A DNA stretch of 48,237 bases from Patescibacteria group bacterium. Its GTDB lineage: Bacteria > Patescibacteriota > Microgenomatia > UBA10105 > UBA927. The notes below the pieces were generated by a model that saw only the letters and a list, made by a program, of their open reading frames with translations, made no database searches and had not been told where the DNA came from. Of this stretch, positions 1 to 48,237 are shown piece by piece; within the stretch, counting starts at the first letter, position 1; each line of letters opens with the position of its first letter. Position numbers and translations under genes: made by a program. The DNA is taken from positions 1-48,237 of the forward strand of contig JBBTWJ010000011.1 in NCBI GenBank assembly GCA_038062895.1. The letters run 5' to 3'.

Positions 1-192
1 TAAAGACAAAATATTTTTTTACCGAAGATGCACAAAATGTATTGACATATTACCAAATGTTTTACAAAACAACATGCTGTCCAAGCACGTGCTTGGTCGA
101 TATGTTGTCGTGTGATCTTCCCATACACTCCCGTAATTTCCCGTTAACTCACGTCTGCACCCGGCTTATCTCTTATTTTCTCCTAATTCCTC

Positions 193-2025
193 TTAATCTC
201 TCTTCATCTGAAATCTAAACTCTGTTGTGGTTTGGTCAGTCATAAACCGGTGGGCGCCCGTGGCAAGCTCTATTGTTTGATTAGTCCGTATCTCTTTTCC
301 ATCGATCATGATTGTTGCTGTATTTGGTTCGATCGTCACGGTATAGTTTTCTGCCACGATAACCGTCAAGGCATTCGTTGACCGGCTGCCAGCCGGTTTT
401 TTTTCCATATCGTATTGTACACACGCGCCCGATTGACAGCGATATGTTTGGCCGAGGGAGTAGAGTTTGCTTAAGGGTACCCCCGGCGCGGAGGGGTTGC
501 CCATAGGTAAATAATTGGTCAGAAGAAATGCCTTGTCCGCGTCGAGACTTTTCCAAAATACAAATCCCACCCGGTCCATGACGAGGAATTTAGTTTGCCT
601 TGCGATGAGTGACTCCCGAAGTTCACGCTCAAGGCCCGGCCTTGAGGCTAGAAGTTGTCCAAACTCTGCATACGGATGGCAGCAAATAAAGTATCCATCC
701 GGACGGAAGACGTAAGAGCCCACCATGTCATAGACTGACTCATTGGGCTTCGTTATTTTTAACACATCCCGGATGACTTGCAATTGTTCGCTATTTCCCG
801 CTCCCGGCGCCGTACGTTCACGATACTGGAGGAAGACGGAGGAGAGGAGGAGGACTGGGATGGTCATCCCCGCGAAGGCGGGGATCCAGCGTAAATTGGG
901 AACTGGATTCCGGGTCAAGCCCGGAATGACAGATAATGTATATCCCCCCAACACGCTTGCCGCCACCGACAACGGTAGTAAATATTGCACGTACGGCACA
1001 GGGAAGATGGCAACGAAGAGGATATTCCCTCCGATAAAAAGTATCCAAAATAGTCCCATGCGCTTATTTGATGGACACGTGTCCGGTACAGAAGACACTT
1101 GGTTTGGATGGAAAAATAGGAGCGCGAGCCCGATAATTCCCGATATCCATACTCCGGTATTGACCGCCCATGGGAGGCTCACGCCCCCTTGGGTCAGATA
1201 AATGAGGGGATAGGGAGACAGGAGTAGGAGGGGGGAGAATCCGCCCTTACCAATCGTCACTGCGAGAGCGTCTTTCGTGATGCTCGTGATTGCCTGGGGG
1301 ATGAGATTATTGACGCCCAGATACCCCAAGAATCCCAAACCAACAAGTCCGACTCCTATAAACCATGGGAGCAGGATTTTCAAGGCCACTCCTTTGGCTG
1401 TTAACCCTGAGTTTCGAAGGGCAAGGGGTGGCCTTATGAAATTTTGAAATAATAAAAGATACAGAACTGCCGGTAATCCAAAAATAATTTTAGGAAAAAC
1501 GATCACACTCGCGCCAAACATCACCCCTGATAGCAAAATTTTAGCCTCAAAAGGTCTCACCTTTTGAGGCTGGAAAAGCAACAGAACATTTCCAAAATAA
1601 AGAAGGAGCATCACCATGTCCGGTCGGACGTCAATCGTTTTATCGATGGTCACCGGGAAGGTCAGGAAGATGAGGGTGGCAAGAAGTGCAGGTATCGTGT
1701 CTGTGATTTTTTTCGTCATCTGATACACCATCCACGCACACAATCCATACATGATACACATGAGGATTCGACTTGCTATGAGAAAGTTTACAGAGTCTCC
1801 GGTCAGAGCGAGGAAGGGCGAGAGAAACCACGGGAATCCCGGCAGGATATAAAAGAAAAAATCGCGGTAGGGAATATATCCATGAGTGATGAGCCACGTC
1901 CAATGCAGGTAGGCAAACTCGTCCGGATCAAAGGCGCGCGTGATGGCTAGATGTAATCGCATGAATAAAATTATGGCGATGATACCTATTAGAAGGAGAT
2001 GGAAATATTTTTTTATTTTTTCCAT
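193..2025 (-). CDS. GT-C fold multi-pass membrane glycosyltransferase (ArnT/PMT_2-like); paralog of 43234..44892
   Basis: 610 aa; FDPDEFAYL acidic motif after first TM, GYIPYRDF, DVRPD, many TM helices; contains several in-frame palindromic inserts. Confidence 0.7.
   Translation of the reverse strand: MEKIKKYFHLLLIGIIAIILFMRLHLAITRAFDPDEFAYLHWTWLITHGYIPYRDFFFYILPGFPWFLSPFLALTGDSVNFLIASRILMCIMYGLCAWMVYQMTKKITDTIPALLATLIFLTFPVTIDKTIDVRPDMVMLLLYFGNVLLLFQPQKVRPFEAKILLSGVMFGASVIVFPKIIFGLPAVLYLLLFQNFIRPPLALRNSGLTAKGVALKILLPWFIGVGLVGLGFLGYLGVNNLIPQAITSITKDALAVTIGKGGFSPLLLLSPYPLIYLTQGGVSLPWAVNTGVWISGIIGLALLFFHPNQVSSVPDTCPSNKRMGLFWILFIGGNILFVAIFPVPYVQYLLPLSVAASVLGGYTLSVIPGLTRNPVPNLRWIPAFAGMTIPVLLLSSVFLQYRERTAPGAGNSEQLQVIRDVLKITKPNESVYDMVGSYVFRPDGYFICCHPYAEFGQLLASRPGLERELRESLIARQTKFLVMDRVGFVFWKSLDADKAFLLTNYLPMGNPSAPGVPLSKLYSLGQTYRCQSGACVQYDMEKKPAGSRSTNALTVIVAENYTVTIEPNTATIMIDGKEIRTNQTIELATGAHRFMTDQTTTEFRFQMKRD
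627..650. repeat. Degenerate REP-like hairpin, in-frame in CDS (LASRPGLE)
   Basis: CTCAAGGC-CCG-GCCTTGAG followed by GCTA; resembles the family A core. Confidence 0.5.
863..930. repeat. Family C bipartite palindromic element (GTCAT...ATGAC), in-frame
   Basis: GTCATCCCCGCGAAGGCGGGGATCCAG...CTGGATTCCGGGTCAAGCCCGGAATGAC; reads VIPGLTRNP...WIPAFAGMT on the - strand. Confidence 0.9.
1382..1435. repeat. Family D hairpin with 18-bp nested insert, in-frame
   Basis: AAGGCCACTCCTT...AAGGGGTGGCCTT; same arms as 3240..3275 but 18 bp longer. Confidence 0.8.
1543..1571. repeat. 29-bp REP-like palindrome variant, in-frame
   Basis: AGCCTCAAAAGGT-CTC-ACCTTTTGAGGCT, preceded by TT; same length and architecture as families A/B. 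Confidence 0.85.
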
Positions 2026-2043
2026 ATTTTTATTGTCATAATC

Positions 2044-2082
2044 ATTGGGTTATTGGTCGGATTGGTCAGGATTGGTCGGATT
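2044..2082. repeat. ATTGGTC-type 9/10-mer tandem array, intergenic
   Basis: ATTGGGTT ATTGGTCGG ATTGGTCAGG ATTGGTCGG ATT; same family as the arrays at 43.1 and 45.0 kb. Confidence 0.85.
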
Positions 2083-2111
2083 TTTATATTATGTAATAGT
2101 ATACTACCCCT

Positions 2112-3728
2112 ATGCCGAGAATCACGGTCGAACGGTTTATCGTTGGTTTGATTATCATTGCAGCAATTCTTCTGAGTCTTTCTCAAACGATCCTCTATCT
2201 CTGGCAGACGCCTGAGGGCTTTACGTTTCCGCTGATTCATAATTTCGTCGAAGATTATTACCAGTATCTGGATATCATGCGCCAGGGATTCGACGGATGG
2301 TGGGGGGCGACCAGTCGATTGACGCCGGAAGTATTGCCGCGCATGATGGTGAGCCTATTCCTTCTTTTATTAGGTCACGCTGCACGGATATTCCATGTGT
2401 CGGTTCCCGTCATGTATACCGTCGCCCGTGTCGGCGGAGGGATAGCGCTCATGATTCTTGTCTATCAACTGATCAGGCTGGTATTTCCTCAATCATTTGC
2501 CAAACGATTCACGGCCCTATGTATCGTCCTGTTTAGCACTTATTTCTGGGGGTGGGGGAGCGCGGGGCCGGTCGTCGCAACGCTTCCCCATGCATGGACG
2601 GAGTTTGACCCCATCTTCCGCTGGTCGTTCGTCCCGCATCACCTTTGGAGTAAAGTGGGGATGCTTGCCGTATTTCTTCTCCTCATCGATGGAGAAACGC
2701 GGAGTCGATTCAGAAAACGTATTTATATACTCCTGGTCGTGGCCCTTGTGATAGGTATGGGATTTACCAATCCTGTGGTTTACGTCACCTTCATACCAAC
2801 CATCATTTTATATGCCGTTCTGACGCTCCATATCAAATCAAAGCTAAGCTTTGAAATTGGAGTGGCCATGGTTGCGGTTGCTGTCGCAGGACTCGTGACG
2901 CTTTATCACCGGTATCTGCAAACAAATATTTTCCCGTGGACAAGCTATCTGCTGTGGGAAAAAACATTGAGTTACAAAGTGAATCCGGTTGATTACGCAC
3001 TCAGTTTTGGGCCAACGCTCGTATTTTTTTTACTCGCCGTTCCCACGATTTGGCGCATGGGGCGGGTAGGGAGCCTTCTCCTTGCTTGGGCGGGCAGCAG
3101 CTGGATCATGCTCTATATCGTAGGTCCCTTAGTTCCCGTCACGCCGGAGCGTTACCTCGGCGGCTATCAATTCATTCCCCTTGGCATCGGGGCAGTTGGA
3201 GGGATATGGGTGATTGCTCAATGGTTTGATCGCGTCTTAAAGGCCACTCCCTTGGCGTTTGCAAGGGGTGGCCTTATGAAATTTGTATTGATTGTGATTC
3301 TTTTCAGTTATTTTTCCATTGGCCTTTATGCCAGTTTCATTGAACATACCGGGTATGTATCGGCCAATCGGAACAATCCACAAGTCTACGTCCCCAATGA
3401 TTTGATGGATGCATTTGCGTATTTACGTCAAAATAGTCAGTCCGAAGATGTCGTGATGGCCCCGTACGAGATCAGTACAATGATACCGGGACTTACGGGC
3501 AGGAGAGTCGTCGCCGGACACGTCATGTTTACCCAGGACGTCGGCGTTAAACGCGCTGCGATCAATGAGTATTTTACGACCCGCGATTCCGCCGCCGCCC
3601 AACGCATACTTTCTTCGTTCAACGTCCGTTGGGTGCTTGCGCCCTCCTCATGGATACTTCCCCAAGATATTGGTTTCGTGAAGAGGTTTGGCAATAGAAC
3701 GTATGCTCTCTATGCTACAAAAAATTGA
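2112..3728 (+). CDS. Multi-pass membrane protein, probable GT-C glycosyltransferase (paralog of 4020, 36810, 38616)
   Basis: 538 aa; EDYYQYLDIMRQG motif after TM1; C-terminal IPGLTGRRVVAGH soluble domain. Confidence 0.6.
   Translation: MPRITVERFIVGLIIIAAILLSLSQTILYLWQTPEGFTFPLIHNFVEDYYQYLDIMRQGFDGWWGATSRLTPEVLPRMMVSLFLLLLGHAARIFHVSVPVMYTVARVGGGIALMILVYQLIRLVFPQSFAKRFTALCIVLFSTYFWGWGSAGPVVATLPHAWTEFDPIFRWSFVPHHLWSKVGMLAVFLLLIDGETRSRFRKRIYILLVVALVIGMGFTNPVVYVTFIPTIILYAVLTLHIKSKLSFEIGVAMVAVAVAGLVTLYHRYLQTNIFPWTSYLLWEKTLSYKVNPVDYALSFGPTLVFFLLAVPTIWRMGRVGSLLLAWAGSSWIMLYIVGPLVPVTPERYLGGYQFIPLGIGAVGGIWVIAQWFDRVLKATPLAFARGGLMKFVLIVILFSYFSIGLYASFIEHTGYVSANRNNPQVYVPNDLMDAFAYLRQNSQSEDVVMAPYEISTMIPGLTGRRVVAGHVMFTQDVGVKRAAINEYFTTRDSAAAQRILSSFNVRWVLAPSSWILPQDIGFVKRFGNRTYALYATKN
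3240..3275. repeat. Family D hairpin, in-frame (KATPLAFARGGL)
   Basis: AAGGCCACTCCCTTG...CAAGGGGTGGCCTT. Confidence 0.8.
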
Positions 3729-3753
3729 GCCTCGTCCTTTTTTGATCTATAAT
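3725..3753 (+). promoter_or_regulatory. Putative sigma70 promoter
   Basis: TTGAGC-N17-TATAAT upstream of the ORF at 3771. Confidence 0.55.
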
Positions 3754-3770
3754 CATACAAAGAAAAAAAT

Positions 3771-3962
3771 ATGCCACAATCACCGGAACAGGCAGCCGCA
3801 GCGAGAATCGAGCGAATCTTTGAAGCAAAGAGATTTGCGACTGATTCCCGAAGCGCAGGGATAGAGCCAACCTTACCAAGGTTTCATGCGCATTTACGTC
3901 AAAAGAAGGCTGTGTCGTTAGGACAACCCGTCATGGAACAACCCAAGCGAAAACATCGTTGA
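3771..3962 (+). CDS. Small hypothetical protein
   Basis: 63-aa ORF filling an intergenic gap, with an upstream promoter-like motif. Confidence 0.45.
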   Translation: MPQSPEQAAAARIERIFEAKRFATDSRSAGIEPTLPRFHAHLRQKKAVSLGQPVMEQPKRKHR

Positions 3963-4019
3963 ACTCTTCATTCATATTTGTCCCTTGCTCATTGGTGATT
4001 TTTCCATAGAATAGGGGAC

Positions 4020-5843
4020 ATGAGAGATAAAGTATTTGGTTTCCTCATTATCCTCTTTCTTGCGGCCTCCCTTGCCCCTGCGTACTACGAGATCATCCAC
4101 GCTGATCGCTTGCCACCGATCCGCGAATTTGAACTCGTCCACAACTTTCCCACGGATTTTAATTTTTATTTATCAAGAATCCGGCAGGGGATAGAAGGCA
4201 ACATCACTGTTAAAGAGCAATATACCAGCGAGCCCCATCAGGGATCATTCATCCACATTTTTTATCTCTTTTTAGGCTGGCTTGGGGCTTGGGTGCGGGT
4301 TCCCTGGCACCGGGCCGCGGACGTGTACCACGTGGCCCGTATTGTCTTCGGCGGCCTCCTCCTCGTCCTGATTGCCCAGTTTTGCAAGAAAACATTTGAA
4401 ACGTGGAGGGTGTCATCCTCGGGCTTGACCCGAGTATCCAGTTTAAAACAAATTCTGGATTCCCGCCCGCTTCGACTCAGCGAGGCGAGCTTTCGCGGGA
4501 ATGACAGCTTAGGTATTCTTGCCTTCCTGCTCTCCGTCACCGCCTCCACTTGGCCCAAGATTGTGGCCGTTATAAACAACCAGGTCGTCCCGGCAACGCT
4601 TGCCAATATCACCAGCTGGCGGTTCGGCGGCTACATGCCATGGTGGTCCGTCATGGATTCGCTCCAACGGATCACGTTCATCCCGCACCTCCTGGTCGGC
4701 CAGGCGCTCATTATCTTTTTCGTTATGGCGCTTAGTGATGAAGCGACCATGAAAAAGTCGGGCAACTGGATATTTTTGGGAATTATTACGTTTATCGAAG
4801 GCATCATCTTCCCTCCGGGATTATTATTTATCATTGTCACCATTGGCGCCCTATCATGCCTTGAACTGTCAAATAATCTCAAATTGTTAGCTTCGCAAGG
4901 CCTGGCCTTGCGAAGCTGGATCATAAAAATTATGATCCCCCGCGCTGTGGCGCTCGGCCTGGGCTTGCCCTCCCTTATCTACCTCTCCCTCATGACCTCC
5001 TTTTATCCGTGGAAGCGGCTCGCCGAGTTTGACATCATCAAACCCCTGCCGTTTGACTACATAGAGTATTTGAAGGCTGTCGGACCCATTCTTCCCTTGG
5101 GAATTATCGGACTTCTGGTCGCGTTGAAAATGAAAGAACGTCGGATGTTTCCGGCCGTCGCCTGGGTCATTGCGTGGGCACTGCTTCTTTTTATTTTCAA
5201 ATTCATCCCTGCCCAGTCACCCCTCCGGTTTAGTGAAATGATCCCGCACGTCCCGCTGGCCGTTCTGACGGCATACTTATTCTGGTGGGGATTAGGGGCG
5301 AGTATAAAGTATTTAGGAAGAGGTAGAATCATTCTTGCCTATATACTAAATACTATACCCTTACTCCTCATTATTCTCGGCTTGGGCATCATGTTTTCCT
5401 CCTTCCTTTGGCAGCGTGATTTTGTCGATCATAAGATGCGGGCGGCCTTCCCCCTGGTCCCTACCGGCAGTTACGTCATGTATCCGCTCAAGGATTTTAT
5501 CTCGGCCATCCGTTTTATCCAGGATGCCACGACGCGCCAAACCATCATCCTTTCGGAAACCACGGCGGGCAACTATATGCCGGTGTATAGCGGCAATACG
5601 GTCTATGTGGGGCACGCCAATACGGTCCGCGCTGAAGAGAAGGAGGCGAAGGTCAAAGAGTTTTTTTCCGGCCGCATGAAACCCGCAGAAACAGAAGCGT
5701 GGATGACCCACGAAAATCTTCATTGGGTTTTCTACGGCCCACAGGAGAAAGAGGACGGGGGGATAGGGGACCTCGCAAAAGTTTACCCGTTCATGCAGCA
5801 AGCATATAAAAATTCTTTTGTGACGGTGTACCGGTATCCGTAA
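4020..5843 (+). CDS. Multi-pass membrane protein, probable GT-C glycosyltransferase
   Basis: 607 aa; DFNFYLSRIRQG and YTSEPH motifs; C-terminal MPVYSGNTVYVGH; paralog of 2112. Confidence 0.6.
   Translation: MRDKVFGFLIILFLAASLAPAYYEIIHADRLPPIREFELVHNFPTDFNFYLSRIRQGIEGNITVKEQYTSEPHQGSFIHIFYLFLGWLGAWVRVPWHRAADVYHVARIVFGGLLLVLIAQFCKKTFETWRVSSSGLTRVSSLKQILDSRPLRLSEASFRGNDSLGILAFLLSVTASTWPKIVAVINNQVVPATLANITSWRFGGYMPWWSVMDSLQRITFIPHLLVGQALIIFFVMALSDEATMKKSGNWIFLGIITFIEGIIFPPGLLFIIVTIGALSCLELSNNLKLLASQGLALRSWIIKIMIPRAVALGLGLPSLIYLSLMTSFYPWKRLAEFDIIKPLPFDYIEYLKAVGPILPLGIIGLLVALKMKERRMFPAVAWVIAWALLLFIFKFIPAQSPLRFSEMIPHVPLAVLTAYLFWWGLGASIKYLGRGRIILAYILNTIPLLLIILGLGIMFSSFLWQRDFVDHKMRAAFPLVPTGSYVMYPLKDFISAIRFIQDATTRQTIILSETTAGNYMPVYSGNTVYVGHANTVRAEEKEAKVKEFFSGRMKPAETEAWMTHENLHWVFYGPQEKEDGGIGDLAKVYPFMQQAYKNSFVTVYRYP
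4411..4506. repeat. Family C element with nested insert, in-frame
   Basis: TGTCATCCTCGGGCTTGACCCGAGTATCCAG...CTGGATTCCCGC[CCGCTTCGACTCAGCGAGGCGAGC]TTTCGCGGGAATGACA. Confidence 0.85.
4889..4917. repeat. Family A 29-bp REP palindrome, in-frame (LASQGLALRS)
   Basis: AGCTTCGCAAGGC-CTG-GCCTTGCGAAGCT. Confidence 0.95.
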
Positions 5844-5857
5844 GATTTTTTTAGGTT

Positions 5858-6613
5858 ATGTCCGCTACATATAGCGTATCGCATTATCGGGAGATCGCAA
5901 AGGTAGATGCCCAGCATTTCTGGTTTCGCGCGCGCGGGGCTATGCTTACTGCGCTTATCAAACAGTTGGTACCAAAAGACAAACGGGGTTCGTTTTTAGA
6001 AGTTGGCTGTGGGACCGGCATCGTGTTGGGGCAATTACAGGCTTTGGGTTTTAGTGTCACAGGGTTGGACGTCAATCAAACGGCGTTGGATTGGGCGAAG
6101 CGCAAGTGTCCGGACGCGCATTTGATCCGTCAATCAATTTATTCCTTTACCAGTCCGCACCGGTTTGGGGCAGTCGGTGCATTTGATGTTCTGGAACACC
6201 AGACACAGGATGTCCTATTTTTGAAACGGTGTTGGGCATTGTTAGAAAAGGAAGGGACGCTCTTTCTTACGGTGCCTGCGGGTCAGTGGCTCTGGAGCAG
6301 GATTGATGTGATATCGGGGCATAAGCGGCGGTATGAGGTAGAGGATCTGCGGGAGAGGCTGCGTATCGCGGGGTTTCATGTGCAGTTTATGAATTATTGG
6401 AATGTTTTTCCTTTGCCATGGTATATGCTTTTTCGGATCTATGCCACCCATCAAAGGTTTGTTCCGACCGTGCCGATGTACCTCCATGTGCCCAATGGTT
6501 TTATCAACACCCTGTTGTATTATTTGTTACGGGTAGAACAATTGTTATTTTTTACACTCCCGTTTCCCCGGGGCGCGACACTCGTCGTATGCGCTAGGAA
6601 AGTGACGTCATGA
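5858..6613 (+). CDS. Class I SAM-dependent methyltransferase
   Basis: FLEVGCGTG motif I, FDVLEH, TVPA...GHKRRY; typical of glycan-cluster methyltransferases. Confidence 0.85.
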   Translation: MSATYSVSHYREIAKVDAQHFWFRARGAMLTALIKQLVPKDKRGSFLEVGCGTGIVLGQLQALGFSVTGLDVNQTALDWAKRKCPDAHLIRQSIYSFTSPHRFGAVGAFDVLEHQTQDVLFLKRCWALLEKEGTLFLTVPAGQWLWSRIDVISGHKRRYEVEDLRERLRIAGFHVQFMNYWNVFPLPWYMLFRIYATHQRFVPTVPMYLHVPNGFINTLLYYLLRVEQLLFFTLPFPRGATLVVCARKVTS

Positions 6614-8886
6614 ATAAGTTCTTTGGACTGGTAAAACCGTATATTCTTCCGGTTAGTATGTATGGTCTGGTCATTGCTCTTGTTTTTGGCCGGGCACTTA
6701 TCCCCGGAGGAGGCCCGCCTGCCGGCGAGGCAGGGGAGATGATCTGGGGCGATGATATCCACCGGGCGTACTATTTTTACCGGCAGTTTTTTAATAACTT
6801 TTTGGCTCAAGGCATATGGCCGTGGTGGAACCCCTATACCTTCGCGGGGGCTCCGTTTATGGCAAACCCGATCGTGAACATCTGGTACCCGCCGACGTGG
6901 TTCTTTGTCCTGTTACCCCTCAATTTCGCGTACTCCTGGCACATCGCGCTCCACTTATTGTGGGCGATGATGGGGATGTTCATCCTGCTTCGCAAAATTC
7001 CAAATTCCAAATTCCAAATTCCAAAATTGGGCGCATGGATCGGAGGCCTCATCTTTGGCCTGTCCGGCTTCTTCGTGGCCCGCATTTGGGCCGGGCACGT
7101 GGATGTCATCGCAGCAGCCAGTTGGATGCCGTGGGTGGTGTCGGCTTTTACACAATTAATGCACGCCCAGGTCGGCGCGTCGTCATTCTCACATCGTCAA
7201 GGTCCGCGCCTTTTATCATCCCATCACGACTTTTTTGCCAAGGCCGTGACGATGTTCGAAACGTCGCGCTTCCCCGCGCGCGAATGTGTTATTGCTGCCG
7301 TTGTTCTTGCTCTCCAGCTTTTTGCCGGGTATCAGACGATGGCCATGCTGACCCTGGAGGCGGTGGGGATCATGACGGTGATCATGCTCATCGCCGGACG
7401 TGCGCCTTTGCGGATGATTGTACAAACGATTGGACGAATCGCATTGAGCGTGGGTATTGCTATCGGGCTTTTTGCAATCGTCCTTCTGCCGCAACAGGAA
7501 TTATTCCGTCAATCGATCAGGACGTATGCCTTGCCGTATTCCTGGAATGCATACGGATCACTGACGTGGCAAAGTTTGGGGCAGTTCATCAACCCCTTTT
7601 TCTTTGGGGATCAGTTGACGTACCGCGGCCCACCGCCCAATTTTGCCGAGCACGCCTTCTTTGTGGGAAGAGGGACGATACTTCTATTGATGATTGCGTT
7701 GTCTGCATGGTTTATTCGTACTATCCGCTGGATTAATCCGACCAATCCAACCAATAGCCCAATCCGACCAATTAATGCATCAATGAAGCAATGGAGCAAT
7801 GGAAGAAGTTGGCTTGTAATCTTTTCGATGATTGCAGGTTTTGGCCTTTGGGTTTCCTTGGGTCCCAATGCGCCGATTGACCTTCAATATATTCTCTGGA
7901 ATATGATCCCGATGTACCATTTTCTCCGCATTCCGCCGCGACATCTTATCCTCGTCGCCTTCGGATTAAGCGCACTCATCGGTTTGTCCGTTGCCTATTT
8001 GAGCGCTTTTTTGTCATCCCGGCCCTTGAGCCGGGATCCAGTTCAAAAAATTTTATATGTTTTTCCCATATTGTTGGCAGTGTTGATTGCAACCGAGATG
8101 ATTCTTTATTCCCGTCATTTCATCGCGCTGAAGCCATTGCCGGAAACGCGTCATGACGCGGCGTTAATCAACATATTGAAACAAGATAAACAGCCGTATC
8201 GTGTGCTCACCAATTTCGGGGCGTGGGCGCCGCCACGGGATAGTTTCGATTTTGACGCGGGGATGCAGTATGGGGTTTTCAACGCGACCGGCTACGACAC
8301 GATGATCCTCAAGACGTACTATGCATTTATTGATGCGGCAAACGGCGCAAAAAGTCCCAGCATTCTCGAGCACGATGTGCAGATCCCGTACCTCAATGTG
8401 TTTTCGAAAGCCACGGATACCCTCAATATTAAATATATTCTTCACCCGCGGGCGTATGATCCGCTCTTCGGGAGTAAGGATCCCCGGTTCCGCCTTATTC
8501 GTGAAGATGTCGCGCGTGATTACCGGCTGTATGAAAATACCAGCGCGCTCCCGCGGTTTTATTTTGTCGATAATAAAGGAGGGAGGGTGGAAATTGAGAA
8601 ATATTCACCCAATGAAATCGTGCTGACGACGCAGTCGGCGGCAGGCGCAACACTCATGAGTTCGGAAGTATATTATCCCGGATGGGAAGGATTTATCGAT
8701 GGACAAAAGGTAGACATTATGAAGGTAAATAACACATTTCGAGCACTTTTTGTCCCTTCCGGCAATCACACGGTGATCTATCGCTATTCTCCCCGGATTT
8801 TTTGGATTGGTGGGGGCATCACGTTGTGCACGATGCTTGCAATCGCTTTTTGGCTGCGTAAACGCTCGTATCGAGTCAATCTATGA
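6610..8886 (+). CDS. YfhO-family membrane protein (paralog 1)
   Basis: PWWNPYTFAGAP near N-terminus; C-terminal SEVYYPGWEGFIDG...FRALFVPSGNHTV. Confidence 0.8.
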   Translation: MNKFFGLVKPYILPVSMYGLVIALVFGRALIPGGGPPAGEAGEMIWGDDIHRAYYFYRQFFNNFLAQGIWPWWNPYTFAGAPFMANPIVNIWYPPTWFFVLLPLNFAYSWHIALHLLWAMMGMFILLRKIPNSKFQIPKLGAWIGGLIFGLSGFFVARIWAGHVDVIAAASWMPWVVSAFTQLMHAQVGASSFSHRQGPRLLSSHHDFFAKAVTMFETSRFPARECVIAAVVLALQLFAGYQTMAMLTLEAVGIMTVIMLIAGRAPLRMIVQTIGRIALSVGIAIGLFAIVLLPQQELFRQSIRTYALPYSWNAYGSLTWQSLGQFINPFFFGDQLTYRGPPPNFAEHAFFVGRGTILLLMIALSAWFIRTIRWINPTNPTNSPIRPINASMKQWSNGRSWLVIFSMIAGFGLWVSLGPNAPIDLQYILWNMIPMYHFLRIPPRHLILVAFGLSALIGLSVAYLSAFLSSRPLSRDPVQKILYVFPILLAVLIATEMILYSRHFIALKPLPETRHDAALINILKQDKQPYRVLTNFGAWAPPRDSFDFDAGMQYGVFNATGYDTMILKTYYAFIDAANGAKSPSILEHDVQIPYLNVFSKATDTLNIKYILHPRAYDPLFGSKDPRFRLIREDVARDYRLYENTSALPRFYFVDNKGGRVEIEKYSPNEIVLTTQSAAGATLMSSEVYYPGWEGFIDGQKVDIMKVNNTFRALFVPSGNHTVIYRYSPRIFWIGGGITLCTMLAIAFWLRKRSYRVNL
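6714..6734. repeat. 21-bp GC-rich mini-insert (PPAGEAG), in-frame
   Basis: CCCGCCTGCCGGCGAGGCAGG; exactly 7 extra residues relative to YfhO paralogs 2 and 3; related sequence at 32331..32352. Confidence 0.7.
6995..7022. repeat. (AAATTCC)x4 tandem heptamer inside CDS
   Basis: Four perfect copies; reads KIPNSKFQIPK. Confidence 0.9.
7161..7282. repeat. About 120-bp imperfect stem-loop element, in-frame
   Basis: Arms ACATCGTCA (7191) and TGACGATGT (7247); homologous element at 15060..15183. Confidence 0.7.
7735..7772. repeat. AATCCGACC-type array inside CDS (INPTNPTNSPIRPI)
   Basis: Reverse complement of the ATTGGTCGG family. Confidence 0.8.
8012..8041. repeat. Family C half element, in-frame
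   Basis: TGTCATCCCGGCCCTTGAGCCGGGATCCAG. Confidence 0.8.
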
Positions 8887-9623
8887 AATCAAAAGGAAAA
8901 ATTGTATTTGTCACCGGATCTTCGCGGGGGATCGGGCGGGCGATTGCGTTGGAGTTTGCCCGTCTGGGATACACCGTCATCATTCATGCATCGCATGCGT
9001 CGCGCGAAGCGGTTGAGTCGCTGACCCGTGTCAAGCGGTTATCGTCAAAAAGTGATGCCGTGTATTTTGATGTCACCGATCCCCAGGCCGTTTCGAAAGG
9101 ATGTGCAGAGATTCTCAAACGGTTTGGCCACGTCGACATCCTCGTCAACAATGCAGGGATCGTCCGCAATGTGTTATTTGCCAAAATGACCACCGAGGAC
9201 TGGGATATCGTTATGAAGACCAATGTCTATGGCGCGTTTTATGTGACGAAACAAGTGCTTCCTTCCATGATTGCGGCGGGGTGGGGGAGGATTCTCTTTC
9301 TTTCTTCTATCAGTGGGGTACGCGGAGATTTTGGACAAACCAATTACAGTGCCTCTAAGGCAGCATTGATTGGTTTGACAAAGTCGCTTGCCAAAGAAGT
9401 CGCCCGCTTTGGCATCACGGTGAACGCAATAGCCCCCGGACTCGTGGAGACTGACATTCTCAAAGACGTCCCCGCCTCGTATATGGAAGCGATGATCAAA
9501 CAAATTCCTTTGGGCCGCAAAGCACGGCCGGAAGAAATTGCAAGCCTCGCTGTCTACTTGGCGAGCCAAGATGCCGGATATATTACCGGCGCTGCCATCC
9601 CCGTCAACGGCGGTTGGATGTGA
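8883..9623 (+). CDS. FabG-like short-chain dehydrogenase/reductase
   Basis: TGSSRGIG, VNNAG, NYSASKA catalytic YxxxK, C-terminal VNGG. Confidence 0.85.
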   Translation: MKSKGKIVFVTGSSRGIGRAIALEFARLGYTVIIHASHASREAVESLTRVKRLSSKSDAVYFDVTDPQAVSKGCAEILKRFGHVDILVNNAGIVRNVLFAKMTTEDWDIVMKTNVYGAFYVTKQVLPSMIAAGWGRILFLSSISGVRGDFGQTNYSASKAALIGLTKSLAKEVARFGITVNAIAPGLVETDILKDVPASYMEAMIKQIPLGRKARPEEIASLAVYLASQDAGYITGAAIPVNGGWM

Positions 9624-9640
9624 TGTGGTAAAATAGACAC

Positions 9641-9850
9641 ATGAGAAATTGGTCGGTGGATGAACAGTATCTTAAAAAATTCCCTCTCAAGTATAAGCTT
9701 TGGAAACTGATTCAGTCACTTTCGTATGGTCTGGACAATGAGAAGCTAGATAAAAGAGAGGTCGTCAAGCATTGGGATAGAATAAAAGATCAATTAGATC
9801 CCGGTCGCAGGGATTATATTCATTTTCTGTTATGGGGCAATCCGTTTTAA
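9641..9850 (+). CDS. Small putative antitoxin partner of the AbiEii-like toxin
   Basis: 69 aa, overlaps the downstream NTase start; extended -10 TGGTAAAAT 6 nt before ATG. Confidence 0.55.
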   Translation: MRNWSVDEQYLKKFPLKYKLWKLIQSLSYGLDNEKLDKREVVKHWDRIKDQLDPGRRDYIHFLLWGNPF

Positions 9851-10497
9851 GTGATTTTCAAAAAAAAGCTATAGCCATCTTTAGTAAAATCGTTTTAGCC
9901 AAAAAGTTTTATTTGGCCGGGGGGACAGCTTTGGCTGAGTTTTACCTTCATCATCGTAAGTCCGAAGATTTGGATTTTTTTACTGAAAAAGAGTTGAATA
10001 GGAGTGAACTGGAGCGTTTTGTAGATCTGATCGGGAAGAACATTCCTCTGAGGAAAGTAGAATTCCAACACGGTTTTGGCCTGTATACATATTTCTTTTA
10101 TCCCAAAGGGGACACGATCAAACACAAAATTGACTTTGGGCAATACCCATTTTCTCTTATTGAGAGACCAAAACTATTCGGCGGACTGCAAGTGGAGACA
10201 CTCTATGATATCGCCGTTGATAAAGCACATACCATATCCGTGCGTCCACGGCTGAGGGATTTTGTGGATTTATATTCTATATTTCAAGAACACGGCGAGT
10301 GGAATCTGAAAGGTCTCCTACGCAAGGCATTTGAGAAATTTGGGATCAAGGTTGATCCTCTGCAATTGGGAGAAAATCTATTTCAAGTTAAAAATCTTGA
10401 GGATATGCCGATTATGTTGAAGCGTTTTGACCGGGATAAGATGAAAGAATTTTTTCTCACGGAAGCGAGAAAACTGGAGAAGGGAATTTGGCTCTGA
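9832..10497 (+). CDS. Nucleotidyltransferase, AbiEii/AbiGii toxin family
   Basis: YLAGGTAL...HRKSEDLDFF and RDFVDLY motifs. Confidence 0.85.
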   Translation: MGQSVLSDFQKKAIAIFSKIVLAKKFYLAGGTALAEFYLHHRKSEDLDFFTEKELNRSELERFVDLIGKNIPLRKVEFQHGFGLYTYFFYPKGDTIKHKIDFGQYPFSLIERPKLFGGLQVETLYDIAVDKAHTISVRPRLRDFVDLYSIFQEHGEWNLKGLLRKAFEKFGIKVDPLQLGENLFQVKNLEDMPIMLKRFDRDKMKEFFLTEARKLEKGIWL

Positions 10498-10511
10498 AGC
10501 TTGGGGGAACA

Positions 10512-11234
10512 TTACGGGATATTGACCAAGTTTTGGATGACCGTCGCCGGTTTGGAATGGAATACATCAGCTATACGAAGATATACTAGCACTCCTATGA
10601 TCCAAAGTTTGATGAGACTCCCCACGGTATAGCCGGAGCGGCCGTACTTTCTGGATTCATGACGCACCGGAACGGATGCTATGTTTTTTGTGGCGCGCAG
10701 CACAAGACCTGGTAAATATACGAGCGATCCTTTGTACCGGCTGACTTTCCGGGCGACCACACTGGTCATGCAAAAGAAACTCGTCAAGGTGACTCCTGGG
10801 GGTTTGCCGAAAATTCCGGCCATGAGATTATGAAGCCTCGTTCCGATGCGGCGGACCGGATCCTCATTTGTTTCATATTGTCCATACACGACGTCCGCGT
10901 GTTGCGTATAGAGGGCGTTGAGAAGGACGTTTGCTTCCTCTGGTGGCGTTTGGAGATCATCATCCAGACACAAGACTACGTCTCCCTTTGCGAAGCGCAG
11001 TCCGGTGAGGAGTGCATTGTGTTGGCCGAAATTTCTTGTTAGTTGTATATATGTTATGTGTTTGTTTTTTGCAGCGAGTGTTCGGACCACGGCATCCGTG
11101 GTATCGGTTGACCCATCGTTGACACAGATGATCTCTATTTGACCAAAATTCCTCAACCTCATGATCCTCGTGGTCAGTTCGCGTACCGACGCGGCGGCGT
11201 TATAGAGGGGGATGATGAAGGAAACGAGTTTCAT
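10512..11234 (-). CDS. GT2 glycosyltransferase (ArnC/GtrB-like, polyprenyl-phosphate acceptor)
   Basis: IIPLYN, VNDGSTD, RNFGQHNA, DDDLQ.PPE. Confidence 0.85.
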   Translation of the reverse strand: MKLVSFIIPLYNAAASVRELTTRIMRLRNFGQIEIICVNDGSTDTTDAVVRTLAAKNKHITYIQLTRNFGQHNALLTGLRFAKGDVVLCLDDDLQTPPEEANVLLNALYTQHADVVYGQYETNEDPVRRIGTRLHNLMAGIFGKPPGVTLTSFFCMTSVVARKVSRYKGSLVYLPGLVLRATKNIASVPVRHESRKYGRSGYTVGSLIKLWIIGVLVYLRIADVFHSKPATVIQNLVNIP

Positions 11235-12019
11235 ATTACGTAATGCAAGACGACGTCCAATCTGGTCACTTTCGGATGGACGAGGTAGGTGTAGACGTTA
11301 AATACGGCCGTATTGTTGAGGGATATCTGTGTTTGTATGGTGGTGCGCCCCCGCTTTTTTAGCCACGAAAACAGTGAGAAATAGAGAAGTTTGCCCAAGC
11401 CTTTTCCTACGAGCTTGGGGTCAATGGCAGCAAGGCGTAAATTTGTTCCTTCCTGTTTATTTGCGATGATAAAAAATCCGGCAACAACCCCCTTGTCGTC
11501 AATAAATGCAAAGACCTCGTCGGATCCCTTCAAGCTCGACTCGACCCATCCTACGAACCGACTGTTGGACCCTCGTGAAGAAATATTTTTATCCAGATGA
11601 TAGCGGTCTGCGATGAAAGCTTTCCCAGCGATTTTCCGTAGTTCGGGGAGGTGTTTAGGGAGAGCGGGGACGAGCTGGTACTGCCGGTTTTGATGTTGTG
11701 GGAATGATTTTGGATTCCAATTGGTGAGGTCAAAAGATATTTCCACAGCTTCTTCGATTACATAGAAGCCCGAGGAAGTAAGGACATGTAAACGCTCTAC
11801 TTCAAGCGGAGAAGTTTTCAGAAACAGCAAATCGCCCTTGGTAAGGTTTAGATTTTTTTTAAGTTTTAATAGAAGGTTTTTGGCCGTCTGTTTCGATTTA
11901 AACGCAAATTCTTTGATCTCTATAGTGGTATTTTGTAAATACTTCGAGTCCCAGGGTATCAGGGCGTAGGTAAGGGAAGCGTTGCGATAAGTGATGGTCT
12001 GGGGAGTGACGTAAAACAT
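11231..12019 (-). CDS. GNAT acetyltransferase, WecD-like NDP-aminosugar acyltransferase
   Basis: IPWDS, RYHLD..I, GKGLGK acetyl-CoA motif; start moved to ATG 12019 because the longer N-terminus is REP-derived. Confidence 0.65.
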   Translation of the reverse strand: MFYVTPQTITYRNASLTYALIPWDSKYLQNTTIEIKEFAFKSKQTAKNLLLKLKKNLNLTKGDLLFLKTSPLEVERLHVLTSSGFYVIEEAVEISFDLTNWNPKSFPQHQNRQYQLVPALPKHLPELRKIAGKAFIADRYHLDKNISSRGSNSRFVGWVESSLKGSDEVFAFIDDKGVVAGFFIIANKQEGTNLRLAAIDPKLVGKGLGKLLYFSLFSWLKKRGRTTIQTQISLNNTAVFNVYTYLVHPKVTRLDVVLHYVI

Positions 12020-12081
12020 TGGACACAAGAATAGTGTGTTTTGTCTTTGTTGACAATAGCGAGGGATGAAACAGCAATTAT

Positions 12082-12110
12082 AGCTTCGCCAAGTCTGACT
12101 TGGCGAAGCT
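12082..12110. repeat. 29-bp REP variant A'; overlaps the stop codon of the GT2 gene 12109..12834
   Basis: AGCTTCGCCAAGT-CTG-ACTTGGCGAAGCT. Confidence 0.9.
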
Positions 12111-12834
12111 AGTTTTTCCCCAGCAGCATGAGGTTCACCCAGAGCCACAGGAATTCAGTGAGTGTGTGGATAAGCCGGGGGAGTGTGAAAAATTGCGATT
12201 GCCCATGGAGTCGGGGGAAATGGCTCACGGTCACTTCCGCAAATATTGCACCGCGGAGTTGGGCTTTTTTGACGAGACATACACAGACCGCGCCACTGGT
12301 GGTCGTGAGGCGGATCTGTTTGGCGATCTCTTTTCGGATGAGCCGGAAGTCGCAGTCCACATCAATGATGGGGAGCCAAAACATCCAGCGTGCGATAAAT
12401 TTATACATATTGCCCAAAACGACACGCAGTAATGGATCGTGACGTTCCTCCTTGATGCCGTTGACGAAGCTCACGTCACCTCCCATGAGGGTAAGAAGTC
12501 TGGGAAGTTGCCGGATATCATACTGCCCATCCCCGTCGGTGTAGGCGATCAGGTCGCCTTTGGCGGCAGTAAATCCGGACTGTAATACTGCGCCATACCC
12601 TTTATTTGTAGCATGGAAGATGAGTTTGAGCTGGGGGAATGTCGTTTTTTTCAATTGGTGCAGGAGTTCCCGTGATCCATCTGTTGATCCATCGTCGATG
12701 ACGATCACTTCCGGATGGTTCGTGATTTTTTTAAGTGTCACATAGGCATCGTGGACCAGGTTTTTGATCGTCTCTCGGTCGTTGTAGCAGGGGAAGAAGA
12801 TGCTGATAGAGGGATGGAGCTTGGTGGTCGGCAT
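12109..12834 (-). CDS. GT2 glycosyltransferase (DPM-synthase-like)
   Basis: FFPCYND, IDDGSTD, NKGYG, DGDGQYD, DVDCDFRL. Confidence 0.85.
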   Translation of the reverse strand: MPTTKLHPSISIFFPCYNDRETIKNLVHDAYVTLKKITNHPEVIVIDDGSTDGSRELLHQLKKTTFPQLKLIFHATNKGYGAVLQSGFTAAKGDLIAYTDGDGQYDIRQLPRLLTLMGGDVSFVNGIKEERHDPLLRVVLGNMYKFIARWMFWLPIIDVDCDFRLIRKEIAKQIRLTTTSGAVCVCLVKKAQLRGAIFAEVTVSHFPRLHGQSQFFTLPRLIHTLTEFLWLWVNLMLLGKN

Positions 12835-12837
12835 AGA

Positions 12838-14040
12838 TTATGCTATGAAATATCCCCGGGTAAAAAGGATGATGCAGAAAAAAAGCATGGATACGGTTAC
12901 GAAGAAATACAGCGTTTTCCTGAATTTCGTTTGCTCTGAAAGAGCCATGGCAAGGGTAAAAAATAACGGGTATAGATGAAGTCCATAGCGGGGCATTCCC
13001 TGAAACGTGCCGGTGAAGGATGGGATAAGGATAGATATAGTTAAAAAAATCCAGTAGGAAGCCCTGATTTTTCCGATGGACCAGATTATTGCCCAAGTGT
13101 AAAGAGCGACTGAGCTAAGTTCTATCATAGCCACCCAATAGGTGAGTGTGGCAGGGGGATGAAGGAAAAAAATTTTCAGATACCGCCATACTACTTGTAT
13201 CGGGAACGTGACTTTTTCCTGTCCCCAGACGCTCATAGTCGTAAAAAGTGTCTGCCAACTGCCAAATTGTCCATGGATCCACATCAAATAGCCAAGCATG
13301 GTCAATGGGATGAAAAATGCCGCCCAGACGCGATGCTTATAAAGCAGATGCAAACGGAAATTATTTCGGAGAGAGGTAAGGATCGGTTTTATTTGCCATT
13401 TATTGTCTGTGGGTAACGCATATTCCACGAGAAGAAATGGAAACAGCGCCAGACCATTTAGTCGCGTCAATGTGGCAGCGGCACCGGCAATCCCTGCCCA
13501 TACAAAATTTTTTGTCCGTCCCAAGTACAGCGTGAGAGTAGTGAGGAAGAAAAATAACGCATCGTTATAGGTTGCTCCATAAGAATAGGATGTTGGGTAG
13601 GTGAGTACGACGGCGATAATGAGGGGAAAGAGGGAAAGTTTTTTGTCGTGTGCTAAAAGTTTGACGACCACAATGAGGGCAGCAGAAAGACTTGCGAGGG
13701 AGACGATTTGAGCGGCCAAAACGAAGGGTAGGCTCCACCTTAGGGCGATGAACCGGACGATGACCGGATAGAGGGGGAAAAACGGTTGTTGCCCGGATAA
13801 ATATCCGTCGCGGGCAATCGCAAGGTAAAAAAAGCCGTCAAAGTTGCCCCAAATACTCACGAGGTACGGGAGATAAAATCCGAAATTTTTATACTGCGGA
13901 TCACGCCAAATAGTGTACGCCAATTGGAGAGGGAGTATTTGTGTGGCGAATGTCGCGAAAATAAGTGTGATTACCTTCCAGAGAAGTACTCCGATTATCA
14001 ACGTACGCCCAACGGTACGCCATGTGCTGTATAGTATCAT
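12838..14040 (-). CDS. PIG-V-like mannosyltransferase (GT-C)
   Basis: WGNFDGFFYLAIARDGY...FFPLYP, TRLNG, GMPRY; start at 14040 or 14058. Confidence 0.75.
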   Translation of the reverse strand: MILYSTWRTVGRTLIIGVLLWKVITLIFATFATQILPLQLAYTIWRDPQYKNFGFYLPYLVSIWGNFDGFFYLAIARDGYLSGQQPFFPLYPVIVRFIALRWSLPFVLAAQIVSLASLSAALIVVVKLLAHDKKLSLFPLIIAVVLTYPTSYSYGATYNDALFFFLTTLTLYLGRTKNFVWAGIAGAAATLTRLNGLALFPFLLVEYALPTDNKWQIKPILTSLRNNFRLHLLYKHRVWAAFFIPLTMLGYLMWIHGQFGSWQTLFTTMSVWGQEKVTFPIQVVWRYLKIFFLHPPATLTYWVAMIELSSVALYTWAIIWSIGKIRASYWIFLTISILIPSFTGTFQGMPRYGLHLYPLFFTLAMALSEQTKFRKTLYFFVTVSMLFFCIILFTRGYFIA

Positions 14041-14048
14041 TACTGGGT

Positions 14049-14477
14049 ATGGTATCACGCCGTTTTTTTAGAAGAAAGAGCATGATCAATCCTGACGTAA
14101 TATGGATTACATCAGTTGCGGGGTTATTGGTGATCATGGGTACTATGATTTCACGGTTGCCCAGTCCGAGAGATTTTACCCCACCGTCTATCGGCATCTC
14201 ATATCCGGATGAGGGAGCAACTGTTCAGGGGAATGTCGATATCGGGGTGCATGCGACTGATTCTAGCGGTATAGACCGTGTGGAAATTACCCTCAATTGT
14301 ACGCAGCCAATTGCAAATTTTACGCATCCCCCATACACGATCGTCTGGGATACGACACCATTGGCCGTCAAACGCTACCAACTCTGCGTCACGGCATGGG
14401 ATGCGGCGGGATTGAGTTCGCGCGTCACACGGGACGTATTCGTGACGTTGCAAAAGCCAATCATGGCGATACAATGA
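14049..14477 (+). CDS. Membrane-anchored Ig-like (Big) domain protein
   Basis: One TM, then DFTPP..ISYP.EG..V.G, ATD.SGI.RVE, PY...WDT, AWDAAG; start uncertain. Confidence 0.7.
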   Translation: MVSRRFFRRKSMINPDVIWITSVAGLLVIMGTMISRLPSPRDFTPPSIGISYPDEGATVQGNVDIGVHATDSSGIDRVEITLNCTQPIANFTHPPYTIVWDTTPLAVKRYQLCVTAWDAAGLSSRVTRDVFVTLQKPIMAIQ

Positions 14478-14483
14478 GAGGCG

Positions 14484-16901
14484 ATGAGAATACTCAAATA
14501 TCCATTCGTTGTCCCTGCGTTTTTTTATCTCGCCGTTGTGTTCTCCGTCTTTTGGCCTATCCTGTGGCCACCGGCAGGGACTCTCGTTTTTGGCGATGAT
14601 ATCCATCGGTCCTATCACTTTTTTCGGCAGCTGTTTGCTGATTCAATTTCTCGGGGCGAATTTCCCTGGTGGAATCCGTATCTGTTTTCCGGTGAACCGC
14701 TGATTGCCAACCCATCCTTGGCGTTTTGGTATCCCGTTAATTGGCTCTTTGCCCTCATCCCGTATCGCTTCGTCTATTCCTGGATCATACCCCTTCACAT
14801 TTTCTGGGCGATGATGGGAATGTACACCCTCGTACAGGGTATGACAAACAGCAAACAACAAAGAGCAAAGAGCAAACAGTTTTCTCTTATCCGTTCTCTG
14901 TTCTCTGTTATCTGTTATCCTTTTTCCTTAGGTCCCTGGCTTGCCGGTTTCATCTTTGGTCTTTCCGGTTTTTTCATGGGCCGGGTATGGGAAGGGCACA
15001 TTGAGCTTATTCTTTCGGCTTCCTGGATGCCGTGGGTGGTAGCGGCATTTGGGCAGTTGGCGCGCGCTGAGGTCGGCATGCCGTCGTTTTCGCATCATCA
15101 AGGTCCGGACCACTCATTAGCCCATCGAAGTTTTTTTGCCAAGGCCGTGATGATGCTCAAAACGTCACGCCTTCCCGCACGCGAGATTGTACTGACGGCA
15201 ATCGTATTCGCCATGCAGATACTCGCCGGCTACCAGACGATGGCGCTTCTTACATTGGAGGCAGTGTTCATTATTGCGTTGTTTCAAAGCATTGCGATGA
15301 AGAGTTTTCAACCATTACTCCGAACTGGTCTTGCTGGTCTTACTGGTCTTGCTCTTGCCGCTATTCAGATTCTCCCCGGACAGGAATTTTTTCGGTCAAG
15401 CATCCGGACATACGCACTCCCGTATACCTGGGCGGTGTTTGGTTCGTATACGATAGAGAATCTCAAACAGCTCTTTGATCCATTTTTCTTCGGATTCCCA
15501 TGGAGCTATAAAGGCCCCAGTCCAAACTTCGGAGAAATGGCCGCCTACATCGGAAAAGGGGGATTGCTCTTGGCCTTCATTTCGATCTTTGTATTTGTTA
15601 TTCAGTTATTTCAAAAGGTATTCAAACGAAGTAACCCAGTAACGAAATCACAAGTCAGTAAATATTCGTACTTACTAAGTAACGAAGTAACGAAATTGCT
15701 AACTAACCAGAGCCAAATAGTAGTATTTGGCGGTGCGATGCTCTGTGTTGCCATCTTTGGTCTGTGGGTATCGTTTGGGTGGAACGCGCCAATTGACCTC
15801 AATAAAATGCTTTGGGATATCGTTCCTATGTACAAATACCTCCGCATCCCGTCCCGTCACCTTATTCTCTTTGTCTTCGGCATGAGCGCCCTCGCCGGCT
15901 TGGGATTCCATCAGATTATCAGATACCTTAGCTTCGCAAGGCCTGGCCTTGCGAAGCTGGCTGTTTTGATCATTTCATTGGTTATTATTGTTGATATGCT
16001 CTGGTTTGCAAAAGTATTTGTTCTATTGCGTCCCGACCCGGTGACGCGGCATAATCAGGAATTAGTCTCCTATCTTCAAAAAAATGTAGGTCTTGCACGA
16101 ATCCTCCCCAACTTTAACGTCGGCATGGGGACGCGTGATGCTCTGGATTTTGACGCCGCGATGGGGTACCGGATGTATAGCGCCTCGGGTTATGATCCTG
16201 CCATCCTTCGCAATTATTATGAATTTGCCGCGGCCGTGGCAGGGATAGAAAACCCCGATGTCCAGCAAACCGACGTGCAGATTCCGTATCTCTTGCCTGC
16301 TTCCCGATACACGGACTTTCTCAACGTCAAATATATGTTTGTTCCGTCCTGGTTTGACTCGGTGGCCGGATCACACCCCAAATACAAACTCGTCATGGAG
16401 GAAAACAAAAAAGATTACTTCCGGCTGTATGAAAATACTCAAGTATTACCTAGATTTTTTCTTGTACCCACACTCGTAGGTTTGCCCAATAGGGATGCAA
16501 TCGCCCGCGCAATACGGATGGGGGAGCACGATCCGGGGAAGGTCATCCTCGGGCAAACGAAAGATATTCCGGCTGGATTTACCGCTGATTGCGGCACGCA
16601 AAAACTTCCGGCGGTTACTGTCATCTCCTATTCAATGAATAAAATAATTTTGGAAACGAATGCACCCTGCAATGCATTTTTAGCAACGAGTGAAGTCATG
16701 TATCCGGGGTGGCAAGCCACGATTGATGGTAAAGGATCAAACTTCATTGAAGGCAACCTGGCCTTCCGCACGATCCCAGTGCCCTCGGGCCGCCACACCA
16801 TCATCATGACCTTCCGGCCAACAGTATTTATTGTGGGTTTCTTCGTGAGCATCGCGGCCCTTCTTGGCAGTTTGATTTGGATGAAAAAAACGGTATCCTA
16901 G
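14484..16901 (+). CDS. YfhO-family membrane protein (paralog 2)
   Basis: PWWNPYLFSGEP; SEVMYPGWQATIDG...FRTIPVPSGRH. Confidence 0.8.
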   Translation: MRILKYPFVVPAFFYLAVVFSVFWPILWPPAGTLVFGDDIHRSYHFFRQLFADSISRGEFPWWNPYLFSGEPLIANPSLAFWYPVNWLFALIPYRFVYSWIIPLHIFWAMMGMYTLVQGMTNSKQQRAKSKQFSLIRSLFSVICYPFSLGPWLAGFIFGLSGFFMGRVWEGHIELILSASWMPWVVAAFGQLARAEVGMPSFSHHQGPDHSLAHRSFFAKAVMMLKTSRLPAREIVLTAIVFAMQILAGYQTMALLTLEAVFIIALFQSIAMKSFQPLLRTGLAGLTGLALAAIQILPGQEFFRSSIRTYALPYTWAVFGSYTIENLKQLFDPFFFGFPWSYKGPSPNFGEMAAYIGKGGLLLAFISIFVFVIQLFQKVFKRSNPVTKSQVSKYSYLLSNEVTKLLTNQSQIVVFGGAMLCVAIFGLWVSFGWNAPIDLNKMLWDIVPMYKYLRIPSRHLILFVFGMSALAGLGFHQIIRYLSFARPGLAKLAVLIISLVIIVDMLWFAKVFVLLRPDPVTRHNQELVSYLQKNVGLARILPNFNVGMGTRDALDFDAAMGYRMYSASGYDPAILRNYYEFAAAVAGIENPDVQQTDVQIPYLLPASRYTDFLNVKYMFVPSWFDSVAGSHPKYKLVMEENKKDYFRLYENTQVLPRFFLVPTLVGLPNRDAIARAIRMGEHDPGKVILGQTKDIPAGFTADCGTQKLPAVTVISYSMNKIILETNAPCNAFLATSEVMYPGWQATIDGKGSNFIEGNLAFRTIPVPSGRHTIIMTFRPTVFIVGFFVSIAALLGSLIWMKKTVS
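14844..14920. repeat. Two opposed degenerate heptamer arrays inside CDS
   Basis: CAAACAG/CAAAGAG units followed by CTGTTCT/CTGTTAT units. Confidence 0.75.
15060..15183. repeat. About 120-bp stem-loop element, in-frame (homolog of 7161..7282)
   Basis: Arms GCATCATCA (15092) and TGATGATGC (15148). Confidence 0.7.
15625..15708. repeat. Degenerate octamer array (AGTAACGA) inside CDS
   Basis: AACGAAGT AACCCAGT AACGAAAT...AAGTAACGAAGTAACGAA. Confidence 0.7.
15930..15958. repeat. Family A REP, in-frame (SFARPGLAKL)
   Basis: Identical to 4889..4917 but read in another frame. Confidence 0.95.
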
Positions 16902-16912
16902 CGTGGGAAGGA

Positions 16913-17431
16913 ATGAATATGTTTGCTGTTTCCTCATTACATACTTATCGATCAACCAAGATGGTGCCTTTGGTAAAAGCGGCATCATTCGTGAGAAGTC
17001 TCCGTAAGCAAGGCAAGACCGTCGGGCTTTGCCATGGGGGGTTTGACCTTCTCCATCCCGGTCACGTCAAACATTTCGAGTCCGCTAAAAAGCATTGTGA
17101 TGTGCTGGTGGTATCCGTGACGAGCGACCGGTTTGTGGAGGGCCGCAAGGGCGCAGGCCGGCCCATATATCCGGATCAACTCCGGGCGTACATGATCGCA
17201 AGCCTGGCAGTGGTGGACTACGTCGTCATTACGGATTTTAAACTTGGCGTGGACGTCATTCATGCGCTCCAACCGTCTCTCTATATCAAAGGTTCAGACT
17301 TTGTCGGGAAACAGACGCCTGGCATCACCGCCGAGCGGGAAGCGATTCAATCGGTCGGCGGCACGATGGTCTATACCAAAGACCCCAAACTTTCGACGAG
17401 CGCAATCATCGAGCACATCCGGAAATCATGA
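16913..17431 (+). CDS. Cytidylyl/adenylyltransferase, RfaE(HldE) domain II-like
   Basis: GGFDLLHPGH (HxGH), KG.GRPI, YIKGSDF, STS. Confidence 0.85.
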   Translation: MNMFAVSSLHTYRSTKMVPLVKAASFVRSLRKQGKTVGLCHGGFDLLHPGHVKHFESAKKHCDVLVVSVTSDRFVEGRKGAGRPIYPDQLRAYMIASLAVVDYVVITDFKLGVDVIHALQPSLYIKGSDFVGKQTPGITAEREAIQSVGGTMVYTKDPKLSTSAIIEHIRKS

Positions 17432-19650
17432 AAAAGTTTCTTCCATTTTTCCTGTATGCCGTTCTCATTGTTGTCGTATTTTGGGGTGTGCTGGTGCCCC
17501 CGGAAGGAAAAATACTTTTTGGTCCGGATATCACGCGGTACCATTATTTTCAGAGGCAGTTTTTAGGATCAGTACTTCGTGAGGGGAGTGTGCCGTGGTG
17601 GAATCCCTACACCATGATGGGAGTTCCGTACCTCGAGCATCCGCAAATTCCTTTTTGGTACCTCCCCAATCTTCTGTTTGTGTTGTTGCCGGTGAATGTC
17701 GCAATGTCCTGGTATATCGCTCTCCACCTATTTATCGCGATGGTGGGAATGTACACCCTGCTTCGCAGGGAATTATCCAATAATCCAATAATCAAATTAT
17801 CCAATGAAAAACAAGAACCCATTCACTTATTTACTCATTCACCCATCACGCAACTCTCCGCTTGGGCTGCGGGCGTCGCTTTTGGACTGTCTGCGTACTT
17901 TGTGGCCCGGATTCCTGCCGGGCACATCGATATCATTGCCGCTTCCTCGTGGATGCCAATCGTCATTATTGCATTTTTCCACCTCATGCGCGCCCAGGTC
18001 TCCGCCAGCCGGCGGATTCCCGCGCGCTTCATCGCATTGGCCGGAATTGCATTTGCCATTCAACTTCTCGCCGGACATCCGATGGTTGCGGTGTTTACGC
18101 TGGAGGCGGTTTTTATTATCACCGTGATTCACGCTATTCCTGCTTTCGCTTCTGCTTCTACTCTTACCACTGGCCTTGCTCGTGTTGCTCGAGTTGCTTT
18201 TACTGCTGGTCTTGCTATTCTTACTGGTCTTGCTTTAGCTGCTATTCAAATCCTCCCCAACGCCCAATTTATTGCCCACAGCATCCGGACGTTTCCGTTT
18301 CCGGACAGCTGGGCGCAGCTTGGCACGCCGACGATTGGACACATGCTAGAATTTCTCGATCCATTTTATTTCTATTCGCGACTCCCAGACTCGGGATTTG
18401 GATTTGAGCACGTGGGCTATATCGGAAAAATACCGTTATTATTTGCCATGATAGCCATCGTGTCCTGGATTGTAGCCAAGAGGAAACGGTGGGAAGTTCC
18501 TGCGTTTGTTATGGTTTCATTCTTTGGTATCTGGATGTGGTTGGGTAATAATGCGCCGTTTGATCTTTTTTCTTGGGTGCGTTCTTGGATGCCTCTCTAC
18601 AGTCAGATCCGTATTCCTGCCCGTCACATCATACTATTTGTGTTTTCGGCAAGCGTGCTGTTCGGATTAGGACTCAACGTTATTCAGTCAAAAGCAATTC
18701 AGATAATCGCGACCGTTTTATTGCTTGTTGAGCTTGTTCCTTTTGCCCGCCATCACCTTTCTTTGGTGCCTACGCCAGACAAGGCCCAGGACAGCGAACT
18801 GACTTCCACTCTTACGAGTGATCACAGTCTCTATCGTTTTCTTCCTGATTTTTATCACGGCGATCCCATGCGGGATGTGTTGGAATTTAACGCGCCGATT
18901 ATCCATAAAATCCAATCCGTGTCCGGCTATGATACGCCGCCCATCCGGAATATGTATGAGTTTTTGTTGAGTGTAAACGATTACCGGCTTTCTGATGTAT
19001 TACCATACACCGAGTCCATCCCGCCGTTTCGTGCCATCACCTCACCGTACCTTAACTTCCTCAACGTTAAATACATTCTTGTACCGATAGTCCAAGATCC
19101 GATAAAAAGAATCCAGACAAAGCAGTTTTCGTTGATTAAAGAAAGTGCAACGCGAGGATGGAGGGTATATGAAAATAAAAACGTAATGTCTCGTTTTTTT
19201 ATCGCAACGAACATGCAAAAAGAATCGAATAGGGGAAGGGTGTTATCAACAATCAAGCAGGGGAGCGTGGATCCAAAAACAACTATTGTAGTGGATGAAA
19301 ATTCTGTAGATACGTCAGGGTTTTTTCCGGATTGTCCGGAGGGAACGACTGGCAATATTTTGGTTGAGTCCTACGGATATGGAACGATTCGTCTAACCGC
19401 CAACACGCTTTGCAACGCGTTTCTCGCCACAAGCGAAGTCATGTATCCCGGCTGGACGGCCGCGATTGATGGGAAATCAGTGCCGGTTTTTGAAAGCAAC
19501 GCAGCCTTCCGGACGGTGTATCTGCCCCGAGGCACCCACACCATCGTCTTTTCCTACCGCCCGACAATCGTACTTTGGGGAGCCATGATAAGCATTTTAA
19601 CCATTTTTGTAATATTTCTAGCTTCGCAAGGCCTGGCCTTGCGAAGCTAA
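17428..19650 (+). CDS. YfhO-family membrane protein (paralog 3)
   Basis: PWWNPY..GVP; SEVMYPGWTAAIDG...FRTVYLPRGTH; C-terminus encoded by a REP. Confidence 0.8.
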   Translation: MKKFLPFFLYAVLIVVVFWGVLVPPEGKILFGPDITRYHYFQRQFLGSVLREGSVPWWNPYTMMGVPYLEHPQIPFWYLPNLLFVLLPVNVAMSWYIALHLFIAMVGMYTLLRRELSNNPIIKLSNEKQEPIHLFTHSPITQLSAWAAGVAFGLSAYFVARIPAGHIDIIAASSWMPIVIIAFFHLMRAQVSASRRIPARFIALAGIAFAIQLLAGHPMVAVFTLEAVFIITVIHAIPAFASASTLTTGLARVARVAFTAGLAILTGLALAAIQILPNAQFIAHSIRTFPFPDSWAQLGTPTIGHMLEFLDPFYFYSRLPDSGFGFEHVGYIGKIPLLFAMIAIVSWIVAKRKRWEVPAFVMVSFFGIWMWLGNNAPFDLFSWVRSWMPLYSQIRIPARHIILFVFSASVLFGLGLNVIQSKAIQIIATVLLLVELVPFARHHLSLVPTPDKAQDSELTSTLTSDHSLYRFLPDFYHGDPMRDVLEFNAPIIHKIQSVSGYDTPPIRNMYEFLLSVNDYRLSDVLPYTESIPPFRAITSPYLNFLNVKYILVPIVQDPIKRIQTKQFSLIKESATRGWRVYENKNVMSRFFIATNMQKESNRGRVLSTIKQGSVDPKTTIVVDENSVDTSGFFPDCPEGTTGNILVESYGYGTIRLTANTLCNAFLATSEVMYPGWTAAIDGKSVPVFESNAAFRTVYLPRGTHTIVFSYRPTIVLWGAMISILTIFVIFLASQGLALRS
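17771..17855. repeat. Degenerate octamer arrays inside CDS
   Basis: AATTATCC/AATAATCC units, then ATTCACTT/ATTTACTC/ATTCACCC units. Confidence 0.7.
19620..19648. repeat. Family A REP, downstream flank of RAYT-1; encodes the end of YfhO paralog 3
   Basis: AGCTTCGCAAGGCCTGGCCTTGCGAAGCT followed by AA, forming the TAA stop. Confidence 0.95.
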
Positions 19651-19668
19651 CTGTTTTTAGATTCCGTC

Positions 19669-20385
19669 TTATTCCACATCGATCGTTGAGTCGTTGAGGA
19701 TATATGCAGCATTTTCATTTTGGTCAAATCCTTCAACGAAAGACTCGTAGGATGTCGGTCCTTTTTTTCCAAATTGACTGAGTATTTCATTTGGATTTAC
19801 CCATTTAGTCTGTCGCAGAGCCAAATATTCCCTGTATGAACTATATTCCCAGCTTCGCAAGGCCTGGCCTTGCGAAGCTAAGTCTTTTGGTTTTATAAGA
19901 CTGATCGGGTTTCTGTGAATGTAGCGCGTGAGGTAGAGTAGCTGCTCATCAGAATTAATCAATACCGCTTTATAGACTCCTTGAAACAGCGGGCCGACTC
20001 GTTTATATTTTTTGTTGAAATACATGGTATAGCGAGTGCCCAAGGAATTGAGAAAACGATCAATAATGTCTTCATCTTGTTGGTGAACGAGAAAATGAAA
20101 ATGATTGGGCATGAGGCAGTATGCGAGAAGCGATAGACTTTCATGAAAGTTATTCAGTCTGAGAAGTTTTATGGCTTTATCTTTGGCACGCCATGGTGAA
20201 GTCTCGTCCATGATGGTTGCCCGAAGCGCAATTTCATCTTTTGGTTCTAAATAGGTTTTGAGATAGGAGAGGAATACACCATAATCTTGTCGATCTCGAA
20301 AAATCTTTTGTTTATCAACGCCTCTGTTGTACAGGTGATACCGGGCGTCTGATGCATATTGTTTCGTTCGATTTTTCGCTGGCAT
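19669..20385 (-). CDS. REP-associated tyrosine transposase-like HUH nuclease (Y1_Tnp), RAYT-1
   Basis: YHLYNRG, AYCLMPNHFH (HUH), GPLFQG.YK, YIHRNP catalytic Tyr, YSSY; flanked by palindromes. Confidence 0.9.
   Translation of the reverse strand: MPAKNRTKQYASDARYHLYNRGVDKQKIFRDRQDYGVFLSYLKTYLEPKDEIALRATIMDETSPWRAKDKAIKLLRLNNFHESLSLLAYCLMPNHFHFLVHQQDEDIIDRFLNSLGTRYTMYFNKKYKRVGPLFQGVYKAVLINSDEQLLYLTRYIHRNPISLIKPKDLASQGQALRSWEYSSYREYLALRQTKWVNPNEILSQFGKKGPTSYESFVEGFDQNENAAYILNDSTIDVE
19851..19879. repeat. Family A REP inside the RAYT-1 CDS (LASQGQALRS)
   Basis: Perfect 29-bp copy between RNP and YSSY. Confidence 0.95.
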
Positions 20386-20410
20386 ATCTTCAACTTATCA
20401 TAGAATTTCT

Positions 20411-20439
20411 AGCTTCGCAAGGCCAGGCCTTGCGAAGCT
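20411..20439. repeat. Family A REP, upstream flank of RAYT-1 (opposite orientation)
   Basis: AGCTTCGCAAGGC-CAG-GCCTTGCGAAGCT. Confidence 0.95.
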
Positions 20440-20555
20440 AAGATTTCAGATTATTAGGAGTAATTTTTGAAATGACGACACAATGTGGACAACATAAAAG
20501 CGAATACTAGACTTTGATACCTTCAACGGATAATATCTTGATGAGGCCTCTAATC

Positions 20556-20984
20556 ATGAATACTAATCCAACTACCCATAAATTTGTTGCAGTGCTCAAT
20601 AAGAAGATCGAAACCGGCAAACTCATGAACGGGTTGGGGCATATGGCTGCCGGTTTATCTGCGCTTGTTCCGGATATAGACGCAATGCGATTTGACAGCT
20701 ATATCGATAAGGACGGTGGGGTTCACCCAAGTATATCCGATAATCCATTTATCATACTATCGAGTGATAACTCCAACCAGATCCGTACGTTGAGAAACAC
20801 CCTCAAAGAACATGCGATCCCGTATACAGATTTTACCAGCACCATGACCGTTGGCACGTTTGCAGAACAAAAACAGAGAACAAGTGAAACAATAGAAGCA
20901 GAACTTGAATATTACGGCATCTGTTTTTTCGGTGATCGGATGGTACTTTCCGAATTAACAAAGAAATTTTCACTTTGGAGATAA
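20556..20984 (+). CDS. DUF2000-like protein (PTH2-like fold)
   Basis: KFVAVLNKK...GKLMN.LGH..GL, Y.DKDG..HP.IS, LEYYGICFFG, LTKKFSLW. Confidence 0.65.
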   Translation: MNTNPTTHKFVAVLNKKIETGKLMNGLGHMAAGLSALVPDIDAMRFDSYIDKDGGVHPSISDNPFIILSSDNSNQIRTLRNTLKEHAIPYTDFTSTMTVGTFAEQKQRTSETIEAELEYYGICFFGDRMVLSELTKKFSLWR

Positions 20985-21013
20985 TCTATCAGAATAATAT
21001 TCTACAACTCACT

Positions 21014-21433
21014 ATGCTTACAGATGCTGAAAAAAAGAAACTGAAATCCGCAGTAATGGACGCCATGAAGCACGCGTATCCCAAGGGCGCCGTCACAACG
21101 TACGCCGCGGCGGTACTCACAAAATTAGGAAATATTTACAGCGCGGCGCAATATTTTTCCGACACGTATTCGCTTACGCTTCACGGTGAGCAATGTGCCC
21201 TAAGTCATGCGGCCGTCCATGGAGAAGGGGAGATCGTCGCCATGGCAGTCTCGAGCAATGAAAAGCTTGCAAAAGGAGAGTTTTGCTATCCTTGCCACAT
21301 GTGCAAACAGCTTCTATACGAAAGCCAGCGCCGGTCAAAATTACCCATGACGATCCTGCTCCTTAATCAATCGGGAGAAGAAAAAGAACTTCTCCTTGAC
21401 GAAATGCTCGGCTCCTACCTCTGGCCGAAGTGA
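21014..21433 (+). CDS. Cytidine deaminase family protein
   Basis: HGE...PCHMC zinc motif, AYP, AAVLT..G.IY. Confidence 0.75.
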   Translation: MLTDAEKKKLKSAVMDAMKHAYPKGAVTTYAAAVLTKLGNIYSAAQYFSDTYSLTLHGEQCALSHAAVHGEGEIVAMAVSSNEKLAKGEFCYPCHMCKQLLYESQRRSKLPMTILLLNQSGEEKELLLDEMLGSYLWPK

Positions 21434-21448
21434 CCGTATCAATTATTT

Positions 21449-21477
21449 AGCTTCACCAAGTCAGACTTGGCGAAGCT
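21449..21477. repeat. REP variant A' (one mismatch), intergenic
   Basis: AGCTTCACCAAGT-CAG-ACTTGGCGAAGCT followed by AGTTTTTTCCC, as at 12082. Confidence 0.85.
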
Positions 21478-21550
21478 AGTTTTTTCCCACATAGTATTTT
21501 TTACATGCTTCGCGATCTTTGATTGCACAATCAAAGTGGAGTGGTATATT

Positions 21551-22603
21551 ATGACAGCCATGCAGGAATCCATTGACCGTGTACAGTTTCTCTCTACGTT
21601 TTCCAAAACCCACAGTGCCCAGTCCGTTGTCGATCAGTTGACCAAACTCAAGTCAATGAAGATCCTCGTCATCGGCGAGGCGATTATCGATGAATACCAC
21701 TATACGAGCCCGATGGGGAAATCTTCCAAAGAGCCGTTGGTCGTCCACCGCTACGCGCGGGAAGAATCCTTTGCCGGCGGGGCTCTTGCCACCGTCAACC
21801 ACACCGCGGCGCTATCGGACAACGTGAAACTCGTCACGCTTTTGGGTAAATCCCCGTCGTATGAAGCCTTCATCAGATCGCATTTGCAAAAAACCATTCG
21901 GCCCAAGTTTTTTTCCCGGGAAGGGTCGACGATCATTAAACGTCGGTATATCGACCAATACGCGAACCAGAAATTATTTCAGGTGAGCTTCATCTGGGAT
22001 GACATGATTACGCCGCAGCTGGAAAAGACCATTGCGGTTTATCTCACCCGCGAGCTCCCCAAGTATGATTGCGTCATGGTCAATGACTTCGGTCATGGAT
22101 TTTTGACGTCTAAACTCATCCGGCTTATTGCCCGCAAATCGAAGATTCTTGCTCTGAATGTGCAAGCCAACAGTGCCAACTATGGCTTTAACATCGTCAC
22201 CAAATATCCACGTGCGGACATCGTCACGACCGATATCCATGAGATCAGACTTGCCACCCATGACCGCTATAGCGATATCTTGAAGCTGGCCCGTAGTATC
22301 GCACGGCATCTGCACACGCAGACGTTAGTAGTCACCCGCGGCCCGCATGGCGCCACGGGGTATACGAAGGACAAAGGGTTTGTGGATGCGCCGGCCTTCA
22401 CGGATCGGATTATCGATCGAGTGGGAGCAGGTGACGCATTATATTCCGTCATCGCGCCGTGTTTGGCCAGTGGTATGGATTTAACCACGGCATTATTTAT
22501 GGGGAACGTTGCGGCGGCCATCAAAATTCAAACCGTCGGCAATAAGATGCCTGTGACGTTTGACGATCTGAAGGAGTTTATTGCAAAGCTTTTAGCCTCG
22601 TAA
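21551..22603 (+). CDS. PfkB-family sugar-phosphate kinase, RfaE(HldE) domain I-like
   Basis: LVIGEAIIDEY, DFGHG, DRVGAGD anion-hole motif; start 21551 or 21560. Confidence 0.85.
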   Translation: MTAMQESIDRVQFLSTFSKTHSAQSVVDQLTKLKSMKILVIGEAIIDEYHYTSPMGKSSKEPLVVHRYAREESFAGGALATVNHTAALSDNVKLVTLLGKSPSYEAFIRSHLQKTIRPKFFSREGSTIIKRRYIDQYANQKLFQVSFIWDDMITPQLEKTIAVYLTRELPKYDCVMVNDFGHGFLTSKLIRLIARKSKILALNVQANSANYGFNIVTKYPRADIVTTDIHEIRLATHDRYSDILKLARSIARHLHTQTLVVTRGPHGATGYTKDKGFVDAPAFTDRIIDRVGAGDALYSVIAPCLASGMDLTTALFMGNVAAAIKIQTVGNKMPVTFDDLKEFIAKLLAS

Positions 22604-22642
22604 GGTACTACCTTGCGAAGCTGCAAGGTAGTACCTTGCAAA
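22594..22642. repeat. Family B REP doublet (29-bp plus 19-bp hairpin)
   Basis: AGCCTCGTAAGGTACTACCTTGCGAAGCTGCAAGGTAGTACCTTGCAAA; contains the kinase stop codon. Confidence 0.9.
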
Positions 22643-22649
22643 CTTGTAT

Positions 22650-23684
22650 ATGACTATTCTCGTTACTGGTGGCGCAGGCTACGTAGGAGCTCTCCTCGTT
22701 CCCATGTTGCTCAAAAAAGGCTATCACGTCCGTGTATTGGATCTGTTTCTCTATGGTGATGTGCTCCCGCCTCACAAAAATCTTGAACTCGTGAGCGGCG
22801 ACATTCGGGAAGGTAGAGTGATCAAAAAAGCATTGAACGGTGGGATCGACACCGTTATCCATCTGGCGTGCATCTCCAACGATCCGAGCTTTGAGCTAGA
22901 TCCCGCTTTGGGAAAATCCATTAACTATGACGCGACCATTCAACTCATTGATTTGTCAAAACAGGCAGGTGTCAGGCGGTTTATCTATGCTTCCAGTTCG
23001 AGTGTCTACGGCGTAAAGAGCGAAAAAAATGTCACGGAAGATTTGCCTCTCACACCTCTTACGGATTATTCCAAATATAAAGCGCTTTGCGAAGAGTATT
23101 TGTTGAAACTTCAGGATAAGAATTTCACCCCGGTCATCATCCGGCCCGCGACGGTGTGTGGGTTTAGCCCCAGGATGCGCCTTGATCTCACCGTCAACAT
23201 TTTGACGATCAGCGCGTTGGTCCATAAATCTATGACGGTTTTTGGAGGATCGCAGAAGCGGCCCAATATCTATATTGCGGATATGTGTCGCGCGTATATC
23301 AGATTATTGACAGCCCCCAAGAAAAAGATCGCAGGGAAGATTTTCAATGCAGGATTTCAAAACTATACCGTGATGGAGTTGGCAAAAATGGTCAAGCGGG
23401 TTCTCGGAGATCCTTCCATTGCTATTGATGTCAAACCCACGAGCGACAATCGTTCCTATCATATATCTTCCGCAAAAATGAAAAAGGAGCTGGGATTTGA
23501 GGCTAAACACACGGTCGAGGAGGCGATAGGAGATATCAAAAAAGCCTATGAAAAAGGATTACTGCCCGACGCCCTGACGGATAGCCGATATTATAATATC
23601 CGCATGTTGTCATCCTCGGGCTTGACCCGGGGATCCAGTTCTTTGTCAAAGATGGATTCCCGCCTTCGCGGGAATGACAGGTGA
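22650..23684 (+). CDS. NAD-dependent epimerase/dehydratase (extended SDR)
   Basis: TGGAGYVG, ASSSSVYG, YSKYK; C-terminal ~24 aa derive from a family C element. Confidence 0.9.
   Translation: MTILVTGGAGYVGALLVPMLLKKGYHVRVLDLFLYGDVLPPHKNLELVSGDIREGRVIKKALNGGIDTVIHLACISNDPSFELDPALGKSINYDATIQLIDLSKQAGVRRFIYASSSSVYGVKSEKNVTEDLPLTPLTDYSKYKALCEEYLLKLQDKNFTPVIIRPATVCGFSPRMRLDLTVNILTISALVHKSMTVFGGSQKRPNIYIADMCRAYIRLLTAPKKKIAGKIFNAGFQNYTVMELAKMVKRVLGDPSIAIDVKPTSDNRSYHISSAKMKKELGFEAKHTVEEAIGDIKKAYEKGLLPDALTDSRYYNIRMLSSSGLTRGSSSLSKMDSRLRGNDR
23608..23679. repeat. Family C element forming the C-terminus of the epimerase
   Basis: TGTCATCCTCGGGCTTGACCCGGGGATCCAG...TGGATTCCCGCCTTCGCGGGAATGACA. Confidence 0.9.
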
Positions 23685-23698
23685 ATATAGGTGAATCT

Positions 23699-24649
23699 AT
23701 GAAAATAGATAAAACACTGTTTTATCAGACGCTTCGTATCCGTATGGTGGAGGAGGCGATAGCCCGCGAGTATCCCAAACAGGAAATGCGCTGTCCCACT
23801 CATCTTTGTATCGGGCAGGAGGCGATCGCCGCAGGCGTTTGTGCGGCTCTGGCAAAGGAAGATGTTGTTTTTTCGACCCACCGTTCCCACGGGCATTACC
23901 TGGCAAAGGGCGGCAATTTGCCGGCAATGATTGCGGAACTCTATGGTAAAGCGACCGGTTGTTCCGGAGGTATCGGCGGCTCGATGCACCTTATTGACTT
24001 GAAAGCGAATTTTTTGGGGGCTGCGCCCATCGTTGCTTCCACGATTTCCGTCGCCGTGGGTGTCGCGTTTGCCCGAAAGATGCAAAATAAGCCAGGAATT
24101 GTGGTTGCATTTTTTGGCGACGCGGCAGTCGAGGAGGGGACGGCGCATGAAGTCATGAATTTTGCGGTTCTCAAGCGCCTTCCGGTGCTCTTTGTGTGTG
24201 AAAACAATTTATACTCAACAGTCACTCATTTACGTGATAGACAGCCCCGTCGTCCTATCGCTGATTTTGCCCGCGGTCATGGCATGAAGGCTTTGACCAT
24301 AGATGGACAGGACGTACGGCAGGTTTTTGCCCGCGCGAAAAAATTTGTAGATACTGTCCGCAGCGGAACAGGGCCAATGTTCCTCGAATGTCTTACCTAC
24401 CGCTATCGCGAACACTGCGGCCCCAACGAAGACGGGCCTGCATTGCGTCCCGCCGCGGAACTCATGCGATGGAAACGGAATGATCCGGTGGTGGGTATGA
24501 CACGATTTTTTAAAGAAAAAGATCTTGATGCCATGCGAGAAAAGATAGGTAAGGAAATCCGGGATGCATTTACGTTTGCCCGTCAGAGCCCGTTTCCTGT
24601 CGTGAATATGAGGGATGACCATCTTGTCTATAAGGAGTCCCGGCCATGA
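23699..24649 (+). CDS. TPP-dependent dehydrogenase E1 component alpha-like
   Basis: HLCIGQEA, HRSHGH, GGSMH, GDAA..EG...CENN TPP motif. Confidence 0.9.
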   Translation: MKIDKTLFYQTLRIRMVEEAIAREYPKQEMRCPTHLCIGQEAIAAGVCAALAKEDVVFSTHRSHGHYLAKGGNLPAMIAELYGKATGCSGGIGGSMHLIDLKANFLGAAPIVASTISVAVGVAFARKMQNKPGIVVAFFGDAAVEEGTAHEVMNFAVLKRLPVLFVCENNLYSTVTHLRDRQPRRPIADFARGHGMKALTIDGQDVRQVFARAKKFVDTVRSGTGPMFLECLTYRYREHCGPNEDGPALRPAAELMRWKRNDPVVGMTRFFKEKDLDAMREKIGKEIRDAFTFARQSPFPVVNMRDDHLVYKESRP

Positions 24650-25722
24650 GGAAGCTCACCTACGCCCAGGCCATTAACGAAGCTCAAGCGATTGCCCTTA
24701 CCCGGGACAGCAGTGTTTTTCTCATCGGAGAAGGCGTGCCGGATGCTAAGGGAATTTTCGGTACTACCGTGGGCCTTGCGGACAAATTTCCTGGGAGAGT
24801 CCTGGATATGCCGGTAGCCGAAAATGGGATGACCGGCATTTGCGTGGGCGCGGCGATATCTGGCATGCGTCCGATTATTGTGCACGCCCGGATGGACTTT
24901 ACCCTCATGGCTTTTGACGCGATTGCCAATACTGCGGCGAAATGGTTTTTCATGTTCGGACAACAGCAAAGCGTTCCGATTGTCATCCGTATGATTGTAG
25001 GACGGGGATGGGGACCGGGGCCGCAGCACGCCCAAAGTTTGCAGGCGCTCTACTCCCACATTCCGGGACTCAAAGTGGTTATGCCCACTGTTCCCTCTGA
25101 TGCGAAGGGTTTGTTTCTGTCTGCTATTGCCGATAACAATCCGGTTATATTCATCGAACACCGCTGGCTCCATGGGCTGACGGGAGATGTGCCGAACGGT
25201 TATTACACTGTTCCAATTGGCACCGCGCGGATTGCCCAAAAAGGAAACGATGTGACGATTGTGGGAGCATCGCATATGACGATAGAAGCCATCCGTGCCG
25301 CGAAAGCGTTGATGGGAGAGGGAATTCATGCGGAAGTCGTAGACCTGCGGTCCGTCCGTCCGCTCGATCGTGAGACAATTCTCCGATCCGTGAAGAAAAC
25401 GCATCGTTTGATCGTCGCCGATACCGGCTGGAAATCCTTTGGCATCGGGGCAGAAATTGTGGCGATGGTTGCCGAATCCGGTATACGGTTGGCGGCGCCA
25501 CCGCTGCGCATCGCTCTTCCTGATCTGCCCACCCCCACGAGTTCGGCATTGGCTGCCTCGTACTACCCGACGAGCGTTGATATCTTTAGGAGCGGCCTCG
25601 TTCTTGTTGGAAAAAAACAATCCTTTGTCGATCGTGCAACAGCGCGCTATTCCTCTGCCGTCACCGGTACCCCCGGCTATGCCGCCGACCAACCCGACCC
25701 CACCTTCCTCGGCCCATTTTAG
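24646..25722 (+). CDS. TPP-dependent dehydrogenase E1 component beta-like
   Basis: DMPVAE, GPQHAQ, PVIFIEHR, DLRSVRPLD. Confidence 0.9.
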   Translation: MRKLTYAQAINEAQAIALTRDSSVFLIGEGVPDAKGIFGTTVGLADKFPGRVLDMPVAENGMTGICVGAAISGMRPIIVHARMDFTLMAFDAIANTAAKWFFMFGQQQSVPIVIRMIVGRGWGPGPQHAQSLQALYSHIPGLKVVMPTVPSDAKGLFLSAIADNNPVIFIEHRWLHGLTGDVPNGYYTVPIGTARIAQKGNDVTIVGASHMTIEAIRAAKALMGEGIHAEVVDLRSVRPLDRETILRSVKKTHRLIVADTGWKSFGIGAEIVAMVAESGIRLAAPPLRIALPDLPTPTSSALAASYYPTSVDIFRSGLVLVGKKQSFVDRATARYSSAVTGTPGYAADQPDPTFLGPF

Positions 25723-25769
25723 CTTCGCAAGGTACTACCTTGCGAAGCTGCAAGGTAGTACCTTGCAAA
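25721..25769. repeat. Family B REP doublet, upstream flank of RAYT-2
   Basis: AGCTTCGCAAGGTA-C-TACCTTGCGAAGCT plus GCAAGGTAGTACCTTGCAAA; overlaps the TAG stop of E1 beta. Confidence 0.95.
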
Positions 25770-25803
25770 ATGAATTCCAGGGAGTATACTGAAGCGAAAC
25801 ACT

Positions 25804-26499
25804 ATGCCGGCAAAGAATTCTGTTAAGGAATTTGTATCTGATTCGTATTACCATATATATAACCGCGGGGTGGAGAAACGAACGATTTTTCAGGATCCCC
25901 AGGATTATGCCGTATTTCTTTCTTATTTAAAAACGTATTTACTCCCCAAAGATGAAATTGCGCTGCGATCAGTTATTACCGATCAAAAACGTTCGTATAA
26001 AGAAAAGGATCTTGCCCTAAAAGCGCTAAAACTCAATAATTTTTCTGATTCTTTAAGACTGATTTCTTACTGTCTGATGCCGAATCATTTCCATTTTCTC
26101 GTGAAACAAACAGAAGCCATGACGATTGATCGGTTTATGCAGTCATTTTGTACCCGCTACACACTGTATTTTAATCGTAAATATCGGAGAGTTGGGGGTT
26201 TGTTTCAAGGATTGTATAAAGCGGTTCGGATTACGACAGATGAACAGCTTCTTCATGTATCTCGATATATCCACCGTAATCCTATAACTTTAGCTTCGCA
26301 AGGTACTACCTTGCGAAGCTATACGTATTCATCATACTTGAAATTTCTTAGCGATATTCATGTAGCATGGGTACATCCGGAGGATATTTTAGAATATTTT
26401 AATAAATCCGGATACAAAGGATACCAAAAGTTTGTTGAAGGTCCGGCAGAAGAGGAAAATCTGCGGTTAATTCTTACGATGACCCTTGATGATGAATAA
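25804..26499 (+). CDS. REP-associated tyrosine transposase-like HUH nuclease (Y1_Tnp), RAYT-2
   Basis: YHIYNRG, YCLMPNHFH, GGLFQG.YK, YIHRNP, YSSY; clear paralog of RAYT-1. Confidence 0.9.
   Translation: MPAKNSVKEFVSDSYYHIYNRGVEKRTIFQDPQDYAVFLSYLKTYLLPKDEIALRSVITDQKRSYKEKDLALKALKLNNFSDSLRLISYCLMPNHFHFLVKQTEAMTIDRFMQSFCTRYTLYFNRKYRRVGGLFQGLYKAVRITTDEQLLHVSRYIHRNPITLASQGTTLRSYTYSSYLKFLSDIHVAWVHPEDILEYFNKSGYKGYQKFVEGPAEEENLRLILTMTLDDE
26292..26320. repeat. Family B REP inside the RAYT-2 CDS (LASQGTTLRS)
   Basis: Perfect AGCTTCGCAAGGTACTACCTTGCGAAGCT between RNP and YSSY. Confidence 0.95.
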
Positions 26500-26502
26500 T
26501 TT

Positions 26503-26528
26503 AGCCTCGCAAGGTACTACCTTGCAAA
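26503..26528. repeat. Family B REP (collapsed doublet), downstream flank of RAYT-2
   Basis: AGCCTCGCAAGGTACTACCTTGCAAA. Confidence 0.9.
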
Positions 26529-26570
26529 CATTGTAAATACATTGCGTTGTGCGCCTCTCCATGCTAGAGT

Positions 26571-27725
26571 ATGCGATATCGTATGAAACCACCTTCATGG
26601 AAATTGCCCTACGCGTATCTCAAAAAACAGTTCGAACGGCCGGGCACGTATCTTAAAAAAATTGAAGCGGTTGCCCGTCGCGGGGATTTTACGCTCGGGA
26701 AAGAGGTCGCTGTTTTTGAAGCGCAGGCTGCCAAAATGCTGGGCGTCAACCATGTTATCGGCGTGGGCAACGGGACGGACGCCATATATCTCGTTCTTAA
26801 AGCTCTTGGTATCGGGGCAGGGGACGAGGTTATCACTGCTCCGAATAGTTTTGTGGCGACTGCTGCGGCCATTGCATTAACGGGCGCCCGGCCGGTATTT
26901 GCCGATGTGCGGGATGACTATACTATCGACCCCCAACTCGTTGAAAAAGTAATCACAATAAAAACAAAAGCCATCATTCCCGTCCACCTCACGGGTCAGC
27001 CCGCGGATATGAAGCCAATTATGGCCATCGCCAAGCGCCACAATTTGGCAGTTGTCGAGGACGTGGCGCAGGCATATCTCGCGCGCTACGACGGCAAATA
27101 TCTGGGAACCATCGGGACGGCGGGGGCCTATAGCTTCCACCCGATGAAGATTCTCCACGTCTGGGGCGACGGCGGGATGATTGCGACCAATGATGCGATT
27201 CTCGCCGCCAAACTTAAGCTCTGGCGCAACCACGGTTTAAAGACGAGAAACGAGGTTGAATTTTTTGCCCATAACAGCAGACTGGATACCATCCACGCCG
27301 CGATTGCTTCGGTCCTTTTGCCCCAGATGCCTGGTGTGGTCCAAAAGCGCCAGGCACTTGCCCGGATGTATGACCGGCTCCTTAAGCCGCTTGATCAGTA
27401 TGTGCATGTACCCGATAGAAATCTGTGTGTTGCTCCCATAGTTCATACGTACACCAATTATGTCGTGATGGCCAAACGTCGGGATGAACTGATCGCGTAT
27501 CTTGCCAAACAGGGGATAGAGGCCGTCATCCAATATCCTATCCCCATTCATTTGCAGAAAGCCGCCCGGTATTTGGGATACAAAAAGGGAGATTTTCCTG
27601 TTTGTGAGCACCAGGCCGATGAAATCGTCACCCTGCCGTGTAACCAATACATGACCACGAAGGATGTGCGCTTTGTTGCCGATACAATGCGCGCGTTCTA
27701 TGTCAAGCGCGCGATAGCGATATGA
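26571..27725 (+). CDS. DegT/DnrJ/EryC1/StrS PLP-dependent sugar aminotransferase
   Basis: GNGTDA, IPVHLTG, EDVAQ, SFHPMK, GDGG, NSRLD; start 26571 or 26583. Confidence 0.9.
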   Translation: MRYRMKPPSWKLPYAYLKKQFERPGTYLKKIEAVARRGDFTLGKEVAVFEAQAAKMLGVNHVIGVGNGTDAIYLVLKALGIGAGDEVITAPNSFVATAAAIALTGARPVFADVRDDYTIDPQLVEKVITIKTKAIIPVHLTGQPADMKPIMAIAKRHNLAVVEDVAQAYLARYDGKYLGTIGTAGAYSFHPMKILHVWGDGGMIATNDAILAAKLKLWRNHGLKTRNEVEFFAHNSRLDTIHAAIASVLLPQMPGVVQKRQALARMYDRLLKPLDQYVHVPDRNLCVAPIVHTYTNYVVMAKRRDELIAYLAKQGIEAVIQYPIPIHLQKAARYLGYKKGDFPVCEHQADEIVTLPCNQYMTTKDVRFVADTMRAFYVKRAIAI

Positions 27726-27739
27726 TGTCAATTTTCCGT

Positions 27740-27774
27740 TCTTACGTCCTGGGTCTTACGTCTTACGTCCTACT
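27740..27774. repeat. TCTTACG heptamer array, intergenic
   Basis: TCTTACG TCCTGGG TCTTACG TCTTACG TCCTACT, directly before the ATG. Confidence 0.75.
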
Positions 27775-28482
27775 ATGAAAGACGGAGTCAGCATCATTAT
27801 GCCCGCGTACAATGAAGCCGGCAATCTCGTCCGTGCTGTTGCGTCGGCCTCGCAGGTATGTAAAAAACTTCATGTCCCCTATGAAGTTATCGTGATTAAC
27901 GATGGCAGTCATGATGATACCGGTCATGTGGCCGATAGGATCGCCAAACAATCCGTGCATGTCCGGGTGATCCATAGTCCGACCAATCATGGATTCGGAT
28001 ACGCATTTCGCGTAGGTCTTGCCCGCACTGTGTTTGCCTTTACGACGCTATTCCCCAGTGACAACGAGATGAAGAAAGAATCCTTATCCGATCTTATCCG
28101 GGCCCGCCGTCGCGCGGATTTTATCAGTGCCTATATGGCCAATCCGCTCATGAGGACGATGGATCGGCGGATCATTTCTCATGTATTTGTGACCATCTGT
28201 AACATTCTGTTTCACCTGAGTCTCCGCTACTACACGGGTCCGTTTATTTGTAAAACATCCCTTGTGAAACAAGCGCACCTGACAAGCGACGGCAATACGT
28301 TTCTCGCAGAGCTGCGCGTACGTCTCATTGGACGCGGGGCAAGCGTCCTGGAGATTCCGTTTTTGTTTGAGCCCCGCAGATCCGGGGTCGCTTCCGTATT
28401 TCGATGGAAAACCATCTATCATACGATCAAAACGGTCGTCGATCTCCTCGGTGAAGACTTGCGTGGTACGTTGAGAAACTGA
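27775..28482 (+). CDS. GT2 glycosyltransferase
   Basis: IMPAYNE, INDGSHD, NHGFG. Confidence 0.85.
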   Translation: MKDGVSIIMPAYNEAGNLVRAVASASQVCKKLHVPYEVIVINDGSHDDTGHVADRIAKQSVHVRVIHSPTNHGFGYAFRVGLARTVFAFTTLFPSDNEMKKESLSDLIRARRRADFISAYMANPLMRTMDRRIISHVFVTICNILFHLSLRYYTGPFICKTSLVKQAHLTSDGNTFLAELRVRLIGRGASVLEIPFLFEPRRSGVASVFRWKTIYHTIKTVVDLLGEDLRGTLRN

Positions 28483-28489
28483 ATTCAAT

Positions 28490-28981
28490 ATGGCTCTCTT
28501 GTTTGTCAGTATAGTCTGTTATCTTCTTACGGCTTTTGTCCATGTCCTCCTTCATCGGGCGTTTGCGTTTGGGTTCGGGAAACGGACAAAAAACAGTTTT
28601 TGGGTTTTTGTTCCCGGGGCACTCTTCACAGCCTGGATACTCTATTTGATTCCGTTCTCGGACATCCATTTGAGCGCGCTTCTGTTGTACGTATTGTTAT
28701 CCGCGGCCCACTTTTTGTTTTTTATGAGCTTCTTTTTTGATGCCAGGAGTCCCTCGGCGAAACTATTATTTCTCATCCGCCGGCACGGGCCGATCACCCG
28801 GGATGAAATCCTTACGCACTTTTCTGATGACGAGACGGTTCTCAACCGCGTGAATACATTAGTGTATGAAGGGTATCTTGTAGCGCGGGGAAGCCGTCTC
28901 TACGCGGCGCCGAAAGCGATCCCTATCGCACAGTTTATGGCCTGGTACCGGCGGCTCATGAAGTGGGAAAGGGGAGGATAA
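28490..28981 (+). CDS. Small membrane protein with possible C-terminal winged-helix-like domain
   Basis: Three TM segments, then RSPSAKLL...ITRDEIL...RVNTLVYEGYL. Confidence 0.55.
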   Translation: MALLFVSIVCYLLTAFVHVLLHRAFAFGFGKRTKNSFWVFVPGALFTAWILYLIPFSDIHLSALLLYVLLSAAHFLFFMSFFFDARSPSAKLLFLIRRHGPITRDEILTHFSDDETVLNRVNTLVYEGYLVARGSRLYAAPKAIPIAQFMAWYRRLMKWERGG

Positions 28982-28982
28982 G

Positions 28983-29519
28983 ATGGATATTTCGATCATT
29001 ACGGCTGCGCTGGGTACATTTGTTACATTCCTGATCGTTCATGTCATCGTCCTCCGGCGGATATCGGACCGCGCCGTCATCCTTACATTTTGGATGACGT
29101 ATGGAGCTGTGGGCATGATTCTCTATACCCTGCTAAGTATTTCGGCGTTCATCATGGGAATGAATATCTCATCAGTGGTTTTTGCCGTGGTTGTATCCGG
29201 AACACTCTATACGCTTCTCGTCGGCAATTATTTTATGGGGATTTTTGGCCTCATGGAGTCTTCGATCAGGATGCGCGTTTTGGGCGAGATCGCTCGGGCG
29301 GGGAGCCAAGGCATATCCCAGCGAACGCTCCTCGCGCAGTATAATCATACGAAGATCGTCGATAAGCGGCTCGCGCGGTTCGTCGCATCCGGCGATATTG
29401 AACTTGTCCGTGGGGCGTACGTGTCGCGCAAACCATTTACCTTTTTTCTTCTACCGGCATTGGTCTTGCGTTTCGTATGGTGGGCCTACGGGAGGACGAA
29501 CATTGTATATGTAAAATAA
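28983..29519 (+). CDS. Small membrane protein, similar architecture to the upstream gene
   Basis: Three TM segments, then SSIRMRVL...ISQRTLL...KRLARFVASGDI. Confidence 0.55.
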   Translation: MDISIITAALGTFVTFLIVHVIVLRRISDRAVILTFWMTYGAVGMILYTLLSISAFIMGMNISSVVFAVVVSGTLYTLLVGNYFMGIFGLMESSIRMRVLGEIARAGSQGISQRTLLAQYNHTKIVDKRLARFVASGDIELVRGAYVSRKPFTFFLLPALVLRFVWWAYGRTNIVYVK

Positions 29520-29523
29520 TGAT

Positions 29524-30783
29524 ATGACTCGACAAAAAAAAACGATATTGACTCTATTCCTGCTTGGTTTGTTGTTCCGTCTGTTTTTGGCATTCAACGC
29601 ATACGACACGATTGTCTTTGATGCAAAGGGCTACTCGGATTTTGCCATACAGTTCTTGAGTGGCAAATGGCCCATTGACTGTTGTGCCAAAAACATGGGC
29701 TACGGCGCATTTCTCGCGCTTGTTTACAAGTTCTTCGGGATTGAAAATCTGACTGCTGTCCGTCTAGTCCACATTGTCTTTGATCTTGTTTCCGCCCTTC
29801 TTCTTTTTGAAACCGCCAAAAAACTATTCAATCAGAAAGCAGCGTTGTTCTCGTTTACTATGTATCTGTTTAACCCCTTTACTGCGGCATTTACCGGGCT
29901 GGTACTTGCTGAAACCGTGAGCATATTTTTGGTCTCGCTTCTGTTCTATATCCTCTCGCGGGCAGGATGGAAGTCCAGCCCGATACTCTGGTTGAGTTTC
30001 GGTCTGACGGCCGGCCTCCTGCTTTTTACCCGGCACTCCTTCTACTATTTCCTCTTTGTCTTTTTTGCGGTATTGGGGGTATGGTTTGCAAGGTACTACC
30101 TTGCAGCCTCGCAAGGTACTACCTTGCGAGGCTGGAAGGTTATAGTTCGATTTTATAGTTTTTTGTTTGCCGGGTTTCTGCTCGCTTCATCGTATTCGCT
30201 CATGGTCAATTTCAAAACATACGGTAAACCATCGCTCGTGCCACTTTATAATCTGAAGTACGAAATCATTTATCTCAACTTTTTTCGCTGGAAGTATCCG
30301 GAAGTCGAGTTTAAAGGCGAAATCCCCCAGTATGGAGAGGTGGTCCAAAGCTACTGGAATACGCCGATAGAAGGCAAAGCTGCTCATTCAGAAAAGTATA
30401 AACAGATGCTCCTTGCACGGCTGCCGGGGGAGTGGCCTACATTTCTTTCCAATCTCGCGATGAATATCGTGTGGCTTTGGGATAAAGATCATATCTATAC
30501 CTACGTCGATACGTTTTATCCGGCTGATCAGTGGCCGATGCGGATTCTCAACATTGGGCTTATCGGATTATGGGCGATAGGGGTCATAGGACAGGTACGG
30601 AAGAAGGGAAGAAAAGTACTCCAAGAGCCGGTATTTCTTTTTTCCATCCTGCTCTTTTTCTACATCACGCTCCTGTTTCCTTTATTATCCAACGAGAGCC
30701 GCCACACCCTGGTCTACTATCCGATTCTCTCCCTCTGGGCGGGAAGCGGAGTACAATTTGTGTTTACGAAGTTATTTCGTTAG
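29524..30783 (+). CDS. GT-C (PMT_2/GT39-like) membrane glycosyltransferase
   Basis: FDAKGY after TM1, FNPFTA...LAET, ESR; paralog of 33331. Confidence 0.7.
   Translation: MTRQKKTILTLFLLGLLFRLFLAFNAYDTIVFDAKGYSDFAIQFLSGKWPIDCCAKNMGYGAFLALVYKFFGIENLTAVRLVHIVFDLVSALLLFETAKKLFNQKAALFSFTMYLFNPFTAAFTGLVLAETVSIFLVSLLFYILSRAGWKSSPILWLSFGLTAGLLLFTRHSFYYFLFVFFAVLGVWFARYYLAASQGTTLRGWKVIVRFYSFLFAGFLLASSYSLMVNFKTYGKPSLVPLYNLKYEIIYLNFFRWKYPEVEFKGEIPQYGEVVQSYWNTPIEGKAAHSEKYKQMLLARLPGEWPTFLSNLAMNIVWLWDKDHIYTYVDTFYPADQWPMRILNIGLIGLWAIGVIGQVRKKGRKVLQEPVFLFSILLFFYITLLFPLLSNESRHTLVYYPILSLWAGSGVQFVFTKLFR
30085..30133. repeat. Family B REP doublet, inverted, in-frame (FARYYLAASQGTTLRG)
   Basis: TTTGCAAGGTACTACCTTGCAGCCTCGCAAGGTACTACCTTGCGAGGCT. 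Confidence 0.95.
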
Positions 30784-30852
30784 TTCGTTACTTAGTTACT
30801 TTGTTGTATTGTCACTTTGTCATTTTGTCACTTTGTTGTATTGTCACTTTGT
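30776..30852. repeat. Degenerate octamer tandem array, mostly intergenic
   Basis: TTCGTTAG/TTGTTGTA/TTGTCACT/TTGTCATT units. Confidence 0.8.
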
Positions 30853-30858
30853 AAATCT

Positions 30859-31839
30859 ATGAACACCCTCATCACCGGTGCCAGCGGATTTATCGGGAGC
30901 CATTTGGTTGAGCGGCTTTTGGCTGACGGGCACCGCGTGACGGCACTGGATTTTGTCGTGTCGGATTTTATGAAAGCCTTCAGAGGCGAAAAAAAGCTGA
31001 AGATTCATGTGTTAGATTTGGGGGAAGAAAAAGCCATCAATCCGGCATATTTTAAAAATATTGATTGGGTCTTTCATCTGGCAGGATACTCCGATATTGT
31101 GCCCTCGATCCTTCGTCCGGCCGAGTATCATCGTGCCAACGTCACCGTGACGGTCAATGTATTGGAAGCGTGCCGGAAGGCGAAGATCAAAAAGTTTATC
31201 TATGCCGCGTCCTCGACGTGCTATGGTAAAAATCCTTCTGTCCCTACGCCGGAAACTTCAACGATTGCTACCCAGTTCCCATACGCGTTAACGAAATATC
31301 TTGGCGAGCTTTACGCCCTCCATTATCATCAGGTGTACAAACTGCCGGTCGTAAGTTTGCGGCTTTTCAATGTCTACGGGCCGCGCTCGCGCGTATCGGG
31401 CGACTACGGACCGGTGTTTAGTACGTTTATGGCGCAGAAATTGAACGGAAAACCCTACACCGTAGTAGGGGACGGGACACAAAAACGGGATTTTACGTAT
31501 GTGAGTGATGTGGTGTCGGCGATGATTGCAGCCGCGAAATCCAATGTGGTTGGCGATGTGTTTAACGTAGGCACCGGCAACCCCCAAAGTGTCAATACGC
31601 TTGTTGCACTATTAGGTGGCGGCAACGTTGTCCATATTCCTAAACGTCCCGGCGAACCGGACGCGACCCACGCGGATATTACGAAGATCAATAAGATGTT
31701 GGGTTGGTCGCCGAAGGTTTCTTTTGCCCAAGGAGTAGGGGAGGTCCTCGTCCACATCGATGACTGGAAGAGCGCCCCCGTCCTCACCCCAGCATTAATT
31801 AAACAGGCTACCAAAGATTGGTTCCGGTATTTGGGGTAA
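30859..31839 (+). CDS. NAD-dependent epimerase/dehydratase
   Basis: TGASGFIG, AASSTCYG, YALTK, FNVYGPR, RDFTYV. Confidence 0.9.
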   Translation: MNTLITGASGFIGSHLVERLLADGHRVTALDFVVSDFMKAFRGEKKLKIHVLDLGEEKAINPAYFKNIDWVFHLAGYSDIVPSILRPAEYHRANVTVTVNVLEACRKAKIKKFIYAASSTCYGKNPSVPTPETSTIATQFPYALTKYLGELYALHYHQVYKLPVVSLRLFNVYGPRSRVSGDYGPVFSTFMAQKLNGKPYTVVGDGTQKRDFTYVSDVVSAMIAAAKSNVVGDVFNVGTGNPQSVNTLVALLGGGNVVHIPKRPGEPDATHADITKINKMLGWSPKVSFAQGVGEVLVHIDDWKSAPVLTPALIKQATKDWFRYLG

Positions 31840-31901
31840 CACGGATTACTCCGATTGCAATCGTTGATTTTCTACAGGAAAAAGTATAGGATCAATCAGT
31901 T

Positions 31902-32204
31902 ATGATACAAGAAAAAGATTTTATCGATGCACTAGATAGCCCGGGTTTTACGTTTACATCTAAACCAATAGAGGTTGAAGAATTTAAACAATTAATACGC
32001 GATCTAACATGCATACCGGGAGTACGCTATGAAGTGGAAAGCGAAGGAGGGTCGTATATGAAATCTAACACCTTTTGGTTTGATGGTGGTAGAATTTATT
32101 TCCGAAGCAGTGGATATCACCCGGGTAATGAACATCCATTTGTGACTTTGTGCGGCGAAGTTATAGATTGGGAAGACGATGTTTTATACGAATTTAGAAA
32201 TTAA
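31902..32204 (+). CDS. Hypothetical protein (AT-richer orphan)
   Basis: 100-aa ORF filling a gap; lower GC than neighbours. Confidence 0.55.
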   Translation: MIQEKDFIDALDSPGFTFTSKPIEVEEFKQLIRDLTCIPGVRYEVESEGGSYMKSNTFWFDGGRIYFRSSGYHPGNEHPFVTLCGEVIDWEDDVLYEFRN

Positions 32205-32209
32205 ATATT

Positions 32210-32308
32210 AGGTCCTCGCTCATATTAACGACTGGAAGCGCCCCCCCCTTCTTCACCCCATCCACCATTAAAAAAGTGACGAAAGCCTGGTTCCGGTATC
32301 TTGGCTAA
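32210..32308 (+). pseudogene. Diverged duplicate of the 3' end of epimerase 30859..31839
   Basis: Encodes VLAHINDWK...(+1 shift in C-run)...TPSTIKKVTKAWFRYLG* versus VLVHIDDWK...TPALIKQATKDWFRYLG*. Confidence 0.8.
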
Positions 32309-32362
32309 ATCAACATAGTGATCAAGTACGCCCGCCATGCCGGCAAGGCAGGTGCTTGTCCG

Positions 32363-33013
32363 TTATGTTGAGGAATAAAGCGTGGATTTTACGTAGGCTT
32401 TAACCTGTGACTCCAAATATTCCGAAATTTCCTGCGGTGTATATGGATGCCCTATGTAGGTGATAGAAAAATCTTGAATATCCCCGGTGTAGGCAAGTTG
32501 CTCAAGAAAGAGTTTTCTGGAAAATTCATTCCCGAACCGTTTTTCGGCATCAGCGATGAGTTGCGGGAGTGAGATGTGCCCATATTTGAGAAGAAAAAAG
32601 AAGTCGACATAATCCCGCCACGCATTGCGTTTCCCGATGGTCAATGCTTTGTCTGTTGCGATATCGCGTTTGTCGCAAAGGGGGATAGCCGTGGTTGGAA
32701 TGGTCGGGTACAGCGGCGGGTACCAATAATACAAAAATGTGATTTCCACGCCGGAGGCAAGCTCAACGGTGAGTTGATCTCCTGTGTCGACATGTTTGAC
32801 GGGTGATTGCCCAAAAAGTTCCTGAAGGGATTTGTAGAGTGTCCGTGGTATTGGCTTTGGGGTGAAAAGATCAAAATCAAATGATTTCCGGTGTCCGATT
32901 TGGAGGGCAAGGGCAGTACCTCCGGCAAGTGTCGCGGTCTTTGTATATGCGCTGAGCTTGCCAAAGACGGCGCGCCGCGCATCATCCAATATTTCGAGGT
33001 GTAGTTTTGTCAT
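32363..33013 (-). CDS. Nucleotidyltransferase, AbiEii/AbiGii toxin family
   Basis: LAGGTALALQIGHRKSFDFDLF, RDYVDF. Confidence 0.85.
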   Translation of the reverse strand: MTKLHLEILDDARRAVFGKLSAYTKTATLAGGTALALQIGHRKSFDFDLFTPKPIPRTLYKSLQELFGQSPVKHVDTGDQLTVELASGVEITFLYYWYPPLYPTIPTTAIPLCDKRDIATDKALTIGKRNAWRDYVDFFFLLKYGHISLPQLIADAEKRFGNEFSRKLFLEQLAYTGDIQDFSITYIGHPYTPQEISEYLESQVKAYVKSTLYSST

Positions 33014-33281
33014 AACGGTCTCTGAGTATTTGAGACTCCGGCATGTCGAGTATGAGGTGGGAAAAGTGTAGCGCCTCCGGCGAATAGAGCTTCATGGGCT
33101 GGGTTTGAAAGGTATCCCGTACGGTGTCTGTACCGTAATGCTTGAGCATCCAAGCGACCTGTTCCCACGTGCCAAGCGCCAGTATTTGGTGAATGATATA
33201 TGCCTTATTTTGTTGCAGGTCGAGATCATCTATTGCTGCAGATTTTAGTAGTGCCTGCATCGATTTGGGCGGGTGGGCCAT
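32982..33281 (-). CDS. DUF6922-like putative antitoxin
   Basis: LDL..NK.YII.QIL..G......W....YG pattern; overlaps the toxin start. Confidence 0.65.
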   Translation of the reverse strand: MAHPPKSMQALLKSAAIDDLDLQQNKAYIIHQILALGTWEQVAWMLKHYGTDTVRDTFQTQPMKLYSPEALHFSHLILDMPESQILRDRYDKTTPRNIG

Positions 33282-33330
33282 AGCATAATTATATCTCATT
33301 TTCTTGTCCAATGCGCTATACTTTCTTCTA

Positions 33331-34701
33331 ATGCGTATCCCCAAATCCACGTTGATTATAGTCGGCCTTGCAGTTGTTGGTTTCCTTTTCCGTCTCTGGA
33401 TCGTCCACCTCGTACCCCAGCCGTTTGTGTATGACCAGGATGAGTATTATGGGTATGCGCTCGGCATACTCAATAAGGGCCTCCACGCGGATTTGTATCG
33501 GGTCTACGGGTATCCGCTGATTGTTGCCCCGCTTATTTATCTTTTTGGGGTGAAGTCATCCGTTCCCTGGACGGTGTTTCATGGGATTTTGGATACTGCG
33601 ACGGCTTTATTGGTCTATTGGATTGCCCGTCACCTGTCATCCCCGACTCGATCGGGGATCCAGTCTTTATCGAAGTTGGATTCCCGCCGGAGTTTACCCC
33701 GCACTTTGATGCGGGGCGGGAATGACAGCCACTTGCCCGCTGCCTGGATCGCGTTCATCCTGTATCTTTTTAATCCCTTCACCGCCGGATACGTCGGGGT
33801 TCTCCTTTCAGAAGTCGTGACGGTGTTTTTTGTTACATTGATCAGCGCACTGCTCATCCGTTATTTCGAGAAAAAATCAATGCCGTTGTTTTTCGTTTTG
33901 ATCCTTCTGCTGGGCTTTTTGCCGCAGGTGCGTCCGGTATTTATCGCTCTTTCCCTCGTCGCCGCGGGCGTGCTGATATGGGCAGCAGAGAAGCGGGTCA
34001 AAAAGATTCAGGAAAAACTATCGTTTGGATTTTTGACGTTGGTAGTATTCAGTCTGCCATTTTGGTACACGATTGCGGGCAATCTGGTGTACTACAGGCA
34101 GTTTAGTGTTCTTGGAGTCGAGCCGACGTTTGTCCGCGAGCTCTATGCAAGCCTTTTCATCGGCCGGGGGATGCCGTTCACCGATACGAAATGGGGCGAT
34201 TGGCCGGTGGAAGCCCAAAACGCCTGGGGAGCATTCACTTCTCCTAAAGATGCCGCAGGACGGAAAGCCGTCGCCGATCAACATTTCCAGTTAGCAATGC
34301 AGATCATACGTCGTGATCCGGCAGCTTTTATCCAATCACGGATTGCCAAAATGGGGTATGTGTGGGAAAAGCACTTCATCTACCCGTACGCCATGGGTAA
34401 GCCGACGCCGGAAATGAAAGCCTTGACGTATTGGGGAAATATTGCGGTCTTGGTGCTGGCGGTACTAGGATTATGTTCTGCCTGGAAAAAAAATAAGCAC
34501 CTGGTTCTTGCCGTCGGTGTATTATTTCTTTACATCGCTCTTGCCCATGTGATTTCGACAAGTGAAGAACGTTTTAGTTTGCCGGCCTATCCGTGGGTAG
34601 CGATATTTGCGGGCTACGGGATTTGGACATTGGTTGAGAGTCTCGGTTTTTTCCACCAGGGAAAAGCAGGAGGGGAGACGAGTCCGAGTTTATTATCATA
34701 A
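33331..34701 (+). CDS. GT-C (PMT_2/GT39-like) membrane glycosyltransferase
   Basis: YDQDEY, R..GYP, FNPFTA...LSEV, EERF. Confidence 0.7.
   Translation: MRIPKSTLIIVGLAVVGFLFRLWIVHLVPQPFVYDQDEYYGYALGILNKGLHADLYRVYGYPLIVAPLIYLFGVKSSVPWTVFHGILDTATALLVYWIARHLSSPTRSGIQSLSKLDSRRSLPRTLMRGGNDSHLPAAWIAFILYLFNPFTAGYVGVLLSEVVTVFFVTLISALLIRYFEKKSMPLFFVLILLLGFLPQVRPVFIALSLVAAGVLIWAAEKRVKKIQEKLSFGFLTLVVFSLPFWYTIAGNLVYYRQFSVLGVEPTFVRELYASLFIGRGMPFTDTKWGDWPVEAQNAWGAFTSPKDAAGRKAVADQHFQLAMQIIRRDPAAFIQSRIAKMGYVWEKHFIYPYAMGKPTPEMKALTYWGNIAVLVLAVLGLCSAWKKNKHLVLAVGVLFLYIALAHVISTSEERFSLPAYPWVAIFAGYGIWTLVESLGFFHQGKAGGETSPSLLS
33635..33727. repeat. Family C element with nested hairpin, in-frame (93 bp)
   Basis: TGTCATCCCCGACTCGATCGGGGATCCAG...TGGATTCCCGCC[GGAGTTTACCCCGCACTTTGATGCGGG]GCGGGAATGACA. 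Confidence 0.9.
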
Positions 34702-36413
34702 ATCAATGTTAACGGAACGCCCTGCACGCTAACCGTGTAGGCAATTTTATGTTTCGGCATGTAGTCCGTCACTCCCCAGTACCGGTCAAAAAATGATTGA
34801 CGGTTGAGAACGACGACATAGTCTGCCTCATCAAACCCTTTTTTGTTGACGCGGGAGAGAAGATCCGGCCGCAGGTATTTGGCCGCCGCGTCGGGCGCCA
34901 TGAGCACATGAATGAAGCTGTCCTTCGGCGCGTTCGTGTTGAGCCAGAGCATTGCAGCTTTTTGGCTCGTCCCCCAGTACTCCACGTCGAAGTTTTTCCA
35001 GGCTCCCCGCACCCCGCCGACCAGTTCATTGAAGTAGGAGATTTGGTAGGGATGATAGCGGATGATGGGTACTATGAGCCAAAGAAATACGACTCCCGTC
35101 AGAACTCTTTGCACCATTGGACTCATGATTCTCATGTGACTCATCCGACGCATGTGATCAAGCGTTGCCGCTGCTCCTACGGCTGCAATGGCTGCCAGGG
35201 GGAATACTACTTCTTCAAAATGCCGGATGCCGTCGATGACGCCGATTTTGGGGTTGAGATAGCGGGTGAGGGGAAGGAAGAACCAGAGGAGGAGTAGTAA
35301 GAAATTTGACATTCGTTGTTTCGAAAAGAGAAAATCGCTATCGAAATGGGAAAATCGATTATCGTTTTTCGTATTTCTATTACGAATATCGAATCTCGAT
35401 ACATCAAATTTCCACTTTCCGATACGGAAAATGCTTATTCCCATTGTGGACAGTCCTACGAAGAAGAATAGTAATATAGGCAGAGGAGTGGTGACCCCCA
35501 AATACCCCAGCGCGTAGTGCCAGGGGACGTTGATGGCGCTTTTGTAGATCGTGCCGAAGTAGAGGACCTCGAGATTTTGGGTGTTATCCAGGAAGAATCG
35601 GAACATATAGACGAGCCGGTCGATCGGATGCTTCCAAAATGGCAGCCAGAGGAGGAAGGCGGCGAGGGGAGCTGTGATGAAATAAAGGAGTGGAAAATAG
35701 AAAATCGACGTAACGATATGCGAAATTCGTAATCGAAAATCGAATTTCGTTTTTCTATTCCGATTTTCCAATTTCCGTACATCGAATATCGAATTTCCGA
35801 CCATCCACACCCCTGCTATCACCGGAACCAGCAGCGTATTCACCTTTGTATTAAATGCGATGGCAAACGCGAGTGTTGCAAAGAGAAGATCTTTAATCCT
35901 TTGATAACGAGCCAGCCGCCAGAACATATAGATAGCCAAGGTAAATGCGGCGGCCTGCGGCACGTCTTTCATGTTGTTATGGAGGTCCCCCCAGTAACGG
36001 GGGAGGAGAGCAAGAAAAGCAAAACCGGCAAGAGCGGTCGTCAATCCGAATGCTTCCAGAAGAAAGAGATAGAGGATGAAGACACCAGCCGCTCCCGTGA
36101 CGATGATGGAGAGGTGGTACGCGTTATCAAACGCCAGTAACTTGAGGGTCTCATGGAAAATTTGATAGGTGATGGTGGGCGCAATCAGCATGAGCGGGCC
36201 AAAGGGCAGATCATACGTCCCGCGGGGGTCCGGCATGGTGAACGGGATATTTTTCGTGAGCGATTCTTTTAGGGGAATCCCCAGGTGGTACAGTCCGGCA
36301 AAGAAGTGATGGTGGAAGTCCCACGTGATGCCATAATCATCGATGATGGCGAGGTGTACGATGAGCAAGAGTAGCGTCAGAATGAGCCCTGTGGTAAAAT
36401 GCACTTTATTCAT
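34614..36413 (-). CDS. GT-C (GT39-like) membrane glycosyltransferase
   Basis: DYGITWD, HNNMKD, PWHY, DGIRH, HPYQ..YFN; start 36413 or 36419. Confidence 0.7.
   Translation of the reverse strand: MNKVHFTTGLILTLLLLIVHLAIIDDYGITWDFHHHFFAGLYHLGIPLKESLTKNIPFTMPDPRGTYDLPFGPLMLIAPTITYQIFHETLKLLAFDNAYHLSIIVTGAAGVFILYLFLLEAFGLTTALAGFAFLALLPRYWGDLHNNMKDVPQAAAFTLAIYMFWRLARYQRIKDLLFATLAFAIAFNTKVNTLLVPVIAGVWMVGNSIFDVRKLENRNRKTKFDFRLRISHIVTSIFYFPLLYFITAPLAAFLLWLPFWKHPIDRLVYMFRFFLDNTQNLEVLYFGTIYKSAINVPWHYALGYLGVTTPLPILLFFFVGLSTMGISIFRIGKWKFDVSRFDIRNRNTKNDNRFSHFDSDFLFSKQRMSNFLLLLLWFFLPLTRYLNPKIGVIDGIRHFEEVVFPLAAIAAVGAAATLDHMRRMSHMRIMSPMVQRVLTGVVFLWLIVPIIRYHPYQISYFNELVGGVRGAWKNFDVEYWGTSQKAAMLWLNTNAPKDSFIHVLMAPDAAAKYLRPDLLSRVNKKGFDEADYVVVLNRQSFFDRYWGVTDYMPKHKIAYTVSVQGVPLTLIYDNKLGLVSPPAFPWWKKPRLSTNVQIP
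35302..35432. repeat. Opposed degenerate heptamer arrays inside CDS
   Basis: GAAAATC/GAATATC-type units and their reverse complements. Confidence 0.7.
35691..35801. repeat. Opposed degenerate heptamer arrays inside CDS (second copy)
   Basis: GAAAATC GAATTTC...GATTTTC GAATATC units. Confidence 0.7.
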
Positions 36414-36437
36414 AGACATATTATAATCGAAAAAATT

Positions 36438-36770
36438 ATGGGGCAATATAGAGGAGAAGTCAGATTAATATTTAAGTGTCATCAGGCTGAAGCATTTGGT
36501 TGTCCGATAAAGGACCAAGGGGAATGCAAGCTTGGCTCTCGCCTAGGTGTCGAGAAAAAGGTCATTACGTTTACTGTAAACGCAAATAATACAGATGATG
36601 CGTGTAACGCTCTGGGTATTACCGCAAGAGAATACGTTGATGAACATGAAGAGGCTGTTGATACGTGTCAGAACGTTGAGGCTGTTGAGAGGTTGGCTCC
36701 GGGTTCTAAACCATCGGAAATATGCTTTGGACTCCCTCAGGTAGATTATGGATCAATTGAGCGTTTGTAA
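36438..36770 (+). CDS. Hypothetical Cys-containing acidic protein
   Basis: 110-aa ORF in a gap; TATAAT 10 nt upstream. Confidence 0.5.
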   Translation: MGQYRGEVRLIFKCHQAEAFGCPIKDQGECKLGSRLGVEKKVITFTVNANNTDDACNALGITAREYVDEHEEAVDTCQNVEAVERLAPGSKPSEICFGLPQVDYGSIERL

Positions 36771-36809
36771 CCCCTTAACCTTCCAGGTTCATTAGCTTTG
36801 AACATCCCC

Positions 36810-38552
36810 TTATTTGTATATTGATACCGTGGTATTGCTGAATACCTTCTGGAGGCTAATAGATAATCGGCGGGAAGGTGTCGTGATGATATACCCAATC
36901 CGGTGGTCTTTGAGGAATTGCGCCGCATCCTTCTTATTCATCTTTCCCCCAAAAAACTCCTGCCTTCGAGCTTCCTTCACGTCCGGATAAAGCGTATGGA
37001 TGGGGTGACCGGAGAAGGAAATTTTTTCTGTGAAGACGGGGACGAGGATTTCGATAGGGATCGTCGGATCAACCAGCACGACCTGACGCTCCATAACGGG
37101 GTTCAACCCCGTAATCCCGGCGGCAAGCTTGATTGAGTCATCGTTTTTTATCCACGTTAATGCTTCCACGATTGGCGTGGGCACGTGGTTGTAGACCGTA
37201 TCCATGAGGAGTTGGGGGTTGCGTGCCGGAGTGATTCTATCCGTGAATTGCTTGGCGAGGGGAGGGACGGTGAGGAGCAGATACATGACGATCAATATCG
37301 CGCGGATACTATTGATAGAATACTTATTTTTTAGCCGGTGATGCAGGAAGACAGATAATTGAACCAATCCGTCCACCCCGAGTATGGCGATGGCCGCGGC
37401 ATACGGCACAGGGTGTAGCATGCGCACAGGCGAAAGTTCAAGAAATCTGGGGATCGGCGAGAGAAATAATACAAAGGATATGACTCCCCAGGTGATGAAC
37501 AGGATATGCAGAGGATTTTTTTCTTTGAACACATTTCGTATTCCGAATGGGATAAAAAGCAATACCGGACCTATAGAAAGCAGGATGTTTGGGAGACTAT
37601 TGGAAGTATATTGTGCCAATTCCCAGGCGCGCGCTGCGACGAAGACATCTTGTTGGGCAAATTCCTGATTGGTCATCCATGCGCCGAAGCCGCCCGCCAA
37701 GAGAAGTATTCCCAGGGGTAGGAAATTCCAGCGGTTGCTGATGACGGTCGTCCCGCCAGCCGCAATAACAAGGAGGAGCATTTGGACAGGATTCGCTGAA
37801 CCGGCAAAAAACGCAAGCAGAATCAGGAATATCGAATGATGAATCAGGGAATAGAATAAATTGATTTTTTTCGTAATTCCTGATTTCTGCCTGCCCGCCG
37901 AAACCCCAGTGAAGGAGGGATTCCTAATTCGATCCGATGATTGTATTGACAAGAATTGGCTTACTATCATTGCCAGCAATATAAACAATATGGACTGCAC
38001 TACCTGGTAGGGTACGCCCCCAAGCCTGTTAAACACCGGCGCCGGCGAGAACCAGAATTGTCCCAGAAGTTCTCCTTGAGAAAAATTTAAAAAACTTAGC
38101 TTCGCAAGGCCAGGCCTTGCGAAGCTAATAAAATTTGTTGATGTAAGGATTAGGAGCCAGGTGGTGAGCCGGAGGAGCATATTTGTCGGATAAAGAAGCT
38201 TTGAGAGCAGATACCACGCCAGGCAAAGCACTATGACGAACAAAAACAGGCTTATGTTGTAGGTCGCAAACGGGGACAGCCCAACCCAGCTCCCGAGATG
38301 GCCTAGGGTCACGTTAAACCAGTAATACCAGGTGGACGAGGTAGGTTCGTTGGTGAAAAGTTGGTTGCTCCATACCCACCGTCCCGCGGCTCCTTGGGCC
38401 ATCTGTCCGGTGTAGAGAAAATAGTCGGCAAACGAATGGGCGATGCCGGTAAACGTTTCTCCGGGTTTATTGAGGGTCCACTGGAGGATGACGTGGAAGC
38501 TGTTGAGAATCGCAATGCCGATAGAGATTGCAAGGACTATAATGAGTTCCAT
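36810..38552 (-). CDS. Multi-pass membrane protein, probable GT-C glycosyltransferase
   Basis: DYFLYTGQMAQG, FTNEP, C-terminal GHPIHT; paralog of 2112/4020/38616. Confidence 0.6.
   Translation of the reverse strand: MELIIVLAISIGIAILNSFHVILQWTLNKPGETFTGIAHSFADYFLYTGQMAQGAAGRWVWSNQLFTNEPTSSTWYYWFNVTLGHLGSWVGLSPFATYNISLFLFVIVLCLAWYLLSKLLYPTNMLLRLTTWLLILTSTNFISFARPGLAKLSFLNFSQGELLGQFWFSPAPVFNRLGGVPYQVVQSILFILLAMIVSQFLSIQSSDRIRNPSFTGVSAGRQKSGITKKINLFYSLIHHSIFLILLAFFAGSANPVQMLLLVIAAGGTTVISNRWNFLPLGILLLAGGFGAWMTNQEFAQQDVFVAARAWELAQYTSNSLPNILLSIGPVLLFIPFGIRNVFKEKNPLHILFITWGVISFVLFLSPIPRFLELSPVRMLHPVPYAAAIAILGVDGLVQLSVFLHHRLKNKYSINSIRAILIVMYLLLTVPPLAKQFTDRITPARNPQLLMDTVYNHVPTPIVEALTWIKNDDSIKLAAGITGLNPVMERQVVLVDPTIPIEILVPVFTEKISFSGHPIHTLYPDVKEARRQEFFGGKMNKKDAAQFLKDHRIGYIITTPSRRLSISLQKVFSNTTVSIYK
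37821..37935. repeat. Opposed heptamer arrays with a nested GC-rich mini-insert (37890..37919), in-frame
   Basis: AATCAGG units / TTCCTGA units; CCTGCCCGCCGAAACCCCAGTGAAGGAGGG is related to 39116..39136. Confidence 0.65.
38098..38126. repeat. Family A REP, in-frame (SFARPGLAKL on - strand)
   Basis: AGCTTCGCAAGGCCAGGCCTTGCGAAGCT. Confidence 0.95.
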
Positions 38553-38566
38553 AGTATAGCCAAAGA

Positions 38567-38595
38567 CTGGATCCCCGATTAGATCGGGGATGACA
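38567..38595. repeat. Family C half element, intergenic
   Basis: CTGGATCCCCGATTAGATCGGGGATGACA. Confidence 0.85.
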
Positions 38596-38615
38596 AAAGT
38601 ATAGTTAAATAGTTA

Positions 38616-40289
38616 TCAAGATTCCAGCGCTGTCGCGTGGGAGTTGGTAAAAATAATTTTAAGAAACGGAAGGCCAAGCCAAAACCGTTTGATGTCGCCG
38701 TCAAATTGAGTAAAAAGAACGTAGCGGATGTTATTAGTTTTTAACCATTCTTTGGCTTCAATTGCTGTCATTTTTAATTGAAAAAATTTCATTGCTCCGG
38801 CTTTTTTTTGTTCATTATTGATCGTCGCAAACGGGTGGCCGGTGTACCCCGTGTGGCCGGAGAGGGCGGGGAGTATCGCATCCATGTGACTTGCAGGGTT
38901 AGCAAGCACGATATCGTCAAAACTTCCCGCAGTTCGTAGATACGTAAACGCCTGATATACGTCAGTAGTGAGATAGAGGAGTGGTATGCGTTCCTCGGGC
39001 TTCACGGCCAATTTTTGTCCCAGTTCCCACTTGAGGGTGGGGAGGGAGACGAGAAAAAAAAGCAAAGACAATAGGACGGTAAGAAAAGTTTTATTCATTG
39101 TCATCCTCGGGCTTGCCTGCCCGCCGAAATGGAGGGACCCGAGGATCCAGTTTATGAAATTCTGGATTCTCGCGCCTAGCGCGGGAATGACAAGGAGGGA
39201 TGCAATTGTCTCTAGCCCCACGACTCCCAGGATGCCCCATGCGGCATACATGGCGGGAAATAGGACACGGCTGTTGGAAATGCCAATGAGCTTGGGGATG
39301 GGCGAGAAATAGAGCGCGTAACAGGCGATCAGGAGGACTATTGAAAACAGTTCGATCGGGCGGGCGCGTTTGAATACAGATAGCGCCCCAATGAACCCGA
39401 TGATGCTTATCGGTCCTATAGAAAGGAGCATAAAGAGTGGCGTCGTGGTGATTTGCTGTCCTGCTTCCCAGAGTTTAGAAAGATTGTGGGGTGGTTCTCC
39501 TGAAATCAAATTATAATACCAGACAGTCGCACTCACTCCGATGCTCGTTACAAAGAGAATCACCCATGACGTTTTCTGTTTGGGGAGCATCATGATCTGT
39601 GTGACCCAGAGCGCTCCGAGAAAGATCGCACTCATGACGGGATTTAACGTGGAAAGCAAGACCAGTGAGGCCAGTGAGACCAGTAATGAAAGGAGGGCAG
39701 GAATTTTTTTTGGTCGAAGGAAAAACCAGGCATGCATAGCGAGGAGAAAAAGAAGCGTTTGGACGAGTTGGTGGGGGACGCCGCCGAGGCGGTCGAGGGC
39801 AAAGTTCGGGGTTTTCCAGAGTTGAAACGGATACCACATGGGATTACCGTTGACCCAGATATGATTGATGAGTGACGTCGCGAGGGTAGCAAAAAGAAAT
39901 CCCATCAACGTCTTGATTTTATCCTTCGGAAATGTATGAGCCACGAGAGAGGAGATCATGATTAATACGGCGAAGGAAAGGAGCATGACGGACAGGTTAT
40001 AGCTTATCTCCGGGGAAAGTCCCAACGCGCCGCCGAGTTTGCCCAGAAGTATATTGGGCCAAAAAAGAATGCTCGCGGGAGTAGATTCACTTGTATAACG
40101 ATTCAAGGTCAGCCACCCGCCATGGGCGCCCTGGAAAAATTGATTGAGGTAGAGGAAGTAATCTTCGTAATAATGCGTCGTCCCCAGATATACTTCTCCT
40201 GGCCGCGTTCCCATGACACCCGAGAGGAAATTAGCGGAGTTGGCCAGCGTCAGGATGAGGGCTATGAAGACCGCCAAGAGTGCGCCCAT
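38616..40289 (-). CDS. Multi-pass membrane protein, probable GT-C glycosyltransferase
   Basis: EDYFLYLNQFFQG, YTSE, LPALSGH..YTGHPFAT; start taken at ATG 40289. Confidence 0.6.
   Translation of the reverse strand: MGALLAVFIALILTLANSANFLSGVMGTRPGEVYLGTTHYYEDYFLYLNQFFQGAHGGWLTLNRYTSESTPASILFWPNILLGKLGGALGLSPEISYNLSVMLLSFAVLIMISSLVAHTFPKDKIKTLMGFLFATLATSLINHIWVNGNPMWYPFQLWKTPNFALDRLGGVPHQLVQTLLFLLAMHAWFFLRPKKIPALLSLLVSLASLVLLSTLNPVMSAIFLGALWVTQIMMLPKQKTSWVILFVTSIGVSATVWYYNLISGEPPHNLSKLWEAGQQITTTPLFMLLSIGPISIIGFIGALSVFKRARPIELFSIVLLIACYALYFSPIPKLIGISNSRVLFPAMYAAWGILGVVGLETIASLLVIPALGARIQNFINWILGSLHFGGQASPRMTMNKTFLTVLLSLLFFLVSLPTLKWELGQKLAVKPEERIPLLYLTTDVYQAFTYLRTAGSFDDIVLANPASHMDAILPALSGHTGYTGHPFATINNEQKKAGAMKFFQLKMTAIEAKEWLKTNNIRYVLFTQFDGDIKRFWLGLPFLKIIFTNSHATALES
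39099..39192. repeat. Family C element with 21-bp nested insert, in-frame
   Basis: TGTCATCCTCGGGCTTG[CCTGCCCGCCGAAATGGAGGG]ACCCGAGGATCCAG...CTGGATTCTCGCGCCTAGCGCGGGAATGACA. Confidence 0.9.
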
Positions 40290-40290
40290 A

Positions 40291-40578
40291 TTATGAGAAT
40301 GAAATGCGCAGATTCGTGCCCAGCGCTGCGGCGATGCGTTTGAGAAACGAAAGCGATGGGTTGCCGGACATAGCTTCCACGCGTGATATAGCCGCCTGAG
40401 AGGTTTTGACCCGTTTTGCCAAATCTCTTTGGGAAAGTTTTTTTGCGAGCCGACGCTCGATGACAGCCTTGGAGACGAGATATTCCGCTTCAGATTCCTT
40501 CCATGCTTTTCGGAAATCCGGGTCCTTGAGCCGTTCCTTGAGATCTTCTTCAAATGTATAAAATCCTTTTGTATTCAT
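40291..40578 (-). CDS. XRE-family HTH antitoxin (HigA-like)
   Basis: LSQRDLAKRVKTSQAAISRVE...NPSL..L.RIA.ALG. Confidence 0.85.
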   Translation of the reverse strand: MNTKGFYTFEEDLKERLKDPDFRKAWKESEAEYLVSKAVIERRLAKKLSQRDLAKRVKTSQAAISRVEAMSGNPSLSFLKRIAAALGTNLRISFS

Positions 40579-40586
40579 GATTGGAC

Positions 40587-40604
40587 GATATCATATATGA
40601 TATC
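40587..40604. promoter_or_regulatory. Perfect 18-bp palindrome, putative operator
   Basis: GATATCATATATGATATC overlapping TTGACT-N17-TATCGT on the - strand, upstream of the HTH gene. Confidence 0.55.
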
Positions 40605-40609
40605 AAGAG

Positions 40610-40951
40610 TCAAGACCTTTTCCATTCACCTAGGCGTTTCATGGTCGTTGCGATCTCCTTTAGTGGTGTTTCTTGAGTCTTTTTGATAAACCCATGGAGT
40701 ACGATGATCGCATGTTCGTGACGGGTCACATAGATAACGCGGATATTATCTTTTCCGAGGATTCGGATTTCCCATAACGGCAGTCCGGAGAGTTTTTTTG
40801 TGTGGGGGAGCACAGAGAGGATGCCATATTCTTTTATCTGAGAGATGATGCGTATCACTTTGGCAGCAGCATGGTTTTCCAAAGAATCCAAAAATTCTTT
40901 AAATGGATTTTTTCCGCCAGCAGAAGAATAGTAGAAAACTTCCGTTTTCAT
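40610..40951 (-). CDS. RelE/ParE-superfamily toxin (Gp49/HigB-like)
   Basis: PHTKKL.G..LWEIR, RVIY, LHGFIKKTQETP.KEI. Confidence 0.85.
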   Translation of the reverse strand: MKTEVFYYSSAGGKNPFKEFLDSLENHAAAKVIRIISQIKEYGILSVLPHTKKLSGLPLWEIRILGKDNIRVIYVTRHEHAIIVLHGFIKKTQETPLKEIATTMKRLGEWKRS

Positions 40952-40985
40952 GATCGCTTGCTATTCTATGCTACAATCTGACCTG

Positions 40986-41972
40986 ATGCAACGTACTTTT
41001 GTTGGTAAAAACATCCTGATCACCGGAGGCTTGGGGTTTATCGGGAGTAACCTGGCGATTGCTTTGGTGAACGCTGGATCGAACGTGACTATTCTCGACA
41101 ATCTCACGCCGGGGCTGGGGGGAAATATTTTTAATATTGAACCCGTAAAAGATACCGTAACGATCATCAAAAGCGATATCCGTGACGCGCGGGAGATCGC
41201 TAAGGCCGTGAAGGGCAAGGATTATATTTTTCATTTAGCCCGTCAAACCGATCATATTTTGAGTCTTACCGATCCGTTCCCGGATATAGATGTGAACATC
41301 CGCGGCACGGCGGTTCTCTTGGAAGCGTGCAAAAAATATAATGCTTCTGTCCGTTTGATCTACGCCGGGACGCGGGGGCAGTATGGGAAACAAGTGAAAT
41401 TGCCAGTGTCCGAAACGGCGCCGACCAATCCGCGCGGCATGTACGAGATTACCAATCTTACCGCCGAAAAAATGGTACTGGTCTACCATGATGTGCATGG
41501 TATCGCGTCCATCTGTTTACGGCTTACCAATATCTACGGTCCCAGAAGCCAAATGAAACACGACCACTACGGCGTCGTCAATTGGTTTGTGCGGCTTGCC
41601 ATGGAAGGGAAAACGATTCCGGTGTATGGCGACGGGAAACTCAAACGGGATTTTATTTTCATCGATGATTGTATTGATGCTATGTTGCGATGCGCCGCGA
41701 CAACGGCGTGTTACGGAGAAGTGATCAACGTCGGCCAGCCCACGGCGAGCGATTTTCTTACGCTTGCCAAAGCAATCGTTCGTGCTGCCGGATCGGGGCA
41801 GGTCAAACGGACACCATTTTCCAAAGAGCGTGCCGCCCAGGAGCCGGGCGACTTCACGAGCGATATCAGGAAAATCACGAAGCTTACCGGCTGGAAACCG
41901 CAGATGTCTCTACTGGAAGGGATCAGAAAAACTGTGGTATACTATAAAAAATATAAGGAGCGGTATTGGTGA
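40986..41972 (+). CDS. NAD-dependent epimerase/dehydratase
   Basis: TGGLGFIG, RLTNIYGPR, RDFIFIDD; YEITN in place of the canonical YxxxK. Confidence 0.85.
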   Translation: MQRTFVGKNILITGGLGFIGSNLAIALVNAGSNVTILDNLTPGLGGNIFNIEPVKDTVTIIKSDIRDAREIAKAVKGKDYIFHLARQTDHILSLTDPFPDIDVNIRGTAVLLEACKKYNASVRLIYAGTRGQYGKQVKLPVSETAPTNPRGMYEITNLTAEKMVLVYHDVHGIASICLRLTNIYGPRSQMKHDHYGVVNWFVRLAMEGKTIPVYGDGKLKRDFIFIDDCIDAMLRCAATTACYGEVINVGQPTASDFLTLAKAIVRAAGSGQVKRTPFSKERAAQEPGDFTSDIRKITKLTGWKPQMSLLEGIRKTVVYYKKYKERYW

Positions 41973-41997
41973 GGAGTACAGCGGGTTATTCGATGAT

Positions 41998-42288
41998 ATG
42001 CATGTTGATGATTTGAAAAAAAAGTTAATAGATGGTAGTTTAGGTGGCAGACAAGAACAAGCCGGACCCCATGGACTTGCCAATGCTTTCACTGGATTAA
42101 TGCTTGGTGTAGCCAGTTGCGAATTTTTACCAGAAAAAAAAGCAGAGCTCTTGAATCAGTATGGATTTGCATCGCTTCAAGAATTAAAAGATGCAATGGC
42201 AACTCTTAAAGAAGAACTCCGTTCTGAACTTACCCCTGAGGCGTTTAACGGATACTTTCGTGAAGGGACAGGAAGTAAAGAAGGATGA
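41998..42288 (+). CDS. Hypothetical protein (AT-richer orphan)
   Basis: 96-aa helical-looking ORF from ATG 41998 in a gap. Confidence 0.5.
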   Translation: MHVDDLKKKLIDGSLGGRQEQAGPHGLANAFTGLMLGVASCEFLPEKKAELLNQYGFASLQELKDAMATLKEELRSELTPEAFNGYFREGTGSKEG

Positions 42289-42341
42289 CCCTCAACGATA
42301 GTAGTAATATACGGTGATACACCTGTGGTAAGATATTTCTC

Positions 42342-43133
42342 ATGGTGAAGCTTTCTTCTCTCTCCCTCCTCATCCCGGCCTACAATGACGAGACGACGAT
42401 AGAAAAGGTCGTGGCAGAAGCTATTGCTGTGGGCAAGCGCGTGGCCAAGAAATTTGAGATTGTTGTCGTCAACGATGGATCGACGGACGCTACTGCCAGC
42501 CTCGCAAGGTACTACCTTGCGAGGCTGCACGCAAAAGGCAGACTCATTATCCACACTGTCAATCAGGGATATGGCCGGACGATTAAGGAATTGTATTACG
42601 CAGGGATATACGACTGGCTCTTTACGATCCCCGGAGATTATCAGATCGGGGCACGGGAGCTTGAGACAATAATAAATAGCCGTGGTTTTTTTCTGTCATC
42701 CCCGCGCAGGCGGGGATCCAGCCCTAAAAAGATGGATTCCCGTTTTCACGGGAATGACAACATTAGTATTCACCCTGATATGATCCTCGGCTGGCGGGTC
42801 AAGAGAAATGATCCATCCAACAGACTTCTTTCTTCATGGATATACAATACGCTCCTCCGATGGCTCTTTGGTATCACTTTACATGACATCAATTCCGTCC
42901 GGCTCATGCGCCGATCAATACTGAAGAACATAACGCTCACATCACATTCTGCCTTCGTCGACGCAGAGCTCGTCATCCGCGCTATGAAGTTGGGCTATAC
43001 TATTGCAGAAGTTCCCATTGTGCATCGCGCTAGGAGCGACGATCGCCCCGGCGGCGGCAACCAATGGGGGACGATGTGGAAAACAGTGAGGGAGATGATA
43101 AATTTTAAAATCCAGACCAATCCAGACCAATAA
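42342..43133 (+). CDS. GT2 glycosyltransferase with two in-frame palindromic inserts
   Basis: IPAYND, VNDGSTD, NQGYG, PGDYQ, HDIN. Confidence 0.85.
   Translation: MVKLSSLSLLIPAYNDETTIEKVVAEAIAVGKRVAKKFEIVVVNDGSTDATASLARYYLARLHAKGRLIIHTVNQGYGRTIKELYYAGIYDWLFTIPGDYQIGARELETIINSRGFFLSSPRRRGSSPKKMDSRFHGNDNISIHPDMILGWRVKRNDPSNRLLSSWIYNTLLRWLFGITLHDINSVRLMRRSILKNITLTSHSAFVDAELVIRAMKLGYTIAEVPIVHRARSDDRPGGGNQWGTMWKTVREMINFKIQTNPDQ
42498..42526. repeat. Family B REP, in-frame (SLARYYLARL)
   Basis: AGCCTCGCAAGGTACTACCTTGCGAGGCT. Confidence 0.95.
42694..42759. repeat. Family C element, in-frame (66 bp)
   Basis: TGTCATCCCCGCGCAGGCGGGGATCCAG...TGGATTCCCGTTTTCACGGGAATGACA. Confidence 0.9.
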
Positions 43134-43183
43134 CCCAATGAATGAACTAATGAACGTAATGATTAAATTAGTTGATCATTTTG

Positions 43184-43228
43184 TCATTCATTGGTCGGAT
43201 TGGTAAATTGGTATGTATTGGTCGGATT
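43184..43228. repeat. Left arm of a perfect 45-bp inverted repeat around 43234..44892
   Basis: TCATTCATTGGTCGGATTGGTAAATTGGTATGTATTGGTCGGATT. Confidence 0.9.
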
Positions 43229-43233
43229 AAACT

Positions 43234-44892
43234 ATGCAAACGAGGGACATACGAAGAATTATCGTATATATGATGATCATCGGGTCAACCGTGCTCCTCG
43301 CGGTTCTCCTGAACTGGCATTTTCAGCTTGGTCTCACGCGGTATTTTGATGTTGATGAATTTGCGCATTTGTCCTGGGCGTATCAAATGTTTTCCGGACG
43401 CAGGCCGTATGTGGACTTTCTTTTTTTCTTTCCGCCGGGGTTTCATCTCTTCCTCATGCCGCTTTTTGCATTCGGCGCAGGAATTGCGCCCATCCTTGCT
43501 GCCCGTGTGTTTGCCTTCATCGTGTTTGTGGCGCTCGTTGTGGTGACGATGTTTGTTTTTTGGCTTATGCGCCGATCTTGGGTTGCGATAGTGGCCGGTG
43601 TGTTTCTGGCATTTCTGCCCATGCCGTTTGATAAATTTTTGGAGATCCGTCCGGATACGCTCGCCGTCCTATTTGCGATGGTTGGGTTGGTGTACCAAAT
43701 TTTAGCCGTAAAAGGCCTCGCCTTTACAGGCCAAAAGATGAAACCGTATTTTTTGTGTGCAGGTATCTTTTACGGAGTATCCCTTCTCATCCTTCCCAAA
43801 ACTCTCCCCCAGGTGGGGGTAGCGGTGTTGATCGAGGCGCTTCGTGCTATCCGATTCCCGGAATTTAAAAAGCAATTCCGGGAATCTTTCAAAGGGTTTT
43901 GGAATCTTCTCGCCGGAATAAGTATACCCATGCTCTTTTTTGCTTTCTGGACGCTTAGTTTAGGCAATATTGATCAGGTATGGTACTCGCTTACTAAACT
44001 CCCTGTTGAGGCCAATAAAATCAGCCAAACGTTCATCATGATGCCGGATCTGTTCTTTTATCCCAACGTCACGTTTTACGGGGCGGCAGGATGGGGGACG
44101 GGACTGGTCGTCAATCACGCAATCTGGCTTGTCGCCATCTTCGTTGGAATATATAGACTGGTTGCGCCGTTTTTGAGTGTCACCCCCGCGCACGCGGGGG
44201 TCCAGAGAAAGACAAAAACCTCAAAAGACTGGATTCCCGCCTTCGCGGGAATGACTAATAAAGAGTCGACCCCGGCAGGACCCCCCAATGAAGTTTGGTC
44301 TGAACTGCTCATCGCTGTTACGTTCATCATCTACATCATTTTTTATGTCCAGATCGTGCCGCTTAAACATACCCAATATCTCATCCCCATCGCCGTCTTT
44401 ATCGCATTTTACGCCGCTGACGCCGTCGACATGCTGTGGCGAAAATCATTTGAGCTTTCGAAAAACTATGCTCATTTACTCCCGACCGGAGTTTTTTTCG
44501 CATTGTTTCTATTGGGTTCTATCCGGCTTATGCAGGTATTTATAGCGGTCAATGAGCCCAAACGCGCGTGGACCAACGCCGATACCATCAAACATCTTAC
44601 CGCTCTTTATACAACAATTCCTCAGACCGAATACATCCTTGATCTGACCGGGGAAACCCTCTACTATAAGCATCCATATGTGGTCTGCTGTACGCCGTTT
44701 GGGCAATCAGCGCCATACCTGTCCCGCCCCCTGCCCTCACTTATTCAATCTTTAGAAAAAACAAATACCAAATATATTTTTGAAGGCGGCGTCAAGCGCG
44801 TGACGACGCTTTTGCCCGGGGACCAATCCTATATTGCAGCTCACTATCTGCCCAGCCCAACGATAGGGGGACTACTTGTGAGAAAGAAATAA
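43234..44892 (+). CDS. GT-C fold membrane glycosyltransferase; paralog of 193..2025
   Basis: FDVDEFAHL, GRRPYVDF..FFPPGF, EIRPD, CCTPF. Confidence 0.7.
   Translation: MQTRDIRRIIVYMMIIGSTVLLAVLLNWHFQLGLTRYFDVDEFAHLSWAYQMFSGRRPYVDFLFFFPPGFHLFLMPLFAFGAGIAPILAARVFAFIVFVALVVVTMFVFWLMRRSWVAIVAGVFLAFLPMPFDKFLEIRPDTLAVLFAMVGLVYQILAVKGLAFTGQKMKPYFLCAGIFYGVSLLILPKTLPQVGVAVLIEALRAIRFPEFKKQFRESFKGFWNLLAGISIPMLFFAFWTLSLGNIDQVWYSLTKLPVEANKISQTFIMMPDLFFYPNVTFYGAAGWGTGLVVNHAIWLVAIFVGIYRLVAPFLSVTPAHAGVQRKTKTSKDWIPAFAGMTNKESTPAGPPNEVWSELLIAVTFIIYIIFYVQIVPLKHTQYLIPIAVFIAFYAADAVDMLWRKSFELSKNYAHLLPTGVFFALFLLGSIRLMQVFIAVNEPKRAWTNADTIKHLTALYTTIPQTEYILDLTGETLYYKHPYVVCCTPFGQSAPYLSRPLPSLIQSLEKTNTKYIFEGGVKRVTTLLPGDQSYIAAHYLPSPTIGGLLVRKK
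43704..43731. repeat. Degenerate REP-like hairpin, in-frame
   Basis: AGCCGTAAAAGGC-CTC-GCCTTTACAGGC; at the same protein position as the 1543..1571 hairpin in the paralog. Confidence 0.55.
44179..44255. repeat. Family C element, in-frame
   Basis: GTCACCCCCGCGCACGCGGGGGTCCAG...CTGGATTCCCGCCTTCGCGGGAATGAC. Confidence 0.9.
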
Positions 44893-44936
44893 ATCCGACC
44901 AATACATACCAATTTACCAATCCGACCAATGAATGA
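44892..44936. repeat. Right arm of the perfect 45-bp inverted repeat
   Basis: AATCCGACCAATACATACCAATTTACCAATCCGACCAATGAATGA, the exact reverse complement of 43184..43228. Confidence 0.9.
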
Positions 44937-45011
44937 AAAGCCAATAACATCAAAATGTTTGAATGATTGAAAACATTGACATATTATTTTTATTTCATCA
45001 TTTATTGGGTT

Positions 45012-45087
45012 ATTGGTCTGATTGGTCTGATTGGTCTGATTGGTCTGATTGGTCTGATTGGTCTGATTGGTCAGGATTGGTCGGATT
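45012..45087. repeat. (ATTGGTCTG)x6 plus two variant units, abutting the GT2 start codon
   Basis: Six perfect 9-mers at 45012..45065, then ATTGGTCAGG ATTGGTCGG ATT ATG. Confidence 0.95.
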
Positions 45088-46158
45088 ATGAAGTATTTTT
45101 TCTCTCTCATCATTCCATACCACAACTCGTCTGAGACGATCGGGCGGCTTCTGGGGTCAATACAGCGGTCGAAGAAGGCACCATCATATGAGGTTATCAT
45201 CGTCGATGATGGAAGCAAAGATAACTTCAAACTCCAGACTTTAAACTTTAAAATTGAAAAACAAAAATCGCACGTGCGCGTCGTGACGCTTCATAAAAAT
45301 ATGGGGCCGGCGGTCGCACGAAACAGAGGGGTGGCCGTCGCGCGCGGGAAGTTCGTCGTGTTTTTGGATAGCGATGTTGAACTGTTTCCCGATGCCCTCC
45401 ATAATTTATCGAAGATATACCAGGATGACCCGGATGTCGTCGCGGTGACGGGTGTGTGGGTCAAAGAACAGCGGTCAAAAGATTTTTTCCCGAACTACAA
45501 AGCCCTTCGCGATTGGTCCTATTGGATCAATGAGCGGGACAAGAGCGGGTACTACTTTCTTTTCAGCACGCGTATTGCCTCGATCAAAAAGACGGTGTTT
45601 ACGAGATTAGGCGGCTTTGACGAGACGTATCCGGCGCCACTGGTTGAGGATATTGAGCTCACCTACCGGATAGCCCGCCGGTACGCCATAATTTTTGCCC
45701 CCAACGTCCGGGTTCGGCATGAATTTGAGCCCTTCTGGCCCGTCGCGAAAAAATATTTTCTCCGTGCGTATTACTGGACGAAGCTTTATCAAAAGCGCAA
45801 AAAGTTCGATCCCGTGGCGACGACGTTGCAGGAAGCCCTCACCACCGTCACTGGTGTTGGAATAGTTTTTTTTGGCCTCATAAGTTTTCTGCTCCTCCCG
45901 ACGCTTCCCGCAATGTCAACGGTCAACTGTCAACTGTCAACTGTTTTGAATATTTTTTCTTGTTATTATCCATTGGTGATTGTGTATTGGTCATTGGTCA
46001 TTCTGTTTCTCCATCTTTTCCTCACCCGCAAATTTCTCGCCTTCATGGTGAAAGAAAAGGGGATAGTATTCGCTATTAAAGGCTTCTTTATGGGGCTTAT
46101 CCTTTACTGCTTCATCTTTTCGGGAGCTGCCGCCGGACGATTAAAGCACACAGACTGA
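45088..46158 (+). CDS. GT2 glycosyltransferase with C-terminal TM segments
   Basis: IIPYHN, VDDGSKD, GPAVARN.G, FLDSD, GGFDE, EDIEL; heptamer arrays at about 45912..46002. Confidence 0.85.
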   Translation: MKYFFSLIIPYHNSSETIGRLLGSIQRSKKAPSYEVIIVDDGSKDNFKLQTLNFKIEKQKSHVRVVTLHKNMGPAVARNRGVAVARGKFVVFLDSDVELFPDALHNLSKIYQDDPDVVAVTGVWVKEQRSKDFFPNYKALRDWSYWINERDKSGYYFLFSTRIASIKKTVFTRLGGFDETYPAPLVEDIELTYRIARRYAIIFAPNVRVRHEFEPFWPVAKKYFLRAYYWTKLYQKRKKFDPVATTLQEALTTVTGVGIVFFGLISFLLLPTLPAMSTVNCQLSTVLNIFSCYYPLVIVYWSLVILFLHLFLTRKFLAFMVKEKGIVFAIKGFFMGLILYCFIFSGAAAGRLKHTD

Positions 46159-46162
46159 AGAA

Positions 46163-48124
46163 TTATTGCAATGGGGATAGGGGCTCCGTGACGCCTTTTT
46201 TCGGCGTAGGCGTCGGCAACGCTTCAGGTTGAACGTTTTGTGCGGATTCCGGGTTGTCCAACACCGATTTTTCTTTCTCCGTTAATAGGGTACGCAGGTC
46301 GTCGAGCTCTTTTTGTCCTTGTGTCGCGCCTTCACTTCCCGGCGTCACATATTTTAGCGCTTCTTGGAGAGCTTGCGCCGCGGCCAGATACTTTTTTTGC
46401 TGGCGGTAGACGAAGCCTAAGTTGTAATACGCGTTGGCATAGTCAGGTTTGAGCTGTATGGCTGCAATATAGCTTCCTGCTGCCCGGTCCAACATCTGCT
46501 GTCCTATGTACGCGCCTCCCAATCGAAGTCGGATCACCGGATTGGTAGGATCCAGCTGCATCGCTTGTTGATAGGCTGCCACCGTCCATGTATCCGCTCC
46601 TTGGGCTACCCCCGTCAACGCTTGATATATGGCTGCGATGTTTTCCCAGGCGAGGATGTCGCGCGGTGCGAGATTGACGGCAAGTTTGGCTTCCCGGATC
46701 GCCTGTTGGACGAGTTGGGTGGCGGTTTCCCGGTCCTTTTTCACCTGATCCGGGGTGGCCGAGGAGCTTGCCGTACCGGCCAATGCATTTGCCATTCCTA
46801 AGTTCGTCTGACTGTAACCTATATGGTAGCGTGCGATATTGGGGGAGAGGGTAATCGCTTTAATTTGGGCATTATATGCCCCCGTGCCGTCGCGGTTTTC
46901 CAGTGCTTTAAGCGAACTGCCAAAAGCAAGTTCCGCCCCATATACACGCCAAAGTCCATAGGAGCTTCCCAGCATGATGACCAAGATTGCTATACCCACG
47001 CCGTAGGAAAGCGCAGGTTTTTTGGAGATGGCCATGTGCGACACGCTTTGCGGTCCATGCACCATGAGGAAGATGGTGATGACGACCAGTGCGGGGAAGC
47101 TAGGAGGTAAGAGAAGAAATGACGCAAGGGCTACCCACTTGCTGATACGGACAAGGAGGGTGGTTTTGTCTTTGATGAGGGATACGAAGAAATACCCCAG
47201 TCCCGCGACACCGATGAGGCCATAGACCGTCGCGATGTGAAAAAGAAGGGACGAGCTTAACGTGTACCGCGTGTTCCAGATCGGCGTTATATTGAGTATT
47301 GCAGGTCTCCCAAGCGTGAAGGCGGTGACGAAGTTTTGCGCACCAACCCCTACGAATAATTGTTTGAGATTTTTGTAACTCTCCAAGAGTACCTGCCAGG
47401 CAGCCCAGTAAGGAAGCATGCCGGAGATGAGAAGCGGAAATGCTTGAATGGCCGTGAGGATGAGTCCTCCCAGTATGGCAATGGCCATGAGGACCGCGGC
47501 GATCATATGAGTATCCACCCCTGATTTTTTGTGGTGCATCGCCTCTCCAATCAAAAGCGGCAAGGTGACGGCCAAGATGATCATAAGGCCGACGCTCGTT
47601 CCTACGGGAGTCCATAAGGGATCAGCCAGGTATGATAGACCAGGAAGGCCACTAAGACCAGCTACTTTCGAGAGGCCGAAAAATTGGTAGATGGCGATGA
47701 GCCCCGTCAAACTGACGGCGCTATAGAGGACCCACGAGAGGGTTCCGCGTGATTTTTCATCGAAAAATGTGGTACCCAGAAGTGTCATGAGAAAGAGCGC
47801 GATAAACGTTATCGGGCCAAATGGTGCCATCATCGCCTCAACTCCGTTGGGTGAGGCGACCAATAGGTTCACCAGTGCCGCGGCGGCCAAAAGCCCCAAC
47901 GATTTGGATAGTGCATTCCAAGCGACGTGCATGGAACCAGTGAGGAGGCTTCGTGCGGTCCAAAGACCCGTGATCATAAGCACAGATAGGACCAGGAGCA
48001 GCCATTTATTGATATCGTAAAAATCTTGAGTAACGGGCAGAAAAAAGAGAGGGAGGAGTCCGGCGGCTGTAATGAGCGTCCAATTTCCCAGATGATCAAC
48101 AACTGTTTTTTTGGCAGGATACAT
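46163..48124 (-). CDS. Multi-pass membrane protein (O-antigen ligase-like) with C-terminal TPR repeats
   Basis: Many TMs, FVGVGAQNF loop motif, then LDPTNP and LKPDYANAYYNLG TPR motifs. Confidence 0.75.
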   Translation of the reverse strand: MYPAKKTVVDHLGNWTLITAAGLLPLFFLPVTQDFYDINKWLLLVLSVLMITGLWTARSLLTGSMHVAWNALSKSLGLLAAAALVNLLVASPNGVEAMMAPFGPITFIALFLMTLLGTTFFDEKSRGTLSWVLYSAVSLTGLIAIYQFFGLSKVAGLSGLPGLSYLADPLWTPVGTSVGLMIILAVTLPLLIGEAMHHKKSGVDTHMIAAVLMAIAILGGLILTAIQAFPLLISGMLPYWAAWQVLLESYKNLKQLFVGVGAQNFVTAFTLGRPAILNITPIWNTRYTLSSSLLFHIATVYGLIGVAGLGYFFVSLIKDKTTLLVRISKWVALASFLLLPPSFPALVVITIFLMVHGPQSVSHMAISKKPALSYGVGIAILVIMLGSSYGLWRVYGAELAFGSSLKALENRDGTGAYNAQIKAITLSPNIARYHIGYSQTNLGMANALAGTASSSATPDQVKKDRETATQLVQQAIREAKLAVNLAPRDILAWENIAAIYQALTGVAQGADTWTVAAYQQAMQLDPTNPVIRLRLGGAYIGQQMLDRAAGSYIAAIQLKPDYANAYYNLGFVYRQQKKYLAAAQALQEALKYVTPGSEGATQGQKELDDLRTLLTEKEKSVLDNPESAQNVQPEALPTPTPKKGVTEPLSPLQ

Positions 48125-48237
48125 AGGATATGGACACTATACCGAAAATGATATTTCTTTTGCAAGAGGGAACTTCTATCGTTTCGTAAACGGTACGATA
48201 CATTTTGTGCATTGTGTTAAACAACCAATACTCAAGG

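Follow-up and report, generated by a model that had tools for sequence, protein, structure and literature searches.

Classical REPs are extragenic. In Rickettsia, palindromic repeats of the RPE-1 type contribute in-frame peptides to housekeeping proteins; they are several times longer than 29–33 bases, and to our knowledge no enzyme has been assigned to them. Di Nocera, De Gregorio and Rocco (2013; PMC3733652, cited here from part of its text) name Rickettsia palindromic elements (RPE-1) and describe intragenic REPs, including GTAG REPs of Opitutus terrae and CGTC REPs of Rickettsia conorii, the latter equated with RPE-4 and RPE-6. In the part cited, the intragenic REPs make up the smaller share, and DNA replication and repair genes contain many of them. 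Quentin, Siguier, Chandler and Fichant (2018; PMC6006769, also cited from part of its text) describe a subclass of tnpA-REP genes with internal REPs (subclass 2.4) and tabulate subclass 2.1 as having no REPs. REPIN–RAYT repeat populations are tied to a single-copy RAYT and are long-persisting (PMC8049555, cited in part). Intragenic REPs in RAYT-bearing species (cited part of PMC3733652) and REPs inside tnpA-REP genes (that of PMC6006769) are thus in print for other lineages, contrary to the premise of an initial annotation of the DNA analysed here, according to which in-frame palindromes have no defined enzyme.

Here we describe perfect palindromes of 29–33 bases in a Candidatus Gottesmanbacteria genome (1.2 Mb, approximately 90% coding), in which 60 copies in five families were counted genome-wide. 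The window, that is, the whole stretch of DNA analysed (48,237 nucleotides), is an entire contig of this genome. The host is a very small bacterium of groundwater.

The arrangement resembles that of REPtrons (E. coli TnpA-REP, PDB 4ER8) in that a Y1 HUH gene is bracketed by a scattered hairpin family and diverged paralogs have families of their own. It differs from REPtrons in that most scattered copies are coding (35 of 55), the palindromes are perfect and have a YTAGC rather than a GTAG foot, copy numbers are low (approximately 60 in five families), and the proteins, of about 235 amino acids, score below the NCBIfam RAYT cut-off. The length of 29–33 bases falls within the 20–40 bases of REPs. 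Like Rickettsia palindromic elements, the repeats are inserted in frame in functional genes; unlike the longer RPE-1, they measure 29–33 bases and each family accompanies a RAYT-like gene. With the intragenic REPs in the cited part of PMC3733652 they share a short length, an in-frame position in functional genes, a frequent dimeric form and the possible presence of RAYTs in the same species, whereas coding copies are the majority here and a minority there. As in the REPIN–RAYT populations of PMC8049555 (part cited), the repeats form a long-lived population tied to a RAYT; REPINs are intergenic inverted doublets, whereas here single coding hairpins make up most of the units, with doublets occurring in family B as well.

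Palindrome families and their RAYT-like genes

Family A (AGCTTCGCAAGGCCWGGCCTTGCGAAGCT) starts at six sites in the window (4889, 15930, 19620, 19851, 20411 and 38098) and family B (loop TACTA) at five (22594, 25721, 26292, 30105 and 42498), compared with none for either family in 100 shuffles. Three further families are present in the window, at 1543, at 626 and at 12082/21449. The hairpins have energies, as DNA, of −14 to −18 kcal/mol (z-scores −7 to −9). The base preceding AGC, tabulated for 28 family A and B copies, is T in 21, C in 6 and G in 1, giving a (T/C)AGC foot, which does not correspond to the GT[AG]G guide tetranucleotide.

Two Y1 HUH transposase-like genes lie among these copies: RAYT-A (19669..20385, minus strand, 238 amino acids) and RAYT-B (25804..26499, plus strand, 231 amino acids, 60% identical to RAYT-A). 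They score 32.1 and 39.4 bits, respectively, against Pfam Y1_Tnp (PF01797; gathering cut-off 23), and 41 and 45.9 bits against the NCBIfam RAYT equivalog NF047646, below its curated cut-off of 80. The HUH and catalytic-tyrosine motifs, NHFH and RYIHRNP, are invariant in both proteins. The best PDB fold match of the RAYT-A AlphaFold model (pLDDT 84.5) is 4ER8 (E = 7.6e-7; TM 0.59 on target), with IS200/IS605 transposases ranking after it. Genome-wide there are nine RAYT-like loci, 34–73% identical to RAYT-A, all of which keep N-H-x-H (NHFH or NHVH) and Y-I-x-x-N-P; the paralogs are single diverged copies and not identical IS copies.

RAYT-A is preceded by an intergenic family A palindrome (20411..20439), followed by the copy at 19620, and carries a third copy in frame (19851..19879, LASQGQALRS) between its YIHRNP and WEYSSY motifs. 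This internal copy encodes residues 169–178 of 238, after the Y motif, and lies in the low-confidence linker (residues 166–171) of the AlphaFold model. Upstream of RAYT-B, a family B palindrome with an inverted half copy (25721..25766) starts within the stop codon of CDS 24646-25722 and forms the left junction of a unit that is missing in the related genome G002. An in-frame copy within RAYT-B (26292..26320, LASQGTTLRS) occupies a position homologous to 19851, and a partial copy (26503..26525) lies directly 3' of the RAYT-B stop codon. The initial annotation had listed neither internal copy. Cognate palindromes both upstream and downstream were found for RAYT-A, RAYT-B and the paralogs C7, C23 and C22, and six of the nine RAYT loci have an in-frame palindrome of their own flanking family between YIHRNP and SSY. 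Among 19 RAYT loci of related genomes, 8 contain a perfect internal palindrome, locus-specific in sequence, which matches the locus's own flanks in 6 of the 8. Flanking together with internal copies assign families A, B, C and F to one RAYT paralog each; for family E the assignment comes from an internal copy alone.

The in-frame copy of its own REP within an intact RAYT frame is a feature shared with subclass 2.4 in the cited part of PMC6006769, although the internal copy here follows the Y motif, a position different from that given there. When the signatures printed in that part are compared, the motifs NHFH, FQ and YIHRNP and the length of approximately 238 amino acids are nearer to subclass 2.1 than to the NH[IFV]H, WQ and YIxNNP of subclass 2.4.

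Families and RAYTs were followed across four genomes of the genus that, as kin, are not independent of one another: the window's own (G000), G001, G002 and G003, with G020 used for some ortholog alignments. Family B core sites number 25, 0, 0 and 10 in G000, G001, G002 and G003, respectively, and RAYT-B has an ortholog (77% identity) only in G003 in addition to G000; its syntenic site in G002 is empty. Family C core sites number 10, 2, 12 and 3, and outside G000 a RAYT-C ortholog (88% identity) was found only in G002. Exact family A sites number 13, 0, 10 and 7. RAYT-A has an ortholog in G002 (84% identity) and was not found in G001, where its syntenic site is empty, nor in G003 (assembly 88% complete), despite the seven exact copies there. 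Because of the own-family flanking and internal copies and the co-occurrence of families and RAYTs across the four genomes, the comparison supports the view, already proposed in the initial annotation, that the Y1 HUH RAYT-like genes are the probable cognate enzymes of the adjoining palindromes.

Copies within and beside coding sequences

The 29-base palindromes lie in open frames, as first annotated, and the six host open reading frames of the window align near end to end and free of stops with their G001–G003 orthologs (60–77% amino-acid identity). The family A copy at 4889..4917, in CDS 4020-5843 (plus strand), encodes LASQGLALRS between predicted transmembrane (TM) segments of a 13-TM membrane protein without a Pfam family. 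It is common to G002 and G003; G001 has a different palindrome at the same site and the G020 ortholog has no copy. This host has GT-C-like neighbours in a protein atlas, a lead only. A second copy (15930..15958), in the YfhO-like CDS 14484-16901 (plus strand), encodes SFARPGLAKL and is identical in G002 and G003; approximately ten codons are missing there in paralogs and in the G020 ortholog. A third (38098..38126), in CDS 36810-38552 (minus strand), again encodes SFARPGLAKL in a 13-TM membrane protein without a Pfam family; it is identical in G002, G003 lacks 15 codons at this place and the G020 ortholog is 7 codons shorter. The copy at 19620..19648, previously listed simply as lying inside a gene, forms the last ten codons (LASQGLALRS) of the YfhO-like CDS 17428-19650, the stop codon of which spans the last base of the palindrome, and doubles as the downstream flank of RAYT-A. 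It is read in another frame in G002, and G001 has a different C-terminal tail without a palindrome.

Among family B copies, the unit at 30085..30133 in the PMT_2 CDS 29524-30783 (FARYYLAASQGTTLRG) consists of a half copy at 30085, formerly taken for the whole, abutted by a full copy that starts at 30105 and encodes ASQGTTLR; the site is filled in G003 and empty in G001 and G002. The copy at 42498..42526, in the GT2 CDS 42342-43133, encodes SLARYYLARL. G001, G002 and G003 orthologs have native codons here, with a net difference of one codon, and the palindrome is missing in 36 of 39 aligned homologs. In the predicted structure, the encoded residues 51–60 form a helix of the GT2 Rossmann-like fold (pLDDT approximately 93) that replaces the native helix, so that protein loops, to which the copies had been assigned, are not the rule. 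A family B variant with a half copy (22594..22639), also absent from the earlier list, lies at the 3' end of CDS 21467-22603, and its variant base creates the TAA stop codon.

A family C palindrome (AGCCTCAAAAGGTCTCACCTTTTGAGGCT; 1543..1571) in the PMT_2 CDS 193-2025 (minus strand) encodes QPQKVRPFEA. Its site is occupied in four of four genus genomes; G000, G002 and G003 each carry their own genome's variant there, and the G001 copy is degenerate. The same gene contains an in-frame family F palindrome (CTCAAGGC-N3-GCCTTGAG core; 626..648), which is missing at that place in the G002 ortholog. Family D palindromes lie at 12082..12110, between genes or at the start of CDS 11231-12148, and at 21449-21477.

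Outside the RAYT genes, 55 copies were counted genome-wide, with gene calls beyond the window being crude predictions: 35 fall entirely inside a predicted gene, another 11 at a gene end and the other 9 in intergenic DNA. The fully coding share, although below the 88% expected at random (P = 3e-6), departs from the extragenic location of REPs. Coding copies of families A and B use the reading frames 10, 6 and 0 times (P = 0.0015), and no coding copy of the genome's palindrome set uses a stop-containing frame.

Proposed copying and tolerance of the hairpins, and their conservation

We consider it likely that the palindromes are REP-type hairpin repeats of RAYT-like Y1 HUH enzymes, copied locally and tolerated in frame in coding DNA. 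From the anatomy, frames, age, DNA-level conservation and clustering of the copies and their co-occurrence with RAYTs, all directly observed, we infer how the RAYTs may act, how copies may arise and what may keep them homogeneous. Each diverged RAYT paralog would own one family, with copies before, after and in frame within its gene. The enzyme would recognize and cut its hairpin on single-stranded DNA and so give rise to further copies, which in families A/B and C would mostly land no more than some tens of kilobases from the RAYT gene; because intergenic DNA is so scarce, most landing sites would be coding. For a copy to be retained, the net change would have to be divisible by three, the frame free of stops, the peptide tolerable and the protein permissive; the permissive places seen are short links joining membrane helices, C-terminal tails and, in one case, a replaced surface helix. 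Fixed copies would persist through speciation, held to the current family sequence by hairpin selection or conversion, and would drift once the cognate RAYT is gone. No RAYT activity or transposition event was seen in the genomes and metagenomes compared.

Between orthologous coding copies there are 2 differences in 145 palindrome bases, compared with 250 in 1188 flank bases (21%; Fisher P = 1e-11); at third codon positions of the flanks, 155 of 397 differ. The palindrome is also read in two frames, as LASQGLALRS (4889, 19620) or SFARPGLAKL (15930, 38098) in family A and as ASQGTTLR (30105) or LARYYLAR (42498) in family B. Both observations support DNA rather than peptide as the conserved unit, in agreement with the initial annotation. 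The copies at 4889, 15930 and 1543 are common to species with approximately 20% flank divergence, and several insertions are older than speciation. In G002 and G003 the family A copies have stayed frozen, and in G001 they drift; the G001 copies compared show 9, 12 and 5 differences per 29 bases. Even so, compensatory and G-T changes preserve 10–11 of the 12 stem pairs in the G001 copies, though RAYT-A was not found there, which could reflect selection on the hairpin independent of RAYT. Net length changes at the copies are uneven (+10, +9, +8 and +1 codons); therefore, insertion of a fixed size cannot account for all of them.

A further possibility, which we put forward only tentatively, is that coding copies are actively kept to the family sequence by conversion or re-copying at the same site, dependent on the cognate RAYT, such that native codons can be overwritten without a change in length. 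It is hinted at by the genome-specific family C variants at 1543 in G000, G002 and G003, by the different palindrome that G001 has at the codon position of 4889, by the freezing of family A in G002 and G003 and its drift in G001, which has an empty syntenic RAYT-A site, and by the replaced GT2 helix, where just one codon is gained net.

Several of these observations would also fit hairpins that are useful to the host as DNA or mRNA structures (pausing, stability or topology) and selected in place, the RAYTs being domesticated caretakers or sharers of the motif and spread occurring by conversion or recombination. Conservation of orthologous copies far beyond that of synonymous sites, stem pairing kept in G001, variants at 1543 compatible with conversion in three of the four genomes and a copy that overwrites native codons without added length all count in its favour. 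We nonetheless find it unlikely, since the copies keep no constant position relative to gene features, as a regulatory role would suggest, and lie mid-gene in unrelated proteins, entire families are absent from genomes that lack the RAYT, and Rfam gave no match.

Host genes and clustering

Local copying by RAYTs, the reading that we prefer, is consistent with the distribution of copies. The contigs that bear the RAYT genes of families A/B account for 8.2% of the genome and hold 11 of the 20 family A/B copies outside the REPtrons (P = 1e-7); for family C, the corresponding 1.7% holds 4 of 8 copies (P = 6e-6). Families E and F count against this reading, with none of 8 copies in either family clustered near the RAYT. 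Of the six hosts in the window, four are YfhO-like, PMT_2 or GT2 proteins and two lack a family assignment. On the reading that follows from the initial annotation, the palindromes would be targeted to surface-glycan enzymes and possibly diversify them; these four hosts, Wzy_C and GT4 proteins that carry family A/B copies outside the window, as well as the tentative GT-C-like neighbours of the 4020-5843 host, could be cited in its support. Yet hosts elsewhere in the genome include LepA, an M16 peptidase, RecR, RNase P protein, a class I aminoacyl-tRNA synthetase, PfkB, DegT and a polyprenyl synthase, and LepA and the M16 peptidase contain the RAYT-proximal family A copies of contig C7. The insertions are fixed and common to several species, and no filled-versus-empty variant alleles were seen in four metagenome runs, public contigs breaking at the palindromes; empty or native alleles occur among the orthologs (30085 and 42498). 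Specificity for glycosylation enzymes is not supported, and targeted diversification is very improbable. The coding copies are old, identical at the DNA level and most likely tolerated passengers, not a device for varying sugar-coat enzymes; that copies in the window are concentrated in glycan-synthesis genes probably reflects the position of RAYT-A and RAYT-B in a glycosylation gene island.

Equally hard to credit is that another nuclease of the genome, for example a small GIY-YIG protein, moves the palindromes and that the RAYT association is secondary. Several further in-frame repeat families of the genome have no RAYT link, which would suit such an enzyme, but each of families A, B, C and F can be linked to a single RAYT through flanking and internal copies (E through the internal copy only), and for A, B and C presence and absence across genomes adds a second link. 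Finally, the palindrome might be seen as a by-product of a conserved protein motif, in view of ASQG..LRS-like peptides at the same place in many RAYT homologs. This reading can be set aside almost entirely: one DNA sequence yields unrelated peptides in two frames, 9 copies are intergenic and 11 more lie at gene ends, synonymous positions within the palindrome are frozen, and the internal copy of locus L004 departs from its flanks exactly where the perfect palindrome would encode a TGA stop.

Palindrome families and RAYT-like enzymes

The source genome comprises 1.23 Mb in 27 contigs, one of which (C11, 48,237 bases) is the window in its entirety; its closest proteins are named Candidatus Gottesmanbacteria in the sources. 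Family A, a perfect palindrome of 29 bases (AGCTTCGCAAGGCCWGGCCTTGCGAAGCT), is present at 4889, 15930, 19620, 19851, 20411 and 38098. Family B, which combines a family A-like stem with the loop TACTA, is present at 22594, 25721, 26292, 30105 and 42498, with a partial copy at 26503. Neither family A nor family B occurred in 100 shuffles. Other palindromes belong to family C (1543), family D (12082 and 21449) and family F (626). Folded as single-stranded DNA, the palindrome units reach −14 to −18 kcal/mol (z-scores −7 to −9). In an Rfam scan of the entire window, no family reached its gathering score. An uptake-signal-type sequence was dropped as an explanation, given some 60 copies per 1.2 Mb and the link of the families to RAYT paralogs.

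Two ORFs, RAYT-A (19669–20385, minus strand) and RAYT-B (25804–26499, plus strand), match Pfam Y1_Tnp above the gathering score, share 60% identity and both contain NHFH and YIHRNP motifs; neither reaches the curated cut-off of the NCBIfam RAYT model. The AlphaFold model of RAYT-A (pLDDT 84.5) has as its top PDB fold match 4ER8 (E = 7.6e-7), the E. coli TnpA-REP in complex with a REP hairpin, followed by IS200/IS605 transposases. The link to 4ER8 is made by the fold search alone; a phmmer search with RAYT-A as query retrieved no transposase from the PDB sequences. The protein family numbers at least 7,815 proteins at E ≤ 1e-10.

The proximity of the palindromes to cognate RAYT enzymes, proposed in the initial annotation, is borne out by flanking and internal copies and by co-occurrence in four kin genomes, and the tie between palindrome families and RAYT-like paralogs is well supported. 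RAYT-A and RAYT-B each have their own palindrome family upstream, downstream and in frame within the gene, where it lies between the YIHRNP and SSY motifs, in a low-confidence linker of the RAYT-A model. Six of the nine RAYT-like genes in the genome contain an in-frame internal palindrome of their own flanking family; the remaining three contain none, and one of these has the classical NPIEAGLAKSLEDYLWSSY segment. Among 19 RAYT loci from related genomes, a perfect internal palindrome is found in 8, matching its own flanks in 6 of the 8, each with a different sequence. At one locus from another genus (L004, G019:C33), the internal copy deviates from the flanking palindromes precisely at the point where full symmetry would introduce an in-frame TGA, indicating that the internal hairpin is constrained by the reading frame. 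The exact family A 29-mer also flanks RAYT homologs of just 61–71% identity in two other genera (L003, G020:C7; and G019:C61), and the hairpin sequence is there far better conserved than the enzyme.

We compared the source genome (G000) with three others of its genus (G001, G002 and G003). The exact family A 29-mer is found 13, 0, 10 and 7 times, respectively, and a RAYT-A ortholog in G000 and G002 (84% identity). RAYT-A is missing from the syntenic site in G001 (L034, G001:C6; compared with 19650–21000), where the deaminase gene directly follows the YfhO-like gene, so that both RAYT-A and the neighbouring DUF2000 gene (20514–20984) are missing. The 17-base core of family B is found 25, 0, 0 and 10 times, with a RAYT ortholog in G000 and G003 (77% identity). 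The left junction of the family B REP–RAYT–REP unit of G000 (25721–26545) falls in the stop codon of the preceding gene; G002 (L035, G002:C17) has a cleanly empty syntenic site, and the unit was therefore gained or lost as one. For family C, core counts are 10, 2, 12 and 3, with a RAYT ortholog in G000 and G002 (88% identity). Only one entry is discordant: G003 contains family A copies, yet no RAYT-A was found in its assembly (88% complete), in which the contig concerned stops where the RAYT-A locus would be. As the four genomes are kin and incomplete (86–94%), this presence/absence pattern is support and not proof.

Coding location and host proteins

REPs are extragenic by definition, and RAYTs are generally treated as residents of intergenic DNA. 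By contrast, there is almost no intergenic space here, and the REP/RAYT system lies mainly within genes, essential ones included. The frames and peptides translated in the initial annotation were correct, and palindromes are indeed read in open host frames: six host ORFs align near end to end, stop-free, with orthologs in the three genus genomes (60–77% amino-acid identity). In the host-gene flanks, 155 of 397 third codon positions differ compared with 250 of 1,188 positions overall, and the host genes are therefore under purifying selection.

According to our own gene calls (1,193 genes, 90% coding), 60 copies of five families divide into 40 wholly genic, 11 at gene ends and 9 intergenic. Excluding five copies within RAYT genes, the numbers are 35, 11 and 9 of 55, with 2 of the 35 lying in the first 15 codons of an ORF, where they may precede the true start. 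By chance, 88% of 29-mers would fall wholly within genes (P = 3e-6 against 35/55). Coding DNA, to which the initial annotation had assigned the palindromes, therefore holds most copies, yet is under-used relative to chance.

Within genes, palindromes survive in tolerated frames and places. The 16 genic copies of families A and B are distributed 10, 6 and 0 over the three open frames (P = 0.0015), and stop-containing frames are never used by genic palindromes. In membrane hosts, palindromes occupy short hydrophilic stretches that connect predicted membrane helices, or a C-terminal tail. The initial description of palindromes in loops fits these connecting stretches but not the GT2 copy (42498): residues 51–60 form a helix with pLDDT > 90 in the AlphaFold model (overall pLDDT 86.8), and 36 of 39 aligned GT2 homologs have a native helix of the type LVxLAKK in the columns of the palindrome. 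A codon alignment with the three genus orthologs gives a net gain of one codon. The hairpin has thus replaced native GT2 codons without lengthening a loop, and this overwriting is a distinctive point of the system.

Net length differences relative to orthologs, paralogs or solved homologs are +10, +9, +8, +7, +6 and +1 codons; they include about +10 at 15930 (relative to paralogs and to G020, from another genus), +9 in LepA (relative to solved EF4) and +8 in RecR. Such unequal changes point to imprecise events that were filtered for frame, or to adjustment at a later stage. The genomes compared include no closely related filled/empty pair that would delimit an inserted unit or a target duplication; the 5′ flanks of the palindromes are T-rich, from which we infer no target motif.

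The window hosts are two YfhO-like proteins (15930 and 19620), one PMT_2 protein (30105), one GT2 protein and, without family assignment, two polytopic membrane proteins (4889 and 38098), one of which has GT-C-like neighbours in a protein atlas (a lead only). From the window, glycosylation enzymes had seemed the specific targets, with diversification of surface glycans as a possible role. Outside it, Pfam matches were obtained for 15 of 20 scanned hosts, including LepA, an M16 peptidase, RecR, the RNase P protein, a class I aminoacyl-tRNA synthetase, a polyprenyl synthase, PfkB, DegT, a GT4 protein, a Wzy_C protein and a methyltransferase. Given this variety, the palindromes are not aimed at glycosylation enzymes, and the glycan diversification reading is not supported. 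Two families cluster locally. Outside REPtrons (RAYT genes with flanking cognate REPs), 11 of 20 copies of families A and B lie on two RAYT-bearing contigs that make up 8.2% of the genome (P = 1e-7); family C likewise gathers near its RAYT gene, with 4 of 8 copies on 1.7% of the genome (P = 6e-6). For families E and F there is no clustering near RAYT genes (0 of 8 copies each). On contig C7, the hosts near a RAYT gene are LepA and the M16 peptidase. The set of hosts in the window is better explained by distance to RAYT than by gene category.

Conservation at orthologous sites

Alignment with orthologs, suggested initially as a way of finding empty alleles, revealed both filled and empty sites. 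G000, G002 and G003 share the copies at 4889 and 15930; site 38098 is filled in G000 and G002, with a 15-codon gap in G003. At 30105 a copy is present in G000 and G003, the site being empty in G001 and G002; of the four genomes, G000 alone has a copy at 42498, and all have one at 1543. Sites 30105 and 42498 are the youngest. The G020 ortholog has no copies at 4889, 15930 and 38098. Between G000 and G002 or G003, palindromes differ at 2 of 145 bases and flanks at 250 of 1,188 (Fisher P = 1e-11, the pairs being non-independent). As first proposed, DNA is conserved rather than peptide, and it has stayed frozen through speciation. The orthologous G001 copies show 9, 12 and 5 differences over 29 bases. 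In two of them, 10–11 of 12 stem positions still pair through compensatory and G–T changes, and one of these two looks like a different palindrome family at the identical codon.

At site 1543 (PMT_2), G000, G002 and G003 each have a family C variant of their own: the perfect form in G000, a form with one T–G mismatch in G002 (common to 9 of 12 G002 copies) and a GGC/GCC form in G003 (also in another G003 copy). The G001 copy is degenerate. A recurrent mutational hotspot is an alternative reading of this pattern, which looks like concerted evolution and hints at within-genome homogenization of the palindromes.

The family B doublet at 30085–30133 differs between G000 and G003 (L029, G003:C65) by inversion of its 6-base spacer (AGCCTC versus GAGGCT), both versions being in frame. 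The G001 GT2 ortholog (L031, G001:C105) has no family B copy at the 42498 site; two codons downstream, an insertion of 13 codons carries a family E palindrome (peptide DSGNPKDSRN), so one region has been hit twice by different families. Logan contigs of four public groundwater runs were compared with 25001–45000. In the run with identical sequence, contigs stop at 25747, 26318, 30117, 38123 and 42526, all at palindromes; none spanned an empty allele, and the contigs are therefore uninformative on presence/absence variation.

Proposed mechanism and relation to known systems

We propose that RAYT would recognize and cut the hairpin on single-stranded DNA and seed copies nearby. Out-of-frame, stop-containing or disruptive events would be purged by selection, and the uniformity of the hairpins could be maintained either by conversion that depends on RAYT or by selection acting on the hairpin itself.

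In its account of intragenic REPs, PMC3733652 reports them from several species, with the highest numbers in Opitutus terrae and Rickettsia conorii, and identifies the Rickettsia repeats as RPE-4 and RPE-6. REP insertions within the genes themselves are described for tnpA-REP subclass 2.4 in PMC6006769, whose subclass overview lists subclass 2.1 without REPs; its printed motifs and length are similar to those of the present RAYT genes, which do have REPs. No papers on REP/RAYT systems in Patescibacteria or the candidate phyla radiation were found in the literature searched. Mostly coding sites, strong DNA-level conservation at orthologous coding sites and the hints of within-genome homogenization are distinctive of the present system. 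It offers a natural data set on what keeps REP sequences uniform and on the tolerance of folded and membrane proteins for short stretches of foreign sequence, and the filled, empty and switched orthologous sites in four related genomes make RAYT-dependent homogenization testable by wider comparison. In practice, repeats of this kind fragment assemblies and make proteins of Patescibacteria look more novel than they are.

Other repeats in the window

A two-hairpin repeat of the type GTCATCCCCGCG..GGGATCCAG occurs at 863–935, 4411–4506, 8006–8050, 42680–42735 and 44220–44265, and is translated in frame in several host genes, as SSPRRRGSS, WIPAFAGMT or LDSR..GND-like peptides. It overlaps a second insertion in the GT2 protein, of about 30 residues relative to most homologs (about 118–140; 42690–42760), which is disordered (pLDDT < 50). 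Over 42343–43009 and 43677–44343, summed contig depth in unrelated groundwater runs is 10–25 times the local level, indicating that this family is widespread. The PMT_2 gene and the membrane-protein gene next to it contain, in frame, another palindrome family, AAGGCCAC(C/T)CC..GGGGTGGCCTT (1377–1445 and 3233–3285), whose central 20-mer occurs five times in the genome. Short tandem runs of 7–8-base units (AATTCCA, CCAAT-rich) at 2042–2085, 6994–7025, 7732–7807, 17768–17820 and 43109–43228 are in part intergenic and in part in frame within YfhO-like genes. An AbiEii-type toxin gene (PF08843; 9832–10497) lies inside the glycan-synthesis gene cluster.

Follow-up and report, generated by a model that had tools for sequence, protein, structure and literature searches.

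Three YfhO-type GT-C paralogs encoded in the window, the whole 48,237-nucleotide stretch of DNA analysed here, carry in-frame inserts of about ten kinds of repeat at the same, predicted in-facing loops. They belong to an uncultured groundwater CPR bacterium with a 1.23-Mb Gottesmanbacteria-type genome. The repeat-filled loops show where extra sequence is tolerated and give no support to a new functional cassette. The overall explanation that we consider probable is that tolerant loops fill with widely inserting elements, the survivors of which pile up there.

Paralog genes and predicted fold

The three genes lie on the forward strand at 6610..8886 (paralog 1, P1; 758 aa), 14484..16901 (P2; 805 aa) and 17428..19650 (P3; 740 aa), the last of which had been publicly called about 186 residues too short. 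P1 shares 46% identity with P2 and 40% with P3, the range among all three being 40-46%, and in the core tree they fall into three paralog clades, each at 100/100, with no homogenisation of paralogs. All pass the cut-off of 28.5 for the Pfam YfhO family PF09586 (bit scores 39.7, 37.0 and 33.4), which is also precomputed on 37 of the 38 homologs listed, four of them bearing the source name 'YfhO family protein'. In Bacillus, YfhO has a role in teichoic-acid glycosylation.

The AlphaFold model of P2 (pLDDT 89, pTM 0.91) has the GT-C architecture of a multi-TM N-terminal domain and an outer C-terminal domain. A Foldseek search with this model returned 25 matches at E <= 0.001, and among the matches listed all are GT-C enzymes, with chains of AftD (E 1.2e-7), STT3, AglB, PglB, AftA, ArnT and DPY19; a sequence search with the family profile against solved structures gave no match. 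An FGDDIHR motif after TM1, with D39 kept in at least 90% of the 38 sequences, is a candidate acidic catalytic motif in the first extracytoplasmic loop. The three genes would be long-standing paralogs encoding one YfhO-type GT-C membrane glycosyltransferase. The protein has 12 predicted TM helices; both of its ends are predicted to be inside, and the putatively catalytic first loop and the C-terminal domain outside. The paralogs resemble known YfhO and GT-C enzymes in the PF09586 match, the GT-C fold, the GDD of the first outer loop, the large outer C-terminal domain and the presence of GT2 genes as neighbours, but differ in that the Pfam model is matched over the C-terminal ~80 residues only (profile positions ~752-835) and in having 12 TM helices rather than more. 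Three further YfhO paralogs on another contig, C3, are more distant, have two extra helices after L4 (the fourth loop described below) and contain no arrays at all.

Repeat inserts at homologous loops

A first-pass annotation of this DNA had proposed that the three paralogs carry unrelated repeat inserts at the same loops, and 3-way, 25-way and 38-way alignments confirm homologous positions for the inserts. All inserts below are given on the forward strand. In L1, the loop after the M.GM..L helix, P1 has the expected array, (AAATTCC)4.4 at 6995..7025, with 100% matches and translated as KIPNSKFQIPK; BLAST against the genome found similar arrays on C3 and C9, and the array borders coincide with the ends of many metagenome contigs. 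L1 of P2 (14845..14919) holds two abutting heptamer arrays, CAAACAG x5 (14845-14879) and GTTATCT x5.9 (14879-14919), and residues 121-150 are modelled at pLDDT 49-61. These had been described as opposed CAAAGAG/CTGTTCT arrays; two arrays are indeed present, but their complementarity is loose, and as a hairpin they fold no better than shuffles (z -0.47). In P3, L1 (17771..17850) contains the anticipated arrays, AATAATCC x4.4 (17771-17805) followed by two or three degenerate CATTCAC-like units.

The AATAATCC array is present in 23 of 41 related genomes, and its 8-mer unit is common to L1 of P3 here, of P1 in genome G002 and of P2 in genome G001. A 56-nt run in L1 is identical between P3 here and G002 P1, at a core nucleotide identity of 49%, and 30 nt are also shared with G001 P2, core identity for such pairs being 49-55%. 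G002 P1 and G002 P2 have the second half of the L1 unit in common. The L1 arrays of the paralog genes begin directly after CTTCGC(A/G), and a GC hairpin with a CTTCG loop stands before them. Hairpin plus array is not a general module, as hairpins of at least 5 bp occur within 30 nt of 45 of 157 arrays, compared to 29-51 in 20 random controls.

In L2, between AGGTC and TTCCC, P1 (7161..7279; RAQVG...TSRFPAR) and P2 (15062..15180) carry an in-frame hairpin element of ~100-115 bp that belongs to one family. The 81 bp (27 codons) of extra sequence with a 17-nt inverted repeat bear out the ~100-bp stem-loop first described in these two genes, and the 16 bp reported for P3 correspond to the palindrome TCCGCCAGCCGGCGGA at 18001-18016, which has further copies on C24, C3, C5 and C22 and is enclosed in P3 by the L2-element ends GCGCGCCCAGGTC ... 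TTCCCGCGCGC (17988..18027). Since fold energies are weak (z -1.7 and -0.6), the case for a stem-loop rests on covariation: seven aligned copies give 25 pairs, nine of them with compensatory changes. The stems contain CGTC. BLAST found no other copy of the P1/P2 insert in this genome, and the element is matched in 5 of 41 genomes, with three further copies in G015 and one in G001. These copies lie in unrelated genes and are read in the same frame, as in a GT4 gene and a 706-aa ORF of G015. It is missing from the P1 orthologs of G001 and G002 and from the P2 orthologs of G001, G002, G011 and G014. P1, P2 and a distant homolog, P0030, all have the element at this loop, where P3 has only its ends. 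Because these ends are common to all three paralogs, the inserts are not all unrelated: at L2, P1 and P2 share a family and P3 has its ends around another mini-palindrome.

Repeats in the later loop L3 were found in P1 and P2 and none in P3, in line with the first description. P1 has AATCCGACC x4.3 (7735-7772) followed by CAATGGAG x2.9 (together 7735..7803); this 9-mer family has 10 arrays genome-wide, and the insert is also in the G003 ortholog at 87% identity. P2 has AAGTAACG x2.2 at 15677..15694 within a 37-residue loop, and the AACGAAGT family has 8 arrays genome-wide. L4, which follows LI..FG.SAL.GL, likewise is occupied in P1 and P2 and lacks an element in P3, as had been noted. The P1 insert is a single hairpin, GTCATCCCGGC..GCCGGGATCCAG (8013..8041; z -4.3; six copies at <=5 mismatches, with matches on C3 and C9), which is one arm of a larger multi-hairpin element that has its full three-hairpin form in the G003 ortholog; its family-C hairpin partner has 37 copies. 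The P2 insert is a 29-bp REP palindrome, AGCTTCGCAAGGCCnGGCCTTGCGAAGCT (15930..15958), translated as SFARPGLAKL, with a DNA fold z of -6.5; the P2 orthologs in G002 and G003 match it at 29 of 29 bases.

Three features are additional to those first listed. The loop after TM6 in P3 (L2b, 18139..18236) has 12 extra residues with weak 9/18-mer arrays that belong to no dispersed family we could show, and in the P3 orthologs of G002 and G014 this loop holds multi-hairpin elements. An 18-nt mini-palindrome, GCCTGCC..GGCAGG (6717..6734), encodes a 7-residue insert that only P1 has, directly behind TM1, and has nine genome copies at <=2 mismatches, all within ORF calls. P3 ends in a REP (19620..19648) that supplies its last nine codons, ASQGLALRS, with the stop codon at 19648-19650 overlapping the last REP base; P3 of G002 ends in the same palindrome in a different reading frame.

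REP palindromes and RAYT-like genes

The REP is GC-rich and has 20 copies at <=4 mismatches, of which our ORF calls place 12 inside ORFs, two at gene edges and six between genes. Adjoining P3 on the reverse strand is a gene for a RAYT-like tyrosine transposase (19669..20385) with an HUH-like NHFHF and a YIHRNP, which we take to be diagnostic motifs of RAYT-type transposases. It has a REP on both sides (19620-19648 and 20411-20439) and a third in frame at 19851-19879; REP copies flank three RAYT-like ORFs in all, each of which also holds an in-frame REP at the same internal position. The protein scores above the cut-off for Pfam Y1_Tnp (E 1.4e-7) and under it for NCBIfam REP_Tyr_transpos (41 bits, cut-off 80), and against solved structures gave a chance-level match only.

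GTAG or CGTC tags define two REP super-families (Di Nocera, De Gregorio & Rocco 2013, PMC3733652, accessible text). The REP here reads (C/T)TAGCTTCGC... and ends without either tag, which places it outside both. It resembles the REPtrons of the accessible part of that paper as a ~20-copy, 29-bp GC-rich palindrome, some copies of which lie wholly inside ORFs, and in the candidate tyrosine-transposase genes flanked by the palindrome; it differs in lacking the tag and in the in-frame REP inside each RAYT-like gene. The same text suggests that neutral REP inserts lie in flexible linkers or loops, and recurrent inserts at homologous loops of paralogs are apparently undescribed there.

Dispersal through the genome

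Each insert family has other copies in this genome or in relatives. TRF found 808 arrays in the genome compared to 157-181 in three shuffles, and 410 compared to 23-27 at a score of at least 40. Period 7 accounts for 139 arrays, period 8 for 121 and period 9 for 133. Tandem arrays of 7-9-bp units are typically about 31-38 nt long, and 31 of 69 heptamer arrays measure 31-33 nt. Among 174 arrays of period 7-10 and score >=40, 99 are inside ORFs, 23 partly so and 52 between genes; the 57% wholly in ORFs, set against a coding fraction of 0.907, indicates no enrichment in coding DNA. Hosts of the repeats include ArgRS, PBP, amine oxidase, Wzy-like, DUF2298, PMT_2 and GT4 genes. Array density is mildly higher in ORFs with at least six TM helices than in soluble ones (1.27 vs 0.82 per 10 kb), a difference on which we base no claim. 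P1, P2 and P3 hold six of the 99 in-ORF arrays within 6.9 kb, ~10 times the ORF average, and rank 10th, 25th and 45th in repeat content among 158 long ORFs.

Loop lengths and membrane topology

Across 34 homologs, L1 has 15 different lengths (10-45 residues), L2 has 12 (3-43), L2b has 8 (5-72), L3 has 13 (0-37) and L4 has 8 (9-48), whereas the outer turns E2, E3 and E5 each have a single length in all 34. The loops differ between orthologs within one genus, and their inserts turn over from lineage to lineage. Judged from 34 database homologs and 25 relatives, the affected loops were short and K/R-rich in the basal state, with 8, 13, 1-2 and 9 residues in basal single-copy relatives. These alignments show that the inserts are derived rather than ancestral.

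K and R together make up a fraction of 0.12-0.45 of the proposed inner loops and of 0.00-0.11 of the outer ones. From helix parity in the AlphaFold model and the positive-inside rule we infer a cytoplasmic position for each of the five variable loops and for the C-terminal tail, which agrees with the clustering on one membrane side that had been proposed as a check. The sole insert on the predicted outer side is the mini-palindrome at 6717-6734. The P2 insert segments have pLDDT 49-77; three of the four are low-confidence and that of L4 is modelled as a helix.

Comparison between samples and orthologs

Variation between strains was another proposed check, and no length variant appeared in contigs of four other samples (runs X5, X8, X9 and X10), in which rare variants are lost and contigs break at repeats. 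Contigs from two samples of another study span P2 L1-L3 and P1 L2-L3 with 0 differences. Insertions at 7748-7754 at a depth of 48-90 trace to further members of the 9-mer family, and two contig joints between P1 and P2 (6803 to 14661 and 7776 to 15928) are short-sided or ambiguous.

Orthologous inserts are 82% (L2) and 87% (L3) identical and the REP 29 of 29, whereas core identity is 77% and that of third codon positions 56%. This greater likeness of inserts than of their host genes points to DNA-level constraint or copy-correction, which is not what a purely neutral reading predicts. Together with the unit shared by non-orthologous paralogs, it raises the tentative idea, to which we give limited credence, that the cytoplasmic linkers are preferred landing pads for RAYT or other repeat mobilisers, or that the repeats are copy-corrected from other genomic copies. 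If so, selection would act on the DNA or RNA form of repeats inside coding genes. Conservation above that of synonymous sites makes the maintenance of these repeats inside genes a testable question.

Origin of the loop inserts

Small selfish or self-propagating repeats abound in the genome, namely arrays of 7-9-bp units, a REP tied to RAYT-like genes, mini-palindromes and a ~100-bp hairpin element, and these would land in, or originate within, every kind of gene. An insert would last only if it kept the frame, introduced no stop codon and left the protein unharmed. The tolerant sites here would be the cytoplasmic tail and the five cytoplasmic linkers that join TM helices, which are short and K/R-rich. 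All are predicted to be remote from the active site, on the opposite face, and with such tolerance different families would come to occupy the same loops across paralogs and lineages. We infer this survivorship filter, the first and better-fitting of two possibilities raised in the first-pass annotation, from the dispersal of the repeats, their diverse hosts and the confinement of length variation to the predicted cytoplasmic linkers. It has costs of its own: arrays are less frequent in coding DNA than the coding share, and the YfhO paralogs on C3 are empty. Nor is survivorship alone sufficient, because the 8-mer unit recurs at L1 of non-orthologous paralogs, and it leaves the L2 element family at P1, P2, P0030 and (as ends) P3 unexplained.

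Site preference or short-tract copying between paralogs probably accounts for a smaller share of the pattern, given that the 56-nt unit recurs unchanged in paralogs that are not orthologous and come from different species. As the main account, in which repeat mobilisers prefer the loop sequences or pieces are copied between paralogs or genomes, we think it unlikely. The shared L1 run, carried by members of different orthology groups that are each at 100/100, speaks for it, as do the L2 element at one loop of P1, P2 and P0030, the REP unchanged over three species and the half unit common to G002 P1 and P2. Similarity ends at the element borders, however, with the gene flanks of L1 and L2 at background identity, and the core tree without homogenisation argues the same way; whole-gene or long-tract conversion is thereby rejected, and any copying would involve short tracts. 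The common start of arrays after CTTCGC(A/G) would fit directed insertion, but CTGCTTCGC also encodes a conserved Leu-Leu-Arg at the helix end, so that the junction they share may simply be part of the gene. The lack of a general association between hairpins and arrays, and the presence of the same families in many unrelated genes, also count against targeting of the loops.

The second possibility of the first-pass annotation, interchangeable variable cassettes, here taken as loops under selection to vary that might for example tune contacts with cytoplasmic partners, and the related idea that 7- and 8-bp units slip and so turn the genes on or off, seem to us very improbable. Loops do turn over fast between species of one genus, gain or loss of a 7- or 8-bp unit would shift the frame, and the three genes have their tenfold excess of arrays; yet arrays have only ~4.4 units, heptamer arrays have a characteristic length, and the contigs spanning these loops, in which rare variants are invisible, agree without difference. 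The loops are also predicted to be cytoplasmic, with three of the four P2 segments poorly ordered in the model; the same repeats occur in unrelated genes, among them housekeeping enzymes such as ArgRS, and the paralogs do not top the ranking by repeat content. That the loops are ordinary ancestral sequence which merely looks repetitive, or an alignment artefact, is hardly credible. The L2 insert of P1 and P2, without another copy in this genome, at first favoured an ancestral segment, an origin ruled out by the in-frame copies in unrelated genes of G015 and G001 with their nine compensated pairs; its absence from the G001 and G002 orthologs and the short basal loops weigh against it as well.

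Comparison with known repeats and implications

Rickettsia palindromic elements, reportedly described by Ogata and co-workers in 2000 and 2002, are among the closest known systems. As far as the accessible text of a review goes, they are small palindromic mobile repeats found in frame in many unrelated genes and translated (PMC10969869). The likeness is of behaviour only, as translated in-frame palindromic inserts in many unrelated genes; the host here belongs to a different phylum, the CPR/Patescibacteria, the sequences probably differ, and about ten families meet in three paralogs, including 7-9-mer tandem arrays, which the Rickettsia elements, so far as that text describes them, are not. 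All but one of the inserts here, moreover, lie in predicted cytoplasmic TM linkers of a GT-C enzyme. Mrazek and co-workers are said to have described long simple sequence repeats (5-11 nt) among which, in some prokaryotes, heptanucleotides are in excess. A heptamer excess is also mentioned in the accessible part of PMC4692102. Units of 7-9 bp are in excess here too, but the arrays are ~31-38 nt long, form dispersed families and lie more than half in ORFs, in frame. In the open-access literature that we searched, no paper dealt with in-frame repeats within genes of CPR/Patescibacteria.

The inserts provide a natural map of insertion tolerance in a GT-C glycosyltransferase, in which all five predicted cytoplasmic linkers and the tail accept extra sequence and three short outer turns do not, and which could be useful for placing tags. 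In ultra-small CPR genomes, translated selfish repeats account for a sizeable share of the differences in protein length between species. Such repeats also affect homology searches, alignments and gene calling, as in the truncated public call of P3.

Three YfhO-type GT-C paralogs

The source genome (1.23 Mb, 27 contigs), whose YfhO homologs are named Candidatus Gottesmanbacteria in database sources, contributes one entire contig of 48,237 bp (C11) as the window. P1 (6610-8886, 758 aa), P2 (14484-16901, 805 aa) and P3 (17428-19650, 740 aa) all exceed the Pfam YfhO cut-off, with the model matching only their last ~80 residues, and P1 shares 46% identity with P2 and 40% with P3. Genes for GT2, methyltransferase, SDR and cytidylyltransferase proteins lie between and around them, and an AbiEii-type nucleotidyltransferase toxin ORF (9832-10497, Pfam E 1.1e-19) separates the gene group of P1 from that of P2. 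Orthologs of P1, P2 and P3 occur in three same-genus and two same-family genomes, with a single copy in other relatives, and in a tree on 634 conserved columns all three paralog clades are supported at 100/100. The database copy of P3 is 554 aa long and 100% identical, covering 75% of the query; this public gene call seemingly starts ~186 codons late, near the repeat-filled region of variable loops L1 and L2.

A confident AlphaFold model of P2 built on a 38-sequence alignment (pLDDT 89, pTM 0.91) matched GT-C enzymes in Foldseek, namely AftD (E 1.2e-7), STT3, AglB, PglB, AftA and ArnT. Insert segments were modeled at low pLDDT (residues 121-150, 49-61; 191-230, 51-77; 381-410, 57-72), and the palindrome in loop L4 forms, in the model, the tips of a pair of long helices. 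Counting helices with the N-terminus taken as inside, the GDD loop and C-terminal domain are predicted to be outside, and loops L1, L2, L2b, L3 and L4 and the tail inside; the K+R fraction is 0.12-0.45 in predicted inner segments versus 0.00-0.11 in outer ones. Within the outer C-terminal domain, a 44-residue segment kept in P2 (16467-16625) and P3 (19207-19368) is absent from P1 (8569-8598), the P1 orthologs and related genome G016, and this indel consists of non-repeat DNA.

Repeat inserts at homologous loops

The first-pass annotation had described unrelated repeat inserts at shared loops of the three paralogs; every item was found at its place, and a codon-level map put the inserts in the same alignment gaps. 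L1, after the M.GM..L helix, holds AAATTCC x4.4 in P1, heptamer arrays of CAACAG and GTTATCT type in P2 and, in P3, AATAATCC x4.4 followed by degenerate CATTCAC units. The P2 arrays had been called opposed; they are present, but fold no better than shuffles (z -0.47). L2, between AGGTC and TTCCC, contains a 16-nt palindrome in P3 and 81 extra bp in P1 and P2, including a 17-nt inverted repeat whose proposed stem-loop is marginal by fold energy (z -1.7 and -0.6). In L3, P1 carries arrays of AATCCGACC and of CAATGGAG, P2 has AAGTAACG and P3 has none. L4, after LI..FG.SAL.GL, is occupied by a hairpin in P1 and, in P2, by the REP (15930-15958), a perfect 14+1+14 palindrome; P3 has no insert there. 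Absent from the original list were an 18-nt palindrome in P1 (6717-6734), a REP copy that supplies the nine C-terminal residues of P3 and extends into its stop codon (19620-19648), and 12 added residues following helix 6 of P3.

Single-copy relatives and G011 have short loops, of 8 (L2), 13 (L2b), 1-2 (L3) and 9 (L4) residues. Longer versions vary among orthologs and every one is tandem-repeat or hairpin DNA, so that no equally long non-repetitive ortholog loop was found. On these comparisons the inserts are derived, with turnover. Among 34 database homologs, the short extracytoplasmic turns E2, E3 and E5 have one length each, and the numbers of distinct lengths are 15 for L1 (10-45), 12 for L2 (3-43), 8 for L2b (5-72), 13 for L3 (0-37) and 8 for L4 (9-48).

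Dispersed repeat families

TRF detected 808 arrays genome-wide versus 157-181 in three shuffles, and 410 versus 23-27 at score >=40. Periods of 7, 8 and 9 were commonest (139, 121 and 133 arrays), heptamer array length peaked at 31-33 nt (31/69), and 99 of the 174 arrays with period 7-10 and score >=40 lay within ORFs. BLAST of each loop against the source genome returned further copies of the 7-, 8- and 9-mer arrays, the P1 hairpin and the P2 palindrome. Copy numbers are 9 for the 18-nt P1 palindrome, several for the P3 palindrome and 37 for the partner hairpin of family C, the multi-hairpin element with a half copy at P1 L4. The P3 8-mer array was detected in 23 of the 41 related genomes searched, with at most 29 matches in any one. 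The long ORFs richest in repeats include arginyl-tRNA synthetase, a penicillin-binding protein, an amine oxidase, a Wzy-like protein, DUF2298 and a PMT_2 protein, and the paralogs rank 10th, 25th and 45th among 158. The gene for arginyl-tRNA synthetase, a housekeeping enzyme, is colonized as heavily as the YfhO genes (L056, G000:C16:22159-24420): it contains two GGATCCCCGC..GCGGGGATGAC hairpins as well as four heptamer arrays that lie in frame. One open frame of 14,710 codons (G000:C10:81-44210) fills nearly an entire 47.6-kb contig.

The REP has 20 genome copies at <=4 mismatches, of which crude in-house ORF calls place 12 within ORFs and 6 in intergenic DNA, the other 2 falling at gene edges. 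Those within ORFs are read in two frames (SFARPGLAKL and ASQGLALRS, six each) and never in the third; that frame (LRKAWPCEA) is stop-free, and its avoidance has a chance probability of (2/3)^12, ~0.008. An ORF at 19669-20385 (minus strand) matches Y1_Tnp (E 1.4e-7), has REP-associated tyrosine transposase (RAYT) as its best NCBIfam match, under the model cut-off, and carries flanking REPs and a third copy inside, in frame. By sequence, this corresponds to the known REP/RAYT arrangement and offers a candidate mechanism for one family. The REP super-families of Di Nocera et al. (PMC3733652) are tagged with GTAG or CGTC, neither of which the REP here has. Two more ORFs, at 25804-26496 (plus strand) and G000:C7:39619-40371, are built alike, each with a REP variant of its own. 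Besides flanking copies, each of the three has an in-frame copy of its own REP at the same internal site, right after YIHRNP (ASQG..LRS.(E/T)YSSY), and the REP variant co-varies with the gene, as with the GGTACTACC core, whose sole occurrences are at 25721 and 26292.

The L2 insert had no further copy in the source genome by BLAST, and matches were found in 5 of 41 genomes. In G015 it lies in frame, in the same reading frame, within a GT4 glycosyltransferase gene and a 706-aa ORF, and seven aligned copies share 25 base pairs, 9 of them maintained through two-sided changes. Because of these in-frame copies in other genes and the compensated pairs, which rule out old protein sequence, the L2 insert is a structured dispersed element.

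Why the same loops

Repeats would enter or arise widely across genes and persist only where a change of length is harmless, which in the GT-C fold would be the cytoplasmic linkers. This is the simplest account, since the repeats are not specific to P1-P3 and have many unrelated hosts. Survival in harmless places is likewise proposed for intragenic REPs by Di Nocera et al. (PMC3733652), and Rickettsia palindromic elements behave similarly according to a review (PMC10969869), so in-gene insertion of this kind is already known. New here are that every predicted cytoplasmic linker and no short outer turn is hit, that about ten repeat families are involved, and that repeats are conserved above the synonymous level.

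Three patterns are left unexplained by survival in tolerant loops. A 56-nt identical run at L1 is common to source P3 and G002 P1, with 30 nt also in G001 P2, at core identities of only 49-55%. P1, P2 and the distant homolog P0030 all have the L2 element at the corresponding loop, and L2 of P3 has the element's ends around a different palindrome. Ortholog-shared inserts exceed their host genes in identity, at 82% (L2), 87% (L3) and 29/29 REP bases, whereas the genes reach 77% over the core and 56% at third codon positions. Flanks beyond the repeat units are at background identity, which excludes long conversion tracts; site preference, short-tract copying or copy-correction may contribute. A genome-wide test rejected a general module of hairpin plus array.

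Of the two readings first proposed, tolerant loops are favored by the unrelated hosts and the outer turns of constant length, and interchangeable variable cassettes found no support. When contigs from four other runs, in which rare variants are invisible, were aligned to the window, no unit-number variants were seen; pieces from a second study span L1-L3 of P2 and L2-L3 of P1 with 0 differences. Contigs of other runs break off at repeats, as expected because the repeats are dispersed. One low-depth contig from run X8 leads from P1 (6803) directly into P2 (14661), at codons that roughly correspond between the two genes. It leaves out 7,857 bp, has 13 other letters at the junction and extends for just 21 letters on its shorter side; either an assembly artefact or a fused gene in a relative may account for it.

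Follow-up and report, generated by a model that had tools for sequence, protein, structure and literature searches.

The window analyzed here is the whole 48,237-nucleotide stretch of DNA (JBBTWJ010000011.1, assembly GCA_038062895.1), and it encodes two predicted Y1 HUH nucleases, RAYT-1 and RAYT-2, which are 58% identical (139/238). The host of both genes is a small groundwater bacterium of the Patescibacteria. The two proteins match Pfam Y1_Tnp (PF01797) with 32.1 and 39.4 bits, respectively, where the cut-off is 23. Residues H95, H97, and Y155 are invariant across 63 aligned sequences, and the tyrosine motif of both enzymes, YIHRNP, with N159 found in every sequence and P160 in at least 90% of them, fits the pattern Y-x-x-x-N-P that is given as the signature of RAYT/TnpAREP class 2 (Quentin et al., 2018, PMC6006769). 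In an AF2 model of RAYT-2 (mean pLDDT 91.5) Y155 lies on a helix (residues 146–157), and the best solved structure found with this model by Foldseek is 4er8_A (E 3.8e-6, TM by target 0.57), with ISDra2 and IS608 TnpA ranking next. The catalytic fold is therefore shared with the TnpA enzymes of the IS200/IS605 family, which recognizes its subterminal hairpins as single-stranded DNA, but there is no TnpB here, the gene copies are not near-identical, and the hairpins, which are almost perfect palindromes, are scattered singly.

The two loci also resemble REPtrons, which are RAYT/TnpAREP genes with cognate REPs on either side (Nunvar, 2010, PMC2817692; Messing, 2012, PMC3479197; Corneloup, 2021, PMC8266576), in the type of nuclease, the Y-x-x-x-N-P motif and the best structural match, and also in that the gene is bracketed by hairpins (Table 1) that are found dispersed through the genome. 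REPtrons typically occur as one copy, and RAYTs are described as having one copy per genome (Bertels, 2017), whereas the 1.2-Mb genome here has nine divergent paralogues and another genome of the family has up to 14 matches. The families of palindromes are small for REPs (about 10–35 copies each) and most copies are intragenic. In all of the families listed, the GT[AG]G tetranucleotide that is conserved in the REPs of class 2 is absent from the 5' foot of the REP, which instead reads T(T)AGC with TAGC as the conserved outer bases, and the scores of 41.0 and 45.9 bits do not reach the cut-off (80 bits) of the NCBIfam equivalog NF047646.

Table 1. Positions of the RAYT genes and REP hairpins within the window.
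Feature	Position	Strand	Details
RAYT-1 REP in host gene	4889-4917		in frame inside 608-aa ORF, LASQGLALRS; another variant at the orthologous site of sister species G030
RAYT-1 REP in host gene	15930-15958		other frame (SFARPGLAKL), inside YfhO-like 806-aa ORF
REP hairpin downstream of RAYT-1	19619-19649		TAGCTTCGCAAGGCCTGGCCTTGCGAAGCTA, apex GGCCTGGCC; direct reading and palindrome scan
RAYT-1 CDS	19669-20385	-	238 aa, Y1 HUH nuclease (predicted)
RAYT-1 internal REP (site 2)	19851-19879		AGCTTCGCAAGGCCTGGCCTTGCGAAGCT on + strand; in frame, perfect copy of flank hairpin
RAYT-1 Tyr155 codon	19921-19923	-	within YIHRNP
RAYT-1 HUH codons	20095-20103	-	
REP hairpin upstream of RAYT-1	20410-20440		TAGCTTCGCAAGGCCAGGCCTTGCGAAGCTA, apex GGCCAGGCC; direct reading and palindrome scan
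Imperfect related REP	21449-21479		spacer between ORFs 20975-21433 and 21467-22603
Double REP hairpin, RAYT-2 type	22594-22640		end of ORF 21467-22603
Double REP hairpin upstream of RAYT-2	25721-25766		AGCTTCGCAAGGTACTACCTTGCGAAGCT at 25721-25749, overlapping second hairpin to 25766; apex GGTACTACC
RAYT-2 CDS	25804-26499	+	231 aa, Y1 HUH nuclease (predicted)
RAYT-2 HUH codons	26086-26094	+	
RAYT-2 Tyr155 codon	26266-26268	+	YIHRNP motif
RAYT-2 internal REP (site 2)	26291-26321		TAGCTTCGCAAGGTACTACCTTGCGAAGCTA; in frame, perfect
Degenerate REP downstream of RAYT-2	26503-26525		only inner 17 nt (26509-26525) palindromic, GCAAGGTACTACCTTGC; outer arms decayed
RAYT-2-type REP in host gene	30104-30134		in frame inside PMT_2 family ORF; present in G029, absent from G028 and G030
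RAYT-1-type REP in host gene	38096-38128		in frame inside 581-aa ORF on minus strand
RAYT-2-type REP in host gene	42497-42527		in frame inside GT2 domain of ORF 42342-43133

Direct reading and a palindrome scan bear out the original prediction that both RAYT genes contain, in frame and after the catalytic tyrosine, a perfect copy of their own flanking REP. These internal copies are located 8–14 codons past the tyrosine, with that of RAYT-1 starting 44 nt past the first base of the tyrosine codon, and they are translated as LASQGQALRS (residues 169–178) in RAYT-1 and as LASQGTTLRS (residues 163–172) in RAYT-2. A contig from the run of a separate study (X4) covers 25735–26800 with zero differences and thus bridges the RAYT-2 internal copy. 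RAYT-2 had been described as having a copy on each flank, and this holds for the upstream hairpin but not for the downstream one, which is degenerate. The flanking REPs themselves extend into neighboring genes, as the one downstream of RAYT-1 doubles as the last 10 codons (LASQGLALRS) and stop of ORF 17428–19650, and the double hairpin upstream of RAYT-2 overlaps the stop codon of ORF 24646–25722. The 12-mer AGCTTCGCAAGG occurs 28 times in the window with up to two mismatches, compared with a mean of 3.3 and a maximum of 9 in shuffled sequences, none of which (0/100) reached 28.

As single-stranded DNA the internal hairpins of RAYT-1 and RAYT-2 have folding energies of −16.4 kcal/mol (z −6.6) and −16.1 kcal/mol (z −9.4), respectively, and as RNA of −27.8 and −23.0 kcal/mol. 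Such strong RNA hairpins speak for the internal copy being a selected cis element, whereby the enzyme would bind or nick its own single-stranded gene or a stable mRNA hairpin, situated where the catalytic core meets the C-terminal region, would throttle or truncate expression. We regard this as rather unlikely for several reasons given below, and direct reading shows that neither of the internal hairpins is followed by a T run.

The arrangement is found well beyond these two genes. In a sample of 148 homologous Patescibacteria genes, comprising 84 family-level and 64 further genes, the longest exact match of each CDS to its own 350-bp flanks was determined and was counted if it was at least 12 nt. 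Two sites recur, site 2, which is the linker just past the helix of the catalytic tyrosine, and site 1, which is between helix A and the strand preceding the HUH motif. Site 2 matches the gene's own flanks in 53 of the 148 homologues and site 1 in 41, while with permuted flanks (200 permutations) the mean is 3.4 (maximum 9) for site 2 and 4.2 (maximum 11) for site 1. Among the family-level genes, 41 have their match at site 2, 23 have it at site 1, and three have it elsewhere in the gene, with 12, 18, and nine, respectively, among the further genes. Every match of at least 13 nt falls either past the tyrosine motif or ahead of the HUH motif. Within the genome itself, five of the nine paralogues have a site-2 palindrome of their own flank type, representing four distinct REP types, and a sixth (C9) has its flank REP at site 1. 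Hairpin sequences differ from gene to gene and from genome to genome, and the internal copy tracks its flanks. The proposed tracking is therefore widespread among homologues but it is not universal, as 18 of the 84 family-level genes have flank palindromes without an internal match and the internal copy of one paralogue (C7) has an apex unlike that of its flanks.

It is highly improbable that a mobile REP was inserted by chance into each gene independently and that the internal copies persist as unmaintained, one-off relics. REPs do insert into many genes, and the centers of the internal hairpins are found at several offsets and frames (34–35, 37, 40–42, 47–49, and 58 nt past the tyrosine codon). 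However, about 68 sites in 1.23 Mb lead to an expectation of about 4% per 700-bp gene, compared with the five of nine observed at one site. Chance insertion is already contradicted by the excess over permuted flanks and by the comparison of four-fold sites.

In the latter comparison all 44 of 44 four-fold sites in REP codons are identical, compared to 19–55% in the rest of the gene (10 gene pairs, which are not independent of each other). Judged by these sequences, the internal copy is held at the DNA level in genes that are otherwise close to saturation, which agrees with the earlier suggestion that it is co-maintained with the flanks. There is free variation among the encoded peptides (QGTTLRS, QDHPLRS, QGESLQN) while the DNA remains palindromic, and in the RAYT-2 model the pLDDT falls to 81 over residues 161–170, with the REP-encoded peptide modeled as a loop or short helix. 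From the model and the peptides, the loop that hosts the internal REP looks permissive. Some of the shared features are direct evidence of copying. In one clade where the internal copies have the same position and frame, compensatory pairs set the stems apart (CAAAAGG versus CGAAGGG) and the flanks follow. Maintenance by conversion or repeated self-targeting, as originally proposed, fits the imperfections and adjacent bases that internal and flank copies have in common, namely one and the same imperfect apex in the internal, upstream, and downstream copies of one locus (L014) and 12–14 extra hairpin-adjoining bases in the internal and downstream copies of two others (L002 and L022).

These adjoining bases are coding bases, and they are also what might be expected if the internal copy were a master template that re-seeds the flanking and dispersed REPs. 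Locked into an essential part of the ORF, such a copy could not be lost, so that inheritance and diversification would join enzyme and hairpin into a single unit. Of the copies in the RAYT-2 clade, the internal one is best preserved, next to half-decayed flanks (L001 downstream, L013, L015, L016), and the upstream copy of one paralogue (C22) has an arm specific to its internal copy. We nevertheless consider a master copy to be distinctly unlikely. The dispersed copies of C7 follow the apex of its flanks (GGCATTGCC or GGCAATGCC) while its internal apex, GGCCTCGCC, occurs nowhere else in the genome, the 18 RAYTs mentioned above have flank REPs but lack an internal copy, and no mechanism is known by which 30 nt would be copied from within a gene.

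Over 78 comparisons, 114 stem pairs are kept only in the internal copy and 82 only in the flank copy, and 21 of the differences are compensatory. The internal copies are thus at least as intact as those in the flanks, and selection on the hairpin itself, that is, a cis element, would also give that pattern, as it would the identity of the four-fold sites. Two further observations count against copy-replacement, the reading favored below. The site is kept in 38 of the 49 genes of one clade (SH-like support 98), and in C22 a double compensatory change drops an in-frame TAG while the stem stays perfect. In addition, the hairpin is directly past the tyrosine helix, and in TnpAREP of Escherichia coli the C-terminal tail is reported to auto-inhibit the enzyme, which is hyper-activated by truncation (PMC3479197). 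On the other hand, the idea of a domain boundary is at odds with a second hot spot that precedes the HUH motif, and there is no orientation rule relative to the flanks (same/same 12, inverted/same 8, inverted/inverted 5, same/inverted 4). The internal copies are also decayed or missing in many close relatives (L015, L016, L017, L021, L025, L026, L039).

The case for a cis element is further weakened by unrelated host genes, whose REPs show equal conservation and variant replacement. Of the 68 REP-like sites in the genome, 45 sit at least 60 nt inside ORFs, in frame in ordinary ORFs, where the gene calls of this census are greedy ORFs rather than those of a trained gene finder. At the GT2 site each of three sister species has another palindrome at the same codons, giving four palindromes in four genomes, and variants differ at orthologous codons in two further host genes of sister species. 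The REP in the YfhO-like ORF, for instance, is identical in G028 and G029 and is another variant in G030. Two host-gene sites are filled in some species and empty in others. For example, the site in the 581-aa ORF is empty in G029, where the protein is 15 residues shorter. From these orthologous comparisons, in-frame carriage of REPs and replacement of their variants is generic rather than RAYT-specific. The special "self-identity tag" that had been considered for the internal copy is therefore not needed, because many ordinary genes carry in-frame REPs of the same families that are overwritten in situ between species.

The architecture had originally been presented as one for which no description was known, but Quentin, Siguier, Chandler, and Fichant (2018, BMC Genomics, PMC6006769) found that tnpAREP genes of subclass 2.4, and some in subclass 2.8, contain REPs inserted in frame. 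Hence a similar arrangement is already known from another branch of the enzyme family, at another position in the protein. In both cases the RAYT is flanked by REPs and has a REP inside an intact reading frame, and these authors also propose a tolerated peripheral loop. The difference is that the REPs here follow the Y motif or precede the HUH motif, and in a Patescibacteria lineage. Covariation with the flanks, maintenance at the DNA level and replacement at orthologous sites find no mention in the passages of that paper considered here, although its Figure S10 may bear on these. Intragenic REPs and the Rickettsia palindromic elements are likewise short palindromes in frame in protein-coding genes, adding 10–30 residues that are presumably located in loops (Di Nocera et al., 2013, PMC3733652), but here the intragenic location is the majority state and the mobilizing enzyme's own gene is included, at two recurrent sites. 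In the REP "orthoswitch," orthologous RAYTs of related strains have different REP classes, and older variants may in part give way to newer ones (Nunvar et al., 2013, PMC3686654). The switch described here differs as it takes place codon for codon at fixed in-frame sites, in both the RAYT ORF and host genes, which points to overwriting in situ.

That RAYT genes carry their own REP hairpin is both real and general. We propose that the internal copies are probably REP sites in permissive loops that are re-synchronized with the active REP family by copy-replacement. Each RAYT gene holds a genuine copy of its own cognate REP in such a loop, usually at site 2 and in other relatives at site 1, and the REP is read through as about 10 residues. 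Copy-replacement at the DNA level would keep it, like other in-frame REPs, identical to the currently active family, and it may be driven by the RAYT nicking hairpins and transferring strands, or by gene conversion. The comparisons show that the copies are identical, how frequently they recur, that they covary with the flanks and are conserved as DNA, and that variants are replaced at fixed sites. We infer that it is the RAYT that drives this replacement and that no separate function is needed for the internal copy. For some REP families about a third of the perfect copies are at the RAYT locus itself, and such strong over-representation probably reflects an enzyme that works mostly close to its own gene, together with inheritance of the site by paralogues. 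The internal copy is thus probably not a dedicated device. However, since the catalytic core passes at site 2 into the C-terminal region, which is auto-inhibitory in the E. coli enzyme, by analogy the internal copy may plausibly have acquired an added regulatory role.

Each of the two Y1 HUH nuclease genes in the window, RAYT-1 and RAYT-2, carries a copy of its own flanking REP hairpin in frame within its coding sequence. This agrees with the original prediction for both genes, except that the downstream REP of RAYT-2 is no longer an intact hairpin. The two proteins are 58% identical and both match Pfam Y1_Tnp above its cut-off. Their palindromes have the outer stem in common and differ at the apex, which reads GGTACTACC in RAYT-2 and GGCCAGGCC or GGCCTGGCC in RAYT-1. 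In both proteins the internal copy is located between the Tyr motif YIHRNP (Tyr155) and a conserved SSY, where it is translated as LASQG-x-x-LRS. The REP repeat has 28 matches in the window, compared with 3.3 expected by chance, and it shows strong folding both as ssDNA and as RNA. On direct reading of the sequence no T-run follows the internal hairpins of RAYT-1 and RAYT-2, which speaks against an intrinsic terminator at these positions. Logan DNA contigs end at REP copies, internal ones included, as is expected for repeats, and a rearrangement reading of the listed contig joints was not accepted given their short sides (23-66 letters) and their origin in metagenomes.

RAYT genes and REP hairpins in the window
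Feature	Position	Strand	Description
RAYT-1	19669-20385	minus	238 aa, intact, Y1 HUH nuclease family
RAYT-1 flank REPs	19619-19649 and 20410-20440		near-perfect palindrome, 29-31 nt
RAYT-1 internal REP	19851-19879		perfect third copy, in frame
RAYT-2	25804-26499	plus	231 aa, intact, Y1 HUH nuclease family
RAYT-2 upstream REP palindrome	25721-25749
RAYT-2 internal REP	26291-26321		perfect, in frame
RAYT-2 downstream REP	26503-26525		decayed
Intragenic REP sites	1543, 4889, 15930, 30104, 38096, 42497		including GT2 catalytic domain, membrane proteins

The two RAYT genes face outward from a stretch of 5.3 kb (20514-25722), which by reading of its ORF translations, not by family search, encodes deaminase-like, sugar kinase-like and NAD-dependent epimerase-like proteins together with two subunits of a thiamine-dependent E1-type enzyme, and which has REPs at three gene junctions. 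An ORF of 740 aa (17428-19650) terminates within the REP downstream of RAYT-1, and the hairpin encodes both the ten C-terminal residues (LASQGLALRS) and the stop codon of this ORF. A different repeat family, with CCGGGAATCC-type arms, is present at 23599-23680, where it is translated as ...SSGLTRGSS...MDSRLRGNDR at the end of the epimerase-like ORF, and it is also found in ORF 42342-43133 and in two loci from related genomes (L107 and L195). The depth of public groundwater contigs in the bin of this repeat is 10 to 200 times that of the neighboring bins, and hence many organisms in those groundwater samples share it.

Homologues of these genes were found in 59 of 81 genomes of the same family. 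For every gene we determined the longest exact match between the coding sequence and its own 350-bp flanks, with 12 nt as the threshold for scoring. The family-level set consists of about 90 genes with flanks, the best by E-value of more than 200 matches, and a second set of 80 further loci comes from a collection of species-representative genomes, whose record titles name Patescibacteria (Woese-, Davies-, Levy-, Beckwith-, Curtiss- and Amesbacteria, Saccharibacteria and others). Removal of 7 duplicates and of 4 genes without the motif reduced the 75 genes of the second set to 64. Many records of close homologues (loci L112-L118 and others) are titled 'uncultured Gammaproteobacteria'; the nearest named relatives are Patescibacteria, and these titles are probably automatic labels.

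Among the 90 family-level genes all matches of at least 13 nt fall at one of two places, site 2, which is 16-52 nt past the Tyr codon, and site 1, which is about 260-290 nt ahead of it, between helix A and the strand preceding the HUH motif. With 12 nt as the minimum, the 84 family-level genes include 41 with a match at site 2, 23 with one at site 1 and 3 with one elsewhere in the gene; for the 64 additional genes these counts are 12, 18 and 9, and most of the last nine matches are short AT-rich words. The combined counts are 53/148 at site 2 and 41/148 at site 1; with permuted flanks (200 permutations) the means are 3.4 and 4.2 and the maxima 9 and 11. Six of the 90 family-level genes are outside the 84-gene count, having been missed by the Tyr-motif pattern: L033 and L049 have 20-nt matches at site-2-like positions, L055 and L073 have 20- and 19-nt matches at site-1-like positions, and L054 and L061 have no matches. 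The gene finder needs an open frame of at least 120 aa containing the HUH motif and would not detect any gene that a REP has disrupted. The hairpins vary widely among genes, examples being TCTGCAAGGGGCCCCCTTGCAGA, TAGCCTCGAAGGGTCTCACCCTTCGAGGCTA, TGACAGGGCCTGGCCCTGTCA and AAAAGGTTAAACCTTTT, and the internal copy follows the flanks each time.

The copy is thus neither missing from most close homologues nor independent of the flanks, and the proposal that it tracks them stands. Tracking is not universal, as 18 of the 84 genes have flank palindromes without an internal match, and several internal copies have decayed. The orientation of the copies obeys no rule, and a fixed three-site arrangement, with the upstream copy inverted and the internal copy oriented like the downstream one, was rejected. 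Site 1 is a second hot spot for flank-REP copies (for example in L040 at CDS 178-199, in L080, and in L005, at 31833-32450 of contig C9 of the same genome as the window), and some RAYT genes have both sites occupied. In a FastTree phylogeny of the 148 proteins, which has local support only and whose clade totals were counted by eye, 38 of the 49 genes in one clade (local support 98) have a site-2 match, compared with 15/99 outside it, and such matches are almost absent from a basal group whose canonical linker ends in PWSS[YF].

Details of individual loci show that the internal and flank copies are related by copying and not by convergence. In L014 an imperfect apex is common to the internal, upstream and downstream copies, in L002 and L022 12-14 bases beyond the hairpin are common to the internal and downstream copies, and within one clade the position and frame of the hairpin are constant, its stem varies by compensatory pairs, its loop varies, and the flanks change in step. 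The internal copy is held at the DNA level, and 44 of 44 four-fold degenerate sites in REP codons are identical across ten gene pairs (which overlap and are not independent), compared with 19-55% in the rest of the same genes. These identities and the flank permutations contradict the reading of the copies as chance insertions that are not maintained, which is highly improbable. Stem pairs retained only internally number 114 and those retained only in the flank 82, with 21 compensatory, so that decay is no more advanced internally than in the flank copies. That the internal copy is a master from which the REP family is re-seeded is a further reading, and we consider it quite unlikely. In the paralogue on contig C22 a double compensatory change eliminates a would-be in-frame TAG.

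The assembly that contains the window (1.23 Mb, 27 contigs) has nine RAYT-like paralogues. The palindrome of the gene's own flanks is present at site 2 in five of them, representing four REP types and at least two reading frames, in a sixth (on contig C9) the copy of the flank hairpin lies ahead of the HUH motif instead, and the other three have neither flank nor internal hairpins. A REP at one spot in five of nine paralogues is to be compared with about 4% expected for a 700-bp gene, and it is this frequency that distinguishes the RAYT internal copy from other REP sites. RAYTs are usually described as single-copy; the paralogues here are unusually many and divergent, with 9 in 1.2 Mb in this genome and a maximum of 14 matches in some 0.8 Mb among three others (G043, G054 and G038), and each RAYT paralogue examined has its own REP variant.

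The REP-like hairpins of this genome are for the most part intragenic. A count of perfect palindromes, with gene calls that are greedy ORFs, gave 68 REP-like sites in about eight small families, of which 45 are at least 60 nt inside long ORFs and open in frame and only 10 are intergenic. Host-gene REPs in the window are found in a GT2 domain, two PMT_2-family proteins, a YfhO-like protein and others, and they are translated in all three frames (LASQGLALRS, SFARPGLAKL and ASLARYYLARL). Orthologous loci of such sites were compared (L102-L104, L107-L109, L191-L193, L195-L197 and L199-L200). The GT2 site has four palindromes at the same codons in four genomes, this one and three other species of the genus, two other host sites have a RAYT-1-type REP in three genomes and a different variant in the fourth with the frame unchanged, and at two sites some species have a REP and others have none. 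Since sister species carry differing variants at the same codons, the comparison suggests that hairpins are overwritten in situ at stable sites. DNA-level conservation is therefore a property of the whole REP population, and the RAYT internal copy is one such site. Linkers that bear a REP are 15-21 aa in length and those without one 8-11 aa; plain insertion is nevertheless too simple an origin, because the linker of the canonical paralogue without a hairpin equals that of RAYT-2 in length and because the REP at the GT2 site was replaced with no gain or loss of length.

An AlphaFold2 model of RAYT-2, built from a 63-sequence alignment, has a mean pLDDT of 91.5. Among solved structures it is matched best by E. 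coli TnpAREP in complex with a REP (4er8_A, E 3.8e-6) and next by the ISDra2 and IS608 transposases, and a sequence profile search of the PDB gave weak ISDra2 matches only (E 0.006). The genes have the sequence and fold features that define Y1 HUH transposases, their Tyr motif has the class-2 (RAYT) signature, and dispersed hairpins flank them. Unlike textbook RAYTs, they have hairpins that lack a GTAG foot, numerous paralogues in each genome, small REP families and a score under the NCBIfam cut-off. In the model residues 161-172, including the ten encoded by the REP (163-172), form a short helix and loop straight after the Tyr helix (146-157) and are the sole confidence dip within the core (block mean 81), and the site-1 region is an inserted helical hairpin (helices 51-59 and 65-76). 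The REP-encoded peptides vary freely, and it is plausible from the model that both sites are permissive places in the protein. Site 2 is at the same time the place where the catalytic core meets the C-terminal region, which in E. coli TnpAREP occupies the active site and inhibits the enzyme, according to PMC3479197. This location keeps alive a regulatory reading, in which the internal copy is a cis element selected for autoregulation, although we regard it as unlikely.

We propose, as the probable but by no means certain explanation, that each RAYT mobilizes or converts its own small REP family, acting mainly close to its own gene. In-frame landings in the two permissive loops of the RAYT ORF would have survived, passed to paralogues and stayed in step with the family, and the same copy-replacement process would overwrite the REPs of host genes. 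E. coli TnpAREP carries out nicking and strand transfer in vitro, and by analogy RAYT would catalyze the replacement in this way, the internal copy presumably having no role of its own. The original interpretation, co-maintenance of the internal copy with the flanks and a possible function in cis, is supported in part, for the co-maintenance. A bolder possibility, to which we give little credence, is 'REP homing', in which RAYT would overwrite hairpins at fixed sites by nick-and-strand-transfer with no new insertion, the RAYT-internal copy being a template that cannot be lost.

A comparable architecture has been described by Quentin et al. (PMC6006769), who report in-frame REPs within tnpAREP ORFs of subclass 2.4 and of some members of subclass 2.8. 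The central architecture is not new in kind. In-frame intragenic REPs (Di Nocera, 2013; PMC3733652) and REP-class switches at orthologous RAYTs (Nunvar, 2013; PMC3686654) are likewise published. No mention of an internal REP in a RAYT was found in the accessible portions of PMC2817692, PMC8266576 and PMC5581495, and no paper was found on Patescibacteria RAYTs with internal REPs; a preprint in which CPR and RAYT both occur proved unrelated. Figure S10 and the tables of PMC6006769 and Additional file 3 of PMC3733652 may have a bearing on how much is new. As far as the literature search shows, supplements excepted, the new elements are the occurrence in Patescibacteria, the recurrence of the copy at two sites that lie outside the HuH-Y interval, the measured covariation of the internal copy with the flanks, its conservation at the DNA level, and the evidence that hairpins are replaced in situ codon for codon, in RAYT as in host genes.

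For the questions of how REPs multiply and remain uniform and of what RAYTs do in the cell, this Patescibacteria lineage is an unusually clean natural experiment, with many divergent RAYT paralogues in one genome, each with a small REP family of its own. Because the REP sites are fixed within reading frames, a codon-level comparison of orthologous REP positions is possible. The data reveal hairpins that are held at the DNA level, swapped for new variants in situ and tolerated inside proteins, including RAYT itself, and the possible mechanisms are narrowed to a replacement of hairpins already present. That REPs should be 'extragenic' is an expectation that does not hold for this genome, in which the majority are otherwise placed. 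If REP homing were true, the enzyme would be inherited, duplicate and diverge together with its substrate, as a single unit, and this would provide a concrete mechanism, open to test, for the spread and homogeneity of REP families.
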